Below, piece by piece: positions 1-64,000 of a DNA stretch of 64,000 bases. This stretch comes from a virus: the IMG/VR virus record IMGVR_UViG_3300021378_000004; one strand, written 5' to 3'. Under the pieces are notes generated by a model. That model made no database searches. It saw nothing but the letters and a program-made list of their open reading frames with translations, and had not been told where the DNA came from. Made by a program: the position numbers and the translations under genes. Position 1 is the first letter of the stretch. Every line of letters starts with the position of its first letter.

Positions 1-827
1 ATCCTTTAAAACTTGATAGAGTTAAAGTAAGAGTTTATGGTATTCACACGTCAAATACTATTGATATACCAAATGAAGATTTGCCATGGGCAAATGTTTT
101 AATACCTGTTACAGAAGGTGGCACTTCTGGAATTGGAGCAAATTCTCAAATAAAAAATAGAGCACAAGTTTTTGGAATATTTTTAGATGGAAAAGATTCG
201 CAATGCCCTTTAGTTATGGGGTCAATTCCTAAAGTTGAAACAAAAAGAAATGATGTTAATGAATCGCCTTCGACAAAGAATGAATATGATGGAAGCTCAG
301 TTGTTCCTAATGCATCGCCACAAGGTGTTAAGCCTGGTGTGCCTTCAGTTAGTGAAGGCAATTTAATAGGACAGAATAACGCAGAAAAAGCATACAATTT
401 TTTCTTATCTAAAGAAGGTGGATCTTTTACAGCTGCACAAAGTGCTGGTATAATAGGAAACTTAATAGCAGAGTCTGGTAAAAACCTAAATCCAACTATA
501 GTTTCAGGATTTAAAGATGAAGGATCTTTTGGAATAGCGCAATGGAATCCAAGTAAGGCTGCAGGTTTTAGATTGCAAGAGCTTAAAAGATTTTGTAAAG
601 ATTCAAATTTAAATTTTAGGACACTATATGCTCAATTAAAATTTATAGTATATGAACTTGGAAAATATCCATATTTAGGCCTTGGTAAATTAAGAAAAGC
701 TCAAACACCTGAAGAGGCTTCGCGAATCTTTGAAAAATTTTATGAAAGACCGGCGCCTGGAAGTACACAAAAAAGAATAGCTTTTGCTCTTGAAATCGAT
801 AAAAAACTAGGAATTGGAGCTGCATAA
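1..827 (+). CDS. gp5: Baseplate hub gp5 N-terminal (OB-fold) domain fused to a phage tail lysozyme domain; 5'-truncated by the window edge
   Basis: Frame is open from base 3: PLKLDRVKVRVYGIHT..DLPWA..VFGIFLDG..PLVMGSIP is the gp5 OB motif. AAQSAGIIGNLIAESG..GIAQW..FEKFYERP matches Phage_lysozyme2-type muramidases with the catalytic Glu retained. Confidence 0.88.
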   Translation, partial: PLKLDRVKVRVYGIHTSNTIDIPNEDLPWANVLIPVTEGGTSGIGANSQIKNRAQVFGIFLDGKDSQCPLVMGSIPKVETKRNDVNESPSTKNEYDGSSVVPNASPQGVKPGVPSVSEGNLIGQNNAEKAYNFFLSKEGGSFTAAQSAGIIGNLIAESGKNLNPTIVSGFKDEGSFGIAQWNPSKAAGFRLQELKRFCKDSNLNFRTLYAQLKFIVYELGKYPYLGLGKLRKAQTPEEASRIFEKFYERPAPGSTQKRIAFALEIDKKLGIGAA

Positions 828-3043
828 TGGCTGATAAATCATTTATTAATATGAAAGCTGGTGATAAACCAAGAGGCGCTAATGAAAATAGTACATTTAA
901 CGGTACAGTATTAACGATAGGTAGACCAGAAGTAATTGCAAAATTAACAGATATAAAAGTTGCTAAAAGTCAAACTAGCGATAAGAAAGCTTTTGTTACT
1001 AATAATCTCACATCAATATTTAATGATCTTTCTCAATATACTTATAATGGCAGTGTCATATCTTTAAAAAGCTTTCATCAAAGAATTAGAATAGAATATG
1101 AAAAACCTGAAGTAACACAAGCAGAGTTTGAAGCAGCTGCTTCGCCTGAAATGTTAGCTTTTCAACAAAAAATGATTGCTGATATTGGTGGTCCAATGAG
1201 AGCTTCTGCTTCGACTTTAAATGTTCAAGAAATTACTGGCAATGCATCACCTTTTAATGTTTTAGGTGCAACTTTTGGTGGATTCAAAGGATTACAAGAA
1301 GGATCAAAACCTACAGCTAATTTTACCAAAAGAGTAAGAATAGCTAAAATGGAGCCAGGCGCAGCCGACGGATCAGGAGACGCAACGTCATCCCAAACGT
1401 CGAATTTAACAACATTGTTTAAAAAAACTAATTTATCCACTAATAATTTAAATAAAGTGGTATTTACACAAGGTAGTGTTAATGCAATAATGGACGAATT
1501 AAAAGTTAGAACTTCTGCAAACTCGAGTAAAATAAAAGAAACAGCTCAATCTGTTTTACCTACAAATCTTTCTACTAAAATTTTAGAACAAGCAACAGTT
1601 GCTATTAATGATAAAGATGCTGGAATTACAGTTGAAAGTAAAATGACTAAAGAAGTACAAACTGAAGTTAAAACAAAACTTCGCGAAGCTCAAAACGCGG
1701 GTATAGACTTAGATCCTAATGCGTTAATTCCAGGAGCTGGTAGATCCGGATCTAATACGTTTGCTAACTTGTTAGGTAAAGTGAAAGGAATAAAAGCTCA
1801 ATTTCCTCCAAGTATTAAAAATTTAATGAAAGGATTACCAGATGGTGTTATCTCACCAAAATTAGGCACAAAAATTCCAAATATAATAGAAGGTGTAGAT
1901 CCAATTACTGGAAAACTTTCACTAGATACGAATACAAATAAATTAATACAAAAAGGCTCTTTGACGCCGAATATGACACCAGGTAATATATCTAATTTAG
2001 GTTTTAATAAATCTACGTGGGCTGGATATAATACGCCTAAAACACATAAATTTGAATTTGTAGATACTTCTGATGAATTAGAAACTGAATTTTCAAATAG
2101 TTCTAGAATAAAAACAGGAAATAATAATCAGGTTGTAGCTTTTATTGTAGGTTGGACTGATAAAATTTGGGGTCCACCAGAAAAAGTGAACGCTAATTCC
2201 ATTCATGAAATATCAAAAACAAATGACTTACAAAATTTAATTGATAGCGAAAAAAACATTAAAAGTGCATTAGTTAAAATAAATGTTAAACCTAAGATTT
2301 ATGGAATACAAGCTCATTACTTAATATTGACAGATGGAAGAATACAAAGAGGTAGACCTATAGATGAAACTAGAAATCCAAATAGTTCTTCTTTTGATTT
2401 AACTGGTGTTCAAGTTACTATTGTTGCAAACACTGAAAATCCAGTTAATGATGAGCAATTAGCATCATTAAAAAAACTAGTATCTAAAGCTTATAAAGTT
2501 TTGCCAGGTGTTAATTTATTTGGTGATTATGAAATGGATGCAAATAAAATAGGTCCAGGAATAGATATGGATTCTTTAAGAGATGTATATGGCAAAATAA
2601 ACTCTATTGATAATCCAGAAGAAGGTGGTAATGGGCCTAATAGAAAACAAATAGTTTATATAAAGCCTTCAGTTATTGCTCAAGGTTCCAAAACAAAATC
2701 AGTAGAACCTTTTAGTTTTAGTAAAATACAAAGTAAATTTGAAAATATAGATTTAGTTACTGGTAAAGAGTTACCAGCTAACGAAGAAGAAAATATAACT
2801 AATTTAAAAACAGCTTTAAACGATATAGGAAGTGGAAAATTGAATTTAAAAGATAAAATAAATAAGGCGGTTAATGAAGCTAAAGGTTCAAATATTAAAG
2901 TTACTAATGATACAGATATTAAATCTTTAACACCAGCATTAGATACGAATAAAACTAAAATTGATGGTTTTGCTAAAGATCTTGGCATAAAAACAGTAGA
3001 TGGCGCAAAATCATTAGCTCGAGCATTTGGATTTGGAGTATAA
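827..3043 (+). CDS. Baseplate hub-associated protein with a degenerate Amidase_2 (T7 lysozyme/PGRP-like) domain
   Basis: AHYLILTDGRIQRGRP..QLASLKKLV..LFGDYEM..KIGPG aligns by eye to the amidase_2 pattern. It lies between the two gp5 halves and overlaps the upstream stop (TAATG). Confidence 0.6.
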   Translation: MADKSFINMKAGDKPRGANENSTFNGTVLTIGRPEVIAKLTDIKVAKSQTSDKKAFVTNNLTSIFNDLSQYTYNGSVISLKSFHQRIRIEYEKPEVTQAEFEAAASPEMLAFQQKMIADIGGPMRASASTLNVQEITGNASPFNVLGATFGGFKGLQEGSKPTANFTKRVRIAKMEPGAADGSGDATSSQTSNLTTLFKKTNLSTNNLNKVVFTQGSVNAIMDELKVRTSANSSKIKETAQSVLPTNLSTKILEQATVAINDKDAGITVESKMTKEVQTEVKTKLREAQNAGIDLDPNALIPGAGRSGSNTFANLLGKVKGIKAQFPPSIKNLMKGLPDGVISPKLGTKIPNIIEGVDPITGKLSLDTNTNKLIQKGSLTPNMTPGNISNLGFNKSTWAGYNTPKTHKFEFVDTSDELETEFSNSSRIKTGNNNQVVAFIVGWTDKIWGPPEKVNANSIHEISKTNDLQNLIDSEKNIKSALVKINVKPKIYGIQAHYLILTDGRIQRGRPIDETRNPNSSSFDLTGVQVTIVANTENPVNDEQLASLKKLVSKAYKVLPGVNLFGDYEMDANKIGPGIDMDSLRDVYGKINSIDNPEEGGNGPNRKQIVYIKPSVIAQGSKTKSVEPFSFSKIQSKFENIDLVTGKELPANEEENITNLKTALNDIGSGKLNLKDKINKAVNEAKGSNIKVTNDTDIKSLTPALDTNKTKIDGFAKDLGIKTVDGAKSLARAFGFGV

Positions 3044-3047
3044 TTAA

Positions 3048-4451
3048 ATGTCAATGGAATCTCAAAACTTTATAGTACCTGAAGGAAAAGCTAGCTCTTT
3101 AAAAAATAAAGAAAACGGCTTTTCTGATCCTAGCGGTATATTTCCTAAAGTTGAATATGAAGAAACATCATCAGTCAACGAAATAGCAAGAGGATTTAAA
3201 AGAGTAAACGTTGAACTAGGTGGTTCAGTAAAAGATATTGATTTTGATTTAAATGAAGAAGCAGTATCAACTTATCCTAATTCACAAGTTAAAGAAACTG
3301 CATCAGGTCATATTGTTGAATACGACGACACACCAGGCTCTGAAAGAGTTATGATAAGACATAATTCTGGTTCAGGCGTAGAAATGCGAGCAGATGGATC
3401 TGTAGTATATTCATCAACAAAAAATACAGTAAGAGTTACAGCACAAGATGAAAAGGTTGTAGTTGATGGAGATGGTGAACTACAATATAACGGTAACTTA
3501 AAACTAAAAGTTGCAGGAGATTTTGATGTTGAAGTTGGTGGAGACTTTAATGTAAACGTCAAAGGCGATATGGAACAAAATATAAGAAGAGGCCTTATTA
3601 CTGATGTTGCTGGAACTGTTGAAACTCAAATTGTAGGAAGTAAGTCAGAAACTATTGGTGGAGGATCCACTACGCTAATACATGGTGACAAGAATGATAT
3701 TATAAAAGGATCATTCGCTGAAAATGTGCAGGTTGATCATAACTATGCCGCTGGAGGAACACTAACAATGACTGCTGAAAATGAAGTTACTCTTTCAACA
3801 AAGAGCGCTAACATTACAGCATCATCACTCGCAGTATTAGGTGACAGTGGAACTATTGGAGGTGCTAATATGGTCTACTATGGTCATACTGCGCACATAC
3901 CAAGAGTTAACTCAACTTCAGTTCATGCTACTGCAATGTATGCTACAACATTTCATGGTGACTTAACTGGTAAAGCAGATAATGCTAATCAAGCAGACTT
4001 TGCGACAACTGCAGGCGAAGCACCCAATGGAAGTGCTGGATCTCCTGGGACAAACGTAAATAATACTACAACTGCTGCAGATTCCGATACCGTCTTACCT
4101 ACAACAGCTATAATAAATGATGCATTAGAGAATTCAGGTGTGGCAATCAGAAGAGTTCATATTGATGACTTTAATCAATTGTTTAACAGATTAGATCGTA
4201 CAGCACATTACGGTGGTGTATCTAAGGTAGACTTAAATACTAAAGAAGCTAGATCAAAATTAAGAGATCCAAATAACGCAAGTAACACTACGTTTATTTC
4301 AGCTCTTATATCAGATGGCACAATATCACCTTTTGCTACAAGGCTTTCACCATTATCAACGGGTAGAATAGTTGGTAAAGAAACAGCAGCAAGAAGAGGA
4401 AATGACGAATTAGGTAGAAGTCAAAACTCAACTAAATTATATAAGGCATAA
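3048..4451 (+). CDS. gp5: gp5 C-terminal part (beta-helix spike)
   Basis: YPNSQVKETASGHIVEYDDTPGSERVMIRHNSGSGVEMRADG motif followed by VxGD/VxG beta-helix repeats. Confidence 0.85.
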   Translation: MSMESQNFIVPEGKASSLKNKENGFSDPSGIFPKVEYEETSSVNEIARGFKRVNVELGGSVKDIDFDLNEEAVSTYPNSQVKETASGHIVEYDDTPGSERVMIRHNSGSGVEMRADGSVVYSSTKNTVRVTAQDEKVVVDGDGELQYNGNLKLKVAGDFDVEVGGDFNVNVKGDMEQNIRRGLITDVAGTVETQIVGSKSETIGGGSTTLIHGDKNDIIKGSFAENVQVDHNYAAGGTLTMTAENEVTLSTKSANITASSLAVLGDSGTIGGANMVYYGHTAHIPRVNSTSVHATAMYATTFHGDLTGKADNANQADFATTAGEAPNGSAGSPGTNVNNTTTAADSDTVLPTTAIINDALENSGVAIRRVHIDDFNQLFNRLDRTAHYGGVSKVDLNTKEARSKLRDPNNASNTTFISALISDGTISPFATRLSPLSTGRIVGKETAARRGNDELGRSQNSTKLYKA

Positions 4452-4453
4452 CA

Positions 4454-5086
4454 ATGGCAGTTTCAACAGTAGATTTATTGGTAGATCAAAAATACAATCC
4501 AGTATTTCAAGATTCAATAACAAGTAAAACAAAACTTGCGTCTGGAATATCAATGGCAAAGTTTCTTGGTGGTGACAACGATCCTGTAACATTGACACAT
4601 ATTACAGATGACAATCAAAAAGTTTTACTAGCAAAGCAATATGTATTACATGCAGAAGCAATGAAAACAATTAATTCTCAAGATTCAACAAAAGAATTTA
4701 AAGATTTTAGATTACAAGTTGTAGAAGGATTATATAGAGCAGAACCCGGTGAAAACTTAGATGTTAGTGACGGATTAAATTACTTAATGTCTAGAGGTTT
4801 AGCTGTTGTATATGAATTAATTGGATTAAACGGTAAAATTGCTATAGAAAAAACATTTGATTTAGCCGTATATTGGAAAGATAATATACAATTTGATAAA
4901 ATGATTTTAGATTACGATAATTATAATCCAGATGGCACACTTAATGCTCAAATTATATTAGTAATGCCTGAAGTAATATCACCTTGGACTGTTACATTTA
5001 ATAATAACGTAGAAACAAGATATAATAATATTAATCAGGTTACAAATGAATTATTAGAGGTATTAAGAACAACTGTTGACGCATAA
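4454..5086 (+). CDS. Hypothetical baseplate protein, degenerate peptidase M15-like fold
   Basis: KLASGISMAKF..VVEGLYR..GLAVVY..FDKMILDY resembles phage M15A peptidases (SGYR..HxxGxAxD..FDQLILEY..WVH) but lacks the metal ligands. Confidence 0.5.
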   Translation: MAVSTVDLLVDQKYNPVFQDSITSKTKLASGISMAKFLGGDNDPVTLTHITDDNQKVLLAKQYVLHAEAMKTINSQDSTKEFKDFRLQVVEGLYRAEPGENLDVSDGLNYLMSRGLAVVYELIGLNGKIAIEKTFDLAVYWKDNIQFDKMILDYDNYNPDGTLNAQIILVMPEVISPWTVTFNNNVETRYNNINQVTNELLEVLRTTVDA

Positions 5087-5090
5087 CTTA

Positions 5091-5098
5091 TATAAATA
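5091..5098 (+). promoter_or_regulatory. T4-type late promoter
   Basis: Exact TATAAATA, intergenic, upstream of gp25. Confidence 0.8.
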
Positions 5099-5115
5099 GA
5101 TCAAAAGGAAACATA

Positions 5116-5559
5116 ATGCCAATAAGAGCTTTTTCAATTGAAGATGGTAATATAGGAACTAGTAATTTAATTTCAAGTAGAACTGAAACTTATAAAGATA
5201 TTGATTTAACTTTTACAAACAAAGCATCTGGTGACATTTTTAAAAAAGAACATGCTGCTTCTGTAAAACAAGCAATTAAAAATTTATTATTAACAAACTT
5301 TAGTGAAAAGCCTTTCCAACCAAGATTTGGTGGTAATTTAAATTCTTTTCTTTTTGCTTTAAACACAGATGTTGATGATGAAGATTTAAGAGATCAAATA
5401 ATACAAGCAGTTGAAATATTCGAACCAAGAATTCAAATATTAAATATTGATACAAATTTACGCGATGATTCACACGAAATAAAAGTCACAATTACTTTTA
5501 AAATGATTAATACATCACAAATTGAAAGTACACAAGTGAACTTAACGAGGTTAAGATAA
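5116..5559 (+). CDS. gp25: Baseplate wedge subunit gp25
   Basis: YKDIDLTF..SVKQAIKNLLLTNFSEKPFQPRFG..FEPRI motif; directly upstream of gp6. Confidence 0.93.
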   Translation: MPIRAFSIEDGNIGTSNLISSRTETYKDIDLTFTNKASGDIFKKEHAASVKQAIKNLLLTNFSEKPFQPRFGGNLNSFLFALNTDVDDEDLRDQIIQAVEIFEPRIQILNIDTNLRDDSHEIKVTITFKMINTSQIESTQVNLTRLR

Positions 5560-7386
5560 ATGGCAACAACTATTAGATCAACTCAATTAGATTTTAACAC
5601 TATTAAAAGTAGGTTAAAAGATTATTTAAAGCAACAAACAGAATTTGCTGATTACGATTTTGAAGCATCAGGTTTAAGTAATATATTAGATGTATTGGCA
5701 TATAATACACATTTTATGGGTTTAAATGCAAACTTTGCTCTTAACGAATCGTTCATAAACACAGCGCAACTTCGAAGCTCTGTGACATCACTAGCAGAAG
5801 GATTAGGATACGTTCCAAAATCATATTCTTCATCAAAAGCAGACTTAAATCTTGCTGTTCAAATATCAGCAGAGACAAGACCGACTCTTATAACTTTGCC
5901 AAGAGGCACATCATTTACGTCAAGTGTTGGAGAAATTTCATATACCTTTCAAACAAGAGAAAATTTTATAGGTATAGATGATGGAACAGGACTATATCAG
6001 TTTTTAAATTCTATAGATGGTGTAGCTATACCAGTTTTTGAAGGTACAGAAAAAACTAAAACTTTTTTTGTAGGTGACGTAGCTGATAATCAAGTATATG
6101 TAATTCCAGATATTACAATGGACACTTCAACTATACGCGTAAGAGTTTTTCCAACTGCAAGTTCATCTTCATTTGATACTTATATTAACATACAACGCGC
6201 ATTGAGAATTAATGATGATTCAAAGTTTTTTCAAATAAAAGAAGTTCCAAATGGATTTTACGAAATACTATTTGGCGATGGCACAACTTCAGGAAAAGCA
6301 CCAGTTGCTGGTAATAAAATAGTAATTGATTATTTATCAACACAAGGTACAGTTGCAAATAATGCTTCTTCGTTTTCGCCATCATCGGATATTACTGTTA
6401 ATGGCGTAGATTATACTCTTGTGACAACAACTGAGGCTGCCTCTGCTGGTGGTGCATATAAAGAAAGTATTGAGTCTATAAGACAAAACGCTCCTATAGC
6501 TTTTACTTCTCAAAGAAGATTAGTAACTGCAGAAGATTATAAAGCTCAAATACAATCAAATTATGGCGGATTTTTAGATGATGTAACATCATACAGTGGT
6601 GCAGATTCTATACCAGCAATATACGGAGTAACGTATATTGGTTTAAAATTTAAAGCAGGTGTAAGTGCATCAAGACAACAAAATGTTAAAGACCGAATTA
6701 AAACAGACCTTACAGATAATATGGCAATTATGTCGATAAATACAGAATATGTAGATCCTGTAACAACTTTATTAGAAATTTCAACTACCTTTAATTTAGA
6801 TCCAGATTTAACAGGTTCAACTTCACAAGCTCTTCAAACACAAGTTCAAAATACAATAAACAATTTTTTTACAACTAATCTTAAAAAATTTAATAAAGTT
6901 TTTAGAAGATCTAATTTATTAACTCTTATAGACGCTTTGGACCCATCAATTTTAAACTCTAAAATGGAAATTAAGTTAAAACAAAGTTTTGTACCAACTG
7001 CTAATATACCTTTATCTTATACTATATCATTTCCAGTTTCCTTAGCTGAACCAGATGATACAATTTCGTCTTTAACAACTTCTCAATTTACTTTTAATTC
7101 TCAAACTTGCTCTATAAAAAATAAAGTAGGAACTACAAAATTACAAATAATATCAATAGATGGCACTATTGAAGTTGATAATATAGGAAGCTATAACAAT
7201 TTAACTGGGATAGTTAATTTAGTAGGATTTAAACCAACTTCATTTGAAGGAAGTGAAATAAGTATATCAGTATTTCCAGCAAATCAGAATACTATAAGAC
7301 CTTTAAGAAATTACATATTAGATATTGATACAACATCATCATCAAGAGCAGTCTTAGATTTTCAAAATACAGCGGTTAGTATATAA
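5560..7386 (+). CDS. gp6: Baseplate wedge subunit gp6
   Basis: LDFNTIKSRLKDYL..FADYDFEASGLSNILDVLAYNTH and QRRLVTAEDY motifs. Confidence 0.95.
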   Translation: MATTIRSTQLDFNTIKSRLKDYLKQQTEFADYDFEASGLSNILDVLAYNTHFMGLNANFALNESFINTAQLRSSVTSLAEGLGYVPKSYSSSKADLNLAVQISAETRPTLITLPRGTSFTSSVGEISYTFQTRENFIGIDDGTGLYQFLNSIDGVAIPVFEGTEKTKTFFVGDVADNQVYVIPDITMDTSTIRVRVFPTASSSSFDTYINIQRALRINDDSKFFQIKEVPNGFYEILFGDGTTSGKAPVAGNKIVIDYLSTQGTVANNASSFSPSSDITVNGVDYTLVTTTEAASAGGAYKESIESIRQNAPIAFTSQRRLVTAEDYKAQIQSNYGGFLDDVTSYSGADSIPAIYGVTYIGLKFKAGVSASRQQNVKDRIKTDLTDNMAIMSINTEYVDPVTTLLEISTTFNLDPDLTGSTSQALQTQVQNTINNFFTTNLKKFNKVFRRSNLLTLIDALDPSILNSKMEIKLKQSFVPTANIPLSYTISFPVSLAEPDDTISSLTTSQFTFNSQTCSIKNKVGTTKLQIISIDGTIEVDNIGSYNNLTGIVNLVGFKPTSFEGSEISISVFPANQNTIRPLRNYILDIDTTSSSRAVLDFQNTAVSI

Positions 7387-8349
7387 ATGTCAATTGATTA
7401 TAAAAGTAAAAGAAGATTTAAATCTTTTCAAAATAGAAAAGTAAGAGAAGCGCTACCTGAGTTTTATACTTCTGAATTTCCGACTTTAGTTACATTTCTA
7501 GAAAAATATTACAATTTTATAGATTCTGCTGATGGGACGCATGCCTTTGGAAGCAACGCCCAGCAGTTTTTTGCTAAAAAAGATATAAAAGAAATGCCAG
7601 CAAACTTACTTAATAATTTAGTTAGTGAGTTAGGTGGCGGTTTAAAAACAGGAGAAAATTTTACTGATACACGTTATGCTTTAACTAGACTAGCCGATCT
7701 TGCAAAACTAAAAGGCAGCAGATTCTCATTAGAAGAATTTTTTAGATTATTCTTTCAGCAAAAAGCTGAAGTTGAATATGGTAAAGAATCTATGTTTCTT
7801 ATTGGAGATTCAGCAAGTCAAATTGGAGTTGATTCAATAAAATTTATACAAAATAATGAACTCTTTCAAACTTTTGGGCTATTAATAAAATCAGAAATAT
7901 CTGTAGATACATGGAGTGAGCTTTATAAAAAGTTTGTTCATCCATCTGGTTTCTTTTTTGCAGGACAAGTTGTTTCTGATACTGAAGCTATAACTTCTCC
8001 AATTGGAGAAATATCAATACCAGATTCTGCAGCTGATCCTGTAATAATATCAGAAGCAATATTATCTGCAACGTTACCGTTTGTGCAATCAACTGTATTA
8101 ATTGATTCAGGTGGAGGTACAGTGAGATCTAATCTAAACGAGGTTGTGAGTGATTATCAAGACTTTACTTTAGCGCAATTAGATACAACTTATCATTCAG
8201 TCAAACAAGTTATAACACCTAATTCATTTACTTTTGATGACAGCAGTATTAGAGATAGCGATGAAAATGCAACTCCAGACTTCTCAATGACATTAGAAAC
8301 TATGGATAATCAAATATTTACAAGGCGTGTAACTGACTCGTCTTTCTAG
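7387..8349 (+). CDS. gp7: Baseplate wedge subunit, short gp7-like
   Basis: LPEFY..LVTFLEKYY, KGSRFSLEEFFRLFF and YKKFVHPSGFFFAG motifs; follows gp6. Confidence 0.7.
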   Translation: MSIDYKSKRRFKSFQNRKVREALPEFYTSEFPTLVTFLEKYYNFIDSADGTHAFGSNAQQFFAKKDIKEMPANLLNNLVSELGGGLKTGENFTDTRYALTRLADLAKLKGSRFSLEEFFRLFFQQKAEVEYGKESMFLIGDSASQIGVDSIKFIQNNELFQTFGLLIKSEISVDTWSELYKKFVHPSGFFFAGQVVSDTEAITSPIGEISIPDSAADPVIISEAILSATLPFVQSTVLIDSGGGTVRSNLNEVVSDYQDFTLAQLDTTYHSVKQVITPNSFTFDDSSIRDSDENATPDFSMTLETMDNQIFTRRVTDSSF

Positions 8350-8357
8350 TATAAATA
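8350..8357 (+). promoter_or_regulatory. T4-type late promoter
   Basis: Exact TATAAATA immediately after the gp7-like stop. Confidence 0.8.
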
Positions 8358-8378
8358 ACACTATAAGTAGGATAGCAA

Positions 8379-9320
8379 ATGACAAGACAAAATATAAACA
8401 TAGGTTCTTCAGCTAACGATGGAACAGGCGACACTTTACGTTCTGCAGGAACTAAGATAAATGCTAATTTTCAAGAAATTTATACACAACTTGGAGGAAA
8501 TAGCTCTACGCTTAGTGAATTAGTTAAATTAAAAGATTCAGCTACTATTGGTACTATACAATTTGAAGGAACAAGCGCAGACTCTCATGAAACAAAATTG
8601 ATTGCAACTAATCCTACTGCAGATAGAACAATTTCTTTGCCAAATGCAACTGGTACAATTATTTTACAAAATACTACAGACACTTTAACAAATAAAACTT
8701 TAACCACACCAACAATAGCATCTATAATAAATGGCGGTACAGTTACAATCCCTTCTGGTGCAGATACTTTAGTTGCTAGAACTTCAACAGACACTTTAAC
8801 AAATAAAACTTTAACCACACCAACTATAAATTCACCTATAATTGGCACTGCAATAAATGATGCAAATGGAAACGAAATTATAAAAATAACTGCAAACTCA
8901 AATGCTGTAAATGAGATAACAATTGCAAATGGTGCATCAATAACAGGTCCTACAATATCAGCAACAGGCAATGGAACAAATTTAAATTTACGTCTTGCAT
9001 CAAAGGGAACTGGATCTGTTAGTTTATCAAAAGCTTCTTTTACATCAGCTACAATTACAGCAAATGGTGCAGCAAATAGTGGTGTAACATACATAATAGG
9101 AAATAAAGGTTCAGCTCTTGCTGTAAGTTTAGCGGATGGAACCACTGTTGGAGAATATAAAATATTTACAAATAAAGGAGCAGGTGTAATGACTGTAACT
9201 CCTTCAAATTTTTCACAAGGAACAACGTTTGCACTTGCACAAAATGATGGATGTACTTGTATATGGGACGGGTCAAACTGGTTTCTTATAGGTAATCAAG
9301 GCGAAGTGACAGTAGCATAA
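8379..9320 (+). CDS. Baseplate/tail-fibre connector with gp9/gp10-type N-terminus
   Basis: MTRQNINIGSSANDGTGDTLRSAGTKINANFQEIY is the gp9/gp10 N-terminal motif; contains TDTLTNKTLT repeats. Confidence 0.75.
   Translation: MTRQNINIGSSANDGTGDTLRSAGTKINANFQEIYTQLGGNSSTLSELVKLKDSATIGTIQFEGTSADSHETKLIATNPTADRTISLPNATGTIILQNTTDTLTNKTLTTPTIASIINGGTVTIPSGADTLVARTSTDTLTNKTLTTPTINSPIIGTAINDANGNEIIKITANSNAVNEITIANGASITGPTISATGNGTNLNLRLASKGTGSVSLSKASFTSATITANGAANSGVTYIIGNKGSALAVSLADGTTVGEYKIFTNKGAGVMTVTPSNFSQGTTFALAQNDGCTCIWDGSNWFLIGNQGEVTVA
8676..8824 (+). repeat. 38-bp direct repeat (8676-8713, 8787-8824) encoding TDTLTNKTLTTPT
   Basis: acagacactttaacaaataaaactttaaccacaccaac occurs twice. Confidence 0.85.
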
Positions 9321-9331
9321 AGGAATAAGAT

Positions 9332-10726
9332 ATGGCAGCGATAATTACAGACTCTTTTAAGAAACAAATAGTTCAAACCGTATTTGATGAAGTTTCTTTT
9401 CCAGATTCAGCATCAACACATAGGTATTATATAGGAATAGGTAGATCCGAGCAATGGGATGATAGCGAAAACGTTCCTACAGTTACAGACGCTCCTAGAA
9501 CTATAAGAAATTTAAGAGCTGGATTACAATCAATAAAATCTGCAAGTGATGTAACTTTTACTATACCAAGATATAACTGGTCTTCTGGCGCAATATATTC
9601 AGCATATGATGATAATTTAGCATCTATTCCATTAACAAATAGCTATTACGTTCTTACTGAAGATAACCAAGTATATGTGTGTTTACAGCAAGGAAAATCA
9701 TCAACTGGTGTATCAACTACTTCCACAGTTAAGCCAACAGGAACATCTATAAAAGCTTTTAAAACTGCAGATGGTTATGTTTGGAAGTTTTTATATACAT
9801 TAAGTGCGTCAAGAGCAAATAAATTTCTCTCAGCAAATTTTGTGCCAGTTGAAAAAATATTAGATTCAGCTACACTAGGAAGACCTCATACAGTTTTAGA
9901 AAATCAACAACTTTTAATACAAAATGCAGGTGTTCCTGGCCAAATTATTGGTATTAATGTGACAAACGGCGGATCAGGATATACTGGTGCACCTATTGTA
10001 AGTATACATGGCGATGGTGTTAGAGCATCAGCAACTGCAATAGTATCAGGTGGAGCAGTTACAAAGATAGAATTAGATTCAAGTGCTGATAGCGGCCTTA
10101 CAATGGGTCAAGGATATAACTTTGCTAGTGTTACAATAGCAGCTCCTAGTGGATCTGGAATTATTGCTACAGCACGCGCAATATTAGGACCAGATAGTGG
10201 AATGGGCAATGATCCAAGAGATGAATTGAAATCAACATCATTAATGTTTAATACAAAACCAAATGGAATTGAGGATAGCAATTTTATAGTAGGTCAAAAT
10301 TTTAGACAAGTTGCTTTAATAAGAGATCCTAAAAAACCTACTACAGACTCTGATTTTTCTAATTCAAGTGGTAAAGTTTTAAGATTTTTAAAATTGCAAG
10401 CTACAGCAAATACTGGCTTTTTAAATGCAACAATAACAGGTGGAACCTCTGGAGCTAAAGCTTTAGTTGATGAAGTTGCTGGTGATAAATTATATTTTCA
10501 TCAAACAGAAGATACTGGATTTTTAGATTTTCAAGAAGAAGAAGGTATTGCTGGTGGTGGTCAAACTGGCACACTTATTGCAGAAGGAACTGACGCAGAC
10601 TCTGATGCATTTACACGAGACGACGTTAACAAGCTTTCCGGAAAAGTACTATATATAGAAAATAGAGCACCAGTAACTCGATCAGCTAATCAAACAGAAG
10701 ATATAAAAGTTGTGATAACACTTTAA
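9332..10726 (+). CDS. gp8: Baseplate wedge subunit gp8
   Basis: IPRYNWSSG..YYVLTEDNQVYVCL..DGYVWKFLY..SGKVLYIENRAPVTRSANQTEDIKVVI. Confidence 0.92.
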   Translation: MAAIITDSFKKQIVQTVFDEVSFPDSASTHRYYIGIGRSEQWDDSENVPTVTDAPRTIRNLRAGLQSIKSASDVTFTIPRYNWSSGAIYSAYDDNLASIPLTNSYYVLTEDNQVYVCLQQGKSSTGVSTTSTVKPTGTSIKAFKTADGYVWKFLYTLSASRANKFLSANFVPVEKILDSATLGRPHTVLENQQLLIQNAGVPGQIIGINVTNGGSGYTGAPIVSIHGDGVRASATAIVSGGAVTKIELDSSADSGLTMGQGYNFASVTIAAPSGSGIIATARAILGPDSGMGNDPRDELKSTSLMFNTKPNGIEDSNFIVGQNFRQVALIRDPKKPTTDSDFSNSSGKVLRFLKLQATANTGFLNATITGGTSGAKALVDEVAGDKLYFHQTEDTGFLDFQEEEGIAGGGQTGTLIAEGTDADSDAFTRDDVNKLSGKVLYIENRAPVTRSANQTEDIKVVITL

Positions 10727-10737
10727 GGATATAAAAT

Positions 10738-13700
10738 ATGGCTACTACACTTACAAATTCAGTCTTTAATACAACTTATAAAGATGATTTTGCTGACAGC
10801 GCAGGATTTCATAAGATACTATTTAATTCAGGTAAGGCATTGCAGGCTCGTGAGTTAACTCAGCTTCAAACAATTTTACAAAATCAAATACAAAAATTTG
10901 GAAATAATGTATTTAAAGAAGGCGCTGTTGTTAAGCCCGGTGGCGCTAATTTAAATTCGCAATACGAATTTATAAAATTAAATACAACTATTAATACTCT
11001 TCCTGCTAATACTTCTACTATAACAACACCAGCAAGTAGTGCAAATATTTTTACAGGTGATACATCTAGTATTCAAGTTAAAGTCTTACAAGTAGTTACT
11101 GCTGCTGGTTCCGATCCCGATACTTTATATATTCAATATATGAATACGTCATCTGCTTCTTCAGGCGCAAATACACCTAGATTAACACCAGGCGAAAATA
11201 TAACTAATGGAACTGTAACGTTAACAGTTCAAACTACAAATACTTTGGATAATCCAGCAGTTGGTGTTGGTATACTTGCAACTTTATTATCTGGAATATA
11301 CTATGCAAGAGGACACTTTGTTTTTACTGAAGATCAATCAAAAATTATTTCAAAGTATAGTGATGTTAAAACAACAAATATAGGATTTAAAGCAATAGAG
11401 GATATTGTTTCTTCTATAGATGATGAAAGCTTATTTGATAATCAAGGTGCAGCTCCTAACTTAGCAGCTTCAGGCGCGGATAGATATAGAATTAAATTAA
11501 CAGTAGTTGAAGAAAGCGATGTTGATTCCGACGAAAATTTTATTCACGTAGCTACTGTAAAACAAGGTGCCATTTTCAACGCAGTAGATACAAATAACTC
11601 ATATAATATACCTAATGAAGTTATGGCAAAAAGAATTTTCGAAAATTCTGGTGATTATATTGTAAAACCGTATACTGTAGACTTTTCTTTAGATTCAGTG
11701 TCTACTCATCTAACATTAAATGTAAGTTCCGGCACAGCTGTTGTTGATGGGTTTAGAGCTCATAGAAGTTTTCCTACAACAATAAGAATTCAAAAACCAA
11801 CAGAAACAATAAGTTTAAATAACGATGTAATTGGTATCAACTACGGAAATTCTGTAATTGTAGATCCCAATACTGATTCTGCAACACGCGGTTTACCAAA
11901 CATAAATGTTTTTGAAAAGCTTACTTTAAAAGATAATTTAGACTTCACTGGTAATGACTTAGGGACTGTAAGAGTAAAAGCTATTAATGAAGATGGCTCA
12001 AATTTTAGATATCATTTATTTGATTTACAATTAAATTCTGGTTCTGCTTTTCGAAATGTTAAAAGTATTGGAACGAGTACTTCAAGCTATTTCAGACCTA
12101 CTTTAGAAAGCACAAAAGCTGTTTTAAAAGATGCGCAAAATAATACTTCTTTATTTAAACTAACGAGATTTAGACCTAAAGCATTAACAGATATTTCATT
12201 TGCAGCACAAAGAAGATTTACAGTAACTTCAAATGGTGCAGGTGAAGCTACAATAAGTGTTACAGCAGATGGTGAAACGTTTACAAATACAGACGATTGG
12301 GTAGTGGCTAAACAAGATAGTGATATATTCATTGGTGCTACAGCAAGCGGTGCTGGATCTACAGCTTCAACAATAACTGGCTTACCTGTTAGCAGCAGTT
12401 TAGAAATATTAGCTTATGTAAATAAAAGTCAAGCTTCTACAAAACAAAAAACATTAAATAATAAATCAATTACTATTAGTGTTGATAGTGACGGAAACGG
12501 CCTTAGAGTTATACCTCTTGCAACTGCTGATATTTTTGAAATAGATGAAGTGTTAAAAGAAAATGATAGTAGTGTTAGTTACGCTGATAGATTTGTTCTT
12601 GATAATGGCCAACGCGATAATTTCTATGGCCTTGGACGACTAATACTTAGAGGTGGACAATCTGCTCCAACAACAAATGTACATGTTAAATTTAAACATT
12701 TTACACATCAACCAGACGGCGATTTTTTTGCAGTAAACTCATACGCTGGTCAAGTAGATTATAATAGAATACCGAAATACAGATTTAGTAATGGTAAAGT
12801 CATAAATTTAAGAGACTACGCTGATTTTAGGCCAGTTATGGATTCTGGAGGAGAGTTTGTAGGAACTGCTGCTAGAGTAATTGAACAACCTCAAAATGGA
12901 ACTTTAGTTACTGCCGATGCAGAATATTATTTAAATAGAGCATCTAAATTAGTAGTTGATAGAGAAGGCGTTATTAGACTTATAAATGGAATACCGTCGT
13001 TTAATCCAGCCATACCAGAAAAACCAGATCAAACATTAGCGCTATATGATCTCATATTGCGTGGTAATACTGACGATGATTCTGATGTTACAGTAACAAA
13101 GATAGAGCATAAAAGATTTACTATGAAAGATATTGCTCAGCTTGAAAAAAGATTAGCAAATCTTGAAGAAGTTACTTCATTAAGTTTACTTGAAGTTGAT
13201 ACAAAGCATTTACAAGTTTTAGATTCTGCAGGTAATAATAGAACGAAGTCAGGATTTATAGTTGATAATTTTGCTGATCATTCTAAATCACATACGCTAG
13301 GCGGATACAGAGCAGCAATAGATCCTTTACAGCAAGAGCTTAGACCAAGTTTTAAAGAAGATAACATAAGACTTATATATGATTCAGCTTCATCTACAAA
13401 TACAATAAAAAAAGGTGATAACGTTTATATAGCTTACGACGAAACACCATATATCAATCAAAATTTTGCTAGTAAGGCTATTAAACTTAATCCATTTGCT
13501 GTAATAATATACGATGGCACAACTACTTTATCACCGTCATCAGATGAATGGAGAGATGTTGATAGAAGACAAGATAAAATAATACAAGGCGGCACAAGAT
13601 TATCAACTGTGAATGCTTATAATTGGAATAATTGGTCTTGGAGTTGGGGTGGAGTTTCTCTTGAAAATTTACAAGTAGGTTTTTCTACAAATGTTCAATC

Positions 13701-14460
13701 TGGCGTTGTAAATAGAATTGTTAGTGAAGAAACTGTTTTAGATTTAGTTGAAGATAGAGTTTTACAAACTGCATTTTTACCATTTATGAGAGCTAGAAAA
13801 GTTTTCTTTAAAGTTCAAGGATTAAGACCAAATACTCGAGTATTTCCTTTTTTAGATGGAAACAATATATCAGATTTTACAAGATCTGAAACATTTCAAT
13901 TCTATTCTGATACTAATATTGATTTCGGAAACACACTTAAAAACACAACTGCTCATCCAGATGGTTCAAGCAATTTGATCACTGATGCTAACGGCGATGT
14001 ATCAGGATCATTTATAGTTCCTAACAATGATACTTTAAAAATAAGAGTCGGTACTAAAGAATTTAAGATAATGGATATTAGTGCTGATAACGAAAAAAAT
14101 GCAGGTTGTATTGCAAAAGCGCCGTATTCAGCTGCAGGACTTTTAGACACAAAAGAAGCAACTTATTCTAGCACTAGACAATTAAATGTAACAAGTGTAA
14201 ACGTTCGAACTGCTTCAGTTTATCAAGGAGATGACGGCGGCGGTGGTGGCCCAACTCACGGCAGTGGAACAAAAGGCTCTTGGACAACTGGCCCAGAAGC
14301 ATTTGGAATTAGTCATAATCAGCAAGGTTATTCTTTCTCTGATGACGCTCAAGCAACTGACACTGGGTATGGAGCAGGTGATGATCCTACTGGTAATTCA
14401 GATGGTGGAAGTGACAATAGCGGAGGTGGAAATGCTAGTGATATGGGCGATGCAACATAA
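10738..14460 (+). CDS. Large virion structural protein, VrlC/DUF4815-like (N-terminal part)
   Basis: YKDDF..ILFNSGKALQARELTQLQTILQNQI; RFTMKDIAQLEKRL..LSLLE; KSGFIVDNF; PFMRAR motifs. Usual position after gp8 in marine T4-like phages. Confidence 0.85.
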   Translation: MATTLTNSVFNTTYKDDFADSAGFHKILFNSGKALQARELTQLQTILQNQIQKFGNNVFKEGAVVKPGGANLNSQYEFIKLNTTINTLPANTSTITTPASSANIFTGDTSSIQVKVLQVVTAAGSDPDTLYIQYMNTSSASSGANTPRLTPGENITNGTVTLTVQTTNTLDNPAVGVGILATLLSGIYYARGHFVFTEDQSKIISKYSDVKTTNIGFKAIEDIVSSIDDESLFDNQGAAPNLAASGADRYRIKLTVVEESDVDSDENFIHVATVKQGAIFNAVDTNNSYNIPNEVMAKRIFENSGDYIVKPYTVDFSLDSVSTHLTLNVSSGTAVVDGFRAHRSFPTTIRIQKPTETISLNNDVIGINYGNSVIVDPNTDSATRGLPNINVFEKLTLKDNLDFTGNDLGTVRVKAINEDGSNFRYHLFDLQLNSGSAFRNVKSIGTSTSSYFRPTLESTKAVLKDAQNNTSLFKLTRFRPKALTDISFAAQRRFTVTSNGAGEATISVTADGETFTNTDDWVVAKQDSDIFIGATASGAGSTASTITGLPVSSSLEILAYVNKSQASTKQKTLNNKSITISVDSDGNGLRVIPLATADIFEIDEVLKENDSSVSYADRFVLDNGQRDNFYGLGRLILRGGQSAPTTNVHVKFKHFTHQPDGDFFAVNSYAGQVDYNRIPKYRFSNGKVINLRDYADFRPVMDSGGEFVGTAARVIEQPQNGTLVTADAEYYLNRASKLVVDREGVIRLINGIPSFNPAIPEKPDQTLALYDLILRGNTDDDSDVTVTKIEHKRFTMKDIAQLEKRLANLEEVTSLSLLEVDTKHLQVLDSAGNNRTKSGFIVDNFADHSKSHTLGGYRAAIDPLQQELRPSFKEDNIRLIYDSASSTNTIKKGDNVYIAYDETPYINQNFASKAIKLNPFAVIIYDGTTTLSPSSDEWRDVDRRQDKIIQGGTRLSTVNAYNWNNWSWSWGGVSLENLQVGFSTNVQSGVVNRIVSEETVLDLVEDRVLQTAFLPFMRARKVFFKVQGLRPNTRVFPFLDGNNISDFTRSETFQFYSDTNIDFGNTLKNTTAHPDGSSNLITDANGDVSGSFIVPNNDTLKIRVGTKEFKIMDISADNEKNAGCIAKAPYSAAGLLDTKEATYSSTRQLNVTSVNVRTASVYQGDDGGGGGPTHGSGTKGSWTTGPEAFGISHNQQGYSFSDDAQATDTGYGAGDDPTGNSDGGSDNSGGGNASDMGDAT

Positions 14461-14478
14461 AATTTTAGGAGATATAAT

Positions 14479-16059
14479 ATGGCAGTAACTTCACTAGGTT
14501 ACAAAGCAAATAAACAACCAATAGCTCAATCGTTCTATATTGATGCGCCTAATGGAATATATTGTACAAAGGTTGATTTGTTTTTTAGTGCAAAAGATAG
14601 CACTTTACCAGTTCAATTACACTTAAGGCCAATGGTTCAAGGTTTTCCATCAGCAAGTGAAATAATTCCAGGATCACAAGTGACATTAGCTAGTTCTAGT
14701 ATAAACGTTGATACAGTCGGGCCAGACTTAAATGCAACTTCATTTGCATTTGATGAACCTATTTTTTTAAAAGGTAAAGAAGATTATGCTCTTGTAGTAA
14801 CAGCAGATTCAAAAGATTATGAAATATACATAGCTGAGATTAATGAATTTACTTTTGGTTCTACTGAAAGAAGAGTTAATAAAAATCCAATTACTGGAAG
14901 TTTGTTTTATTCTCAAAACTCTGCTACTTTTACGCCTTCTCAAAATCAAGACTTAGCTTTTGTTTTACATCAAGCAAAATTTAAGCATACTACTGCAAAT
15001 GTTATTTTACACAACGCTTCTGTTTCAAAAAGAAAGTTAAACAACAATGCTTTAAAAACAACTTCAGGAAGTCAAACTGTAACAGTTAATCATTTAAATC
15101 ATGGTTTAGAAGTTGGTAATAAGGTTACTATATCTGGTGCTACCGCTGGTGGTGGAATGTTAGCTTCATCAATAAATGGAGCTAGAACAGTGGTTGCAAA
15201 GGATTTTACTGGATATACTTTTAATGCAGATTCTGCAGCTGATTCTGATGCTATAGCTGGAGGCGCAAATATACTAGCAGATAGAAACATACCATATAGT
15301 TTAATATATCCAAACATACAACTGCTAAAACCTAAAGATACGTTTATTGATGCTGGAATGAAAGCCGTGACTGGGAAGTCATTTGCAGGTGATGAACCAG
15401 CATTTCAAAAAGCTTCTACCTTTGAAGGAATTCAAATAAATCAAAACAATGCTGCTTCTAAAGTTTATTTAATTGCTCACGATTCTGCTGAAATTGCAGA
15501 ACTAGAAGCTGGGGAAAAATCACTTGACGTTCAACTAAATCTTAGTACTAATGATTCCAACGTTTCTCCTATGTTAGACTTACAAAGAACATCGATGTCG
15601 TTATTTAGCACGCTTATTGATAGGCAATACGATTCATCAGTAACATCACCTGGAGAATTCAATGCTCCACTTAATTTTGTTAATGAAACTTCACCTACTA
15701 CAGGAAGTTCAGCGGCAAGGCACATTACTAAAGTTTATTCTTTGCAAACTGACGCAGTAGGTCTTAAAGTATTAATTGATGCCAACGTTCCAGATGCAGC
15801 AGACTTTCAGTTGTATTTTAGAACTGCGTCAGCTGACGAAAATATTTTTACTAAAAATTACACGCTACAGACTTCTGATAATATTTTACCAAAAGATAAT
15901 AATCCTAATGTATTTAGAGGATACGAATTTTTAATTGGTGGTCAAGGCGGATCAATGGTTGCTTTTACAAAGCTTCAATTAAAAATAGTAATGAGAAGTA
16001 CAAATCAGGCTATAGTTCCTAGATTTAGAGCGCTTAGAATAATAGCATTGAGTGTATAA
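14479..16059 (+). CDS. Virion structural protein, VrlC/DUF4815-like C-terminal part
   Basis: PIAQSFYID..GIYCTKVDLFF..KD; GSLFYSQNSATFT..QDLAF; C-terminal VPRFRALRIIAL. Has its own AGGAG RBS. Confidence 0.8.
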   Translation: MAVTSLGYKANKQPIAQSFYIDAPNGIYCTKVDLFFSAKDSTLPVQLHLRPMVQGFPSASEIIPGSQVTLASSSINVDTVGPDLNATSFAFDEPIFLKGKEDYALVVTADSKDYEIYIAEINEFTFGSTERRVNKNPITGSLFYSQNSATFTPSQNQDLAFVLHQAKFKHTTANVILHNASVSKRKLNNNALKTTSGSQTVTVNHLNHGLEVGNKVTISGATAGGGMLASSINGARTVVAKDFTGYTFNADSAADSDAIAGGANILADRNIPYSLIYPNIQLLKPKDTFIDAGMKAVTGKSFAGDEPAFQKASTFEGIQINQNNAASKVYLIAHDSAEIAELEAGEKSLDVQLNLSTNDSNVSPMLDLQRTSMSLFSTLIDRQYDSSVTSPGEFNAPLNFVNETSPTTGSSAARHITKVYSLQTDAVGLKVLIDANVPDAADFQLYFRTASADENIFTKNYTLQTSDNILPKDNNPNVFRGYEFLIGGQGGSMVAFTKLQLKIVMRSTNQAIVPRFRALRIIALSV

Positions 16060-16268
16060 TGGCTTTACTTAAGGTTGAAGGCCATACTGATTATTTAAAA
16101 GACACAAATACTGGTGTAGTACATAATAATAACACTAGTGAAATTGAAGCAGCTCGTATGAGAAAAACTCAAAAAAAGCAACAGCAAGAGGATATAAATA
16201 ACCTTAAGAACGAAGTTAATGATATAAAAAAAATGTTAACACAAATTGTAGAGAAATTAAATGGCTAA
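16059..16268 (+). CDS. Small conserved coiled-coil protein of T4-like phages
   Basis: KVEGH..KDTNTGVV..INNLKNEVNDIKKMLTQI; translationally coupled to both neighbours. Confidence 0.7.
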   Translation: MALLKVEGHTDYLKDTNTGVVHNNNTSEIEAARMRKTQKKQQQEDINNLKNEVNDIKKMLTQIVEKLNG

Positions 16269-16887
16269 AACTATAATAAACTTATCTGATCCAGTATCAA
16301 CATTAGTTTCTAAAACTAATATAATATCAAGCCACTTAGGTGATATAACTCAATTACAAGTACCGGCAAACGCGGATTCTGATATAGTACAAGCAATAAA
16401 TCACGTTTTTGCAAATAGCACTGATTCTGGTGTCATCACTGGACTTGTTGATTCTGCTTACATACAAGCAAGACAAAGTCCTGCAACTTCGCGTGATACT
16501 GTATTGCCGTTTTTTATAAAAGATAGTGCAAATGGTATAGGTCTTGATTCTTCGGAAGGAAGATTCTTTATTCCTAGTAACACTGTTAGTACATCAATGA
16601 TTGAATCTACTGCAATTACAACAGCAAAAATTGCTGGTGACGCTGTTGATGGAACAAAAATTGCCGATGACACTATCAATTCTGAACATTATGTTGATGG
16701 TTCAATTGATACTCAACATATTGGTGACTTACAAGTAACAACTGCAAAAATTGCAGATGATAACATAACTGAAGATAAAATGGCTAATGATGCTGTAGGA
16801 TCCGCTGAATTAAAATCATTATCCACGTTGTTAATTAAAGATGTTAATGGAACTACGTTGAAAACTATTCACGGCGCTGGAGCTTAA
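16261..16887 (+). CDS. Short fibre/fibritin-like virion protein
   Basis: N-terminal KTN..LGD..DIVQAIN motif and ~10-aa [AV]TTAKIADD repeats. Confidence 0.6.
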   Translation: MAKTIINLSDPVSTLVSKTNIISSHLGDITQLQVPANADSDIVQAINHVFANSTDSGVITGLVDSAYIQARQSPATSRDTVLPFFIKDSANGIGLDSSEGRFFIPSNTVSTSMIESTAITTAKIAGDAVDGTKIADDTINSEHYVDGSIDTQHIGDLQVTTAKIADDNITEDKMANDAVGSAELKSLSTLLIKDVNGTTLKTIHGAGA

Positions 16888-16890
16888 ATT

Positions 16891-17910
16891 ATGGTGGATA
16901 TAGTTCTTAAACAAACATCTTCAGGCGGTGTTATTCAGGAGATGGACTCTTCTGATAAAGACTATATTGAGCATACAATTCTTACAGATTTTTATAGCTC
17001 TGATACTGGTGTAGGCACAATAAGTGTAAATCCAACAGATACTACTGGTTTAACTTTAATTGGTTCATTTGTTGATACAAAACGCCCAGCTGCAGTAGGT
17101 GCTCATCCTGTTGGAACAAATGTGACAACCGTAACTACTTATAATTTTTATCAAGATCTAGGAACAGCAACTGAAAGCATAACAAATGCAACTAGGCCAG
17201 TTGCTCTTGACAGTTTAGCAGATATTCAACGAATGTCTGATTCAGAGACAAATGATGATTTTGTTTTTTCCACACAACAAAACTTAGTAGCTAGCGGAGT
17301 TGGTAGCTATAAGCTTCAGCCTTCAGCACCTACAGACGGAACATGGGTAGAAAAAGCAGCTATAGTAGATTCATTGCAAAGTACATCAAATACAATTAAA
17401 CTTTGGAGAAAATCTGCACCAGCAACTGCACCTACTGTTGTAAGACCTTTAAAATTTGTAGCTGGTTCTGGTTCATTAAGAGAATTAACAAATACTGAAA
17501 TTAATAAATTCACGCCAAGGCTAAGAAATAGAATAGTTGCAAACGGAATAGGGCAATATAGATTACAAACAGCAGCGCCTTCTGATGCCGGCACATGGAT
17601 TCAAGTAGGATCTGATATTATTGATACTAGACATCAAGTAAGCAATCAAAATTATACTGGATTTTTTACTAATACATTTTCAAATACATTTAGTAATACA
17701 TTTACTGGATATTATAGTGGAACCTATAACAGATATGCTTCGTTTAGTGGAGCTTTCCAAGGAAGTTTTTCCGGAAGTAGAGCAAAAAACTTTACTGGAT
17801 ATTTCACAGGCACTTTTACAGGCACTTTCACAGCCACTTTCACAGGATTAACAGTACAAAGTTCAACTGAAAACGTAACTACTAAAAAATTGTGGATAAG
17901 AGTAGCTTAA
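16891..17910 (+). CDS. Putative virion protein with three internal domain repeats and a [FY]-[TS]-[GN]-x tetrapeptide tract
   Basis: Repeated GVG/GIG..DT..KLW modules; tract YTGFFTNTFSNTFSNTFTGYYSG..FTGYFTGTFTGTFTATFTG. Confidence 0.6.
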   Translation: MVDIVLKQTSSGGVIQEMDSSDKDYIEHTILTDFYSSDTGVGTISVNPTDTTGLTLIGSFVDTKRPAAVGAHPVGTNVTTVTTYNFYQDLGTATESITNATRPVALDSLADIQRMSDSETNDDFVFSTQQNLVASGVGSYKLQPSAPTDGTWVEKAAIVDSLQSTSNTIKLWRKSAPATAPTVVRPLKFVAGSGSLRELTNTEINKFTPRLRNRIVANGIGQYRLQTAAPSDAGTWIQVGSDIIDTRHQVSNQNYTGFFTNTFSNTFSNTFTGYYSGTYNRYASFSGAFQGSFSGSRAKNFTGYFTGTFTGTFTATFTGLTVQSSTENVTTKKLWIRVA

Positions 17911-17931
17911 TTATTATTATTGGAGTTTATT

Positions 17932-18351
17932 ATGAAAAGAACTATCAAAAACCCTTATTGGGCAAATAACACAAAAAAACAAATTATATGCGAGTTTCAT
18001 TACGAAAATAGCGAAACTATAGAAACTGCTTCGATCACTAACACTGAAGAAGGAAATCCCGACTGGAAAGAAATATTTGAAACTTTCACTGTAGAAGAAA
18101 TAGATAATACTACTAAAACTTATCTGGCTGAACATATAAAAGAACGGGAAAAAAGAAGAGAGATTCATAAAGACGAGATAGAAAGAATGAAGAGCGATAC
18201 ATTATTTGATGCTAAGCTCGAAGCATTTGAAATAGAAATTATAAAAATTTCTAAGAATAGAGAATTTAAATCTCGTATAAGAAAAGCAAAAAGTATTATG
18301 GAAGTGACAGCATTAACTGCTGCACTAATTATGTTAGAAAATGAAAAATAA
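17932..18351 (+). CDS. Hypothetical protein, possibly fibre assembly chaperone-like
   Basis: ATG at 17932 with GGAG RBS at 17922-17925, preferred over TTG 17920. KNPYWANN..IICEF N-terminus resembles small proteins that follow fibre genes. Confidence 0.5.
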   Translation: MKRTIKNPYWANNTKKQIICEFHYENSETIETASITNTEEGNPDWKEIFETFTVEEIDNTTKTYLAEHIKEREKRREIHKDEIERMKSDTLFDAKLEAFEIEIIKISKNREFKSRIRKAKSIMEVTALTAALIMLENEK

Positions 18352-19042
18352 CGGATTTATATATGTTGCTAGCAAATATAAAGAATTTATAAACGCTGCA
18401 AGATTTTCAGCCAATAGTTTAAAAGATCATTGGCCTTTATCAAATATTACTTTATTTACTCATAAAGAATGGTTAACTGAATTTGACTATTCTTTATTTG
18501 ATAATATTATAACACAAGATGTTCCTTATCACAATAGAACTAAATTATGGGCTCTAGACAAAACCCCATATAATTTAACATGTTACATAGATTGTGATAC
18601 TTGGATAGAGCATGATAATATAAAGTTTATATTTGATCAATTTGATAATAATTCTGATATAACAATAACAAAGTGTAGAAGTTATGCAGCGTCTATTGAC
18701 TCATCATTTAAAGGTGGAGAGCTTACAGATCATTGTGGATTATTTTTATATAACAATAAGAAACATACATTAAATTTTATGAAGCAATGGTGGCTTTTAT
18801 ATTGTAAACAGTATGAAGGTTCCTGGAATTGGGACACACACTTATATCCAGAATATTTAAGACCATGGGATATGTGGACTTACTGGTGGTTACAGAACAA
18901 AACTGAGCATGCTATAAAAAGATCATATTTTCCAGACCCAGATGCTAAATGGAATTTTGTATATGTTTATAAAGAAGAAGAATTGCAAGGACATGAAAAA
19001 ATAATATCGCATCAGCCTATACCTCAAGCGATGAGAACTTAA
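18341..19042 (+). CDS. GT-A fold glycosyltransferase (nucleotide-diphospho-sugar transferase)
   Basis: GFIYVAS..A..SANSLK..ITLFT; RTKLWAL..TPY..TCYIDCD (DxD motif); HCGLFLY; WDMWTYW; KWN. Confidence 0.75.
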   Translation: MKNNGFIYVASKYKEFINAARFSANSLKDHWPLSNITLFTHKEWLTEFDYSLFDNIITQDVPYHNRTKLWALDKTPYNLTCYIDCDTWIEHDNIKFIFDQFDNNSDITITKCRSYAASIDSSFKGGELTDHCGLFLYNNKKHTLNFMKQWWLLYCKQYEGSWNWDTHLYPEYLRPWDMWTYWWLQNKTEHAIKRSYFPDPDAKWNFVYVYKEEELQGHEKIISHQPIPQAMRT

Positions 19043-19656
19043 TGATTAATATAAAAATACAAAATAAGCAAATAATCAATTTACTGAATGAGTGGTCATC
19101 TTGGTTTGAAAACGTAAATAAATCATTATTTAAATTACAAGGAGAAACTGATAAAAACGATTATTATACAGAAGAAAAATATTTTAAAAATATAGATAAA
19201 GAAAAACACGTTGGCTGGCCAGAAGTAAGTTATGGTGTAGATATAAATTTGCCAAATACAACTTCAGTAAATTTAAGAGAAAGAATAAGACAAATAGATT
19301 CAGATTTTAATAATGTATTAAGTGCTAAATATTGTGCAGTTAAAATGTATTATCCTAAAGGTGGATATATGGGTTGGCATAATAATCATAATGCTAATGG
19401 ATATAATATACTCTTTTCTTATACAAAGAACGGAAAAGGATATTTTAGATATAAAGATCCTATAACTTTAGAAACTATAACTATGCATGACACACCAGGA
19501 TGGACAGCTAAAGTTGGTTATTATGGTATGCTTTCAGAAAAAAATAAAATATATTGGCATTGTGCTCGAGCTTATGAGGATAGATTAACTTTAGGATTTG
19601 TTGTACCTAATAAAGATTTTTGGGAAATGATGATTGAAGACATTGAATCAATATAA
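19042..19656 (+). CDS. Double-stranded beta-helix, 2OG-Fe(II) oxygenase-like protein
   Basis: YYPKGGYMGWHNN..ILFSY..G.F.Y..YWHCA..RLTLGF gives the Hx(D/N)..H..R pattern. Confidence 0.65.
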   Translation: MINIKIQNKQIINLLNEWSSWFENVNKSLFKLQGETDKNDYYTEEKYFKNIDKEKHVGWPEVSYGVDINLPNTTSVNLRERIRQIDSDFNNVLSAKYCAVKMYYPKGGYMGWHNNHNANGYNILFSYTKNGKGYFRYKDPITLETITMHDTPGWTAKVGYYGMLSEKNKIYWHCARAYEDRLTLGFVVPNKDFWEMMIEDIESI

Positions 19657-20247
19657 GCCAATAAGCATATATCTTTCATAATTATCAAATTTTTTAATTC
19701 CTTCATATATAAGTTTATTAAACTTTGTTTTTGACTTAAATTCCTCTAAAGAACTACTACAGTTTATATGATCTTCAATGTGATACATATTATTGCTTTG
19801 CACAGCAAACATACATTTTTTATTAAAGTTTCTATTATTCATTATTAATGGCAAATCATTCATATGTTCAGAAGATGTATTGATAATCAAATCTGCGTCA
19901 ATAAAGTTTTCAGTATGGTCATAAATTGACTTTGATACCGTTTTAACAAAATCATAATTAAAAAATTTACTGAAATTAGTACATACACTAGTTGCTACTT
20001 TATCTTTATCAATGTTAACTAACTTTTTAATTTCATTATCTTTTACTAAAAAGTTTATAAGCGGATAACCAAACCAACCTCCAATTAAATACACATTATC
20101 AAAGGTTATAGGTGCATTATTTAATTCTTCTATTAACCATTGTTTGCATTCTATTTGTTTAGGAGATACACTTTGAATATAATCATTTATTTTATCTGGA
20201 TATTTTCTATAAAACCAGTTTAAACATTTACTATAATTTATTTCCAA
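19648..20247 (-). CDS. Class I SAM-dependent methyltransferase-like protein
   Basis: VYLIGGWFG glycine-rich loop, acidic NIDKD after beta2, DLIINTSSEHM. Confidence 0.65.
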   Translation of the reverse strand: MEINYSKCLNWFYRKYPDKINDYIQSVSPKQIECKQWLIEELNNAPITFDNVYLIGGWFGYPLINFLVKDNEIKKLVNIDKDKVATSVCTNFSKFFNYDFVKTVSKSIYDHTENFIDADLIINTSSEHMNDLPLIMNNRNFNKKCMFAVQSNNMYHIEDHINCSSSLEEFKSKTKFNKLIYEGIKKFDNYERYMLIGLY

Positions 20248-20957
20248 AACTTTTCAAACCCTTCATAAGCATCATCATCTATTCCTAACCATTTTCCAAG
20301 TCTTTTATCCATTTTCCATTTATTAAAAATACAAATATTATATTCGCTATTATAAAATAAAGGCACGCGAGGGCCGTTCCAATACATACGATTTTCGTCC
20401 ATGCCATGTAATCTTGAATATATTTCGTCTCTTGGGAAAAAATTTAATTTATCTTTATGATGAAAATATAAATATGAATCTATCCCTTGATACTTACACA
20501 TTAAATAATCAGCTTGATCATAAAATTCATTCCATACTTTTAGAAAATCGCCTTTCCAAACTATAACAGATGAATTTAAATCCATATTATAACCTGGAGG
20601 TATTGGTGGTAAATCACGTGCATGTGGTTTCCAGTAGGCTTTTATAGTGCAAATTTTATTATCTTCTACATAATTTTTATAATGTGTAATATCATTTTGT
20701 ATTACAACATCTAAATCAAGAAACATAGTAGGCTTATCTGCAACTTCTTTAAATAAAGTTAATTTCCACCACCATTTTTCTAAATCATCACTTAAATCTA
20801 AGTTTCTTATTTCTATATTTTTATTGATATAAGATGAATTTTCAGTATAACAAACAAAATTAAAATCATCTTTATAATTTTTACAAACCATTTTATAAAG
20901 ACGATTTACGTGTGTGTGATTAAACTTATCACCCCATTTTAAACATATTATTTCCAT
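20238..20957 (-). CDS. GT-A fold glycosyltransferase
   Basis: IICLKWGDKF..VNRLYKMV..FVCYTE..WWWKLTLF..MFLDLDVVI (DxD motif)..NSSVIVW. Confidence 0.8.
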   Translation of the reverse strand: MEIICLKWGDKFNHTHVNRLYKMVCKNYKDDFNFVCYTENSSYINKNIEIRNLDLSDDLEKWWWKLTLFKEVADKPTMFLDLDVVIQNDITHYKNYVEDNKICTIKAYWKPHARDLPPIPPGYNMDLNSSVIVWKGDFLKVWNEFYDQADYLMCKYQGIDSYLYFHHKDKLNFFPRDEIYSRLHGMDENRMYWNGPRVPLFYNSEYNICIFNKWKMDKRLGKWLGIDDDAYEGFEKFWK

Positions 20958-21580
20958 ATTATTACATCTTCCATTTTTGGTTTTATTTCACCTTCTTTAA
21001 TACGCCTATCTTTAAAATCTTTATAACTTTTTAAAGGATCACAATAACCTAAGCTCATAATAAAAAGAGCATGATTTTTTACTATTGTTTGATTTCGTGG
21101 ATCCACAAATTGGCAAAGAGTATATGCGGTGTCAATGTTGTGTTCTAGGGCCAGTGCAGTTAATATCATTGAAAACATTCCAATTTCTAGTGAAGTACTA
21201 GCTTTAACCTCAGGAGAATTAAAATTATCTTCTTCACATACTTTAATTCTTATTCCTTTTTTAATCATACCTTTAATCTTTTTACTTGGATTAGTTATTA
21301 ATCTAGTAGAAAATATAAGAAGATATGGAGCTTTTAATTGCTCATTTAGATTTTTTCCATACTCAATACGCATATGCTGATGGGTAGTTAATTTAATAAT
21401 TTCTTCTTTTTCTTTTTTAAATTCTGGTCCAAATACTGTTATCATATATGGCATTATGCACTGTTTTGAAGGAACTAATTCAAAAGTTTTTTTAATTATA
21501 GATTTTATTACTTTTTTTTCAGGAATATTATCTTGATCAAACCATCTTATAAATTTTCTATTTTTTAAAGTATTGGGCAT
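20948..21580 (-). CDS. Nitroreductase-family (FMN-binding) protein
   Basis: RKFIRWF..VPSKQCIMPY..APYLLIF..EIGMF..ALEHNIDT..MSLGY. Confidence 0.7.
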   Translation of the reverse strand: MPNTLKNRKFIRWFDQDNIPEKKVIKSIIKKTFELVPSKQCIMPYMITVFGPEFKKEKEEIIKLTTHQHMRIEYGKNLNEQLKAPYLLIFSTRLITNPSKKIKGMIKKGIRIKVCEEDNFNSPEVKASTSLEIGMFSMILTALALEHNIDTAYTLCQFVDPRNQTIVKNHALFIMSLGYCDPLKSYKDFKDRRIKEGEIKPKMEDVIIWK

Positions 21581-22265
21581 ATTTCTTCTTTGGTATTTTT
21601 TGACTTTTAATTTCTTGTTTAATTTGAATAGTTGACTTATTTATTCCATGATGACTTGATTCTTTAGGCCATCTGCTTGAATAAATAACTTTTAGAATTA
21701 TTCCATTTTTATTACAAAGGCTTTTAGCCAGTTCATGTTCATGTTCATTGTGTTCAAATAAAATAAATTGCCATATTATTGGTATTTTCTTTTTTACGCC
21801 CATAATCATAACTTCTAAAATTTCATTAAAGTTTGTGCCTATGCGATATATATTTGCAGTTTCTTGACTTGCTCCGTCTAAACCAAATATCCATCTAGTT
21901 GTTTCATCACAGAGATTATACGCGTCTTCCCACCAACTTAACTTTTTTCCGGAGCCATTAGTTGCTATATTCATTATCTTATTAGGATATTCATTTTTTT
22001 TTATTTCTAATATTTTTAAAAAATCTTTATGATAAATTGGATCACTAATCTGTCCACAACAAATTACCATTTTAGTAAAATTATAAATTTTTCTCATATC
22101 TTCATACGATAGTTCACCAGCTAGCTTTACTTTTTCTTTACCTCCTTTTCTTTGTCTTTGACAAAAAGGGCACTGAAGTCTACATCTAGATGTAGTTTCG
22201 ATATTAAAAGTAGCTTTTTTTTGTTGTTCTATATAATACTGATATAAATTATTAAAATTATTCAT
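21558..22265 (-). CDS. Radical SAM enzyme (core domain only)
   Basis: CRLQCPFC (CxxxCxxC), CGQISDP, IATNGS, FGLDG..YRIG, WQFILFEHNEHE. Confidence 0.88.
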   Translation of the reverse strand: MNNFNNLYQYYIEQQKKATFNIETTSRCRLQCPFCQRQRKGGKEKVKLAGELSYEDMRKIYNFTKMVICCGQISDPIYHKDFLKILEIKKNEYPNKIMNIATNGSGKKLSWWEDAYNLCDETTRWIFGLDGASQETANIYRIGTNFNEILEVMIMGVKKKIPIIWQFILFEHNEHEHELAKSLCNKNGIILKVIYSSRWPKESSHHGINKSTIQIKQEIKSQKIPKKKYAQYFKK

Positions 22266-22554
22266 GAGAGCAGTTTTTCTTGCAAACAGCAGGTGCTTCT
22301 TCTGGTTTTTCTATAATTGTTTTATGAAAGTTTATCCAAACATCAGACATAAATATATCTTCAATTGTATCATTATTTTTAACTTTTAAATCTTCGAAGA
22401 AAAAACCAAGTTTTTTAAATTCTTCTATATATTTCGGATTTAAACTATCGCACCAGCAACATGGAAGTAGATGCCCTGTAGATACATATGCAACGCCTTT
22501 AGGGGGTTCTTTAGATTGTTTATGGCATTTAGGTTTTAATATAAATTTTTTCAT
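22258..22554 (-). CDS. Stand-alone SPASM/twitch-like Fe-S domain protein
   Basis: PKC..YVSTGHLLPCCWCD..IEDIFMSDVW..VCKKNC. Confidence 0.72.
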   Translation of the reverse strand: MKKFILKPKCHKQSKEPPKGVAYVSTGHLLPCCWCDSLNPKYIEEFKKLGFFFEDLKVKNNDTIEDIFMSDVWINFHKTIIEKPEEAPAVCKKNCSHE

Positions 22555-22559
22555 AATTC

Positions 22560-22567
22560 TATTTATA
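22560..22567 (-). promoter_or_regulatory. T4-type late promoter for the minus-strand enzyme operon
   Basis: TATTTATA on + equals TATAAATA on -, ending 5 nt upstream of the ATG at 22554. Confidence 0.75.
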
Positions 22568-22579
22568 AACGTTAATTTG

Positions 22580-22587
22580 TATAAATA
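22580..22587 (+). promoter_or_regulatory. T4-type late promoter for the fibre gene cluster
   Basis: Exact TATAAATA, back-to-back with the minus-strand copy. Confidence 0.8.
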
Positions 22588-22640
22588 GTTTAAATGGCAG
22601 GGACGTAAGCGTCCGACAAAGAAATCAACTGGAGTATTTC

Positions 22641-22994
22641 ATGGCCCAATACGAAGAATTCACCATCGATCAAGGTGCTGACGCAGCATTTGAACTTCAT
22701 CTCACTGACACTACTGGAGCAGCAAAGAATTTAGCAAATTATTCTGTTGCCGCAAAAATAAAAAAGAATTATAATAGTGATAGTGCTGATACACATAGCT
22801 TTACGTCAATCATTGCTTCACCAAGTTCAGGTGGTATTGTAACTCTATCATTAACAAATACTCAAACTGATGCTCTCAAGACAGGAAGATACGTCTATGA
22901 TGTAGAACTTTCCTTTGTTGACAGTGATTCAAATACTGTTGTTGAAAGAATTCTTGAGGGAAGAATCCAGGTAACGCCATCGGTAACAAAATGA
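22641..22994 (+). CDS. Virion adaptor protein (BppU-N-like Ig fold)
   Basis: IDQGAD..LSLTNTQT..GRYVYDVEL..RILEGRIQVTPSVT, a family common at the start of fibre clusters in aquatic T4-like phages. Confidence 0.7.
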   Translation: MAQYEEFTIDQGADAAFELHLTDTTGAAKNLANYSVAAKIKKNYNSDSADTHSFTSIIASPSSGGIVTLSLTNTQTDALKTGRYVYDVELSFVDSDSNTVVERILEGRIQVTPSVTK

Positions 22995-23003
22995 GTATTT
23001 TAA

Positions 23004-23858
23004 ATGGCTACTGATAAAATCCGAGTAAAGGTTGCTGGAAATTCTGAAATAAAGATTTCTGAAGGCCAAACCATTGTCAAGAAAATTGTTGTAGGCACGC
23101 CTATTCGCAATGTCATACAAACTGGCAATATTCTCGATAGTGCCAGTGGAATAGTCATAAATGGTCCTCTTAAACCGACTGACCATATTATCCCAAGTAA
23201 TAATGAACTCATTGATCTAGGTAGTATTAATAATAGATTTAGAAGTCTTTATCTTTCTGGAGCAACTTTATTTGTTGGTGATCTTGCTTTAAGCGATTCT
23301 GGTGGAAATTTATTAATTAGTAATATTGATGCTAGTGGAAATATTATTAGTAGCACTCAAAGATCTCTTGCAACTGTTGATTCTGACCAAATTATTGCTA
23401 CTGTTACTCCAAAGATTGATTCTGCGGTTAACGCATTAATTGATGCAGCACCAGATCAGCTAAACACTTTAAATGAATTAGCTGCAGCGTTAAATGATGA
23501 TTCAGATGCGTTTAATAGTCTTTTAACAAAGATTAATGCAGGAGTTAGAGCAGCAGCTGCAGAATTAGACAGTATAGGCGCTGATCAAATAATCGATACT
23601 TTTTCAAGTACTGAGTTTAGAACTGTGAAATATTTGGTGCAATTGGAACATGATTCCGATAATAAATATCACTCTTCAGAAATTATATTGACACACAATG
23701 GAACTAATGTATTTTTAACTGAATACGCTGAAGTAAAAACAGATTCTTCTCTTGGCATATTTAATGCCAATATTGTAAATAATAATATTACAATTACTCT
23801 TTCGCCTTCGTATACTAACACAGATTTTAAAGCAAAAAGGATCAGTGTAGATGCGTAA
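23004..23858 (+). CDS. Tail fibre segment protein
   Basis: IIP..DLGS..RFRSLYLSG module, DAAPDQLNTLNELAAAL motif, C-terminal RTVKYLVQ..HSSEIILTHNG domain. Confidence 0.7.
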   Translation: MATDKIRVKVAGNSEIKISEGQTIVKKIVVGTPIRNVIQTGNILDSASGIVINGPLKPTDHIIPSNNELIDLGSINNRFRSLYLSGATLFVGDLALSDSGGNLLISNIDASGNIISSTQRSLATVDSDQIIATVTPKIDSAVNALIDAAPDQLNTLNELAAALNDDSDAFNSLLTKINAGVRAAAAELDSIGADQIIDTFSSTEFRTVKYLVQLEHDSDNKYHSSEIILTHNGTNVFLTEYAEVKTDSSLGIFNANIVNNNITITLSPSYTNTDFKAKRISVDA

Positions 23859-23861
23859 TGT

Positions 23862-23869
23862 TATAAATA
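23862..23869 (+). promoter_or_regulatory. T4-type late promoter
   Basis: Exact intergenic TATAAATA. Confidence 0.75.
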
Positions 23870-23899
23870 GTATTAATAATTTTACTGTAGGAATAGATT

Positions 23900-24208
23900 A
23901 TGGCTATTAAACAAAATTTTATAGTTAAGTCAGGTCTTGAAGTAGCAGATTCGGCAACAGTCGGAGGAGTTTTTAAGGCATCCGGCTTACAGTATCCTAC
24001 AGCAGACGGTAATAACAATGAGGTTATAAAAACAAACGGTGGTGGCTCTTTAAGTTTTGGAACTTTAAGAATTCGTGATTTAAGTGATGTCGATTTAAGT
24101 ACCCTTCAAGAAGAAGGTCTTTTGATTTTTGATTCAGCTACTAACACATTCCAAGCCAGAAATGAAATAATTGGTGCGGATTTAAATTCAGATGGGGGTT
24201 TCTACTAA
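23900..24208 (+). CDS. Small fibre linker protein
   Basis: N-terminal [27 protein letters not shown]-terminal DGGFY. Confidence 0.65.
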
Positions 24209-26982
24209 TGGCATCAATAATTAAGATCAAAAGATCGGGGACCGGTGGCGCACCATCAACCCTAAAACTAGGAGAATTAGCGTATTCGTATCTTGCGGGA
24301 ACACAGGGCAACGGAGGTGACCGATTATATATCGGTACTGGCGGTGTCGACGGGTCGGGTAATGCTAATGAAATTGAAGTTGTTGGTGGAGTCTATTTTA
24401 CTGACAAATTAGATCACACACCTGGAACTTTAACAGCATCTAGTGCACTTATAGTTGATGCTTCTAGTAAAATTGATGTAATAAACGTTGATAATATTAC
24501 AATTGATGCTAATACAATATCAACAACTGATACAAATGGTGCTCTTGTTCTTTCACCAAATGGAACTTCGGCAGTTAACGTACCAGCCGGTTATAAAGAT
24601 CGTAGTGGATTTGGTACTAACTCTTTAGCAACAAAAGAATATGTTGATACTGTTGCTGGTGCAACTACACTTACTTTTAAGGCTGATTCTTCTGGATCAG
24701 ATTCTATTGATTTAGATGCTGATACACTTGCAATTACTGGTAACGCTAGTACTGGTATTAGTACTATAAGATCGGCGAATGCTGTCAATATTAGTCTTGA
24801 TAATACTGCAGTTACTCCTGCATCATATGGTTCTGCATCAGCAATTCCAACATTTACTGTAGATGCACAAGGTAGATTAACAGCTGCTGGCACAGTTAAT
24901 ATTTCAACTGATCTTTCAGTTGCTGGTGATACTGGAACTGATACAGTTAATCTTCTTGATTCTGATCTTACGTTTACTGGTGGAACAGGTATTGCAACAG
25001 CAGTAACGAATAACGTTGTTACTATTAATGGTACTAATGCTACAACAAGTGCTAAAGGTATTGCATCATTTAGTTCTGATAATTTTGCGGTTTCCAGCGG
25101 CGTAGTAACTATTAAAAATGGTGGAGTTGTAGCAGCTGAATTAGCAGCTACTCTTGATCTCTCTGGAAAAAGTGTTACACTTGGAGCAGGTGAAATTAGT
25201 AATGGTGAATTGGCAAACAGTAGTATTACAGTTTCTGGTGAAACAATTGCGCTTGGCGGATCAGCCACACTAGCAACAACAAATGTAACTGAAGGTACAA
25301 ATTTATATTATACCACAGCAAGAGCAGATAGCGATGCTAAAAATGCAGTATCTGTTACTGATAATGGTGGTGATGGATCATTATCTTATAATGCATCAAA
25401 TGGTGTATTTACGTATACAGGCCCATCTGCAGCAGAAGTAAGAGCACATATTAGTGCTGGCGAAGGTATTGATATAGCTTCAGGCGTAATATCTGGGGAA
25501 GATGCTAGTACAACAAATAAAGGTATTGCATCCTTCAGTGCTGATCATTTTTCTGTAGGAGCTGGCGCAGTAACCATTAAAGCTGATGGAATAGATGCAA
25601 CACACCTTGATTTTGGTACTGGAACAGATCAAATTGCTACAGCTGATATTCCAGAACAAACTAATTTATATTACACTACAGCAAGAGCAGATAGCGATGC
25701 TAAAAATGCTATTAGCGTTAATTTTGTAAGTGGTGATGGCGCTGCTGCCTATAACGCAGGAACTGGTGTAATCTCAATTACTGGTCCTTCTGCAACTGAA
25801 GTAAGAGCGCATATCACTGCTGGAACTGGTGTAACAATAACTGACGGTGAAATTGCACTTGCTCAAGCACTCGGACCAACAGATAATGTTCAATTTGCTG
25901 ATCTTCAAGTAGATGGTAATACAGTTATTGATGGTAGCCTTACAGTAAATGGTACAACAACTACAATAAACACAGCTACAGTAACAACTAATGATCCGTT
26001 GTTTAATCTTGCTGATTCTAATACTACAGCAGATACATTGGATATTGGTTTTATTGGTAAATATTTAGATACTGGCGAATCTAGAGTCGAACGTACTGGT
26101 CTTTTTAGAGATGCGTCAGACGGTCAATATAAACTTTTTACAGGTTTACACAATCCTGGTGGAACACTTGATAGTGCCACTAATACTGTTGATATTACTG
26201 GAACAGGATTTACGTATGCAGATTTAAGAGTTGGTGTTCTTACTGGTAATGTAACAGGCAATGTTACTGGTACAGTTTCTGATATATCAAATCATTCAAC
26301 TAGTGATTTAAGTGAAGGCACTAATCTTTATTATACTACTGCAAGAGTTGATTCAGACTTAGGTCAAATACTTACAGCTGGCGAAGGTGTTGATATCACT
26401 GAAGGCGCAGGTATTATTACAATTGCGGGCGAAGACGCTAGCGTAACAAATAAAGGTATCGCATCTTTTGCTACTGCAAATTTTACAGTATCATCTGGTG
26501 CAGTTTCATCTAAAGATATTACATTAAATGGTGGATCCGGAAATGCATCTGCAACACTTGGCGAATCATTTACAATTACAGGTAATGCTTCTCAAGGAAT
26601 TAGCACTAGTGCAACAGGCACAACCGTTACAGTTACAGCAGCTGATGCTGCGGCTGACGGAAGTACAAAGGGTGTTGCTACATTTAATGCAACTAACTTC
26701 AATGCATCTTCTGGTGTTATTACAACCACTGATGTTACACTTTTTTCAGGTGATACTACTAATGGTCAAGGTGGCGGAATAGCTGCAACTAATGGTGAAT
26801 CTTTTAATATTTACGGTGATTTTGGTCAAGGTATTACAACAACAATTACTAGTGGTAACCTTATAGTTACTGGTAGAAATGCTACAAAGAATTCAAAGGG
26901 TGTTGCATCATTTGATTCAGATATGTTTACAGTAACAACAGGAGCAGTAACACTTGCAACAGTAGACGGCGGAAGTTATTAA
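24208..26982 (+). CDS. Long tail fibre segment (Mtd_N-like head, repetitive shaft)
   Basis: IKIKRS..GELAYS..RLYIG N-terminus; repeated KGIASF and [15 protein letters not shown] modules; ends DGGSY. Confidence 0.75.
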
Positions 26983-27045
26983 TATATAGTCAAGTAGTTT
27001 TTTAATTATTTGACTCTAAAATAAAACCTTTTTTAAGGAATCGAT

Positions 27046-29559
27046 ATGACGACTAGCATTAAGCTAAAAAAGTCCAGTATTTCCGGACGCATACCATCAA
27101 CTAGTGATCTCGATTATGGCGAATTAGCCATTAACTATGCAGATGGTATATTATATTTTAAAAATTCTAGTAATCAAGTTAGTAGTATTAACGCTCGAGC
27201 AATAGGCGTTGATTCCACTGCAACTTTTTCTATTATCGATTCTGCATATATTGAATCTAGAGTTGGTAACACAACAAATATAGCAGAAGGTACCAATCTT
27301 TATTACACTTCAACGCGCGCTGATAGTGATGCTAAAAATGCAATAAGTGTTAGCGATGCTGGTGGGGATGGAGCATTATCTTACAATTCAACAACTGGTG
27401 TATTAACATATACTGGTCCAAGTGCAGCAGAAGTAAGAGCACATTTTAGTGCAGCCGGTGATATAACTTATAATTCTAGCACTGGGCAATTTAGTTTAGA
27501 TGTAGAATCAGTATACACCGCTGATAATTTTGATAGTGACTATATATTAGCAAAAGATTCTGCAAATACAGCTGTTGAAAGAAATAAGCATGACGCTACA
27601 ACTAAAAACTTTTCTGTAACAGTTGCTTCAAAAACTGCTGATCATGTTTATAACGGCACAGGAAGTGGCAGTGGTTATGTTATAGATGGTACTCAGTCAC
27701 CAATAGTACAACTACAAATAGGAAGAACATATCGTTTTACTCTTAGTTCAAGTGATATGTCAAATCACCCATTTAGATTTTATTATGATGCAGGAAGAAC
27801 TACACAATATACTACTAACGTAACAACTACGTCTACGTACGCTGAAATTGAAATAACAGAATCCACACCTACAGTATTACATTATCAATGTTCAGCGCAT
27901 GGTTATATGGGACATGCATTTGTAATTGGCACACGTAACTTAACTGGATTTAATACTGACAATTTATCTGAAGGTTCAAGTAATGTATACTACTCAAATA
28001 CTCGTGTTGAAACTTTGGTTGATTCTTCATACGTTCAATCAAGGCAAATAAACAATCCAACTGGGGTTGATTCATCTGCTACTATTGATCTAGTTGATTC
28101 AGCATATGTACAAGCCAGGCAAATAAACAATCCAACTGGTGTTGATTCATCTGCTACTATTGCTCTTGTTGATTCTTCATATGTTCAATCAAGGCAAATA
28201 AACAATCCAACTGGTGTTGATTCATCTGCTACTATTGCTCTTGTTGATTCTTCATATGTTCAATCAAGGCAAATAAAATATACTAATGATGATTTTGCTG
28301 ATTCAGCATTTGTTACTTCACAAATTAATAGTTTAATTGATGCTGCTCCTGGCGCTCTTAATACATTAAATGAACTTGCTGCAGCAATAGGTGATGATGC
28401 TAATTTTAGTACAACTGTTACAAACTCTATTGCCACTAAGCTCACTTCTGCACAAGCTACTAATTTAATAGACTCAGCTTATGTCCAATTAAGACAAATA
28501 AATAATCCATCTGGTGTAGACTCATCTGCTACTATTGATCTAGTTGATTCAGCTTATGTGCAAGCCAGACAAATAAACAATCCAACTGGTGTTGATTCGG
28601 CCGCCACTATTGCTCTTGTTGATTCAGCGTATGTTCAATTAAGACAAATTAATAATCCATCTGGTGTAGATTCTGCTGCTACTATCGATCTTGTTGACTC
28701 AGCTTATATTCAATCTAGACAAACAACTACACCAAGTGGTGTAGATTCAGCAGCAACAATTGCTTTAGTCGATTCAGCTTATGTAAATGCTTTTACTATT
28801 GATGCTAATACATTAAATGGTCAAAATGCTTCTTATTATTTAGATTATGGTAATTTAAATAATGTACCAAGTGAATTTACTGACTCAAGTACAGTTGACA
28901 GTATTATTTTAAATGTTGTTGATTCAGCATATGTACAAACTAAGTTTGGCACTCTTAGAGAAAGTAATAATTCACTAGTTGTTTCTGGAAGTATTATACC
29001 AGAAACTGATAGTGCATTTAGTCTCGGTACTGCGCAAAAGAAATTTAAAGATTTACATTTATCAGGTGGTACAGTTTTTCTTGATAATCTTGCTTTATCC
29101 GCAGATCCTGCTACACAAACTATTAATATAGGTCAAATTGACAGTATTGGTATTGTTAATGTTGTTGGTGTTATAGCAACTGTTGATTCTGCTGGAGTTT
29201 CTGCCATTGTTGACTCTGCGTTTTTAGAAGCTAGATTAGGAGACTTTGTATCAGAAACAGAATTAACATCTAAAAATTTTACTACTTTTGATTCTGCTGA
29301 TGCGACTAGTGTTATCGATTCAAGTTATATAAATAGTCTTAATGCGGATGCTGGAGCTTTAAATGGTCAGAGTGGCGCGCACTATTTGGACTATAATAAT
29401 TTTACAAATACACCCCAAGGCGGTGTTGATTATGGCACCGTGATTCAATCAGCAACTAGTGCTATTGATATACTTGATATACTTATTGCACAGACTACTG
29501 TAGATTATGGAACCGTGGGTTCACCTGGTAGTTTAAAATCTAATTACGGAACACTATAA
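27046..29559 (+). CDS. Tail fibre segment with 25-aa DS-rich tandem repeats
   Basis: IKLKKS..GELAINYADG N-terminus; LHYQCSAHGYMG cupredoxin-like module; VDSAYVQARQINNPTGVDSSATIAL repeats; ends DYGT/NYGTL. Confidence 0.75.
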   Translation: MTTSIKLKKSSISGRIPSTSDLDYGELAINYADGILYFKNSSNQVSSINARAIGVDSTATFSIIDSAYIESRVGNTTNIAEGTNLYYTSTRADSDAKNAISVSDAGGDGALSYNSTTGVLTYTGPSAAEVRAHFSAAGDITYNSSTGQFSLDVESVYTADNFDSDYILAKDSANTAVERNKHDATTKNFSVTVASKTADHVYNGTGSGSGYVIDGTQSPIVQLQIGRTYRFTLSSSDMSNHPFRFYYDAGRTTQYTTNVTTTSTYAEIEITESTPTVLHYQCSAHGYMGHAFVIGTRNLTGFNTDNLSEGSSNVYYSNTRVETLVDSSYVQSRQINNPTGVDSSATIDLVDSAYVQARQINNPTGVDSSATIALVDSSYVQSRQINNPTGVDSSATIALVDSSYVQSRQIKYTNDDFADSAFVTSQINSLIDAAPGALNTLNELAAAIGDDANFSTTVTNSIATKLTSAQATNLIDSAYVQLRQINNPSGVDSSATIDLVDSAYVQARQINNPTGVDSAATIALVDSAYVQLRQINNPSGVDSAATIDLVDSAYIQSRQTTTPSGVDSAATIALVDSAYVNAFTIDANTLNGQNASYYLDYGNLNNVPSEFTDSSTVDSIILNVVDSAYVQTKFGTLRESNNSLVVSGSIIPETDSAFSLGTAQKKFKDLHLSGGTVFLDNLALSADPATQTINIGQIDSIGIVNVVGVIATVDSAGVSAIVDSAFLEARLGDFVSETELTSKNFTTFDSADATSVIDSSYINSLNADAGALNGQSGAHYLDYNNFTNTPQGGVDYGTVIQSATSAIDILDILIAQTTVDYGTVGSPGSLKSNYGTL
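28018..28785 (+). repeat. 75-bp tandem repeat in two blocks (~28018-28278 and ~28468-28785)
   Basis: Equivalent GAY-TCN codons recur at 28021, 28096, 28171, 28246 and at 28471, 28546, 28621, 28696, 28771. Confidence 0.88.
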
Positions 29560-29574
29560 ATAACTATATAAATA
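29555..29574 (+). promoter_or_regulatory. Tandem T4-type late promoters
   Basis: TATAAATA at 29555-29562 and 29567-29574. Confidence 0.75.
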
Positions 29575-29591
29575 TAGGTTAGAGGAATAAA

Positions 29592-32500
29592 ATGGCATTA
29601 CAATTTAGACGCGGTACAGATTCAGATAGACTAACTATCACCCCGGCAGCTGGTGAACCTATTTTTACCAGTGATACAAAAGAACTTTTTATAGGTGACG
29701 GTTCAACTACAGGCGGTATTGATCTTATCACTACAAAATTAGGAAGTATTTCTGGAGACATTATACCAGATACAGATAGTACGTATGATCTTGGTTCACC
29801 TACTAAGAAATTTAAAGATTTACATTTAAGTGGAAACTCTATATTTTTAGGTGCTGGATTAGTACTTTCTAATGATGGTGGTACATTTGCAGCTAAAGAT
29901 TCAGATAACAATCCAGTCGTTATATCGTTAACTAGTAACAACACAGGCCAATTATCTGAAGGTACAAATTTATATTATACGACAGCACGCGCAGATAGTG
30001 CATTTGATGTAAGATTAGCAACTAAAACAACAGCTAATATAACAGAAGGTTCTAACTTATACTTTACTAATGCTCGAGCAGATGCCAGAATAACAAATGC
30101 ATTACTTGATGAAGATAATATGGCATCAAATAGTGCTACTAAAATTCCATCACAGCAATCTGTTAAAGCTTATGTTGATGCAGAAGTTGCAGGAATAGTT
30201 GATACTGCTCCAGCAGCACTAAATACATTAAACGAATTAGCAGCTGCGCTTGGCGATGATGCTAACTTTAGTGCTACAATAACTGCTCAAATTGGAGCAA
30301 AATTAGATTCAGCAGAAGCAATATCTCTCATAGATTCTGCTTATGTACAAGCAAGGACAACTGCTGGCACAGATTCAGCTGCTACAATATCACTAATAGG
30401 AGCAACTGTAGACTCAGCTTATGTACAAGCAAGACAAACATCAGGCGGCGGTAGTAGTATTGATTCAGCTGCAACAATTGCTTTAATTGATTCATCTTAT
30501 GTACAAGCAAGACAAGTTGATCCAGTTTCAGCATTCACTACTGTATCAGTTACTGGTCAAACAGATATTGTTGCAGACGCAGATGCCGCAGTGCCAGATT
30601 GGACGTCAGGAACACAACAAGCTAAAATTATAAGAGTTCCTTTTGCAAACATTATGAGTGGTGATGGTTTTGGTAGAAGTCCAAGTTTAAGCACTAATGG
30701 TAATTATGCTGTTGTTGGTTCTGGCAAATCCAGTAATAACAGAGGTGCTATACATTTTCTGTCTAGATCCGGATCTACATGGACTTATGGTCAGATGATA
30801 AATAGAACAGGTGGACATGCATCTGATTTTACAGGTTTTGGCGATCATGTGGTTATGTCAAATGACGGCACAATTGCACTTGGTGCTGCTCAGTATGATC
30901 CTAGTGCAGCCAACGCTTCTTATGCAACGGGAGTAGTTTACCTTTTTACAAGAACCGGTTCCACGTGGTCACAACATTCCGCCATAGAACCCACATCTCC
31001 TAGTCCAGTTACCAATGATATGAGATTTGGTGCGTCAGTTGATATTAGTGGAGATAATCAGTATATAGTAATAGGAGGACCTGGCAACAATAAAGGTGTA
31101 TACATATACATAAATGATGGCTCAGGTAATTTTTCATTACAACAAAAACTAACAACATCAAATAGTGGAGATGACTATGGTGGTGGTGTAGCTATTGATG
31201 AAGATGGTAATACAATTGTTGTGAGTCATCAAGGTTCAGGATCTACAGGAAAGATTTACACATATGTAAGATCTGGTACAAATTGGACATTACAACAAAC
31301 AATAGCTCCGTCAGGAGCAGTAGATATTGGTTGGGATGATCGAAAAGGAAAAGGCGTAGCTATATCAAGTGATGGTAATAGAATAGCTTTTGGTAGTGGT
31401 GGAATATACAGTACTGGATCTTCTATATACATCTGGAATAGATCTGGTACAACTTGGACTCAGGAACAGAACATAACTCCATCTCATACAGTTGGTTCTG
31501 GCACCAACCAGGTTTTAAGATTTGGCCAAAATGTTAGTTTAAGCAATGATGGTACTCGTCTTGTAGCAGGTACTGATAGATTTAACACGCTCAGTCATGC
31601 AGAAACAGGTATAACATATGTTTTTACTAGAAATGGTTCAGGTGTATGGAGTGAGTCTAAAATATTATCTCCAAGCGATTTAGCTTCAGAAGATCAATTT
31701 GGTCTTGGTGCTAATATATCTGGAGATGGAACAACAATATTAAGTCATTCTAAATTAGCAGACTTAGTAGACGGTAGTGATACATATACAAATGCTGGGG
31801 CAGTATATGCGTTTACAGCGCCAGTAGGAAATCCATTACAAGATACTCTTACATTTGAAGCTGGTGCTGGAATAACTATTACAACTAATGCCACCACTGA
31901 TACAGTTACAATTGCTGGATCAGCAGCTGGTTTAGATTCAGCAAGTACAACTGCTTTAGTCGATTCAGCATATGTTCAAGCAAGACAGACTTCTGCCGGT
32001 GGTGGTATTGATTCTGCTGCAACAACTGCTTTAATTGATTCATCTTATGTACAAGCAAGACAAATAAAATACACTAATGCAGACTTTACGGATTCAGCAT
32101 ATGTTACTTCACAAATCAATAGCGTAATAGACGCTGCACCTGGAGCTCTAGATACTTTAAACGAATTAGCGGCTGCACTAGGTGATGACGCAAACTTTAG
32201 TACAACAATAACAAATCAAATTGCGGGTAAATTAGATTCTGCTCAAACTATTGCTTTAGTTGATTCAGCTTATGTTCAAGCAAGACAGACTTCTGCCGGT
32301 GGTAATGATTCAGCAACAACAATTGCTTTAATCGATTCAGATTATGTTCAATCAAGACAAGTTACTCCTGTTCCAGCGTTTACTAAAGTATCAATTGCTG
32401 GTCAAGGCGATGTCGTGGCAGATGCAGATGCTGCAATTCCAAACTGGGCAAGTGGCACACAACAAGCTAAGTTATTAGCAGCAGATGCAGCTACTGGAGA

Positions 32501-35261
32501 CGCGCTTGGTCAAGGCGCATCTATATCACAAGATGGAAATTATGCAATAGCTGGAGCATATAACGAAGATATTAATGGAAGCAATTCTGGATCAGCGTAT
32601 ATCTATATAAGATCAGGTACAACATGGACACAACAAGCTAAAATAGATCCAAGTGATGGACAATCAGATGATTATTTTGGTCACTCTGTTGATATCGATG
32701 CTGATGGCGATACTGTAGTAGTAGGTGCAAGAAAAAGTGATAGTAATAAAGGTAACGTATACATCTTTACTAGATCAGGAACTAGTTGGTCTCAACAAGC
32801 AAAATTAAGTAGACAAGGAACATCACCTAACGCTTTTGGTAACTCTGTTGGAATATCTGATAATGGTAATACTGTAGTTGTAGGTAGTAGTGGAGGTAGT
32901 CCTTCATCATCTGGTTATTTGGTAACTTATACTAGATCAGGAACTACTTGGTCTCATCAACAAACATTAGTAACTTCGGATGCAACTTCAAACGCTTACG
33001 TAGGAAAAGACGTAAGTATATCTGGTAATGGATTATATATTGCAGCAGGAACTGTAGAAATTAATGGTAGTGGAGGCTCAGGCCTTAACGGTTCAGGTAT
33101 TGCATATGTATGGTTTTATGGTGGAAGTTCATGGGCTCAACAACAAAACATATACCCTTCAGATGCAGCTGCATATGACAAATTTGGCGGCTCAATGGCA
33201 CTTGATAATGATGGTGATACACTCATAGTTGGAGCTGAAGCTGAAGATCCAAGTGGTCTTAATAGTGCTGGATCTGTTTATGCGTTTACAAGATCAGGTA
33301 CGACATGGACACAACAAGCTAAACTTCCTGGCCAAGTTGCAAGCGGCGAATTTGGTGGCTCAGTTTCAATTTCAGATGATGGAAATGTTGCAGTAGGTAG
33401 TGCTCGTAGAGAAGTAAATTCAGGAGCTGGAGTTGGTTCTGCTTACATTTACACAAGAACAGGATCTACTTGGTCACTAGCGAAAAAAATATTTGCCTCT
33501 GATACTGTTGGTGGTTATCTAGGTTTTGAACCTGGTGCACTAGAAATATCAGGTGATGGCCAAACATTAATTGCTGGTAATCACGGGGCTTCTTCTACTA
33601 CCGGTGCTGCATATATATTTACAGCTCCGTTAGGATTAATGATACAAGATACTCTTACACTTGAAGCTGGTACAGGAATAACTCTTACAACTGCTGCAGG
33701 TACTGATACAGTTACAATTACTGGATCTGCTGCAGGTTTAGATTCTTCAGCAGCAATTGCTATTGTCGATTCAGCTTATATTCAAGCAAGGCAAACAACT
33801 TATGACTTCTTAGATTCTGCCGAAGCAATATCTCTTATTGATTCTGATTACGTTCAAGCTAGAGCAACAGCTTCAGCTGCAGTTACTCAATCTGACACAC
33901 CTCCTTCTAGTCCTACAGCTGGCGATTTATGGTTTGATACAACTGATGCAACTTTATTTGTTTATTATAACGACAGTGACGGAGCGCAATGGGTAACTGT
34001 TTCAGGTCCTACTGGTGCTACTGGTGCTACTGGTGCTACTGGTGCTGGTGCTATAACTTGGCAATCATCAATACAAACTGATTCATCTCTTACAGCTGAA
34101 GTAAATAAAGCTTATTGGGTAGATACAACGAGTAATTCAGTTAAAGCAACTTTACCTACATCTGCTAGTGTTGGTGATGAAATTATATTTGCTGATTATG
34201 CTAGAACATGGAATACTAATAATTTTTTAATAGATAATAAAGATTCTACTGCTGATTTAAAATTTCAAGGTGTACACGATTCTGATACAACATTTAGCAC
34301 TGATGGTACGGCTTTACACATAGTTTATTCTGGTGCAACTCAAGGTTGGATTCCAATAACCGATGATGCTGTTGCTCAGCACGCTGTATCACAAGCGTAC
34401 ACTGAAGCTTCAATTGAAATGTTAATTGAAGCTGGTGGTGGCGGTGGTGGTGGTCACGTCGGAGGTGGCGGAGGCGCTGGAGGCTACAGAACATCTACGC
34501 AAACAATAAGTAAAGATAGTGTGATCGTTGTTGCTGTAGGAGGAGGCGGCGCTGGAGGCCTAGGATCTGGAAACAAATATGGAATAGATGGAAGCAGTTC
34601 TTCCGTTACTAGTACTGGAAATATGACATCTATCACATCAACCGGCGGTGGTGGTGGTGGTGGCCATGAAGGTTCCAGGACACAAGGTGCAGATGGTGGT
34701 TCTGGAGGAGGTGGCGGATCTGGTGGTAGTAATGGAGCCAAAGCAGGAGGATCTGGTAACACGCCTTCAACATTTCCTTCTCAAGGAAATGACGGTGGAT
34801 CCTCAAGTGCAGCTTCAAGCTTATATAATTGCGGAGGTGGTGGAGGTGCTGGAAATGCCGGTGCTAACGGAAATACTTATTCTTCTGGCGGTGAAGGCGG
34901 AGATGGAGTTGCAAATTCTATTACAGGAAGTTCTGTCACGTATGGCGGAGGAGGAAGTGGAACTATAACTGCAAACAGAAGTGGTACTGGTTATAATCCA
35001 GGAGGTTCTGGAGGCGGTGGAAACGGAACGTCTTATAATAGTGCTGGATCCCCAGTGATCGGATCTGCTGGTACAGCTAATACTGGAGGCGGCGGCGGTG
35101 GACAAAGAGGCGGTAACGGTTATGCTGGAGGATCTGGCGTAGTTATTTTAAAAGTTCCGACTGCGGTGTATAGCACAACTAGTACAGGAAGCCCAGTTGT
35201 TACCACATCTGGAGATTATACAATATTAAAATATACAGGGGCAGGGAGTTATACAGTATAA
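29592..35261 (+). CDS. Giant fibre/adhesin: Mtd_N-like head, two FG-GAP propellers, short collagen tract, Gly-rich C-terminal domain
   Basis: LQFRRGT..GEP..LFIGDG; FG..V.IS.DG..GA..G.VY.F.RSG.TW blades; GPTGATGATGATGA; GGGGAGG-rich tail ending GGSGVVILK. Confidence 0.8.
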   Translation: MALQFRRGTDSDRLTITPAAGEPIFTSDTKELFIGDGSTTGGIDLITTKLGSISGDIIPDTDSTYDLGSPTKKFKDLHLSGNSIFLGAGLVLSNDGGTFAAKDSDNNPVVISLTSNNTGQLSEGTNLYYTTARADSAFDVRLATKTTANITEGSNLYFTNARADARITNALLDEDNMASNSATKIPSQQSVKAYVDAEVAGIVDTAPAALNTLNELAAALGDDANFSATITAQIGAKLDSAEAISLIDSAYVQARTTAGTDSAATISLIGATVDSAYVQARQTSGGGSSIDSAATIALIDSSYVQARQVDPVSAFTTVSVTGQTDIVADADAAVPDWTSGTQQAKIIRVPFANIMSGDGFGRSPSLSTNGNYAVVGSGKSSNNRGAIHFLSRSGSTWTYGQMINRTGGHASDFTGFGDHVVMSNDGTIALGAAQYDPSAANASYATGVVYLFTRTGSTWSQHSAIEPTSPSPVTNDMRFGASVDISGDNQYIVIGGPGNNKGVYIYINDGSGNFSLQQKLTTSNSGDDYGGGVAIDEDGNTIVVSHQGSGSTGKIYTYVRSGTNWTLQQTIAPSGAVDIGWDDRKGKGVAISSDGNRIAFGSGGIYSTGSSIYIWNRSGTTWTQEQNITPSHTVGSGTNQVLRFGQNVSLSNDGTRLVAGTDRFNTLSHAETGITYVFTRNGSGVWSESKILSPSDLASEDQFGLGANISGDGTTILSHSKLADLVDGSDTYTNAGAVYAFTAPVGNPLQDTLTFEAGAGITITTNATTDTVTIAGSAAGLDSASTTALVDSAYVQARQTSAGGGIDSAATTALIDSSYVQARQIKYTNADFTDSAYVTSQINSVIDAAPGALDTLNELAAALGDDANFSTTITNQIAGKLDSAQTIALVDSAYVQARQTSAGGNDSATTIALIDSDYVQSRQVTPVPAFTKVSIAGQGDVVADADAAIPNWASGTQQAKLLAADAATGDALGQGASISQDGNYAIAGAYNEDINGSNSGSAYIYIRSGTTWTQQAKIDPSDGQSDDYFGHSVDIDADGDTVVVGARKSDSNKGNVYIFTRSGTSWSQQAKLSRQGTSPNAFGNSVGISDNGNTVVVGSSGGSPSSSGYLVTYTRSGTTWSHQQTLVTSDATSNAYVGKDVSISGNGLYIAAGTVEINGSGGSGLNGSGIAYVWFYGGSSWAQQQNIYPSDAAAYDKFGGSMALDNDGDTLIVGAEAEDPSGLNSAGSVYAFTRSGTTWTQQAKLPGQVASGEFGGSVSISDDGNVAVGSARREVNSGAGVGSAYIYTRTGSTWSLAKKIFASDTVGGYLGFEPGALEISGDGQTLIAGNHGASSTTGAAYIFTAPLGLMIQDTLTLEAGTGITLTTAAGTDTVTITGSAAGLDSSAAIAIVDSAYIQARQTTYDFLDSAEAISLIDSDYVQARATASAAVTQSDTPPSSPTAGDLWFDTTDATLFVYYNDSDGAQWVTVSGPTGATGATGATGAGAITWQSSIQTDSSLTAEVNKAYWVDTTSNSVKATLPTSASVGDEIIFADYARTWNTNNFLIDNKDSTADLKFQGVHDSDTTFSTDGTALHIVYSGATQGWIPITDDAVAQHAVSQAYTEASIEMLIEAGGGGGGGHVGGGGGAGGYRTSTQTISKDSVIVVAVGGGGAGGLGSGNKYGIDGSSSSVTSTGNMTSITSTGGGGGGGHEGSRTQGADGGSGGGGGSGGSNGAKAGGSGNTPSTFPSQGNDGGSSSAASSLYNCGGGGGAGNAGANGNTYSSGGEGGDGVANSITGSSVTYGGGGSGTITANRSGTGYNPGGSGGGGNGTSYNSAGSPVIGSAGTANTGGGGGGQRGGNGYAGGSGVVILKVPTAVYSTTSTGSPVVTTSGDYTILKYTGAGSYTV
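33647..33735 (+). repeat. 89-bp exact direct repeat, second copy at 45565-45653
   Basis: Identical sequence encoding DTLTLEAGTGITLTTAAGTDTVTITGSAA in two different fibre genes. Confidence 0.85.
34011..34046 (+). repeat. (ACTGGTGCT)x4 collagen-like tandem repeat
   Basis: Perfect 9-bp unit, four copies. Confidence 0.9.
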
Positions 35262-35656
35262 TGGCACATTTTGCAAAAATTGGAATTAATGGAAAAGTAA
35301 TGGAAATAGTTACAGTAAATAACAATGAATTACTAGATGCTAATGGAAATGAAAATGAAATTAATGGAATTCATTTTTTAACTCAGTTAACTGGTTGGGC
35401 TATTTGGAAACAAACATCCTTTAATACATATGGTAATGTGCATAGTGGTGGTGGTACGCCTTTACGTAAAAATTATGCAGGTATTGGCTATATTTACGAT
35501 GAAGATAGAGATGCTTTTTATGCGCCTCGACCATATCTATCTTGGGTACTGAATGAAACTACATGTTTATGGGAACCACCAGTCGCTTATCCAGATGCTG
35601 ATAGTGATGAAATTTATTCATGGAATGAAGAAACGAATTCTTGGGATCTAAGTTAA
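35261..35656 (+). CDS. Conserved small protein accompanying Gly-rich fibre domains (putative chaperone or tip partner)
   Basis: MAHFAK..WKQTSFNT..RKNYAGIGY.YD..RDAF..P.PY.SW.LNE.TC.WEPP; coupled to the upstream stop. Confidence 0.7.
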   Translation: MAHFAKIGINGKVMEIVTVNNNELLDANGNENEINGIHFLTQLTGWAIWKQTSFNTYGNVHSGGGTPLRKNYAGIGYIYDEDRDAFYAPRPYLSWVLNETTCLWEPPVAYPDADSDEIYSWNEETNSWDLS

Positions 35657-35700
35657 TGGCAGCTCTCATAATAAAACTAAAGTAATCAAAGGATAGATAG

Positions 35701-38700
35701 ATGGCAATAAATTTTCCAAATAGCCCCACAAACAATCAGTCGTTTACCAGTGGCGGAAAAACATATACTTATAATTCCACAAAAACAGCTTGGACAGTAA
35801 ACCAAACGCTTGGTTATGATTCTGCTACGGTTATTAATTTAATTGACTCAGACTATGTACAAGCAAGAACGGCTGCTGGTACAGATTCTGCTGCAACAAT
35901 ATCATTAATAGGAACTACTGCTGACTCGGCTTATGTTCAAACAAGACAAATTAAATATACTAATAATGATTTTGCTGATTCAGCCTTTGTCACAACTCAG
36001 ATTAATAGTGTAATCGATGCTGCACCTGGAGCTCTAGATACTTTAAACGAATTAGCGGCTGCACTTGGAGATGATGCTAACTTTAGTACAACAATCACAA
36101 ATCAAATTGCAGGTAAATTAGATTCAGCCACTACCATTGCTTTAATTGATTCATCTTATGTTCAAGCAAGAGTGACAGCAAGTGGTATTGATTCTGCTGC
36201 AACAATTGCTTTAATTGATTCATCTTATGTTCAAGCAAGAGAAACAGCTCAAGTTATTCAAATTGATTCTTCTCTTACAACTGGTGATTCTTCACAGATA
36301 ATAGATCAGTTTCCTATAGGAACTCATAGGACAACAAAGTATATAGCACAACTTAGCTCTTCTGAAGTCATAGGTTATACTAATTGGCCTGGTATGACTC
36401 AACAACAAATTATACTAGGAAATGAAACAGGCATAACTGATAATATGGGTAGTGGTGATGAGTTTGGTAGAGGAATGGCTATAGGAACAAATCAATTACT
36501 TGTAGGTTCTACTAGAAATGATTATAGTACTGATAATTCTGGAGTTGTTGTGTATTATACAAGAGATAGCGCTAATGGCACTTGGTCTTATACTGACTTT
36601 GTTCAACCTAGTTCTCCTGCATCGAGTGACTTTTTCGGTCAATCTATTGCGCCAGATTCAAACTTTGATACTATTGCAGTTACCGGCCATACTGAAGGTC
36701 TGTATATCATGGATAGAGCACCAAATGACTGGCGCGGTGGTGTTCAGAAAGGATTTTTTAAAGCTAATTCTTCTGCTTTAAACGATGATGAATTTGGAAA
36801 AGCTGTTAGTATTTCAGCCAATGGTAATTATCTTGCATCAGGCGCACAATCAAGAGACACTGGCGGAAGTAATAGAGGAGAAGTATTCATTCATTATAAA
36901 GATAGCTCTACATGGAGTTTTCAAGCAGCAATACAATCAGATGATATTGCAAATGGCGACAAATTTGGAAATTGTGTTGCACTAAACGATGCTGGTGATA
37001 CATTAGTTGTTGGTGCTTGGTTTAAAGGAGGAGGATCTAGTGGTATTGGAGCTCCTGGTGCTGCTTATATTTTTACAAGAAGTGCAACAACGTCAGTAGG
37101 TTCAATTTCTAACGCAAGTTATGTACATAAATCACCACAGACTTGGCAAGCTGGAATGTCAGGTGATGCAAATGCTAATCAGCCACATACATTAGCATTT
37201 AAACCAGATGGCACAAAAGCATACATTGCAGATGCTAACACAGATCTTATATATCAATATAGTTTGTCAACACCATATGAAGTGACAGATGCTTCAATGT
37301 CGTATGATAGCATATCGTTTAATATACGAACCTCTATGGGTAGTACACCGTTACCAGCTTCAATGAAATTTAAACCTGATGGAACAAAATTATTTGTTCT
37401 GAATGAAAGCAATGATACAGTATACGAATATAACTTGTCAACTGCATATGATTTAAGTACTATTTCGTATAATAATGTAAATATTGCCATAGGTTCAGTT
37501 GAAGGTTTCCCAGAAGGAATATTTTTCAAGCCTGATGGAACTATAATGTATGTGGTTGGAGTCCAAAATGATTCTGTGCGTATGATGGATTTATCAACTG
37601 CTTGGGACATCTCAACTGCTACATATAATAGTTCTAATAATTTTTATGTGGGCAATCAAGACGGCGAACCCATGGAAGTAATATTTGATAGTAGTGGTAC
37701 TAAAATGTATATGGTAGGTCAGGTGAATAAGGCAATTTATACATACACCTTATCAACTGCTTGGGACGTTACATCTGCAAGTTATGATAATATGTATTAC
37801 AGTATGGCCACTGGCACAGATGTTGGAGGAGCGCAAAAATCGATTGCTTTGAGTGAAGATGCTGATGAGAATAAGTTATTTGTTGTTGGAATTTTTCGTG
37901 ATGAAGTATTTAGAATTGATTTACCACTTGTATTCACTTGGTCGCAACAAGCAAAATTAACTCCTTCTGATCATCCTGGAAACAATGATGTTTGGTATTT
38001 CGGTAATGGGTGTGATATATCTAATGATGGTAACTCTGTTATAATAGGAGCTCCTTACGCTAAAGTTGGTAGTAATCAAACTCAAGGCGCTGCTTATATT
38101 TTTAATAGATCAGGTACAACTTGGTCTCAATATGCAAAATTAGTAGCCAATGACGGCGCCGCCAATGACGCTTTTAGTGGTGACGTCAATGGAACTGGAA
38201 CCTCACACGCTGTAGCAATTTCAGGCGACGGAGGTTATGCTATTGTGGGCGCGCCTTATGACGATGATACCGCAAGTGATGCTGGTACTGCTTATATTTT
38301 TGCTAAGACTGGTAGCAATTACAATCTAGTTAACCCAACATATACTGGAAACGAAAATATCAGTAATCCTTTTACTAATTCTACAGACTTAGCGTTTAAT
38401 GCAGATGGAACAAAAGTGTATGTGTGTGATTATATTCTCAATATAGTAGGCCAATATAGTTTATCCACTCCGTATCTTATATCAAGTGCAACATACGATA
38501 GTGTTTCTCTTAATGTAAATAGTTATGAAGAAGATATTAAAGCACTAGCGTTTAGTACAGATGGAACAAAATTATTTGTTGCTGGTGCTGCTAGCAATAA
38601 AATTATTAGGTATAATTTATCAACAGCTTTTGATTTAAGTACTGCATCATATCACTCTCAAATAAGTGTAAGTAGTCAAAATACTGGTATTGGTTCTATT

Positions 38701-41580
38701 AGACTTAAGCCTGATGGCACTAAAATATTTGTATTGGATACTGGCACTGATGCCGTTTATTCATATAGTATGTCAAGCGCTTATGATTTATCAACATTAG
38801 TATATGACAACCAATCTCTAAATGTAAATTCACAAGAGACAGTACCGAATGGTATGGCAGTTTCAACTGATGGATCAAAATTATTTATTGTTGGTCAAAC
38901 GGCTGATAAGGTTTTTCAGTATACTTTACGTGCTGGATGGAATTTATCTACTGCATCATATTTAGGCACAAGTTACAGTGTTAGCAGTTACGAAATAGTT
39001 CCGCATGGCATAGAATTTCACCCCGATGGAACTAAAATGTATGTATGTGGAAGAGGCAGCGATAAAATACACGAATGGGATGTTACAAGTCCAGTGTGGG
39101 GTCAACAACAAAAAATACAAGCGTCCGGACTCTCCAGTAGTAATAATTATGGTTGGTCTGTAACTATGGATCAAGATGGTAATACAGCCGCAGTAGGTGC
39201 TAGAAGAGTTCAGACTAATAGTACATCGTATGGACGTGCTTATATATATACAAGATCTGGAAGTTCATGGTTAGAAGAACAATCTGTTATTCATTCAGAT
39301 TATAGCACTGCCGGTACAAATGCTTATTTTGGCTATGATCTAGATATTGATCATACTGGAAACCTTCTAGTTGTTGGAGCTCCAGCTGCTAAAGCAGGTA
39401 GTACAGCTACGGCAGGAGCAACATATCTTTTTGAAAGAAAAGGAACGCAGTGGAAAGAATTGAAAAAATATATTGCATCTAATCCAACTGGTGGAGATGA
39501 TTTTGGAGAAGCAGTAGCTATGGGCAACGACGGACTGGCTTTTATAGCTGGTGCTAATCATGAAGATACTAATTTAAATAACTCTGGTGCTTCATACTTA
39601 TTTGTGCATCCAAGCCAAGCTTTAGAATTAGCGGAGTGGTCACAAAGTTACAAAGTTATTCCTTCATCTACTAGTTATTCAAATGCTTTTACTCAATGTG
39701 ATATAAATGCAGCTGGTAATATAGCTATTACTGGATCTCACTATGATGCTCCAGGCGGCACGACTGAAGCAGGTACTGCTTATATTTACTCAATGGATAG
39801 CGCTGACGGTATTTGGAAAAACTCTCTAGAAATAAATGCATTAGATAAACAAGCAAATGATCATTTTGGACATGCTACAGTAATTAGTGGTTCAGGCGAT
39901 GTTGCGGCTGTTGCGGCTTCTCAAGAAGATAGCGGTGGTTCTAATGCTGGAGCGGTGTATGTATATAATGCCGATAATAATTATGTAATGCATACTGGAG
40001 TATCTAGTGAATACACTAATTATTCTAGCACTGGAAATGGAAGATATCAAGGGATTAAGAGTTTGTCTGCAGCTCCATTGTATGCAACTACACCTAATGG
40101 TCTGGATTTACATCCAGACGGGTATAAATTTTTTGTAACTACAACATCCGGTCAATCTAGAGTACACATGTGGACAATGTCTAAGGCATGGGATATGCAA
40201 ACTGCATCATGGAATAATTCTTTCGATGATGTAGACAATCAGGCAAGTGCGATAACAGGCGTAAAATTTAGTCCTGATGGAACAAAAATGTTTATAACAA
40301 ATAATACTGCATCTGCTGGAGGGTCTGAAGCTGCAGTTTTTCAATACGCATTAGCAATAGCATACGATTTAACTACTGCATCATATACTGGTAAGTCTCT
40401 TACAATTGGAAGCTCATCTAAAGCAGAAGATGTACAATTTAATAATGATGGAACTAAAATGTTTGTTTTAGATGACGATAATAGTGATCCAACACCAAAT
40501 AATGCAGTAAGAGAATATACGTTATCAACAGCATACGATATAAGCACAGCAACATTTGTAGACCTTTTTGAAGTAAACACTCAAGATAATATTCCTGGAG
40601 GATTAACTTTTCATCCAGACGGAAAAAGAATGTATGTTTCTGGCAGTAATACTCATAAAGTATTTCAATATAACTTAACTACTGCATTTGATGTATCAAC
40701 AGCTTCTTATGCTAATGCGTCGTTCAATACTGCATACTCAATAAATACATCAAACAACAACAAAATTCGTGGTCATAGATGGAGACCCGATGGATCTCAA
40801 CTATTTGTAACAAACGACGTTAACACTAATATTCTTACTTATTACACAGGTGGTTTAGCATACACTGAAGTTAAAAAGTTAGTTCAAACTGGAAGCGCTA
40901 CGATGGGTAAAGACGCGGCATTGGCTATATCTAATGATGGCGGTTCTATATTTGCTGGCTCCTATCAAGAAACAATAAACGGTGTAAGTGGAAAAGGCGC
41001 TGTTTATGTATTTACAGGTTCTGGGTCAAGTTGGACTATGACACAAAAATTAGAAGCAAGCGATGGTGTAGAAAACACAAATTTTGGAACTTCAATTGCA
41101 ATAGATGGAGATAATCTAATAATAGGCGCGCATGGAGATGACAAAATTGGTGATAGCAGTATTAATTGTGGATCTGCGTATCTCTTTACAAAAGGCGCTG
41201 ATGGCGTATGGACTGAAAGAAAGAAAATACAGCATTCAGATGCTGATGGTACTAATCGATTTGGTAGCACTAACGGTGTAGCCATTAAAGGAACTGATGT
41301 TGGAGTAGGAGCATCGAATATGGCAAGTTCAAAAGGAAGAGCATATGTCTTTACCACTTCAGGTATAGCTGGTGCTTTTGATGCTAGTCACCATTCTGAA
41401 GAAATTTTACTTATGCACGATGGTACAAACGTTGGTTTAACAAGTTATGGTAAGCTATTATTAAACGACAATCTTGGAACGTTTAATGGAGATATTGTTG
41501 GAAATAACGCACAACTTAAATTGTCTCCTACTAGAGCAACAACTACAGTAAAATTAAGTGCAATAAGAAATAAGATATAA
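35701..41580 (+). CDS. Giant fibre/adhesin with nested FG-GAP and NHL/YVTN-like propellers
   Basis: MAINFPNSP N-terminus; FG-GAP blades; three blocks of F.PDGTK.FV..YxLSTAYDISTASY repeats; C-terminal HSEEILLMHDG. Confidence 0.8.
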   Translation: MAINFPNSPTNNQSFTSGGKTYTYNSTKTAWTVNQTLGYDSATVINLIDSDYVQARTAAGTDSAATISLIGTTADSAYVQTRQIKYTNNDFADSAFVTTQINSVIDAAPGALDTLNELAAALGDDANFSTTITNQIAGKLDSATTIALIDSSYVQARVTASGIDSAATIALIDSSYVQARETAQVIQIDSSLTTGDSSQIIDQFPIGTHRTTKYIAQLSSSEVIGYTNWPGMTQQQIILGNETGITDNMGSGDEFGRGMAIGTNQLLVGSTRNDYSTDNSGVVVYYTRDSANGTWSYTDFVQPSSPASSDFFGQSIAPDSNFDTIAVTGHTEGLYIMDRAPNDWRGGVQKGFFKANSSALNDDEFGKAVSISANGNYLASGAQSRDTGGSNRGEVFIHYKDSSTWSFQAAIQSDDIANGDKFGNCVALNDAGDTLVVGAWFKGGGSSGIGAPGAAYIFTRSATTSVGSISNASYVHKSPQTWQAGMSGDANANQPHTLAFKPDGTKAYIADANTDLIYQYSLSTPYEVTDASMSYDSISFNIRTSMGSTPLPASMKFKPDGTKLFVLNESNDTVYEYNLSTAYDLSTISYNNVNIAIGSVEGFPEGIFFKPDGTIMYVVGVQNDSVRMMDLSTAWDISTATYNSSNNFYVGNQDGEPMEVIFDSSGTKMYMVGQVNKAIYTYTLSTAWDVTSASYDNMYYSMATGTDVGGAQKSIALSEDADENKLFVVGIFRDEVFRIDLPLVFTWSQQAKLTPSDHPGNNDVWYFGNGCDISNDGNSVIIGAPYAKVGSNQTQGAAYIFNRSGTTWSQYAKLVANDGAANDAFSGDVNGTGTSHAVAISGDGGYAIVGAPYDDDTASDAGTAYIFAKTGSNYNLVNPTYTGNENISNPFTNSTDLAFNADGTKVYVCDYILNIVGQYSLSTPYLISSATYDSVSLNVNSYEEDIKALAFSTDGTKLFVAGAASNKIIRYNLSTAFDLSTASYHSQISVSSQNTGIGSIRLKPDGTKIFVLDTGTDAVYSYSMSSAYDLSTLVYDNQSLNVNSQETVPNGMAVSTDGSKLFIVGQTADKVFQYTLRAGWNLSTASYLGTSYSVSSYEIVPHGIEFHPDGTKMYVCGRGSDKIHEWDVTSPVWGQQQKIQASGLSSSNNYGWSVTMDQDGNTAAVGARRVQTNSTSYGRAYIYTRSGSSWLEEQSVIHSDYSTAGTNAYFGYDLDIDHTGNLLVVGAPAAKAGSTATAGATYLFERKGTQWKELKKYIASNPTGGDDFGEAVAMGNDGLAFIAGANHEDTNLNNSGASYLFVHPSQALELAEWSQSYKVIPSSTSYSNAFTQCDINAAGNIAITGSHYDAPGGTTEAGTAYIYSMDSADGIWKNSLEINALDKQANDHFGHATVISGSGDVAAVAASQEDSGGSNAGAVYVYNADNNYVMHTGVSSEYTNYSSTGNGRYQGIKSLSAAPLYATTPNGLDLHPDGYKFFVTTTSGQSRVHMWTMSKAWDMQTASWNNSFDDVDNQASAITGVKFSPDGTKMFITNNTASAGGSEAAVFQYALAIAYDLTTASYTGKSLTIGSSSKAEDVQFNNDGTKMFVLDDDNSDPTPNNAVREYTLSTAYDISTATFVDLFEVNTQDNIPGGLTFHPDGKRMYVSGSNTHKVFQYNLTTAFDVSTASYANASFNTAYSINTSNNNKIRGHRWRPDGSQLFVTNDVNTNILTYYTGGLAYTEVKKLVQTGSATMGKDAALAISNDGGSIFAGSYQETINGVSGKGAVYVFTGSGSSWTMTQKLEASDGVENTNFGTSIAIDGDNLIIGAHGDDKIGDSSINCGSAYLFTKGADGVWTERKKIQHSDADGTNRFGSTNGVAIKGTDVGVGASNMASSKGRAYVFTTSGIAGAFDASHHSEEILLMHDGTNVGLTSYGKLLLNDNLGTFNGDIVGNNAQLKLSPTRATTTVKLSAIRNKI

Positions 41581-41583
41581 ATA
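41576..41583 (+). promoter_or_regulatory. T4-type late promoter
   Basis: TATAAATA overlapping the upstream stop codon. Confidence 0.7.
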
Positions 41584-41617
41584 AGAATGAGAATCTTTTT
41601 AAGGAAAGCTAACACCA

Positions 41618-44600
41618 ATGGATAATTTAAAAAACTTTGTAGTAAATAAGGGCCTTGAAGTTGCCGATTCTATTAACACTGGGTTCATTACACTCAATGG
41701 TAAATCAGTTTCAGGTTTAGTAGATTCTTCTAATGTATTAGGTTTAATTGACTCAGCTTATGTACAAGCAAGATCGCCGGCAAGTGGAAATGATTCAGCC
41801 ACTACCATTGCTTTAATTGACTCAGCTTATGTACAAGCAAGACAAACTAAATATACAAATGCAGACTTTACTGATTCAGCCTTTGTCACAACTCAGATTA
41901 ATAGTGTAATCGATGCTGCACCAGGAGCTCTAGATACATTAAATGAATTAGCAGCTGCACTTGGAGATGATGCAAACTTTAGCACAACTATTACTAATCA
42001 AATTGCAGCTAAACTAGATTCTGCTCAAGCTATTGCTATTGTCGATTCATCTTATGTTCAAGCAAGAGTGACAGCAAGTAGTGGTAACGATTCAGCAACA
42101 ACAATTGCCTTAGTTGATTCGTCTTATGTACAAGCAAGACAAATTACTCCTGTCTCGGCGTTTAACACTATAACAGTTGCTACTCAAAATGATGTTGTAT
42201 CTGATACAACAGCTATAAGTTATGAAAATACAGCACAGCAAGCTATACTTCAAGCAAGTAACAGAGGCCAAGATTATTTTGGACAGAGAGTAGCTATTGA
42301 CAATGGATACGCAATAGTAAATGCAGACAATGAAGATACTGGAGGAAGTAATGCTGGAAGTGTTTACGTTTATGTGAGATCTGGCACAACTTGGTCTCAG
42401 CAACAGCAAATAACATCGCCAATATCTCCACCAGACAACCATTATTTTGGAACTGATCTTGATATAGAAGGATCAAGAATTGTAATAGGAACTAAATACG
42501 ATGATACAGATTATAACCACGGTGGAGGCGTGCATGTTTATACTAGATCAGGTACAACTTGGTCTTTAGAACAAAGATTAGCTAGTTCTGATATTGCTGC
42601 CAACGATTGGTTTGGTGATAGAGTGGCTATAAGTGGAAATTATATAGTTGCATCAGCCCATAAGAAAAATTCATCTGAAGGTGCAGTTTACGTATTTAAA
42701 GGTGCTACTTCAACGACATTACAAGGGGCATCGTACGACAGTGTTCAATCTGTATCTTTAAATGCTATTGAAACACAACCAAGAAGTATGTTATTTAATT
42801 CTGATGGAACAAAAGTATATATTGTAGGAATGTCTTCAGATGCAATTAAACAATATAGTTTAGCAACTCCATATGATATTTCAACTAATTTCTTATCAAA
42901 TGCAAGTTCAAGTTACTCATTAACAATTTCTGGTCAAAATAATATGGGTATTTATGCAATGAGATGGAATAATGATGGTACAAAAGTATATGTTCTTTGT
43001 AATAATAACATGAAAATATACCAGCATGATTTAACTACTGCATATGATATAAGTACTGCTTCTTATAGTAACAAAAATTTTAGTACTACAACACAAGAAA
43101 ACAATTACGCAGGTTTTACTTTTAATAATGATGGTACATCAATGTATTTGTGTGGAGCTCAAAACAATAAAGTTTTTCAATATACTTTATCAACTGCATA
43201 TGATATAAGTACTGCTTCATATGCTAGTAAATCATTTACCCCTTCAGGATCGCATGGTGGCACAACAGCTATTCAATTTGATGAAAGTGGAAAAAAATTA
43301 TTCATTTTAGGTAACTCATTACGACAACACGATTTGACTACTGCATTTGACGTAAGTTCTAGTATTTCAGTTTCGTATGCAATAAACATACTTACTAATG
43401 CTACTCAAGCTGGCGATTTTACATTCAATGCAGACATGAGTAAACTGTATGCTGTAGAACCAGGTGCTGACAAAATATTTCAATTTTCAACTAGTGGTGC
43501 TTCGACTGTTTGGGTTCAACAAGCTAAACTATTAGCAAGCGATAACACTACTGGCGATAAGTTTGGCTTTGACGTTGCAATAGATGGCGATACTATTGCT
43601 ATAGGCGCTGCAGTTGCGGATACTGGAGGAAAAGTCTATGCATTTACAAGATCCGGAACAACTTGGTCGCAACAGGCAGCATTTACATCGTCTGATATTA
43701 GTAGTGAAGATGAGTTTGGTGGTAGTGTATCTATAAGCGGTGATACAATATTAGTAGGAGCTTATTCAGCAGGCGGTACTTCAAGTGCACCCCACGGAGC
43801 TGCTTATGTATTCACAAGATCTGGATCAACTTGGTCTCAACAAGCTAAAATACAGCCAAGTGATACTCCAAATCCTTCTAGTGCTACGATAGCGTTTGCT
43901 TATAGACAACTAGCAATTGAAAATGACATTGCAATAATAGGCCATAGTACTGCAACTCTTGATGGTACTGCTAATGTTGGTGCAGCGTATCTTTTTAAAA
44001 GATCAGGAACAACTTGGACACAGGTAAATAAATTTGGTGCATCTGATGCCACAGCTTCTGATGGATTTGGTCATGGAGTTGATATAGACGGAAGAGATAT
44101 TATTGTAGGTGCTCCAAGTGAAAATAGTGGTAAAGGACAAGCTTATACGTTTGTAGTACCAGATGCAGCAATATACTCAGATACTCTTACACTAGCAGGC
44201 GGTTCTGGAATAACTCTTACGAGTAATGCTACAACTGATACAGTTACAATTGCTGCAGCAGCAGCAGGTAATGATTCAGCAACAACAATTGCTCTTATTG
44301 ACTCATCTTATGTACAAGCAAGACAAATTACGCCAATTTCATCTTTTAATACTATATCAGTTTCTAGTCAAACAAATGTTGTAGCAGACCCAACAGTTAC
44401 AAATTTTGCCACCACTACACAAGCTCAAAAATTAACAGCATCAGATGCTGCCAGTAGTGATTTTTTTGGTAACGTAGTTGATATAGACGGTGATTATGCA
44501 GTAGCAGGAGCCAGAGGCAACAAAGCAGTTTATGTATATTACTATAACGGAACAACATGGTCAGAACAACAAAAAATACAACAAACAGCATTTGGATCTA

Positions 44601-45973
44601 ATTTTGGTCATGCAGTATCAGTAGTTGGTGATACATTATTAGTAGGTTCAAATAATACTGATGGATCAAATGCGGATGGAACAAAAGCATATGTGTATAC
44701 ACGATCAGGTACAACGTGGTCTTTACAACAAAAAGTAGATCCATCTCAAGCACTTGAAAATGATTATTTTGGTTATCAAAAAACATTGAAGTTAGATAAT
44801 ACTGATAATAACCAATTTATTGCAGGATCTTACGGTGAAGATGAAACAAATAGTAATGAAGGTGCTGTTTACATTTTTAACAGATCAGGCACTACTTGGT
44901 CAGAAACACAAAGAATAGTTCCTTCAGATAAGGCATCGAACTCTAATTTTGGTGTAAGTGTTGATATAGCAGGCGACTATGCTATTTTTGGCGGGAATAA
45001 CGCCGTTTATGTTTACTACAAATCAGGTGGCACTTGGTCTCAGCAACAAAAAATTGCAAATCCTTATGAAGCCGGAAATGGACATTCAGGTCCTACCAAT
45101 GCTGTTAATTTTGGAACAGATGGTGAAATAAGTATAAACGCAGCAGGAGACACTATAGCTGTAGGTGCAAGAGGACAATCCAATCTACCTGGATACGTAT
45201 TTGTTTTTACAAGATCTGGCACTACATGGACGCTTCAACAAGCATTAAGATCTTCTAATACTGCTAATGAAGACTTTTTTGGATGGAGTGTGAGCTTAGA
45301 TGGTACAGGTAATTCTTTAACAGTAGGAGCGAAAACAACAAGCACTGGCGGTAAAGCATATATTTTCACAAGAACCGGGACAACGTGGACAGAAGTAAAA
45401 GACTTTACAGCTTCAGACGTAGCAGCCAATTGGGAATTCGGTGAAGGTATAGGAATAAGTAGAAGCAATGATAAAATAATAGTAGGTGCAAGGCAAAACA
45501 GTTCAAGCACCAGTGGTACAGGCGCAGTTTATATATTTAATCCAGGAAGTACAGCAACATACTCAGATACTCTTACACTTGAAGCTGGTACAGGAATAAC
45601 TCTTACAACTGCTGCAGGTACTGATACAGTTACAATTACTGGATCTGCTGCAGACGAGCTTATTTCAATTGACTCTGATTTAACTTCAACTGATTCTGAT
45701 CAAGTTATACATAGCTTTAGTAAAACTAGTTTTAGAACAATGAAATATATAGCACAGCTTAAACACGCAGGTGATAATGCATATCATTCAGAAGAAATAT
45801 TGTTAACGCATAACGGAACAAATGTAGTAATAACAAGCTATGCGAAATTACTTTTAGATTCTGACCTTGGAGAATTTGATGCAGCAATAAACGGAAGTAA
45901 TGTAGAACTTAGATTAACTCCAACAAAAACAAATACAAATGTAAAGCTAAAAGCAATTAGTACTACAGTATAA
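41618..45973 (+). CDS. Fibre/adhesin with two FG-GAP propellers and one NHL-like propeller
   Basis: NFVVNKGLEV N-terminus; DAAPGALDTLNELAAAL; propeller repeats; C-terminal RTMKYIAQ..HSEEILLTHNG domain. Confidence 0.8.
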   Translation: MDNLKNFVVNKGLEVADSINTGFITLNGKSVSGLVDSSNVLGLIDSAYVQARSPASGNDSATTIALIDSAYVQARQTKYTNADFTDSAFVTTQINSVIDAAPGALDTLNELAAALGDDANFSTTITNQIAAKLDSAQAIAIVDSSYVQARVTASSGNDSATTIALVDSSYVQARQITPVSAFNTITVATQNDVVSDTTAISYENTAQQAILQASNRGQDYFGQRVAIDNGYAIVNADNEDTGGSNAGSVYVYVRSGTTWSQQQQITSPISPPDNHYFGTDLDIEGSRIVIGTKYDDTDYNHGGGVHVYTRSGTTWSLEQRLASSDIAANDWFGDRVAISGNYIVASAHKKNSSEGAVYVFKGATSTTLQGASYDSVQSVSLNAIETQPRSMLFNSDGTKVYIVGMSSDAIKQYSLATPYDISTNFLSNASSSYSLTISGQNNMGIYAMRWNNDGTKVYVLCNNNMKIYQHDLTTAYDISTASYSNKNFSTTTQENNYAGFTFNNDGTSMYLCGAQNNKVFQYTLSTAYDISTASYASKSFTPSGSHGGTTAIQFDESGKKLFILGNSLRQHDLTTAFDVSSSISVSYAINILTNATQAGDFTFNADMSKLYAVEPGADKIFQFSTSGASTVWVQQAKLLASDNTTGDKFGFDVAIDGDTIAIGAAVADTGGKVYAFTRSGTTWSQQAAFTSSDISSEDEFGGSVSISGDTILVGAYSAGGTSSAPHGAAYVFTRSGSTWSQQAKIQPSDTPNPSSATIAFAYRQLAIENDIAIIGHSTATLDGTANVGAAYLFKRSGTTWTQVNKFGASDATASDGFGHGVDIDGRDIIVGAPSENSGKGQAYTFVVPDAAIYSDTLTLAGGSGITLTSNATTDTVTIAAAAAGNDSATTIALIDSSYVQARQITPISSFNTISVSSQTNVVADPTVTNFATTTQAQKLTASDAASSDFFGNVVDIDGDYAVAGARGNKAVYVYYYNGTTWSEQQKIQQTAFGSNFGHAVSVVGDTLLVGSNNTDGSNADGTKAYVYTRSGTTWSLQQKVDPSQALENDYFGYQKTLKLDNTDNNQFIAGSYGEDETNSNEGAVYIFNRSGTTWSETQRIVPSDKASNSNFGVSVDIAGDYAIFGGNNAVYVYYKSGGTWSQQQKIANPYEAGNGHSGPTNAVNFGTDGEISINAAGDTIAVGARGQSNLPGYVFVFTRSGTTWTLQQALRSSNTANEDFFGWSVSLDGTGNSLTVGAKTTSTGGKAYIFTRTGTTWTEVKDFTASDVAANWEFGEGIGISRSNDKIIVGARQNSSSTSGTGAVYIFNPGSTATYSDTLTLEAGTGITLTTAAGTDTVTITGSAADELISIDSDLTSTDSDQVIHSFSKTSFRTMKYIAQLKHAGDNAYHSEEILLTHNGTNVVITSYAKLLLDSDLGEFDAAINGSNVELRLTPTKTNTNVKLKAISTTV

Positions 45974-45976
45974 ATA
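45969..45976 (+). promoter_or_regulatory. T4-type late promoter
   Basis: TATAAATA overlapping the upstream stop codon. Confidence 0.65.
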
Positions 45977-46012
45977 ATAAAATAAATAAAATTAAAACAG
46001 GAGCCGTTTATA

Positions 46013-46237
46013 ATGGAAAAAGAAGACAACTCAAATGCAGTAATAATCGACGATAAAGAATATAAAATTGAAGATTTCACTGAGGAGCAAACCTATCAAG
46101 TAAGGCAGATTAGAGATTTACAAACTAAATCTAATAATCTTCGTTTTCAAATTGATCAATTGCAAACAGCTGAAAAAGCATTTTCAAGTGCACTTGTATC
46201 ATCTTTAACAAATGAAGAAATTAAAAAAGATAAATAA
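46013..46237 (+). CDS. Small acidic coiled-coil protein (possible fibre chaperone)
   Basis: IDDKEYKIEDFTEEQ..LRFQIDQLQTA; AGGAG RBS. Confidence 0.65.
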   Translation: MEKEDNSNAVIIDDKEYKIEDFTEEQTYQVRQIRDLQTKSNNLRFQIDQLQTAEKAFSSALVSSLTNEEIKKDK

Positions 46238-46240
46238 AAC

Positions 46241-46248
46241 TATAAATA
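46241..46248 (+). promoter_or_regulatory. T4-type late promoter
   Basis: Exact intergenic TATAAATA. Confidence 0.78.
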
Positions 46249-46275
46249 GTATAAACTCTTGGGGAAAGTGAACCA

Positions 46276-49200
46276 ATGTCAAATTTAAAAAATTTTGTAG
46301 TAAGAAAAGGTCTTGAAGTTGCTGAATCTATTAAACTTAATAACAAAACAGTTACAACTTTACTTGATTCTGCTAATACATTAAGTCTAGTTACGGCAAA
46401 CAGTACTACAGCATCAGCAGTTCAATCTTTAATTGACTCAAGTTATGTTTCTGCACGTTCTCCATCACCAACAACTGTTGTAGCTACTATGGCAGCCTTA
46501 GGCGCAGTTACAGGAATGGTAGCTGGTGATCAAGCATTAGTTACTGGTGTTAATAAAATATTTATGTATAATGGAACTGGGTGGTATCTTGTTGCAACAA
46601 TTACAAATGCAGCGCCATCTGCGATAACTGGTGTTGATAGTGCTTATACATTAGCTCAAAATGGAACAGCAACTGTTATCAATGCAATTGCAACTGACCC
46701 AGAAGGTTTACCTCTTTCGTGGAGTTCATCGACTAGTGGTCTTGGCGATATTGCTACAATCACTCAAGGAACTGGAGATTCATCTAATTACTTTACTGTA
46801 ACACCTGCTACTTCTGGTAGCAGTAGCGGTGGTACATTTACTCTTACAATAGCAGCAACAGACAATGTCAATGGCGCTGTAAATTTTCCTGCTTCTTTTA
46901 CATTGACATTTATTGCTGATTGGACGACAACTGCTCAACAATCAATGTTAACTGCAACTGATGCGGGGTCGAATGATTTTAATGGTATTTCTGTAGATAT
47001 CAAAGGTGATCGGGCAATTACAGGTGCCAGAGGAGAAAAAGCAGCTTATGTCTGGAAAAGAAGTGCAACAGCATTATTAAGTTCTATCGCGCTCACCACT
47101 TATAGTAATGTTCAATCTGATGCTTTGTATTCGGATTTGGGTTCCCATGTATATCCGGAGTTAACTGGATTTATATTTAATGCTGATGGAACAAAAATTA
47201 TTACAATTAATAAATATTATGACAAATTAGATCAATGGAGTTGTTCTACAGCATATGATATCACTTCTTCTTCTTTATCACATGATAGTGTTTCATTCAG
47301 TGTAGCAAGTCAAGCAAGTCATGCAGAGTGTTTAAGAACAAATAATGACGGAACTAAATTATTTGTTGTATGTAGTGTTACTGATAAAATTTATGAATAT
47401 GATTTAAGCACTGCATATGATATAAGTACAGCTTCGTACAATAACGTTAATTTTGCAGTTACTCAAGATAATAATCCAAGAGGAATATTTTTTAAACCAG
47501 ATGGACAAACTATGTATCTTGCTGCTGGTAGCACTCATGACAAGATTTGGCAATTCTCATTAAGTACTGCGTGGGATCTTTCAACTATATCATATGCTAA
47601 TAAAGTATCTCCTACTGTATATGCTCAAACTGGTAGTTGGCCTCAAGATGTTGTTTTTCTCAATGATGGCGCAACAATGGTTATTATAGGACAAAGTAAT
47701 GATGCGTTATATCAATATAACTTAACAACTGCGTGGGATGTAAGTACTGCATCATACGCTAATGCTTCCTTTAGTGTTTCAAGTCAAGATGGTACACCAA
47801 ATGGATTAACGCTGCATCCTGCTGATTCTACTAAACTATTTCTTATTGGTCATAATAATGGTAAAATAACCCAATATAATCTAGATGCTTCTGTTTGGGC
47901 TCAAGAAGCTAAAATAGATGGATCTTCCGGTGGTAATAATGCAGGCATTTCAGTCGCAATGAGCACTGATAATAACTATGTTATACTAGGATCTCCATCC
48001 TATGGTGGATCGAGCAAAGGTGCGGGAATTGTGTATGTAAGATCTGGCACATCATGGACATATCAGGCTGCATTAGTTCCTTCAGATGTAGCTGCTAATG
48101 ATGAAGCTGGATTGTCTGTAAGTATAAGTAGTGATGGTACATATGCAACTGTTGGTGCTCAAGCTGAGGATTCTTATAAAGGTGCAGCATATGTTTTTAT
48201 AAGATCTGGTACGTCATGGTCACAACAACAAAAAATTACAGAACCAACTAGAGAAGCTAGCGCTTCATTTGGAGCTGCAGCTAAATTAAACGATGCTGGC
48301 GACGTTTTATTGTGTAGTAGTCCGTTGAGCGATGAAGCAGTGGGAAATGCTGGAGCTGCATTTATTTTTACAAGATCTGGAACAACATGGTCGTATTCGA
48401 CATATGCGGCAGCATCAGATGCAGGTGGAAGTGATTATGCCGGAGGTACCGGTTCAGGCGCTAATCAGCAAAATGCTTCAGACATTAACGAAGATGGAGA
48501 TTTAATAGTAGTTGGAGCATATGGTCACAATACTGGAGGTGTTGGTAATTCAGGAGCCGCTTACATTTTTAAAAAAGGTTCAACTCATTATGATATAGCT
48601 GGAGCTACATTTACTGCAGCTGAGTATGTACACGCTAACTTCACTAATTGTACTGCAATAACATTTAATGGAGATGGAACAAAAATATTTGCGGCTGGTG
48701 GTGGTTATGATAGAATAGCCAGTTATACCTTAACTACTGCATATGATATATCAACTGCATCATACGACAGTAATCCGTTAGTTACTAGTAGTTATGAAGG
48801 TAATCCAAATGGGTTGCAATTTAACGCAGATGGAACAAAATTATTTTTCTGTGGATCTGCTGCAAATAGAATTTTTGTATATAATTTAACTACTGGATAT
48901 GATTTATCTACTGCATCAATAGGTAATAGTGGTAATGGTGTTTCATTCGCGTCACAAGATAATAATACTAGAGATATGAAATTTAAACCTGATGGAACAG
49001 TATTGTACGTGGTGGGTCAGCAATACGATAAAGTTTATCAATATTCTTTATCTACTGCATTTGATATAACAACTATATCATATGCTAGTAAATCTTTTTC
49101 TGTTACTTCACAAGAGAGTACCCCAGAAGGAATTGACTTTACACCCGATGGAACGAAAATGTTTATTATTGGTGAGCAATATAATGATGTTTTTCAATAT

Positions 49201-49704
49201 AACTTATCTACAGCATGGGATGTAAGCACAGCATCATACGCTAATACAAGTTTTGATTTAGGTTCTAGACAAGCACTGTCTTCTGCTGTTATATTTAATC
49301 CTAATGGCACTAAAATGTTTACAGCTGGAAGAAGTGCAGATAATATAAACGAATTCGACACTAGTGCTAAGAGTTACTCTCAGGTTACTAAATTAACTCC
49401 CCCTTCGAATGTATTAAATCAAAATTTTGGAGAAACTGTTGCTATATCTGGAAACACAGTTGCAATAGGAGTTCAATCAGCTGGTGGCGGCGGCGCTAAT
49501 GCAGTATCTTATGTCTATGATACAAGCGATGAAAGCACTTGGACTTTAAGAAAAACATTTGCTGGATCAGATATTGCAGCTAGTTATAAATATGGTTTTT
49601 CAATTGCCATAGATGAAACCAATAAGTCAATAATAGTAGGTTCGCCGGGCGTAGCTAATCAGACTCCATCACCTGGTCGTGCATATGTATTTACAGCATC
49701 ATAA
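46276..49704 (+). CDS. Terminal fibre/adhesin: Ig/cadherin-like domain, FG-GAP propeller with two inserted NHL-like propellers
   Basis: NFVVRKGLEV N-terminus; NAAP..ATDPEG..LSWS Ig-like module; propeller repeats run to the C-terminus. Confidence 0.8.
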   Translation: MSNLKNFVVRKGLEVAESIKLNNKTVTTLLDSANTLSLVTANSTTASAVQSLIDSSYVSARSPSPTTVVATMAALGAVTGMVAGDQALVTGVNKIFMYNGTGWYLVATITNAAPSAITGVDSAYTLAQNGTATVINAIATDPEGLPLSWSSSTSGLGDIATITQGTGDSSNYFTVTPATSGSSSGGTFTLTIAATDNVNGAVNFPASFTLTFIADWTTTAQQSMLTATDAGSNDFNGISVDIKGDRAITGARGEKAAYVWKRSATALLSSIALTTYSNVQSDALYSDLGSHVYPELTGFIFNADGTKIITINKYYDKLDQWSCSTAYDITSSSLSHDSVSFSVASQASHAECLRTNNDGTKLFVVCSVTDKIYEYDLSTAYDISTASYNNVNFAVTQDNNPRGIFFKPDGQTMYLAAGSTHDKIWQFSLSTAWDLSTISYANKVSPTVYAQTGSWPQDVVFLNDGATMVIIGQSNDALYQYNLTTAWDVSTASYANASFSVSSQDGTPNGLTLHPADSTKLFLIGHNNGKITQYNLDASVWAQEAKIDGSSGGNNAGISVAMSTDNNYVILGSPSYGGSSKGAGIVYVRSGTSWTYQAALVPSDVAANDEAGLSVSISSDGTYATVGAQAEDSYKGAAYVFIRSGTSWSQQQKITEPTREASASFGAAAKLNDAGDVLLCSSPLSDEAVGNAGAAFIFTRSGTTWSYSTYAAASDAGGSDYAGGTGSGANQQNASDINEDGDLIVVGAYGHNTGGVGNSGAAYIFKKGSTHYDIAGATFTAAEYVHANFTNCTAITFNGDGTKIFAAGGGYDRIASYTLTTAYDISTASYDSNPLVTSSYEGNPNGLQFNADGTKLFFCGSAANRIFVYNLTTGYDLSTASIGNSGNGVSFASQDNNTRDMKFKPDGTVLYVVGQQYDKVYQYSLSTAFDITTISYASKSFSVTSQESTPEGIDFTPDGTKMFIIGEQYNDVFQYNLSTAWDVSTASYANTSFDLGSRQALSSAVIFNPNGTKMFTAGRSADNINEFDTSAKSYSQVTKLTPPSNVLNQNFGETVAISGNTVAIGVQSAGGGGANAVSYVYDTSDESTWTLRKTFAGSDIAASYKYGFSIAIDETNKSIIVGSPGVANQTPSPGRAYVFTAS

Positions 49705-49720
49705 TAAAAAGGATAGATAA

Positions 49721-50476
49721 ATGGCGGCTCCTAATTCACGCGCAACTCTTATAGATTATTGTAAAAGGCGTCTAGGTGAACCAGTAATCGAAGTAAACGT
49801 TGATGAAGATCAACTAGAAGATCGAGTTGACGAATCGCTACAGTATTATCGTGAGTTTCATTCTGATGCAACTGTAAGAACTTACCTTAAACACTTAGTT
49901 ACTGAAACTGATGTCACCAATGAATATATCACATTAGCTAGTAATATTATTTTTGTTTCTAAGATGTTTCCTTTATCGAGTTCATTTGCTGGATCTAGAA
50001 ATTTTTTCGATATTAAATACCAAATGATGTTAAACGATATACACGATTTAATGAATTTTGCTGGTGATCTAGCGTATTATGAGCAAATGCAGCAGTATCT
50101 TTCTATGCTAGATATGAAATTAAATGGCACACCGCAAGTACAATTTTCACGTAGACAAAATAGACTATATATCTTTGGTGATTTTGCTGATGGCGATATT
50201 AAAGCAGGTGATTATATTGTAGCTGAAGTTTACACTGAAGTAAGTGACGTTGATCATACTTCTATATTTAATGATATGTTCGTAAAGGAATATACAACTG
50301 CACTAATAAAACAGCAATGGGGGCAAAACTTAATTAAATTTGAAGGGATGCAATTACCTGGAGGAGTTATTTTAAATGGAAGACAAATTTATGATGATGC
50401 TACTGCAGAAATAGCAACTCTTAGAGAAAACATAAGATTAGAACACGAATTTCCACCTGATTTCTTTGTAGGATAA
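49721..50476 (+). CDS. gp13: Neck protein gp13
   Basis: LIDYCKRRLGEPVIEVNVDEDQ..KQQWGQNLIKFEGMQLPGGVILNG. Confidence 0.95.
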   Translation: MAAPNSRATLIDYCKRRLGEPVIEVNVDEDQLEDRVDESLQYYREFHSDATVRTYLKHLVTETDVTNEYITLASNIIFVSKMFPLSSSFAGSRNFFDIKYQMMLNDIHDLMNFAGDLAYYEQMQQYLSMLDMKLNGTPQVQFSRRQNRLYIFGDFADGDIKAGDYIVAEVYTEVSDVDHTSIFNDMFVKEYTTALIKQQWGQNLIKFEGMQLPGGVILNGRQIYDDATAEIATLRENIRLEHEFPPDFFVG

Positions 50477-50477
50477 T

Positions 50478-51359
50478 ATGGCAACCAATTTATACTTTAA
50501 TCAAAAAGTAAGATCAGAGCAGAACCTCTATGAAGATATAGTTATTGAGGCATTAAAAGCTTACGGGCAAGACGTATTTTATTTACCTCGTGATATAGTA
50601 AATGAAGATGAGATATTTGGTGATGATCCAGTATCGAGTTTTAATTCTTCTCATATACTTGAAATGTATATTGAGAACACAGAAGGATTTGAAGGCGAAG
50701 GAGATCTTTTTACAAGATTTGGCGTTGAAATACGTGATGAAGCTACATTCGTAGTGTCAAGAAGAAGATGGGCTGCTACTGTACAAAGGTACGATAACGA
50801 AATTAAAACACAAAGACCTGCTGAAGGAGATTTAATATATCTCCCTTTAAGTAAATCTTTTTTTCAAATATCACATGTAGAACATGAACAGCCATTTTAT
50901 CAATTAAGTAACTTACCAGTATATAAAATGAGATGTCAGTTATTTGAATATACTGGTGAAGATATGGATACGGGCGTAGATGCTTTAGATAGTCTTGAAA
51001 TTAAATACGCATATAAGTATATCTTATCACTAACTGATAAAACAGGTGATCCTTTTAAAGTTGGCGAAACAATTACTTCAACAAGCGGTGGTACTACGAT
51101 AAGAGGCGAAGTTGCTCAGTATTCAGATTCAGATAGTAAACTTCATATTATTCATGCAGGCGCTGATGACGGCAAATATCATACCTTTGCTACAGCTGCG
51201 ACTGTAGCTGGTTTAACAACAGGTGCAGGTGGTGTAATATCGTTAGTAGTAGAAGATAATCAATTATCAGAGAACGAGCAAAATGCAGATTTTTCAACAG
51301 GTGCAGACTTCATTGACTTCAGTGAATCCAATCCATTCGGCGATGTGAGTAATAACTAA
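50478..51359 (+). CDS. gp14: Neck protein gp14
   Basis: EQNLYEDIVIEALKAYGQDVFYLPR..RPAEGDLIY..FYQL..DFSESNPFG. Confidence 0.95.
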   Translation: MATNLYFNQKVRSEQNLYEDIVIEALKAYGQDVFYLPRDIVNEDEIFGDDPVSSFNSSHILEMYIENTEGFEGEGDLFTRFGVEIRDEATFVVSRRRWAATVQRYDNEIKTQRPAEGDLIYLPLSKSFFQISHVEHEQPFYQLSNLPVYKMRCQLFEYTGEDMDTGVDALDSLEIKYAYKYILSLTDKTGDPFKVGETITSTSGGTTIRGEVAQYSDSDSKLHIIHAGADDGKYHTFATAATVAGLTTGAGGVISLVVEDNQLSENEQNADFSTGADFIDFSESNPFGDVSNN

Positions 51360-52150
51360 TGTTTGGCGGACACTTCTATCATGCAAAAACTAAAAAGGCT
51401 GTGGCGCTGTTCGGCAGACTTTTTAATAATATATACGTTATCAGGCAAAATTCATCTGGTGCTGTAATTAGTCAACTTAGAGTTCCGTTATCTTATGCAC
51501 CAAAACAAAAGTATCTTGAAAGAATAAGAGAAAATCCTAATTTGACAGAAGACACTCAAGTTGCTATAAAGTTACCAAGACTGTCTTTTGAGATTACATC
51601 TATTTCATATGATGCGCAAAGACAATTAGCTAAAGTTGGAAATTTTACTACAAATTCATCTACTGGCGAAAATACTAAAAGACAACGTTTTTTTAATCCA
51701 GTTCCTTATTCAATAAATTTTCAATTAAATGCATATGCTAAATCACAAGATGATGCATTGCAGATTGTAGAACAAATACTTCCTACATTTAATCCACAAT
51801 ACGCAATGACAATAAAACCGTTCTCAACAGAATATCCTGATTTTAAAGAAGACATACAAGTTATTATTCAAGGTGTTTCTTTTTCAGATGATTTTGAAGG
51901 AGCAATGGAACAAAGAAGAACAATAATTTATACGTTGGATTTCGAAATGAAATTAAGTTTTCATGGTCCAATAACAGATACTAGTATTATAAGAGATGCT
52001 AGAGCAAAGGTATTTGATATCGGAGCTGGTTTAAATGATTCAGATATAGGATTAGAAACTATAGTAGTAACACCTAATCCTTCAAATATTATTGGCCTCG
52101 AAGATAGTGACTTTGGATTTTCAACAACAATTTTAGATAGTGCGAGTTAA
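51359..52150 (+). CDS. gp15: Tail terminator / sheath stabiliser gp15
   Basis: FYH..FGRLFNNI..VPLSYAPKQK..LPRLSFE..PVPY..QIVEQILPTFNP. Confidence 0.95.
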   Translation: MFGGHFYHAKTKKAVALFGRLFNNIYVIRQNSSGAVISQLRVPLSYAPKQKYLERIRENPNLTEDTQVAIKLPRLSFEITSISYDAQRQLAKVGNFTTNSSTGENTKRQRFFNPVPYSINFQLNAYAKSQDDALQIVEQILPTFNPQYAMTIKPFSTEYPDFKEDIQVIIQGVSFSDDFEGAMEQRRTIIYTLDFEMKLSFHGPITDTSIIRDARAKVFDIGAGLNDSDIGLETIVVTPNPSNIIGLEDSDFGFSTTILDSAS

Positions 52151-52152
52151 AT

Positions 52153-52569
52153 ATGTATGAATACAGATGTAAAGTAGTAAAGATAATCGATGGCGATACT
52201 GTCGATGTTGATATCGATTTAGGTTTTGGCGTATGGTTAAAAAAAGAACGAATAAGATTATATGCTATAGATACTCCAGAATCAAGAACAAGAGATCTTG
52301 AAGAAAAAAAATATGGATTAGCTGCTAAGAAATTTTTAACAGGAATGTTAGATGACGAAGGCGGCATAACACTTAAGACACAAAAAGATGCTGAAGGTAA
52401 ATTTGGCAGAATCTTAGGTGAATTGTGGAGAACAACAAATTATGCAGATCAATCTATTAATGATTATATGGTAGAAAAACACCATGCAGTAAGATACTAT
52501 GGTCAATCTAAAGATGACATTGAACATGAACACATTAAAAACCGTGAGTTAGTTACATTAAATGAGTGA
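52153..52569 (+). CDS. Thermonuclease (SNase-like) family protein
   Basis: VVKIIDGDTVDVDIDLGF..RIRLYAIDTPESRT..GKFGRILG. Confidence 0.85.
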   Translation: MYEYRCKVVKIIDGDTVDVDIDLGFGVWLKKERIRLYAIDTPESRTRDLEEKKYGLAAKKFLTGMLDDEGGITLKTQKDAEGKFGRILGELWRTTNYADQSINDYMVEKHHAVRYYGQSKDDIEHEHIKNRELVTLNE

Positions 52570-52939
52570 TAAAAAAGATATGGAAAAATTCTTTCCTCCA
52601 GAAGAAAAGAATATCGATAATGATTACAAATATTCAAGAGACACATATTATGAGCTCGTGGAAAAAGGTAAACAGAGTTTAGAGTTAATGATTGAGGTTG
52701 CACGAGAAAGTGAACATCCTCGAGCATTTGAAGTATTATCTGGAATGATTAAAAATATTTCAGATGTAAACGATAGACTTATGGATCTTAATAAGAAAAA
52801 GAAAGAAATAGATAAAAAAGATGATATTAAAAAGGTTGCAAATACAACTAATAATCTTTTTGTTGGTTCCACCACTGAGCTTCAAAAGCTACTAAAGAAT
52901 GAATCGGAAATAGTGAATGTCACTCCAAAACCGGAATGA
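52562..52939 (+). CDS. gp16: Terminase small subunit gp16
   Basis: DYKYSR..ESEHPRAFEV..NNLFVGSTTELQKLL. Confidence 0.92.
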   Translation: MSDKKDMEKFFPPEEKNIDNDYKYSRDTYYELVEKGKQSLELMIEVARESEHPRAFEVLSGMIKNISDVNDRLMDLNKKKKEIDKKDDIKKVANTTNNLFVGSTTELQKLLKNESEIVNVTPKPE

Positions 52940-54521
52940 AAACTATCTAGGCAATCCTAATATAAAAAAAGACGGTATTACTTCTAATTTTACACAAGAA
53001 GAAGTACTTGAATATGCGAAGTGTATGAAAGATCCAGTGTATTTTGTAGAAAAATATGCAAAGATTATTTCATTAGATAAAGGTTTAGTTCCGTTTGAAT
53101 TATATCCTTATCAAAAGAAAATGTTTCAACAATTTGAAAGCGAAAGATTTAATATTGTATTAGCATGCCGACAATCTGGAAAATCTATATCAGCGTGCGG
53201 TTATTTATTATGGTTTGCATTATTTCAATCAGAAAAATCAATAGCGGTTTTAGCTAACAAAGGCGCAACTGCAAGAGAAATGTTAGCAAGAATAACAATT
53301 ATGCTTGAAAACATTCCATTCTTTTTACAACCAGGATGTAAGGCTCTTAATAAATCAAATATAGACTTTAGTAATAATAGTAGAATTATTGCTGCAGCTA
53401 CTACAGGATCTTCTATTCGTGGTCTTTCTATAAACTTATTATACTTAGATGAGTTTGCCTTTGTTGAACGTGCTGCAGAGTTTTATACATCAACGTATCC
53501 AGTTGTATCTTCTGGTGGTGATACAAAAATTATAGTAACATCTACAGCCAATGGTATTGGTAATACCTTTCATAAGATATGGGAAGGATCAATACAAGGC
53601 GTTAATGAATATAAAAACTTTAGAGTAGATTGGCACGATGTTCCAGGACGTGATGATAAGTGGAAAGAAGAAACTATAAACAACACATCACAAATACAAT
53701 TTGATCAAGAGTTTGGGAATACATTTTTTGGAACTGGTAACACATTAGTGAATGCTCAAACATTATTAAATTTAAGAGCTAAGCCGGCACAAAGGTATTT
53801 AGAAGGTGGAGACTGTTTAGTTTATAAAGAACCTATTAAAGGTCATGAGTATCTTTTAGTTGCTGATGTATCAAAGGGAAGAGGACAGGACTATTCTTCT
53901 TTTAGTTTGATCGATATTAACGTTCGCCCCTTTGAGCAAGTGGTTGTGTATCGCAATAATACTATCTCGCCATTACTCTTCCCTAATATTATATATAAGT
54001 ATGCGAATGTCTACAACCAAGCTTATTGCATTATTGAATCAAATGATCAAGGATCTGTTGTTTGTAATGGTTTATATTATGATTTAGAATATGAAAATGT
54101 TCATGTTGAATCTGCAGTTAAAGCCAATGCTGTTGGCGTAGATATAAATAGAAAGTCTAAAAGGCTTGGATGTAGTGCTTTAAAAGACTTACTGGAAAAT
54201 AATAAGTTAACAGTTGTAGATGAACAAACAATATTAGAAATATCAACGTTTGAAGCAAAAGGACAAACCTACCAAGCTGCAGTTGGTAATCATGACGATT
54301 TAGTTATGAATTTAGTAATGTTTGGTTATTTTGTATCTTCATCTTACTTTTCTAATTTAACTGATATTAATATTAAAGATATGATATTTAAACAAAAATT
54401 AAAAGAAATTGAAGACGATATAGTACCTTTTGGATTTATTAATGATGGTAATGAACAGGTTAAAAGAATTGAACCAGACGAAGAACATCCATGGGCTATT
54501 GAATACGATAGAAACCTGTAA
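52917..54521 (+). CDS. gp17: Terminase large subunit gp17
   Basis: Walker A RQSGKS, Walker B LLYLDEFAF, TSTANG, nuclease ADVSKGRGQDYS and HDDLVM. Confidence 0.97.
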   Translation: MSLQNRNENYLGNPNIKKDGITSNFTQEEVLEYAKCMKDPVYFVEKYAKIISLDKGLVPFELYPYQKKMFQQFESERFNIVLACRQSGKSISACGYLLWFALFQSEKSIAVLANKGATAREMLARITIMLENIPFFLQPGCKALNKSNIDFSNNSRIIAAATTGSSIRGLSINLLYLDEFAFVERAAEFYTSTYPVVSSGGDTKIIVTSTANGIGNTFHKIWEGSIQGVNEYKNFRVDWHDVPGRDDKWKEETINNTSQIQFDQEFGNTFFGTGNTLVNAQTLLNLRAKPAQRYLEGGDCLVYKEPIKGHEYLLVADVSKGRGQDYSSFSLIDINVRPFEQVVVYRNNTISPLLFPNIIYKYANVYNQAYCIIESNDQGSVVCNGLYYDLEYENVHVESAVKANAVGVDINRKSKRLGCSALKDLLENNKLTVVDEQTILEISTFEAKGQTYQAAVGNHDDLVMNLVMFGYFVSSSYFSNLTDINIKDMIFKQKLKEIEDDIVPFGFINDGNEQVKRIEPDEEHPWAIEYDRNL

Positions 54522-54524
54522 TAT

Positions 54525-54532
54525 TATAAATA
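54525..54532 (+). promoter_or_regulatory. T4-type late promoter
   Basis: Exact TATAAATA upstream of gp18. Confidence 0.82.
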
Positions 54533-54590
54533 ATGGTAATAACTATTGAATATTCGTATAATGGTAATCGCATAAAAAAAGGAAAATAAG

Positions 54591-56360
54591 ATGGCACTAT
54601 CTACACCCTCCGAATCACCTGCGGTTGTTGTCAAAGAAATAGATCTGACTGGTGGCGTGCCTAATGTCCAGTCAACTACAGGCGCAATCGTAATAAATTC
54701 TAGGTGGGGACCTGTTGAAGAAAGAGTTAAAATTAGTTCAGAAGCAGAACTTGTTGATGTCTTTGGTTCACCAGATTCAGCCACCACTATCTCATTTCAT
54801 CAAGCTAATTTCTTTTTGAAATACTCTAATGCTCTTCAAACCGTAAGAGTTATAGACGGAGCTACAAAAAACGCAGTATCAACTACTGGCCAAACAGCTG
54901 CATCTACAGCTGCTGGATTGCCTACAGAAACTGTGAAAAACGAAACAGATTTTAACTCTCAAAAATCTGCACTGGATTCAGATTTGCATACGTTTGTAGC
55001 AAAATATCCAGGAGTACTTGGAAACAGTTTACAAGTTTCTTTATGTCCACATTCTGTAAGCGATTCAGCTTTTAACAATTGGTCATATAAAAATGAGTTT
55101 GATGCTGCTCCAGGAACATCAGACTTTGCTACTAAAAATAATGCAACTAATGATGAAGTTCATGTTGCAATTATTGACAAAACTGGTAAATTTACAGGCA
55201 CACAAGGAACATTGCTTGAGAGATATGCATTTAAGTCTTTAGGATCTAATGCTAAAAACACTAATGGAACCACTAACTACGTAAAAGATATTATCAATGA
55301 GAACTCAAAATATGTTTGGTTAGTTGATTTCGACTCAGACTTAAGATTATCAGGCGCTGGCACATCAATTGATAGCGGTGACAATTTCACTAAGACTACT
55401 GGCACTATAGGCGCTGACATTGATTATAATTTTAGTAAAGGCGCTGATCCTTCTTCTATAACTACTGCAAACACTTTAGTGGGTTATGATCTGTTTGAAG
55501 ATAAAGATCAAGTTGAAATTGATTTTTTAATTCCTTCTAGGCAAGGAAGTAGATCAGCTTCAACTACAGTTGTAAATGATTTAGTTGCAACTGCACAAAA
55601 TCTTAGAAAAGATTGCATAGTTGTAGCATCTCCGGCTGATGCCGATATTATCAACGTAACATCAGCTTCAGATATTGTTGCAAATGTTGTTGGAACAGCT
55701 GATACATATACTAAATCTTCTTATTTAGTTATGGACGGAAACTATTTAAAAGTTTACGATAAATACAATGATCAATATATACAAATACCTGCTAATTCTT
55801 CAACAGCTGGAATTATGGCTGCCACTGATCTAAATAGAGCTCCGTGGTTTTCACCAGCAGGTTCACGAAGAGGTCAATATCTTGGAATTACTTCAATTGC
55901 ATTTTCACCTACTAAACCACAAAGAGATACTTTGTATAAAGCTGGCGTAAACCCAATTGCAAATATACCAGGAGCAGGCGTCATACTATTTGGTGATAAA
56001 ACAAAACTTGCAAGACCTTCTGCATTTGATAGAATCAATGTTAGAAGATTGTTCTTAGTATTAGAAAGAGCAATTGGAAGAGCTGCAGAGCAAGTACTCT
56101 TTGAATTCAACGACGAATTTACAAGAGCTGAGTTTGTTAATATCGTCGAACCAGTATTACGTGAAGTAAAAGGTAGACGTGGTATTACGGATTTCAAAGT
56201 AGTTGCAGATGCTACAAATAATACACCTGCAGTTATCGATAGAAATGAGTTTATCGCAAGTATCTTCATCAAACCGGCTAGGTCCATTAACTATGTCACA
56301 CTTAACTTTGTGGCTGTAAGAACCGGCGTCGACTTTGAAGAAGTCGTTGGTACAGTTTAG
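54591..56360 (+). CDS. gp18: Tail sheath protein gp18
   Basis: SPAVVVKEIDLT..WGP; PWFSPAG; FDRINVRRLF; FIKPARSINYVTLNFVA. Confidence 0.97.
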   Translation: MALSTPSESPAVVVKEIDLTGGVPNVQSTTGAIVINSRWGPVEERVKISSEAELVDVFGSPDSATTISFHQANFFLKYSNALQTVRVIDGATKNAVSTTGQTAASTAAGLPTETVKNETDFNSQKSALDSDLHTFVAKYPGVLGNSLQVSLCPHSVSDSAFNNWSYKNEFDAAPGTSDFATKNNATNDEVHVAIIDKTGKFTGTQGTLLERYAFKSLGSNAKNTNGTTNYVKDIINENSKYVWLVDFDSDLRLSGAGTSIDSGDNFTKTTGTIGADIDYNFSKGADPSSITTANTLVGYDLFEDKDQVEIDFLIPSRQGSRSASTTVVNDLVATAQNLRKDCIVVASPADADIINVTSASDIVANVVGTADTYTKSSYLVMDGNYLKVYDKYNDQYIQIPANSSTAGIMAATDLNRAPWFSPAGSRRGQYLGITSIAFSPTKPQRDTLYKAGVNPIANIPGAGVILFGDKTKLARPSAFDRINVRRLFLVLERAIGRAAEQVLFEFNDEFTRAEFVNIVEPVLREVKGRRGITDFKVVADATNNTPAVIDRNEFIASIFIKPARSINYVTLNFVAVRTGVDFEEVVGTV

Positions 56361-56370
56361 GAGGTAGAAA

Positions 56371-56898
56371 ATGGCAGTATTAGGCGTAGATGATTTTAAA
56401 TCAAAGCTTAGAGGTGGTGGGGCACGTCCTAACCTCTTCAAGGCTACAATAAACTTTCCAGGATATGCAAACGGAGATGCTGAACTGACTTCTTTCTTAT
56501 GTGAAACAGCTCAGTTACCAGGATCAACACTTGGCCAAATAGTTGTACCATTTCGTGGTAGACAATTAAAAATGGCTGGTGATAGAACATTTGATGTTTG
56601 GACAGTTACAATAATAAACGACACAGACTTTGCTATTAAAAATGCAATGGAAAGATGGATGAACGGTATGAATGCGCACTCTGCAAATACTGGTCTTACA
56701 ACTCCTGTTGCATACGAAGCAGATCTTTTTGTCGAACAACTTGATAGATCAGGTGATACTTTGAAAAAGTATACATTTAGAGGTTCGTATCCTCAAGATA
56801 TGTCACCGATTGATTTAAGTTATGCAAGTAATGATGAAATCGAAAGATTCACTGTAACTTTTGCATACCAGTATTACGACACTGACACTACAAGTTAA
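56371..56898 (+). CDS. gp19: Tail tube protein gp19
   Basis: GGARPNLF..FRGRQLKMAGDRTFDVWTVTIIND. Confidence 0.97.
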   Translation: MAVLGVDDFKSKLRGGGARPNLFKATINFPGYANGDAELTSFLCETAQLPGSTLGQIVVPFRGRQLKMAGDRTFDVWTVTIINDTDFAIKNAMERWMNGMNAHSANTGLTTPVAYEADLFVEQLDRSGDTLKKYTFRGSYPQDMSPIDLSYASNDEIERFTVTFAYQYYDTDTTS

Positions 56899-56900
56899 GA

Positions 56901-56908
56901 TATAAATA
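56901..56908 (+). promoter_or_regulatory. T4-type late promoter
   Basis: Exact TATAAATA upstream of the portal gene. Confidence 0.8.
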
Positions 56909-56910
56909 GT

Positions 56911-56932
56911 AGGAGAGCAGTGTTGCTCTCCT
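56911..56932 (+). promoter_or_regulatory. RNA hairpin between gp19 and gp20
   Basis: AGGAGAGCA-gtgt-TGCTCTCCT, a perfect 9-bp stem with no U-tract. Confidence 0.6.
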
Positions 56933-56951
56933 CACTATAAAGGAATTCTAA

Positions 56952-58451
56952 ATGGCAGAAAATACAATTAAATTATTCGGTTTTGAGATAACAAGAGCTA
57001 AAGATAAAAAGACTCTTGCTTCACCTGTTCCGCCAAGAGACGATGACGGCTCTGGATACGTTACAGCAACATCTGCTGGAGCGCATTACGGTCATTACAT
57101 TAATATGGATGGAGATGATTCAAAAGATAATGCACAACTTATATTGAAATATAGAGGTAGTGCTATGCATCCAGAAACTGATGCAGCAATTGAAGACATT
57201 ATAAGCGAATCTATTACAGTAAACGGAGTAAATCCAGCTGTTTCAATTAATTTAGATAATGTACCAGTAAGCACATCTATCAAAAAGCAAATCACTGAAG
57301 AATTTGAAAACATATATAACATGTTAAATTTTAAAGAGCTTGGTCATGATATCTTTAGAAGGTGGTATATTGACGGAAGACTATATCATCACTTAGTAGT
57401 TGATGAATCTAATTTGGCTGCCGGCATTCAAGAAATAAGATACATGGATGCTGCGAAAATGAGAAAAGTAAAACAAGTTAAAAGTAAAAAAGATCCACTT
57501 ACTGGCGCAAAACTTATAGAAAAAGTAGATGAGTTTTATATTTTCCAAGAAAAACCTGGTTCTCAGAATGCAGGCGTAAAAATGACACTTGATTCAGTAA
57601 GTTATATTACTTCTGGATTGTTAGATGAAACACGTAAAAAAGTAGTTTCATTTTTACATAAAGCTCTTAAGCCTATAACACAATTAAGAATGATGGAAGA
57701 CTCATTAGTAATCTACAGATTAGCTCGAGCACCTGAAAGAAGAATGTTTTATATTGATGTAGGTAATTTACCTCGTGGTAAAGCCGAACAATATATGAAA
57801 GATATAATGTCTAAGTATCGTAATAAATTAGTATACGATGCAAAAACTGGTGAAATACGAGATGATCGTAAACACATGTCAATGCTTGAAGATTTTTGGT
57901 TACCTAGGAGAGAAGGTGGCAGAGGTACTGAAATATCAACTTTGCCTGGTGGAGAAAACTTAGGACAAATTGAAGATATTATATATTTTCAAAAAAGATT
58001 ATATAGATCACTTAATGTGCCAATGAATAGATTAGAGCAAGAACAACAGTTTTCATTAGGCAGAGCTACTGAAATAAGTAGAGACGAACTTAAGTTTCAA
58101 AAATTTATAGACAGATTAAGAAATAGATTTGCAAATATGTTCTATGATATTTTAAAGAAACAATTGATAATAAAAAATATTATTACCGAAGATGACTGGA
58201 ACACTTGGAAAAATAAGTTAACTGTTGATTACTCTAGAGACAATCACTTTACTGAATTAAAAGAAGCAGAGTTATTAAGAGAAAAAATACAAAGTTTAGA
58301 TCAAGTATCTCAGTATGTTGGAGAATATTTCTCTAAACAGTGGGTACAAAAGAATATTCTTCTAATGGATGATGACACTATTGAGAATATGGATAAAGAA
58401 ATTGCTGCCGCACAGGCGCAAGAACCAGACAATGACCAAGGAGAAATATAA
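56952..58451 (+). CDS. gp20: Portal protein gp20
   Basis: FRRWYIDGR; LRMMEDSLVIYRLARAPERRMFYIDVGNLP; EDFWLPRREGGRGTEISTLPGG. Confidence 0.98.
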   Translation: MAENTIKLFGFEITRAKDKKTLASPVPPRDDDGSGYVTATSAGAHYGHYINMDGDDSKDNAQLILKYRGSAMHPETDAAIEDIISESITVNGVNPAVSINLDNVPVSTSIKKQITEEFENIYNMLNFKELGHDIFRRWYIDGRLYHHLVVDESNLAAGIQEIRYMDAAKMRKVKQVKSKKDPLTGAKLIEKVDEFYIFQEKPGSQNAGVKMTLDSVSYITSGLLDETRKKVVSFLHKALKPITQLRMMEDSLVIYRLARAPERRMFYIDVGNLPRGKAEQYMKDIMSKYRNKLVYDAKTGEIRDDRKHMSMLEDFWLPRREGGRGTEISTLPGGENLGQIEDIIYFQKRLYRSLNVPMNRLEQEQQFSLGRATEISRDELKFQKFIDRLRNRFANMFYDILKKQLIIKNIITEDDWNTWKNKLTVDYSRDNHFTELKEAELLREKIQSLDQVSQYVGEYFSKQWVQKNILLMDDDTIENMDKEIAAAQAQEPDNDQGEI

Positions 58452-58759
58452 TGGATAATGTCGAAAACGTTGAAAACGCAGAATTAGATGATAATAGAAA
58501 TCATATTCAAGATTTGATAAAAGCTGCTTTGGATAAAGATTACAATAACGCTAATAAAACATTTGGTGAAGTTATGACTATTAAAATGTCTGACTTATTA
58601 GATCAAGAAAAAATTAAGATGGCTGATCAAGTTTATAATGGAGCTGAAGAGGAAGAAGAAGAGATTGATACAGAAGAGCTTGAAGAGCTTGAAATGGAAG
58701 ATGGTGTAGAAGAATTAGAAGACGAAGAAGCCGAAGAAGAAGATGAAAATTCGGTCTAA
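58451..58759 (+). CDS. Acidic prohead core protein (gp67-like)
   Basis: Position after the portal gene; Glu-rich C-terminus. Confidence 0.6.
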   Translation: MDNVENVENAELDDNRNHIQDLIKAALDKDYNNANKTFGEVMTIKMSDLLDQEKIKMADQVYNGAEEEEEEIDTEELEELEMEDGVEELEDEEAEEEDENSV

Positions 58760-58770
58760 AACTAAAAACG

Positions 58771-58778
58771 TATAAATA
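58771..58778 (+). promoter_or_regulatory. T4-type late promoter
   Basis: Exact intergenic TATAAATA. Confidence 0.78.
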
Positions 58779-58786
58779 TAATTAAC

Positions 58787-59005
58787 ATGAAAACTTTTTT
58801 ACAATTAAGAGAATTAGCAGGAAGAAAGCCTATAGGCAAAGTAGTCTTTGATAAAAAGATTAATCGCATTCCCGTTAAAGTTAATAATGAAAAAAATAAA
58901 TTTGTTGTTTATATTGATGGCGATAGATTAGATGCTTATAATTCTCAGCGTGAAGCTGAGAAAGCTGCATTAGAATTTATGAAACAATACAAAGGAATGA
59001 AGTAA
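58787..59005 (+). CDS. Hypothetical head-region protein
   Basis: MKTFLQLRE start typical of T4-like internal head proteins; follows a late promoter. Confidence 0.65.
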   Translation: MKTFLQLRELAGRKPIGKVVFDKKINRIPVKVNNEKNKFVVYIDGDRLDAYNSQREAEKAALEFMKQYKGMK

Positions 59006-59250
59006 TGGAAATAAGACCTTTAGCCGCCAAAGTCACTGCAAACGGTAATTCTAATAAAACTACTGTAGGTAATGCTCAAATAGTTTACGTTTGCGCAACT
59101 GCAGATGATTTAATTACTAATGTTACAACTAGCGCTACAATGCAAGTACATGAAAATCAAGCTTTTGTATTGCATAAAGCTGCAGGTGATGAAATACATG
59201 CAGGTACTACAACAACGCATTTTACTAAAATAGCATACCCAAGAGGTTAA
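59005..59250 (+). CDS. Hypothetical head-region protein
   Basis: Coupled ORF directly upstream of gp21. Confidence 0.6.
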   Translation: MEIRPLAAKVTANGNSNKTTVGNAQIVYVCATADDLITNVTTSATMQVHENQAFVLHKAAGDEIHAGTTTTHFTKIAYPRG

Positions 59251-59251
59251 T

Positions 59252-59911
59252 ATGAAATTAATATCAGAATATGCAGAAAATAAAATAGAATTTTTAATTA
59301 CTGAAGATAAGAAAACTGGTAAAAAAAATTATGCTATTGAAGGTGTATTTGCGCAAGCAGAAACAAAGAATCGTAACGGACGTATATATCCAATGCCAGT
59401 GATGGAAAAAGCACTTGGTAAATATAATAACGATCAGGTTACTAAAGGCAGAGCAGTTGGAGAGTTAAATCATCCGGAAGGACCAACTGTTAACTTAGAT
59501 AAGGTTTCCCACAAAATCACTGAATTAAAATTTCAGGGTAATGATATTGTGGGCAAAGCATCGATACTGAACACCCCTATGGGAGAAGTTGTTAAAGGCT
59601 TACTCGATGGCGAAGTTCAATTTGGTGTATCGACTCGTGGTATGGGAAGTTTGAGCCAGCGTAATGGCGTCGCAGTCGTCAACGACGATTATATTCTAAA
59701 CGCGGTAGATATCGTGCAAGATCCATCCGCTCCTAGCGCTTTTGTTAATGGGATAATGGAAGGGGTTGAATGGGTTTGGAATAACGGCATTATAGAAGCA
59801 CAAACAATTGAAAGAATGGAGACTGAAATTAAAAAGGCTCCACGCGCTGATCTCTATGAGACACAAGTTCGTGAGTTTAAGAATTTCCTCTCGTTATTAA
59901 AATCAAAATAA
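59252..59911 (+). CDS. gp21: Prohead protease gp21
   Basis: IEGVFAQAE.KNRNGRIYP; GELNHP; GVSTRGMGSL; DIVQDPSAPSAFV. Confidence 0.97.
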   Translation: MKLISEYAENKIEFLITEDKKTGKKNYAIEGVFAQAETKNRNGRIYPMPVMEKALGKYNNDQVTKGRAVGELNHPEGPTVNLDKVSHKITELKFQGNDIVGKASILNTPMGEVVKGLLDGEVQFGVSTRGMGSLSQRNGVAVVNDDYILNAVDIVQDPSAPSAFVNGIMEGVEWVWNNGIIEAQTIERMETEIKKAPRADLYETQVREFKNFLSLLKSK

Positions 59912-59921
59912 GGAGTCAAAA

Positions 59922-60980
59922 ATGGCTGATAAAGAAATAATAGATGATCAGGATATTGAACTCCATGAAGACGAGAACGAAATCATGGAAGCTCAAGCTC
60001 ACGATCCTAAAAATGCTGAGGCACAGTCAATAGCTGCTGTCGACAAGGCAGGTGAAGCTACTGGTAGCGCCCCAAAGCGTAAAGGTGACAACACTAAACA
60101 AGATCCAATGCCAAAAACTAAAGCAGCTTTAATAGCTGGTATGGTTGGCAAAATGCAAGGTATGAATAAAGCAGATTTATCTGCTATGTTTAAAGGCGAA
60201 AATTACGTAAGTAACGATGCTGAACTTGCAGAAGAAGAAATTAAACCTACTGCAAATGTAGAAGTAGATTTCAAAGACGATCTTAAAGCACTTGTTAACG
60301 AAGAAGCTACACTGTCTGATGCATTTAAGCAAAAAGCAGAGACTATTTTCGAAGCTGCAATTAATACAAAAATAAATGTAGAGATTGATAGATTAGAAGA
60401 GAAGTACAATGAAGAACTTTCAGAAGAGATTGAAAGTACTAAAAGTGAACTTGTGGAAAAAGTAGACAGTTACCTTAACTACGTAGTTGAAGGCTGGATG
60501 GAAGACAACAAGTTAGCAATCCAAAATGGTTTAAGAACTGAAATTGCTGAAGACTTTATGAATAAGTTAAAAGACTTATTTACTGAATCTCACATTCAGG
60601 TGCCAGAGGATAAAGTTGACATTGTTGACGAACTCGCAGACAACGTTGATGAGCTTGAGGCAAAACTCAATGAATCAACTGAAAAGTCTATTCACATGGC
60701 TGAAGAGTTAGAGCTATATAAAAGGGAGTCTATCATTAGAGAGGCAACTAAAGATTTAGCAGAAACTCAAGTTGAAAAGCTAAAAGATTTAGCAGAAAAC
60801 GTTGATTTTGACGACGAAGAAACTTTTGCACAAAAGGTATCTCAGTTAAAAGAATCATATTTTGCTAAGACAACTAAAACCCAAGATGAGATTGTTGAAG
60901 ATGATGATGCTCCACTAGTGGAATCAACAGGTTCAATGGATCAATATCTTAAAGCAATAAAGAAAACTGCAACAAAATAA
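59922..60980 (+). CDS. gp22: Prohead scaffold protein gp22
   Basis: Acidic coiled coil; IFEAA; VDSYLNYVVEGWMEDN..GLRTEIAEDF. Confidence 0.95.
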   Translation: MADKEIIDDQDIELHEDENEIMEAQAHDPKNAEAQSIAAVDKAGEATGSAPKRKGDNTKQDPMPKTKAALIAGMVGKMQGMNKADLSAMFKGENYVSNDAELAEEEIKPTANVEVDFKDDLKALVNEEATLSDAFKQKAETIFEAAINTKINVEIDRLEEKYNEELSEEIESTKSELVEKVDSYLNYVVEGWMEDNKLAIQNGLRTEIAEDFMNKLKDLFTESHIQVPEDKVDIVDELADNVDELEAKLNESTEKSIHMAEELELYKRESIIREATKDLAETQVEKLKDLAENVDFDDEETFAQKVSQLKESYFAKTTKTQDEIVEDDDAPLVESTGSMDQYLKAIKKTATK

Positions 60981-60994
60981 ATAGGGAGTCTTAA

Positions 60995-62314
60995 ATGACA
61001 CAATCATACGATAGATTGATCGAAAAATGGGCACCAGTGCTGAACGAAGAGTCAGCTGGTACTATTGCGGATCATCATAAAAAAGCTGTAACAGCTGCAG
61101 TACTTGAGAATCAGGAAATCGCACTTAGAGAAGAAGGAATGATTACAGAAGCAGCTCCAGGAAATGCTACAGGTTCAGTAGCAAATTGGAATCCAGTATT
61201 AATTGCACTAGTAAGACGTGCTATGCCTAACTTAATGGCATATGACATCTGTGGTGTACAACCAATGTCTGGCCCAACTGGTCTTATCTTCGCAATGAAG
61301 TCAAGATACGGTGGTGGTTCAACATCAAATAGAGAAGCATTATTCAACGAAGCTGAGACTCAGTTTTCTGGTGACAGTGGTGGCACTCACGATTCTGATA
61401 ACGTATCAGGTTTAAGAGACTCACAAGGTGGCGGAACTGTTGGAACAGTCGATGACGACAGACTTACAGCTCTTGCTGCAGGTGGTATGACAACCAATGA
61501 AGCTGAGAAATTAGGTTCAACTGGAGAATCATCATTCAGAGAGATGGGATTCACTATTGAGAAAGCAACTGTGACTGCTAAGTCAAGAGCATTAAAAGCT
61601 GAATACAGCTTAGAATTAGCTCAAGACCTTAAAGCTATTCATGGTCTAGACGCTGAGACAGAATTGGCAAACATCTTGTCAACAGAAATCTTAGCTGAAA
61701 TCAATAGAGAAGTTATTAGAACTATTAACTCTCAAGCTAAAACTGGTGCTTTACAATCTAACACAGCTATTAACGGTATCTTTAATATTCAAACAGATGC
61801 TGATGGTAGATGGTCAGTTGAAAAGTTTAAAGGACTTGTATTACAAATCGAAAGAGAATGTAATAGAATTGCAATCGAGACACGTAGAGGTAAAGGAAAC
61901 TTTATCATATGTTCATCTGATGTAGCATCTGCACTTTCTGCAGCTGGTATGTTAGACTACACACCTGCAATGTCAACAAACTTAAATGTTGATGACACAG
62001 GTAACACTTTTGCTGGTGTCTTAAACGGTAGAACAAGAGTTTACATCGATCCGTATGCTGCACAAAACTATGTGACAGTTGGATATAAGGGAACTAACCC
62101 ATACGATGCTGGTCTATTCTATTGCCCATACGTTCCATTAACAATGGTACGTGCAGTTGGTGAAGATACATTCCAACCAAAAATTGGTTTTAAAACCAGA
62201 TATGGAATGGCATCTAACCCATACGTAGGTGCAACACCTGCTGATGGTCTAGCCGCAGTTAAGACTAACCAATACTACAGAATATTCAGAGTTGACAATA
62301 TTCTAGGTGCTTAG
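60995..62314 (+). CDS. gp23: Major capsid protein gp23
   Basis: LVRRAMPNLMAYDICGVQPMSGPTGLIFAM; SRALKAEYSLELAQDLKAIHGLDAE; FQPKIGFKTRYG. Confidence 0.99.
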   Translation: MTQSYDRLIEKWAPVLNEESAGTIADHHKKAVTAAVLENQEIALREEGMITEAAPGNATGSVANWNPVLIALVRRAMPNLMAYDICGVQPMSGPTGLIFAMKSRYGGGSTSNREALFNEAETQFSGDSGGTHDSDNVSGLRDSQGGGTVGTVDDDRLTALAAGGMTTNEAEKLGSTGESSFREMGFTIEKATVTAKSRALKAEYSLELAQDLKAIHGLDAETELANILSTEILAEINREVIRTINSQAKTGALQSNTAINGIFNIQTDADGRWSVEKFKGLVLQIERECNRIAIETRRGKGNFIICSSDVASALSAAGMLDYTPAMSTNLNVDDTGNTFAGVLNGRTRVYIDPYAAQNYVTVGYKGTNPYDAGLFYCPYVPLTMVRAVGEDTFQPKIGFKTRYGMASNPYVGATPADGLAAVKTNQYYRIFRVDNILGA

Positions 62315-62340
62315 TCTTAGTACTTTAAATTAATATTAGA

Positions 62341-62366
62341 AGAGGGACGAAAGTCCCTCTTTTTTT
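62341..62366 (+). terminator. Rho-independent terminator after gp23
   Basis: AGAGGGAC-GAAA-GTCCCTCT followed by a T-tract. Confidence 0.92.
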
Positions 62367-62368
62367 CG

Positions 62369-62376
62369 TATAAATA
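62369..62376 (+). promoter_or_regulatory. T4-type late promoter
   Basis: TATAAATA just after the terminator, 5 nt before the gp3 ATG. Confidence 0.8.
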
Positions 62377-62381
62377 CAATT

Positions 62382-62948
62382 ATGGCATTAACTACAAACT
62401 TTAACTATCTACAACCAACTGGATTTAAGTTAGTAATAGATAGAAAAAATTATCCGAACTTAGAGTTCTTCTGTCAAGATTTCACCCACGCTGGTGTAAT
62501 TATGAATACAGCAGATCTTGGCTATAAGAAAATAGCAGCAATTCCATTTATAGGTGACAAACTTACTTATAATGAAATGCTAGCAAATATAATCATTGAT
62601 GAAGATATGAAGACTTATACAGAGATGCACAACTGGATGAGAAGAAATCTTGATCAAGATAACGTAACAGCACTTGATAGATTTAATAACGCAAATGCAA
62701 TACCTGCAATGTCTGATATAACGTTATCAATACTTAATAGTTCAAATAACACTATAGCACAAATTATCTATAGAGATAGTATACCAACAGCATTAACTGA
62801 TATTCAGTTTCAAGCTACAACTGGTGCTGAATCTTTTCTAACATTTGGTGCTTCATTTAGATTTACTTATTTTGATATTAAGACAATTAATCCAACAACT
62901 GGTGCAATAACAGATTCATTTGATGTAACTGGTTCTGTAACTGGTTAA
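62382..62948 (+). CDS. gp3: Tail tube terminator / tail completion protein gp3
   Basis: NYLQPTGFKL..GDKLTY..IIDEDMKTYTEMHNWM..SDITLSILNS. Confidence 0.88.
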   Translation: MALTTNFNYLQPTGFKLVIDRKNYPNLEFFCQDFTHAGVIMNTADLGYKKIAAIPFIGDKLTYNEMLANIIIDEDMKTYTEMHNWMRRNLDQDNVTALDRFNNANAIPAMSDITLSILNSSNNTIAQIIYRDSIPTALTDIQFQATTGAESFLTFGASFRFTYFDIKTINPTTGAITDSFDVTGSVTG

Positions 62949-62972
62949 TATATATTATTAATTGGAGAGATT

Positions 62973-63419
62973 ATGATAGACTTGAAAAAAGTCCACGATA
63001 TGTGGCAAAACGATAGCATTATTAACAATGCAAAATTAGACGAAACTTCAAAAAACACACCGCAGTTACATTCAAAATATTTACAAATATGGTCAACCGC
63101 AAAGTTAGAACTAAAACGCTGTGAGTTTGAACAAAAGAAATTACTTAAAGACAAATGGTTATATTATAATGGTAAGATGGATCATGAAACAATAAAAGAA
63201 AAAGGTTGGGTGCCAGATCCATTTGATGGTTTAAAAGTACTCAAAGGCGAAATGGATTATTACTATGATAGTGATCCGGAAATTCAAAAGTCAGAAGAAA
63301 GAATACAATATTGGAAAACTGTAGTTGAAACTTTATCTGAAATTATTGATAATTTAAAGTGGAGACACCAGACAATAGGTAATATTATTAAATGGAAACA
63401 ATTCGAATCAGGAAATTAA
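62973..63419 (+). CDS. uvsY: Recombination mediator UvsY
   Basis: W.NDS.I..LHSKYL..KWLYYNGK..YYDSDPEI..IKWKQFESG. Confidence 0.9.
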   Translation: MIDLKKVHDMWQNDSIINNAKLDETSKNTPQLHSKYLQIWSTAKLELKRCEFEQKKLLKDKWLYYNGKMDHETIKEKGWVPDPFDGLKVLKGEMDYYYDSDPEIQKSEERIQYWKTVVETLSEIIDNLKWRHQTIGNIIKWKQFESGN

Positions 63420-64000
63420 ATCATTCTATAATACATGTAGAATGCGAAAGAGGCGTAGGTGCAGAACTACGAGAGTTTTTTTCATTCTATGTTCCTGGTT
63501 ATAAATTTATGCCAGCATTTCGTAATCGATTGTGGGATGGAAAAATAAGATTATTTAATCAAATTAATGGACAAATATCTGCAGGACTATTTCCTCAAAT
63601 AGTAACGTTTGCAGAAAAACGTGAATATGAAATTGAAATACTAGAATCAGATTATGGTAATCCTAATGAAGGAAATAAAATAAATCCCGAATTTATGATG
63701 AAGTTTGTAGATGCTTTAAAGTTACCATTTAAAATAAGAGATTATCAGTTTGATGCAGTATGCACTGGAATACAAAGAAAAAATGCTATATTGCTATCAC
63801 CAACTGGTTCTGGTAAATCACTTATAATATATGTTCTAATGCGTTATCTTATATCGTCATTCGAACAAGACGTTCTTGTGATAGTGCCGACTACATCATT
63901 AGTTGAGCAAATGTATAATGATTTTAAAACTTATGGTTATGACGTTGAAAAATATTGTCATAGAATATATTCAGGTAAAGATAAAAATACAACTAAGAGA
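63392..64000 (+). CDS. uvsW: Helicase UvsW, 3'-truncated (not in the ORF track)
   Basis: Own translation from ATG 63392: METIRIRKLNHS..FYVPGYKFMPAFRNRLWDGKIRLF..RDYQ..SPTGSGKS..VPTTSLVEQM. Confidence 0.93.
   Translation, partial: METIRIRKLNHSIIHVECERGVGAELREFFSFYVPGYKFMPAFRNRLWDGKIRLFNQINGQISAGLFPQIVTFAEKREYEIEILESDYGNPNEGNKINPEFMMKFVDALKLPFKIRDYQFDAVCTGIQRKNAILLSPTGSGKSLIIYVLMRYLISSFEQDVLVIVPTTSLVEQMYNDFKTYGYDVEKYCHRIYSGKDKNTTKR

Follow-up and report, generated by a model that had tools for sequence, protein, structure and literature searches.

The outer proteins of an uncultured marine T4-like phage carry Asp-Ser-(Ala/Asp/Ser) at 4-6 times the level expected by chance, and we consider it slightly better than even (a probability of about 0.55) that late enzymes encoded by the phage O-glycosylate its virion proteins at serine, with D-S-[A/D/S/G] as the acceptor motif. 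The observed grounds are the motif statistics, the position of the sites in loops and tails, the conservation of a glycosyltransferase locus and its promoter, the predicted fold of one of its products, c49, and the co-occurrence of motif and locus; from these we infer that serine is modified, that c49 and not c50 acts first, and what the donor sugar may be. The first-pass annotation had proposed virion glycosylation at D-S sites, and glycosylation by phage enzymes is still the best reading, but neither the gene cassette named there as the enzyme source nor a parallel with Bacteroidetes beyond mere resemblance is supported.

In the window, the whole stretch of 64,000 nucleotides analysed, DS is the most over-represented dipeptide (212 observed, 135 expected). 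In 14 non-repetitive outer proteins, a set chosen partly after the counts were known, DS occurred 74 times against 35.5±5.3 in shuffled sequences and DS[ADS] 49 times against 8.7±2.8, and neither count was reached in 500 shuffles. When proteins were split by composition only (K+R+E <13%), DS[ADS] was found 125 times in the window with 28 expected, compared with 0.7-1.2 times expectation in five cultured T4-like phages. The third position is selective, with observed/expected values of 22/3.0 for DSA, 19/2.6 for DSD, 8/3.3 for DSS and 8/2.6 for DSG, and the motif, D-S-[A/D/S(/G)], is sharper than first described. In the same 14 proteins DT showed no excess (36 vs 36.3), NS was at chance (33 vs 34) and ES fell below expectation (10 vs 21); the reversed dipeptide SD was mildly high (49 vs 35.5). 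In the fibres, removal of the repeats brought plain DS down to chance (60 vs 59), but DS[ADS] stayed high (41 vs 17.4±4.0). GANTC is over-represented in the Asp-Ser reading frame alone (191 vs 143±11), no other frame rising above chance, and the serine codons at DS sites are mixed, which places the signal at the protein level; a DNA motif (GANTC, HinfI/CcrM) was rejected on this single-frame excess and on the depletion of ES.

The DS-bearing virion genes all lie on the plus strand, and the DS counts per protein given in the first-pass annotation were reproduced. At the baseplate, the 320-aa gp7-like wedge protein (7387..8349; PF23786, phrog_17744) has eight DS with 2.5 expected, the final one three residues from the C-terminus, and gp8 (9332..10726; phrog_438; Foldseek match to T4 gp8, 1n7z, E 5e-11) has ten with 3.1 expected, which the AF2 secondary structure places in loops, in hairpin turns and at two helix starts; its D249, D253 and S254 are invariant among 58 homologues. 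The gp9/10-like protein (8379..9320; PF07880, faint) has two DS here and is DS-rich in relatives, its family-wide DS observed/expected ratio being 2.34, compared with 2.75 for the gp7-like family (51 relatives). The DUF4815/VrlC-like pair of 1240 and 526 aa (10738..16059) has 11 and 7 DS (family ratios 1.38 and 2.09), and a short tail-fibre-like protein (ORF 16261, 16261..16887; PHROG fibre matches) has five with 2.3 expected, including a DSAY[VI]QARQ unit. Three small fibre-associated proteins (22641..24208) have 3, 8 and 2 DS, the count for ORF 23004 being 8 with 2.4 expected. Five long fibre or whisker proteins (24208..45973) carry the paired repeat DS-(7)-DS-x-YVQARQ, in which DS is conserved in 58 of 62, 60 of 63 and 60 of 62 different repeat contexts and replaced by TS in just one of 63; an 837-aa fibre has 31 DS with 9.0 expected. 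The head closure protein gp14 and the sheath stabiliser gp15 are encoded at 50478..52150, and gp15 (DS ratio 2.18) ends in DSAS. All five DS of the tail sheath gp18 (54591..56360) lie at residues 62-261 of 589, in its variable N-terminal half as reported, although 5 against 3.7 expected is not significant on its own. The variable insertion of gp23 (61373..61423) holds three DS, starting at 61373, 61391 and 61418, the first of which is kept in 20 of 21 relatives. DS falls within eight residues of the C-terminus in 50 of 51 gp7 relatives and 32 of 34 gp15 relatives, and in such free tails a helix cap is impossible; at two of the gp8 sites and in the fibre repeats, a helix start is also plausible.

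The excess does not extend to all virion proteins, being absent from gp6, gp25, the gp5-like protein and fibre 46276. The complete lack of DS in gp17, gp21, gp19 and gp13 was confirmed; for gp17 the zero is not significant (2.0 expected), and the gp17 of phage C48C1 has none either. A genome-wide depletion of DS in enzymes was not clear, since the pooled clade contigs gave 408/520 (0.78) and the cultured phages 402/475 (0.85).

The motif characterises a marine T4-like clade that is large and uncultured, and it is missing from four cultured relatives, marine or soil T4-like phages, that make the same proteins. The convergent gain suggested earlier is only partly borne out, since many sites are inherited clade-wide and in the gp8 tree DS richness comes out as ancestral and subsequently lost. 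Where homologues depart from DS, D and S are lost jointly in 59% of cases; the corresponding figure is 15% in other dipeptide columns and 20% in pairs of small polar residues. DS was lost in concert from six non-homologous proteins of the nested C48C1 subclade, which together have 3-4 DS[ADS] against 2.7-4.7 expected, compared with 17-21 against about 4 in DS-rich genomes; this is consistent with a common trans-acting cause. The subclade has kept c49, has lost baseplate DS and retains DS, mostly as DSD, in its fibres alone. The earlier proposal that the motif behaves as a recognition site common to non-homologous surface proteins is supported.

The core machinery would be a late-expressed locus (L353) elsewhere in the same genome, outside the window; the genome was traced beyond the window through identical proteins, with overlaps at 100% identity. 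It comprises a GT8-like gene, variable genes for the synthesis and modification of sugars, two GT25 genes, c50 (predicted glycogenin-like GT-A) and c49 (predicted Maf/GT42/GT29 fold). Both GT25 genes score above the family cut-off, and GT-A-like genes are found in the same genome. A locus of this type is present in all six DS-rich genomes that cover the region, namely this genome and five contigs found via structural genes. Among 80 loci found with c49, the order GT25-GT25-c50-c49 occurs in 47 and a GT-A gene immediately precedes c49 in nearly all. The late-promoter sequence TATAAATA lies upstream of the first gene in 14 of 17 distinct relatives; a late promoter anywhere within the locus was found in 38 of 48, near background, and is not counted as evidence. 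We propose that c49 acts first, transferring Kdo or a nonulosonate from its CMP-activated form to serine in the cytoplasm, where T4-like structural proteins assemble, that c50, GT25 and GT8 then lengthen the glycan, and that the variable genes diversify the outer sugars, which would yield a glycan-coated particle.

The c49 protein has 206 aa, and its model (pLDDT 90.5) matches Maf best (5mu5_A, Z 10.7, rmsd 3.9, 166 aligned), followed within about 1 Z unit by CstI (9.6) and SteA and closely by MptE (9.0); Foldseek gave CstII at E 5e-4. The model accordingly has the modified GT-A fold common to Maf and GT42. Since the fold matches are nearly tied, c49 may instead cap the glycan or be no glycosyltransferase. 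It is a single domain that aligns to residues 271-508 of the 632-residue Maf chain and lacks the flanking domains; D46, H109 and D130 are invariant, and it has the motifs GNG, CN, CGH and YGFD. The catalytic residues of Maf are Asp324 and Glu415. PF01973 matches weakly in 18 of 42 members (best E 0.0012), this genome's c49 scoring 12.1 bits against a curated cut-off of 34.6, and sequence searches of PDB and PHROG with c49 gave nothing useful. Three c49 queries against 50,697 cultured phage records matched only C48C1 and DSL-LC06. Distant homologues occur in contigs G046, G058, G059 and G060, which have no DS excess; they belong to other branches and mostly have no neighbouring glycosyltransferases. 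Contig G021 has the entire locus and a DS-poor baseplate, and does not span the fibres. Thus c49 alone is not sufficient for the motif. Two narrower candidates were discarded: the GT25 pair is an unlikely reader, being missing from the DS-rich G016 and from the small-phage family described below, and the c49 changes H6N/N106S do not explain the loss in the C48C1 subclade since the DS-rich G055 shares both.

DSL-LC06, a 29.8-kb phage unrelated to the T4-like clade, carries a distant c49, and DSAG is its most widespread 4-mer, occurring 8 times in six proteins where 0.2 would be expected. Across its family the motif is found in 30 of 46 capsid and 15 of 35 tail tube proteins and also in hub and fibre proteins; none was found in 58 terminases, 56 portals, 45 scaffolds and 27 tape measures. 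Distant relatives yielded no DSAG, on contigs too short to tell whether c49 is absent. c49 is the sole enzyme family consistently found in both phage families. It must be noted that motif and locus are co-inherited within the T4-like clade, leaving about two independent cases of co-occurrence. In both families the close relatives compared were either c49-positive or incomplete. One may speculate further, with the odds somewhat against, that both families share a sequon-directed, virion-wide O-glycosylation in which a stand-alone Maf-like reader recognises D-S-[A/D/S/G] in whatever loop is exposed and primes it with a CMP-sugar (e.g. Kdo), the LPS-like outer glycan then being built by a hypervariable locus; a literature search of incomplete coverage found no account of the motif or the locus. 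Because the 'KpsC' of DSL-LC06 has no Pfam match, the case for Kdo is confined to the Maf literature, a GT9 match and annotation.

A structural or metal-binding role would make the Asp-Ser pairs Asx/ST turns, helix caps or Ca2+/Mg2+ sites stabilising the particle in seawater, spread within one lineage and amplified with the fibre repeats, the glycosyltransferase locus serving e.g. host LPS. We regard this as unlikely though a serious contender: it would accommodate the location of the gp8 sites, which are in turns or, for D7 and D178, begin a helix, the chance level of plain DS in repeat-free fibres, four DS[DN]x[DN] matches against 0.7 expected, and the several c49-positive phages without DS. 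However, helix caps accept S, T and N, which sits badly with the single TS among 63 repeat contexts, and DS occurs in free C-terminal tails. The same proteins do without the motif in four marine or soil T4-like phages, the calcium loop Dx[DN]xDG has one match (0.3 expected) against 74 DS sites, and local structure does not readily explain why one subclade lost the motif from six unrelated proteins simultaneously.

The motif might instead direct another modification. Asp could be beta-hydroxylated or methylated, perhaps so as to bind iron, Ser could be phosphorylated or receive a phosphodiester decoration, or the window cassette could supply radical-SAM chemistry. Gene 19042 would then be of interest, as it resembles clusters automatically named Asp/Asn beta-hydroxylase (feature score 0.92, no common Pfam); the radical SAM and SPASM genes are expressed late, and the diphosphokinases MptE and TPK belong to the same fold family as c49. 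We judge this improbable, since 19042 homologues occur in only 4 of 16 DS-rich contigs yet also in G033 and G034 with DS-poor baseplates, PF05118 is found in 2 of 20, the cassette is replaced in G045, and on inspection no kinase family was prominent among clade-specific clusters. A non-covalent docking site for a phage decoration or assembly protein or a surface ligand would account for the strictness of DS[ADS], the joint loss of D and S, the surface location and the concerted loss, but seems more doubtful still: no small structural gene with a matching distribution was seen, and c49 with DSAG in an unrelated phage family would go unexplained. Modification by a Bacteroidetes-type O-glycosylation system of the host is very improbable. 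DSA fits its motif, and 6 of 15 MAG bins with c49 contigs are Bacteroidota-like, binning of low-GC phage DNA being unreliable; against this stand DT[AILVMT] at 13/14.7, DS[ILVMT] at 7/11.2 and DSD at 19/2.6. That system modifies exported proteins only, at Ser or Thr in D-(S/T)-(A/I/L/V/M/T...) with a hydrophobic +2 residue favoured (PMC8729774).

The proposed phage-directed glycosylation resembles the Bacteroidetes system in that Asp precedes the (here putative) acceptor serine and DSA is common. It differs in the use of Ser only, a small or acidic +2 residue and cytoplasmic substrates, no oligosaccharyltransferase or flippase is seen in the L353-type locus, and even the extended Bacteroidetes +2 set (S/G/F/C) excludes DSD; the analogy drawn earlier does not go beyond resemblance. 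Maf enzymes transfer Neu5Ac or Kdo to protein Ser/Thr and can use CMP-Kdo (10.1101/2020.06.03.131540). The central domain of Maf (PF01973, PDB 5mu5; related to GT42 CstI/CstII and GT29) is the best match of the c49 model, but c49 is a lone phage-encoded domain under the Pfam cut-off, and flagellin is the acceptor of Maf whereas a short motif across many proteins is proposed for c49. In mycobacteriophages, as far as the work is described where cited, phage glycosyltransferases have been proposed to decorate virion proteins (Freeman et al. 2023, cited in PMC12619734), with glycans on the C-terminal ends of the capsid and tail tube proteins. The enzymes are likewise phage-encoded, but on that account the enzyme set differs, and the putative sites here are a three-residue motif across over 15 proteins of the head, neck, sheath, baseplate and fibres, internal in gp23, terminal in gp7 and gp15 and absent from the gp19 tube, with glycosylation predicted from genes and motif.

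The many LPS-type glycosyltransferases of marine T4-like phages are usually taken to act on the host surface. With a defined motif, a candidate enzyme and the cultured C48C1 and DSL-LC06, a virion glycan coat becomes directly testable. If it exists, an abundant ocean phage lineage would have serotype-like particle surfaces that could influence adsorption, aggregation, grazing and decay. Protein engineering would likewise gain a useful tool in a cytoplasmic enzyme of 206 residues that glycosylates a three-residue tag.

The cassette at 17.9-22.6 kb, previously favoured as the source of the modifying enzyme, does not track DS in its gene distribution, and the cassette, gene 19042 and PF05118 are rejected as DS writers on this basis. 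It consists of a late plus-strand trio (17932..19656; TATAAATA at 16193), encoding, on weak family evidence, a 139-aa protein, a GT-A-like protein with DxD (18341) and a 2OG-Fe(II)/Asp-hydroxylase-like protein (19042), and of a variable late minus-strand part (19648..22554; TATAAATA on the minus strand at 22567) with methyltransferase-like, glycosyltransferase (phrog_1962), nitroreductase-like, radical SAM and SPASM genes. The variable part is missing or replaced in G004, G006, G009 and G045. Genes 18341 and 19042 are missing from the DS-rich contigs G006, G044, G045 and G047 (105-142 kb; 62-84% complete), G045 having no cassette genes at the corresponding position, and C48C1, G033 and G034, which have no motif in their baseplates, carry both genes. 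In pelagimyophages, glycosyltransferase genes likewise lie between VrlC and gp14, with further clusters elsewhere, and those of the host recognition cluster were interpreted as modifiers of host O-antigen, no motif being described (PMC7029224); that interpretation counts against virion glycosylation. HTVC008M differs in having no GT25-GT25-GT-A-c49 locus, apart from a c50 homologue. The trio follows homologues of a structural protein with C-terminal aromatic-x-Gly repeats (16891..17910, plus strand) at 11 of 11 loci and is replaced beside a different protein of about 307 aa, and the 16891 protein is probably the partner of the trio.

The 64-kb window spans a T4-like myophage's structural module, running from the gp5 region to uvsY at 34.5% GC, and its DNA is also found on a 147,935-bp marine metagenome contig, with overlaps that are 100% identical. 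The closest cultured phage is C48C1 (67.5% in gp23, 35.6% in gp8), followed by Melnitz, HTVC008M and cyanophages. The Asp-Ser (DS) counts of the first-pass annotation were correct on recount, and the over-representation that it proposed does exist, although the unit is the tripeptide Asp-Ser-(Ala/Asp/Ser), DS[ADS], and not the dipeptide. In 14 non-repetitive outer proteins 49 DS[ADS] were observed against 8.7±2.8 in shuffles; in the same set DS with other third residues was under chance level, and DT, NS and ES showed no excess. When repeats were excised from the fibres, plain DS dropped to chance, but DS[ADS] still stood at 41 versus 17.4±4.0. A second test, which split the proteins on composition only, put DS[ADS] at 4.4x for the window and at 2.5-6.2x for related contigs; C48C1, Melnitz, HTVC008M, S-PRM1 and DLP6 gave 0.7-1.2x. 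The excess is a protein-level and not a DNA-level signal. DS is indeed absent from gp17, gp21, gp19 and gp13, each absence being weak when taken singly, and enzymes genome-wide displayed no clear DS depletion. Over relatives, observed/expected DS was 0.12 in gp17 (52917-54521) and 0.06 in gp21 (59252-59911), values which may be ancestral since C48C1 likewise has none.

Site conservation was assessed in 50-75 relatives for each gene. DS sites lie in indel-rich stretches, where some are fixed and others move by a few columns. DS falls inside the final eight residues of gp7 in 50 of 51 relatives and of gp15 in 32 of 34, and both DS positions of the fibre repeat are almost invariant amid variable neighbours. 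Departures at DS columns alter both D and S in 59% of cases versus 15% for other dipeptide columns, the former figure possibly being inflated through loop misalignment. On the gp8 model (pLDDT 86.8), whose fold matches T4 gp8, the sites occupy loops, the turns of hairpins and the starts of two helices, and five of the eight blocks with pLDDT under 80 contain DS. In the gp8 tree the DS-rich state defines a 39-row clade (100/100), within which the C48C1 group is nested; this group has jointly lost the motif from gp7, gp8, gp14, gp15, gp18 and gp23 and has kept DSD-rich fibres. A separate loss from the baseplate is seen in the related contig G021. Such behaviour is what one would expect of sites where a shared partner reads DS.

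The modifying enzyme had been sought in the window cassette at 17.9-22.6 kb, which has late promoters and encodes GT-A-like (gene 18341), 2OG-Fe(II)-like (gene 19042), methyltransferase-like and nitroreductase-like proteins, a phrog_1962 glycosyltransferase and a radical SAM/SPASM pair. The distribution of these genes leads us to reject that assignment: 18341 and 19042 are missing in DS-rich contigs of 105-142 kb and found in genomes whose baseplates are DS-poor, and contig G045 has other genes at the cassette position, yet its DS[ADS] is 87/21. The trio 17932/18341/19042 lies downstream of a 16891-family protein in 11/11 loci. The 16891 protein has C-terminal Thr/Ser-rich repeats of the aromatic-x-Gly type, hugely expanded in C48C1 (3347 aa), and could possibly constitute, with its constant GT-A-like and 2OG-Fe(II)-like companions, a second, dedicated modification system (16891-19656). 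The minus-strand late cassette at 19648-22580 holds the radical SAM gene, a separate SPASM gene and the nitroreductase-like gene, with TATAAATA back-to-back at 22567 (-) and 22580 (+).

A better candidate for the writer emerged when ten clade contigs and five cultured phages were compared by clustering. This second locus, in the non-structural part of the genome, comprises a GT8-like gene and a variable sugar-gene block, followed by GT25, GT25, c50 and c49. It is found in the window's own genome (L353, outside the window) and in all five contigs that were retrieved via structural genes and cover the region, and 14 of 17 relatives have a T4 late promoter ahead of its first gene. The order GT25-GT25-c50-c49 recurs in 47 of the 80 loci retrieved with c49, and a GT-A gene is nearly always upstream of c49. 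The c50 product is similar to glycogenin-type GT-A (E about 1e-3). For c49 (L353:8001-8621) the best match of the model is Maf (Z 10.7), with SteA, CstI, MptE and GT29 scoring so near to it that the fold family is secure but the reaction is not; the chemistry proposed for c49 is that of Maf, although some Maf membership features are lacking. In about 20 contigs retrieved via close c49 homologues and reaching gp8, this protein carries 3-7 DS[ADS] versus about 1 expected, the exceptions being G021 and the partial G030. Glycosyltransferases of such marine phages have so far been interpreted as host O-antigen modifiers (PMC7029224), and our literature search found no published description of the DS motif or of the GT25-GT25-c50-c49 locus. 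Genes for a RuBisCO-like protein (PF00016, E 5e-24), a nucleotidyltransferase and a methyltransferase also lie within the locus (L353:2461-4882), where their products may synthesise a sugar that is branched or otherwise unusual. Phage contigs bearing c49 (L356-L370) are binned in bacterial MAGs of many phyla, among them Bacteroidota, Verrucomicrobia and Actinomycetota, which is probably mis-binning.

Besides C48C1, the sole cultured phage with a c49 homologue is DSL-LC06, which has a 29.8-kb genome with unrelated morphogenesis genes and a glycosyltransferase cluster of its own (L424:1732-9017: a GT9 hit, two further glycosyltransferases, a KpsC-annotated gene and the c49 homologue). In DSL-LC06 DSAG occurs 8 times, versus 0.2 expected, in proteins of the capsid (residue 219), tail tube, hub and fibres. 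Within its family only outer proteins carry DSAG, and every one of the 13 contigs that span the locus has c49. The T4-like and DSL-LC06 c49 groups are homologous (hhalign 99.9%). About two independent cases of motif plus c49 are represented. With a glycosyltransferase cluster and DSAG-tagged virion proteins in a cultured phage, DSL-LC06 is a handy test system. Contigs with c49 from two other deep branches (G046, G058, G059 and G060) show no DS excess, and in G049 and G053 it is weak at most; the c49 genes of these counter-cases are mostly without glycosyltransferase neighbours. Hence c49 is not sufficient, while in this sample it looks necessary.

The motif is a real feature and glycosylation its probable mechanism. 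We put at about 0.55 the probability that Ser of D-S-[A/D/S/G] in virion proteins is O-glycosylated by phage enzymes, which would take place late in infection; priming by c49 is the step tentatively favoured. The aim would be that of mycobacteriophage virion glycosylation, although the DS system departs from some features of that type (as cited in PMC12619734). A structural or cation-binding turn at DS is an unlikely but viable explanation, because the sites sit in turns and at helix starts and several c49-carrying phages are without the motif. Some other modification at DS fits less well and is improbable, and a role of DS as a docking site, which also fits less well, somewhat more so. Least probable is Bacteroidetes-type O-glycosylation by the host, a system some of whose features (PMC8729774) the DS motif does not share.

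Elsewhere in the window's genome a class II ribonucleotide reductase is encoded (L253:3942-6155), a family found in 5 clade contigs and in 0/5 of the cultured phages compared. A variable island (L353:13478-16365; L349:1-1008; L355:13613-16621) carries fatty-acid desaturase, TauD and Asp/Arg hydroxylase-like genes, and its contents vary among near-identical genomes.

Follow-up and report, generated by a model that had tools for sequence, protein, structure and literature searches.

The marine T4-like phage IMGVR_UViG_3300021378_000004 encodes eight fibre proteins in a gene cluster (positions 22641-49704) of the 64,000-nt stretch of DNA analysed here, hereafter the window. Are these proteins independent fibres, or are they segments of common fibres, and in which order would they be joined? 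In pelagic T4-like phages, the clusters for host recognition are large and hypervariable, and they are mostly without annotation. The tail-fibre proteins of these phages could not be identified in PMC7029224. In T4, gp34, gp35, gp36 and gp37 are assembled in gene order into the long tail fibre, which is plugged into gp9 (PMC5537660, PMC3004832) and joins the gp9 C-domain coaxially (review PMC3004832).

Since the protein ends in the window carry matching joint pieces (Table 1), gene order probably reflects the order of the segments along the fibres. The reading that we favour, with a probability of about two in three, is that of multi-segment tail fibres with T4-style joints, arranged as two chains in gene order. 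These fibres would follow the principle of the T4 long tail fibre, with three kinds of terminal joints, two of them kinds that also serve in building the T4 fibre. Chain A would run from ORF 23004 (socket) through 23900 (converter from plug to GGFY tail), 24208 and 27046 to 29592 (Gly-rich tip). Chain B would run from 35701 (socket) through 41618 (plug and socket) to 46276 (plug, without socket), with a 74-aa protein encoded at its last joint.

Table 1. Genes and joint-bearing regions of the fibre cluster, and a baseplate connector gene of the same window
Feature	Position (nt)	Strand	Remarks
LtfC-like β-sandwich protein, first gene of the fibre operon	22641..22994	+	PF23926 E 5e-4 (below curated cut-off); profile matches phrog_1084 (E 4e-24) and phrog_3304 (E 4e-19)
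ORF 23004	23004..23858	+	adaptor N-part (aa 1-55), shaft modules, gp9-type socket X
X of ORF 23004	23559-23855		aa 186-284
ORF 23900, 102-aa converter	23900..24208	+	Y plug aa 1-16 (nt 23900-23947); DGGFY-COOH (nt 24191-24205)
ORF 24208, fibre	24208..26982	+	gp37-type head (nt 24208-24300); DGGSY-COOH tail (nt 26965-26979)
ORF 27046, fibre	27046..29559	+	gp37-type head (nt 27046-27147); NYGTL-COOH tail (nt 29542-29556)
ORF 29592	29592..35261	+	Mtd_N head (nt 29601-29708), then shaft and FG-GAP propellers
Distal part of ORF 29592	about 33900-34016; 34407-35153		PSSP module; Gly-rich tip domain
Conserved small protein, 131 aa, 3' of the Gly-rich tip gene	35261..35656	+	phrog_7759 E 2.6e-39
ORF 35701	35701..41580	+	proposed first protein of chain B; X-HMM match; FG-GAP_2 and Lactonase propellers
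Split X of ORF 35701	36232-36357 and 41377-41571		aa 178-219 and aa 1893-1957
ORF 41618	41618..45973	+	Y plug (nt 41618-41665), propellers, X socket
X socket of ORF 41618	45623-45970		aa 1336-1451
Helical small protein, 74 aa, between socket gene and plug gene	46013..46237	+	phrog_21153 E 4.9e-13
ORF 46276	46276..49704	+	Y plug (nt 46276-46323), propellers, without socket; proposed terminal segment of chain B
ORF 8379, baseplate connector of the gp9/gp10 family	8379..9320	+	PF07880 E 7.5e-7

A proposed C-terminal socket and N-terminal plug

In the first kind of joint, a C-terminal trimeric β-sandwich, X, would accommodate Y, the initial ~11 residues of the protein encoded next. The original prediction, made from the sequence of the window, placed one shared ~100-aa domain at the ends of ORFs 23004, 35701 and 41618. 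In 23004 and 41618 this domain is indeed contiguous, with 53% identity over 96 aa (E 1.5e-29). ORF 35701, on the other hand, carries only the last ~65 aa of X at its C-terminus, whereas the first ~40 aa are found about 1,670 aa upstream (X-HMM positions 56-120 and 12-53, respectively). The domain is split by propellers, which lie within a loop of the socket.

The AF2 model of X (pLDDT 79) is an eight-stranded β-sandwich of the gp9 C-domain type. Its best Foldseek match was T4 gp9 (1qex_A, E 2.4e-5, TM 0.65, 22% identity, 111 columns), followed by a baseplate-region chain of Klebsiella phage KP1 and then by phage tailspike entries. The X domains of 23004 (E 6.8e-12) and 41618 (E 1.8e-9) also match phrog_967, named 'baseplate wedge tail fiber protein connector', which is RefSeq's name for T4 gp9. 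Direct alignment of X with T4 gp9 by hhalign was weak (E 0.025), and gp9 was not found in a PDB profile search with X. PF07880, the N-terminal, baseplate-binding domain of gp9/gp10, had no match in 23004, 35701 or 41618 and was detected only in ORF 8379. A gp9-like socket domain is present in these three proteins, yet they are not gp9 orthologues. Across 37 IMG/VR loci, X is located at the extreme C-terminus in every case, and 120/120 of the best X proteins of a 5.8-billion-protein database carry it at the C-terminus.

The motif N-F-x-V-x-x-G-L-E-V-A, predicted to open the genes that come after X genes, was confirmed at residues 6-16 of ORFs 23900, 41618 and 46276, the last of which follows the 74-aa gene. 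The core of the plug is [IL]-K-x-F-x-[VL], and the pattern KNFxVKNGL is N-terminal in 126 of its 128 matches. As in T4 gp34, the plug occupies the very N-terminus with the spacing F-x-[VA]-x-x-G-L-x-[VA]-G, and F, G-L and G-G are equally spaced in Y and gp34 at residues 8-18. This likeness is one of spacing only, the Y HMM giving a non-significant 2.6 bits against the gp34 N-terminus (rank 253 of 1294). Search with the X-HMM found no X domain in 46276, the last fibre, in agreement with the original prediction, in which it has no socket-type end.

X-ends and Y-starts coincide in adjacent genes far from randomly (Fisher p 3e-65, 947 distinct adjacent gene pairs of other uncultured phage contigs), in line with the adjacency anticipated in the original prediction. 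Since neighbouring genes share ancestry, this value reflects a conserved arrangement and not independent events. A Y-start gene comes next for 24/33 X clusters, and X ends the upstream gene for 60 of 84 distinct Y-start genes at pattern-selected loci. X/Y series of three or four occur in two loci (L033, L036), and the order X gene, small gene, Y gene recurs in three others (L014, L015, L038). No X was detectable in the gene before 30 of 102 Y-start genes, and this preceding gene often carries a Gly-rich tip; in cyanophage S-SM2, a non-Y gene follows the X-bearing fibre.

This arrangement could also arise without docking, if X served as a knob at the distal end and Y anchored its fibre to the baseplate, each fibre being attached independently. 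Adjacency would then be a side effect of tandem duplication and of recombination where gene boundaries are conserved. Indeed, ORFs 35701, 41618 and 46276 encode paralogues that share about 30% identity over >1,000 aa, so the repeated X|Y boundary could stem from duplication. These phages have recombination hot spots in their host-recognition clusters (PMC7029224), and the roughly 30% of Y without an upstream X point the same way. However, the 120 best X-ending proteins mostly start with non-Y heads (78 gp37-type and 8 Mtd_N-type versus 5 Y), and duplication of a Y...X gene therefore cannot account for the rule. Moreover, only one domain of T4 is known to hold the N-terminus of a fibre, and X has its fold. 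Adaptors of 86-88 aa in three loci (L003, L004, L017) correspond to the N-part of 23004 (z about 7) joined to the C-part of 23900 (z 4-7); the window thus has a cassette of shaft and X, then Y, within an otherwise single chain, and an adaptor split in this way requires X and Y to re-join. Together with the complex model described below, which passes its controls, these observations make independent attachment improbable.

One joint, that between 23004 and 23900, was modelled as a complex of three X and three Y chains, in the trimer-plus-trimer form proposed beforehand. The model scored 0.91 versus 0.41 for the best control, and the mark applied is passed by 58/80 solved complexes and by 2/110 mismatched pairs. 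The runs share at least 97% of contacts, with a partner pLDDT of at least 83. In the model, residues 1-11 of Y lie on a conserved X strand (aa 235-245 of 23004), which holds a T-E-Y-[AG] motif common to T4 gp9; the modelled interface residues are no more conserved than the rest of X. Binding of X to the N-terminus of the next fibre protein is therefore supported by prediction. Natural socket-plug fusions had been proposed as a check; no X-Y fusion was found among the 120 best X proteins of the 5.8-billion-protein database, which agrees with the strictly terminal position of both partners.

The joints could also be real but promiscuous, any Y fitting any X, baseplate socket included. A branched or mixed network would result, 41618 with its plug and socket could polymerise to variable length, and gene order would not be assembly order. 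The three Y plugs are nearly alike, and so are the contact strands in the X domains of 35701 and 41618. Elsewhere, a single X gene is followed by two Y-start fibres in one locus (L038), and 12 metagenomic proteins contain two X domains in tandem. Gp10-like domains are known to support branched complexes in Ackermannviridae (PMC8825819), and ORF 8379 has such a domain. Given the similarity among the three X/Y pairs of the window, another choice of partner in chain B, or self-polymerisation of 41618, could take place. Nevertheless, X-to-Y adjacency is one-to-one in most loci, including the series of three or four, and the X of 23004 and the neighbouring Y in 23900 are unlike the chain-B pair at the contact positions, a hint that there are two specificity classes. 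General promiscuity appears rather unlikely.

Tails and heads of the following joints

In the second kind of joint, a D-G-G-x-[YF]-COOH tail would meet a gp37-like head, I-K-[IL]-K-[KR]-S ... G-E-L-A. In the third, other short tails, here N-Y-G-T-L-COOH, would meet an Mtd_N head, L-Q-x-R-R-G ... G-E. The DGGFY, DGGSY and NYGTL ends each precede the head that had been predicted from the sequence, but the assignment of all three heads to an Mtd_N-like type was correct only for ORF 29592. Its head, like the N-terminal domain of Mtd from Bordetella phage BPP-1, belongs to Pfam Mtd_N (PF18454; aa 4-39, E 1.5e-9, 38 bits for the whole protein versus a cut-off of 26.3, and 44.9 bits when only the first 60 aa are scored). 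This profile did not match the heads of 24208 and 27046, which instead resemble the N-terminus of T4 gp37 (z 5.6 with 1/1000 shuffles as good, and z 12.6 with 0/1000, respectively). T4 gp36 itself ends in DFGYY. The Pfam family Phage_T4_gp36 (PF03903) had no match in 23900 or 24208, T4 gp36 matching it at E 9.6e-53. The gp37-type heads and the D-x-G-x-Y tail support equivalence of this joint with the gp36/gp37 joint of T4.

The tails and heads fall into separate classes, in agreement with the predicted orthogonality. A GGx[YF] tail precedes a gp37-type head in 14/14 cases, T4 gp36 and gp37 included, and Mtd_N heads come after other tails in 17/17. Among 1106 gene pairs, a GGx[YF] end followed by the head was observed 11 times, with 0.34 expected. 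All three kinds of joints are present in one series in locus L015, where the pairing seen between 27046 and 29592 recurs as a DYGTI end followed by an LQIRRG head. Docking of consecutive gene products through these terminal pairs, X/Y as well as tail/head, is supported by fold, likeness to the T4 joint pieces, adjacency that is conserved in many diverged contigs, terminal position and the complex model. From these features, we infer that the partners bind as trimers and are assembled in the order of their genes.

A break in the series and the ends of the two proposed chains

All eight proteins had been proposed to form a single appendage, in which a module of ORF 29592 would dock to the start of 35701. 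Although both motifs exist, comparison of the 35701 N-terminus with the PSSP module of 29592 gives only z 1.5, with 67/1000 shuffles as good. Judged by sequence, they would be the same module, if related at all, and not complementary partners. This link having failed, the proteins separate into two chains, of five and three. At least two chains are also indicated because 29592 ends in a tip-like Gly-rich module and is followed by a small conserved gene, 35261, which sits between it and 35701. The Pfam matches of 29592 are FG-GAP_2 and Gly_rich_2 (E 3.4e-15), and its last ~450 aa correspond (z 17) to a 339-aa gene that stands by itself in L004, where a homologue of 35261 comes after the Gly-rich gene. 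In L099, a similar small gene precedes a fibre with an INFPxSP head. ORF 29592 is thus the likely distal end of chain A, and the product of 35261 may act as an assembly factor or tip partner.

As to the proximal ends, a counterpart of the LtfC-like protein also leads the operon in four loci (L003, L004, L017, L031), and this protein is a possible anchor or assembly factor. ORF 8379 could be the root for one of the two chains. The protein is not X-like. Its residues 1-298 match phrog_677, 'baseplate wedge tail fiber protein connector', and its C-domain (aa 227-309) resembles TSP4-N of phage CBA120 (aa 88-184; Z 8.6, rmsd 2.8, 83 aligned).

Relation to known systems and significance

Like the T4 long tail fibre, the proposed chains would join consecutive gene products head to tail, with a gp9-fold C-terminal β-sandwich as socket and, at the distal joint, a D-x-G-x-Y-COOH tail that precedes a gp37-type head. 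In T4, however, gp9 of the baseplate is the sole bearer of the socket, and its gene is distant from gene 34, whereas here three fibre proteins have a socket at their far end, each encoded beside the presumed partner gene. Also unlike in T4, 100-aa converter proteins bridge joint types, and large propellers of the FG-GAP and lactonase types form part of the fibres; no homologue of gp35 was found here. In branched Ackermannviridae tailspike complexes such as CBA120 TSP1-4, and in related receptor-binding proteins of the anchor-branch kind, small gp9/gp10-related domains of one protein dock the N-termini of others (PMC8825819, PMC11414711). Docking there takes place close to the N-terminus and produces a compact, branched bundle, while a C-terminal, coaxial socket would lead to serial extension. 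PKS/NRPS docking domains, to which the original prediction likened the system, are also short terminal elements that order separately encoded subunits colinearly with their genes. This is an analogy only, with no relation in sequence or fold, and here the partners would be structural trimers, not enzymes. The joint principle is not new, being T4's own. The new elements are the gp9-type sockets that fibre proteins carry at their far ends, the small converters, and a rule of gene order that is widespread.

More tentatively, and with somewhat more doubt than confidence, the three mutually exclusive joints could represent a general 'grammar', so that the architecture of multi-segment fibres in many uncultured phages of marine and fresh waters could be read directly off the order of their genes. 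Distal sockets would then permit fibre-on-fibre extension, plug-and-socket proteins like 41618 might set or vary fibre length, and small converters would switch the joint type. The atomic details of the gp9-gp34 and gp36-gp37 interfaces of T4 are still poorly known; if the joints hold, these loci would offer a large natural set of such pairs, suited to co-variation analysis. A few terminal motifs would then indicate which giant proteins share a fibre, in which order, and where its receptor-binding tip lies, guiding structure prediction of whole fibres, inference of host range from metagenomic data and the interpretation of cassette exchange.

Terminal domains X and Y and the gene-order rule

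The motif sets on which the original prediction was built are all present in the translated fibre genes (named here by start coordinate). Domain X, the ~100-aa presumed socket (R-T-x-K-Y ... H-S-x-E-I) proposed to end three of the proteins, is contiguous in ORFs 23004 and 41618 but split in ORF 35701. In the latter, HMM positions 12-53 (aa 178-219) and 56-120 (aa 1893-1957) lie ~1,670 aa apart, with propellers of the FG-GAP and lactonase types between them; the split point is in the hairpin loop between the R-T-x-K-Y and H-S-x-E-I strands of X. Twelve metagenomic fibre proteins (P0121-P0132) end in an X tandem with a short linker, and in three of them (P0130-P0132) the second X is split in the same way.

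The AF2 fold of X comprises eight strands (pLDDT 79). Its best PDB match is T4 gp9 (1qex_A, labelled 'the long tail fibers connector'; E 2.4e-5, TM 0.65). After it rank a Klebsiella phage KP1 chain from the baseplate region and a number of phage tailspikes. X also matches the C-terminal end of the phrog_967 profile (E 6.8e-12 and 1.8e-9), whose name, 'baseplate wedge tail fiber protein connector', is the RefSeq name of T4 gp9. Direct alignment by hhalign of X 36-86 with gp9 188-240 has the E-Y-A strand in common at a weak score (E 0.025), and a PDB profile search with X returned only spurious ubiquitin matches. Since both the modelled fold and phrog_967 point to gp9, X is predicted to be a gp9-type socket domain. 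The X-bearing window proteins are nevertheless not gp9 orthologues, since they are devoid of the gp9/10 N-domain, which is found in ORF 8379 only.

As was proposed, every X gene of the window is followed by a gene with a Y start (N-F-x-V-x-x-G-L, the presumed plug), with the 74-aa gene 46013 lying between ORFs 41618 and 46276. A set of 37 IMG/VR loci has X domains sharing 32-55% identity with those of the window. In all of them X occupies the very C-terminus, and the next gene usually carries a Y start, a half-motif variant (M-A-T-K-I-K-x-F-N-L) or is a 74-aa gene preceding Y; two loci (L033 and L036) contain two or three X/Y junctions in succession. Conversely, K-N-F-x-V-K-N-G-L, searched as a DNA pattern, occurs 128 times on 120 contig stretches. 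The motif is N-terminal in 126 of these occurrences, beginning 3 to 8 residues in where the start is ATG (19 of the 128 apparently use GTG or TTG), and X terminates the upstream gene for about two thirds of the Y-start genes in these pattern-selected loci. With the window excluded, 947 distinct adjacent pairs gave counts of 72 / 19 / 30 / 826 for X end versus Y start (Fisher p 3e-65), so that adjacency is not random; since neighbouring genes share history, this value describes a conserved arrangement rather than many independent events. By cluster, the next gene has a Y start in 24/33 X clusters.

About a quarter of the Y-start fibres (IMG/VR contigs L047-L166; M-A-V-N-K-N-F-V-V-K-N-G-L-E-V ... 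K-V-G-I-G) are preceded by a Gly-rich-domain end instead of X; any socket for them would be encoded elsewhere. Another exception is the cultured cyanophage S-SM2 (Synechococcus phage), where the tail-fibre protein SSM2_107 ends X-like and the next gene has no Y start.

The gene-order rule could also stem from duplication of genes that start with Y and end in X. In a 5.8-billion-protein collection, the 120 best X proteins all have a C-terminal X, and some do start with Y, but these are few (5, compared with 78 gp37-type and 8 Mtd_N starts), so that duplication fails to explain the rule. Natural socket-plug fusions, which had been suggested as a check, were found neither in these 120 proteins nor in the 128 Y occurrences, the twelve 'internal' X being tandem X-X.

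To model the joint, three copies of X (ORF 23004 aa 163-284) were combined with three copies of Y (ORF 23900 aa 1-40). The complex scored 0.91, against 0.41 for the best control; of 80 solved complexes 58 attain the score mark, and of 110 mismatched pairs only 2, counts that are rough here because custom alignments and a 3+3 set-up were used. Model runs agreed on at least 97% of contacts, with partner pLDDT of at least 83. In the model, Y residues 1-11 contact ORF 23004 aa 225, 229, 235-245 and 254-256; strand 235-245 contains T-E-Y-[AG], which ranks with the best conserved X motifs and occurs in T4 gp9 too. Across 85 distinct X domains the interface showed no excess of conservation over the rest (mean 2.08 vs ~2.07 bits).

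A PDB profile search with Y gave one spurious dUTPase match, hence no solved chain bearing the plug was found by sequence. In cultured phages, tblastn with a Y-bearing N-terminus or a 120-aa Y converter returned nothing useful, and papers on phiKZ, Sf14 and A-1(L) contained nothing about this joint. T4 gp34 starts M-A-E-I-K-R-E-F-R-A-E-D-G-L-D-A-G-G, with F, G-L and G-G spaced as they are in Y; the Y HMM score is not significant (2.6 bits), and kinship of Y to gp34 is a lead.

Tails, heads and converters

The DGGFY, DGGSY and NYGTL tails each directly precede one of three window heads, as was expected, but the assignment of these heads to a single Mtd_N-like class does not hold. Homology to the gp37 N-terminus is clear for the ORF 27046 head (z 12.6) and less so for that of ORF 24208 (z 5.6), whereas the ORF 29592 head is Pfam Mtd_N and its gp37 likeness is not significant (z 1.5). 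In the T4 record, gp36 ends in D-F-G-Y-Y and the gp37 start includes I-Q-F-K-R-S ... G-E-L-A-I-N. GGx[YF] tails are followed by a gp37-type head in 14/14 distinct cases, T4 gp36 to gp37 included, whereas Mtd_N-type heads (L-Q-x-R-R-G) come after other tails in 17/17 (FDSGxxx, SLDGGxS, YGT[IL], LGTIPT). These exclusive pairings define two separate joint types.

Y-start proteins of 100-180 aa followed by a Mtd_N or gp37-type fibre are widely recurrent. ORFs 23004, 23900 and 24208 are one case of such a three-gene module: socket, converter (a small protein presumed to switch joint type) and fibre. In three related loci (L003, L004, L017), an 86-88-aa protein ending N-G-G-x-Y follows a LtfC-like gene; its N-half aligns to the start of ORF 23004 (z ~7) and its C-half to the end of ORF 23900 (z 4-7). 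Since this protein spans both, the window carries an inserted cassette of shaft and X, stop, and Y. A cassette inside an otherwise single chain is functionally sensible only if X and Y re-join. Predicted docking of terminal partners, for X with Y as for tails with heads, is the best reading of these pairings.

Two probable chains and a candidate root

ORF 29592 and the start of ORF 35701 had been proposed as a further plug and socket. This pair was rejected: the 35701 N-terminus and the PSSP module of ORF 29592 have only a weak likeness (z 1.5). The last ~450 aa of ORF 29592 consist of the PSSP module, short collagen-like G-A-T repeats and a Gly-rich domain. In L004, a separate Gly-rich gene of 339 aa has an N-terminus homologous to the PSSP module (z 16.6), so that this end of ORF 29592 constitutes a fused tip module, and the two arrangements represent natural fusion or fission at the module boundary.

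Since this junction fails, the proposed single eight-protein appendage gives way to two probable chains in the window. In gene order, chain A would then comprise ORFs 23004, 23900, 24208, 27046 and 29592 (4,036 aa), and chain B ORFs 35701, 41618 and 46276 (4,552 aa). A single long series is present in relatives, since in L015 the 29592 homologue ends in X, not in a tip, and continues through a 74-aa gene, a Y converter and a Mtd_N fibre.

ORF 8379 is a candidate chain root, since it is a baseplate gp9/gp10-family connector with a modelled C-domain like TSP4-N. Its C-terminal 80 aa resemble the CBA120 TSP4-N docking region (Z 8.6, rmsd 2.8, 83 aligned) and an Acinetobacter phage tailspike domain (Z 8.6-10.4 over both likenesses); outside this confident domain, middle included, model confidence is low (pLDDT 57). 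The idea that ORF 8379 is another X socket was rejected (hhalign E 0.7, different C-domain fold).

The phrog_21153 protein could be an assembly factor, or else a joint component whose position is comparable to that of the gp35 knee-cap in T4. In L093, a 94-aa gene lies at the equivalent position of a joint between GGSF and a gp37 head.

Coordinates of features in the window and related loci
Feature	Coordinates	Remarks
ORF 8379, connector	window 8379-9320	PF07880, phrog_677
Cassette of enzyme-like genes	window 17920-22554	between baseplate and fibre genes
X in ORF 23004	aa 186-284	uninterrupted
X in ORF 41618	aa 1336-1451	uninterrupted
X parts in ORF 35701	window 36232-36357, 41377-41571	split
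Tip module and small gene	window 33900-35261 and 35261-35656; L004 18304-19661	phrog_7759 gene next in both
74-75-aa helical protein, phrog_21153	window 46013-46237; L014 1561-1785; L015 6317-6541; L038 3902-4129	between X-ending and Y-starting genes
TATAAATA motifs, T4 late-promoter type	window 23870-23885, 29565-29585, 41585-41595, 45975-46000, 46245-46265	upstream of fibre genes
Neck and tail-terminator genes	window 50478; 51359	PF11649; PF16724
S-SM2 exception	L044 7600-9692

Genome setting and relation to the T4 long tail fibre

The window derives from a marine, distantly T4-like myophage. Its gp15 is closest to those of Phage C48C1 (50% aa) and Pelagibacter phage Mosig (40%), and no near-identical DNA was found among 50,697 phage records. 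Baseplate genes (gp5-, gp6- and gp8-like, with the gp9/10-like ORF 8379) lie upstream of the fibres, and neck and tail-terminator genes follow them. This layout matches the 'host recognition cluster' of pelagi- and cyanomyophages, which precedes the neck genes and contains fibres, glycosyltransferases and radical-SAM cassettes (PMC7029224). The enzyme-like cassette would fit the pelagimyophage cluster (PMC7029224). Every fibre gene is on the + strand. Since TATAAATA motifs stand directly 5' of several of them, each fibre segment may be transcribed from a late promoter of its own.

Collectively, the original observation was largely right, and the window fibres are best read as a reuse of the T4 long-tail-fibre principle, not a new kind of system. 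What is new is the presence of predicted sockets on distal fibre ends, together with the converter proteins, a socket tolerating a 1,670-aa insertion, and strictly terminal X and Y with a gene-order rule across many uncultured phages.
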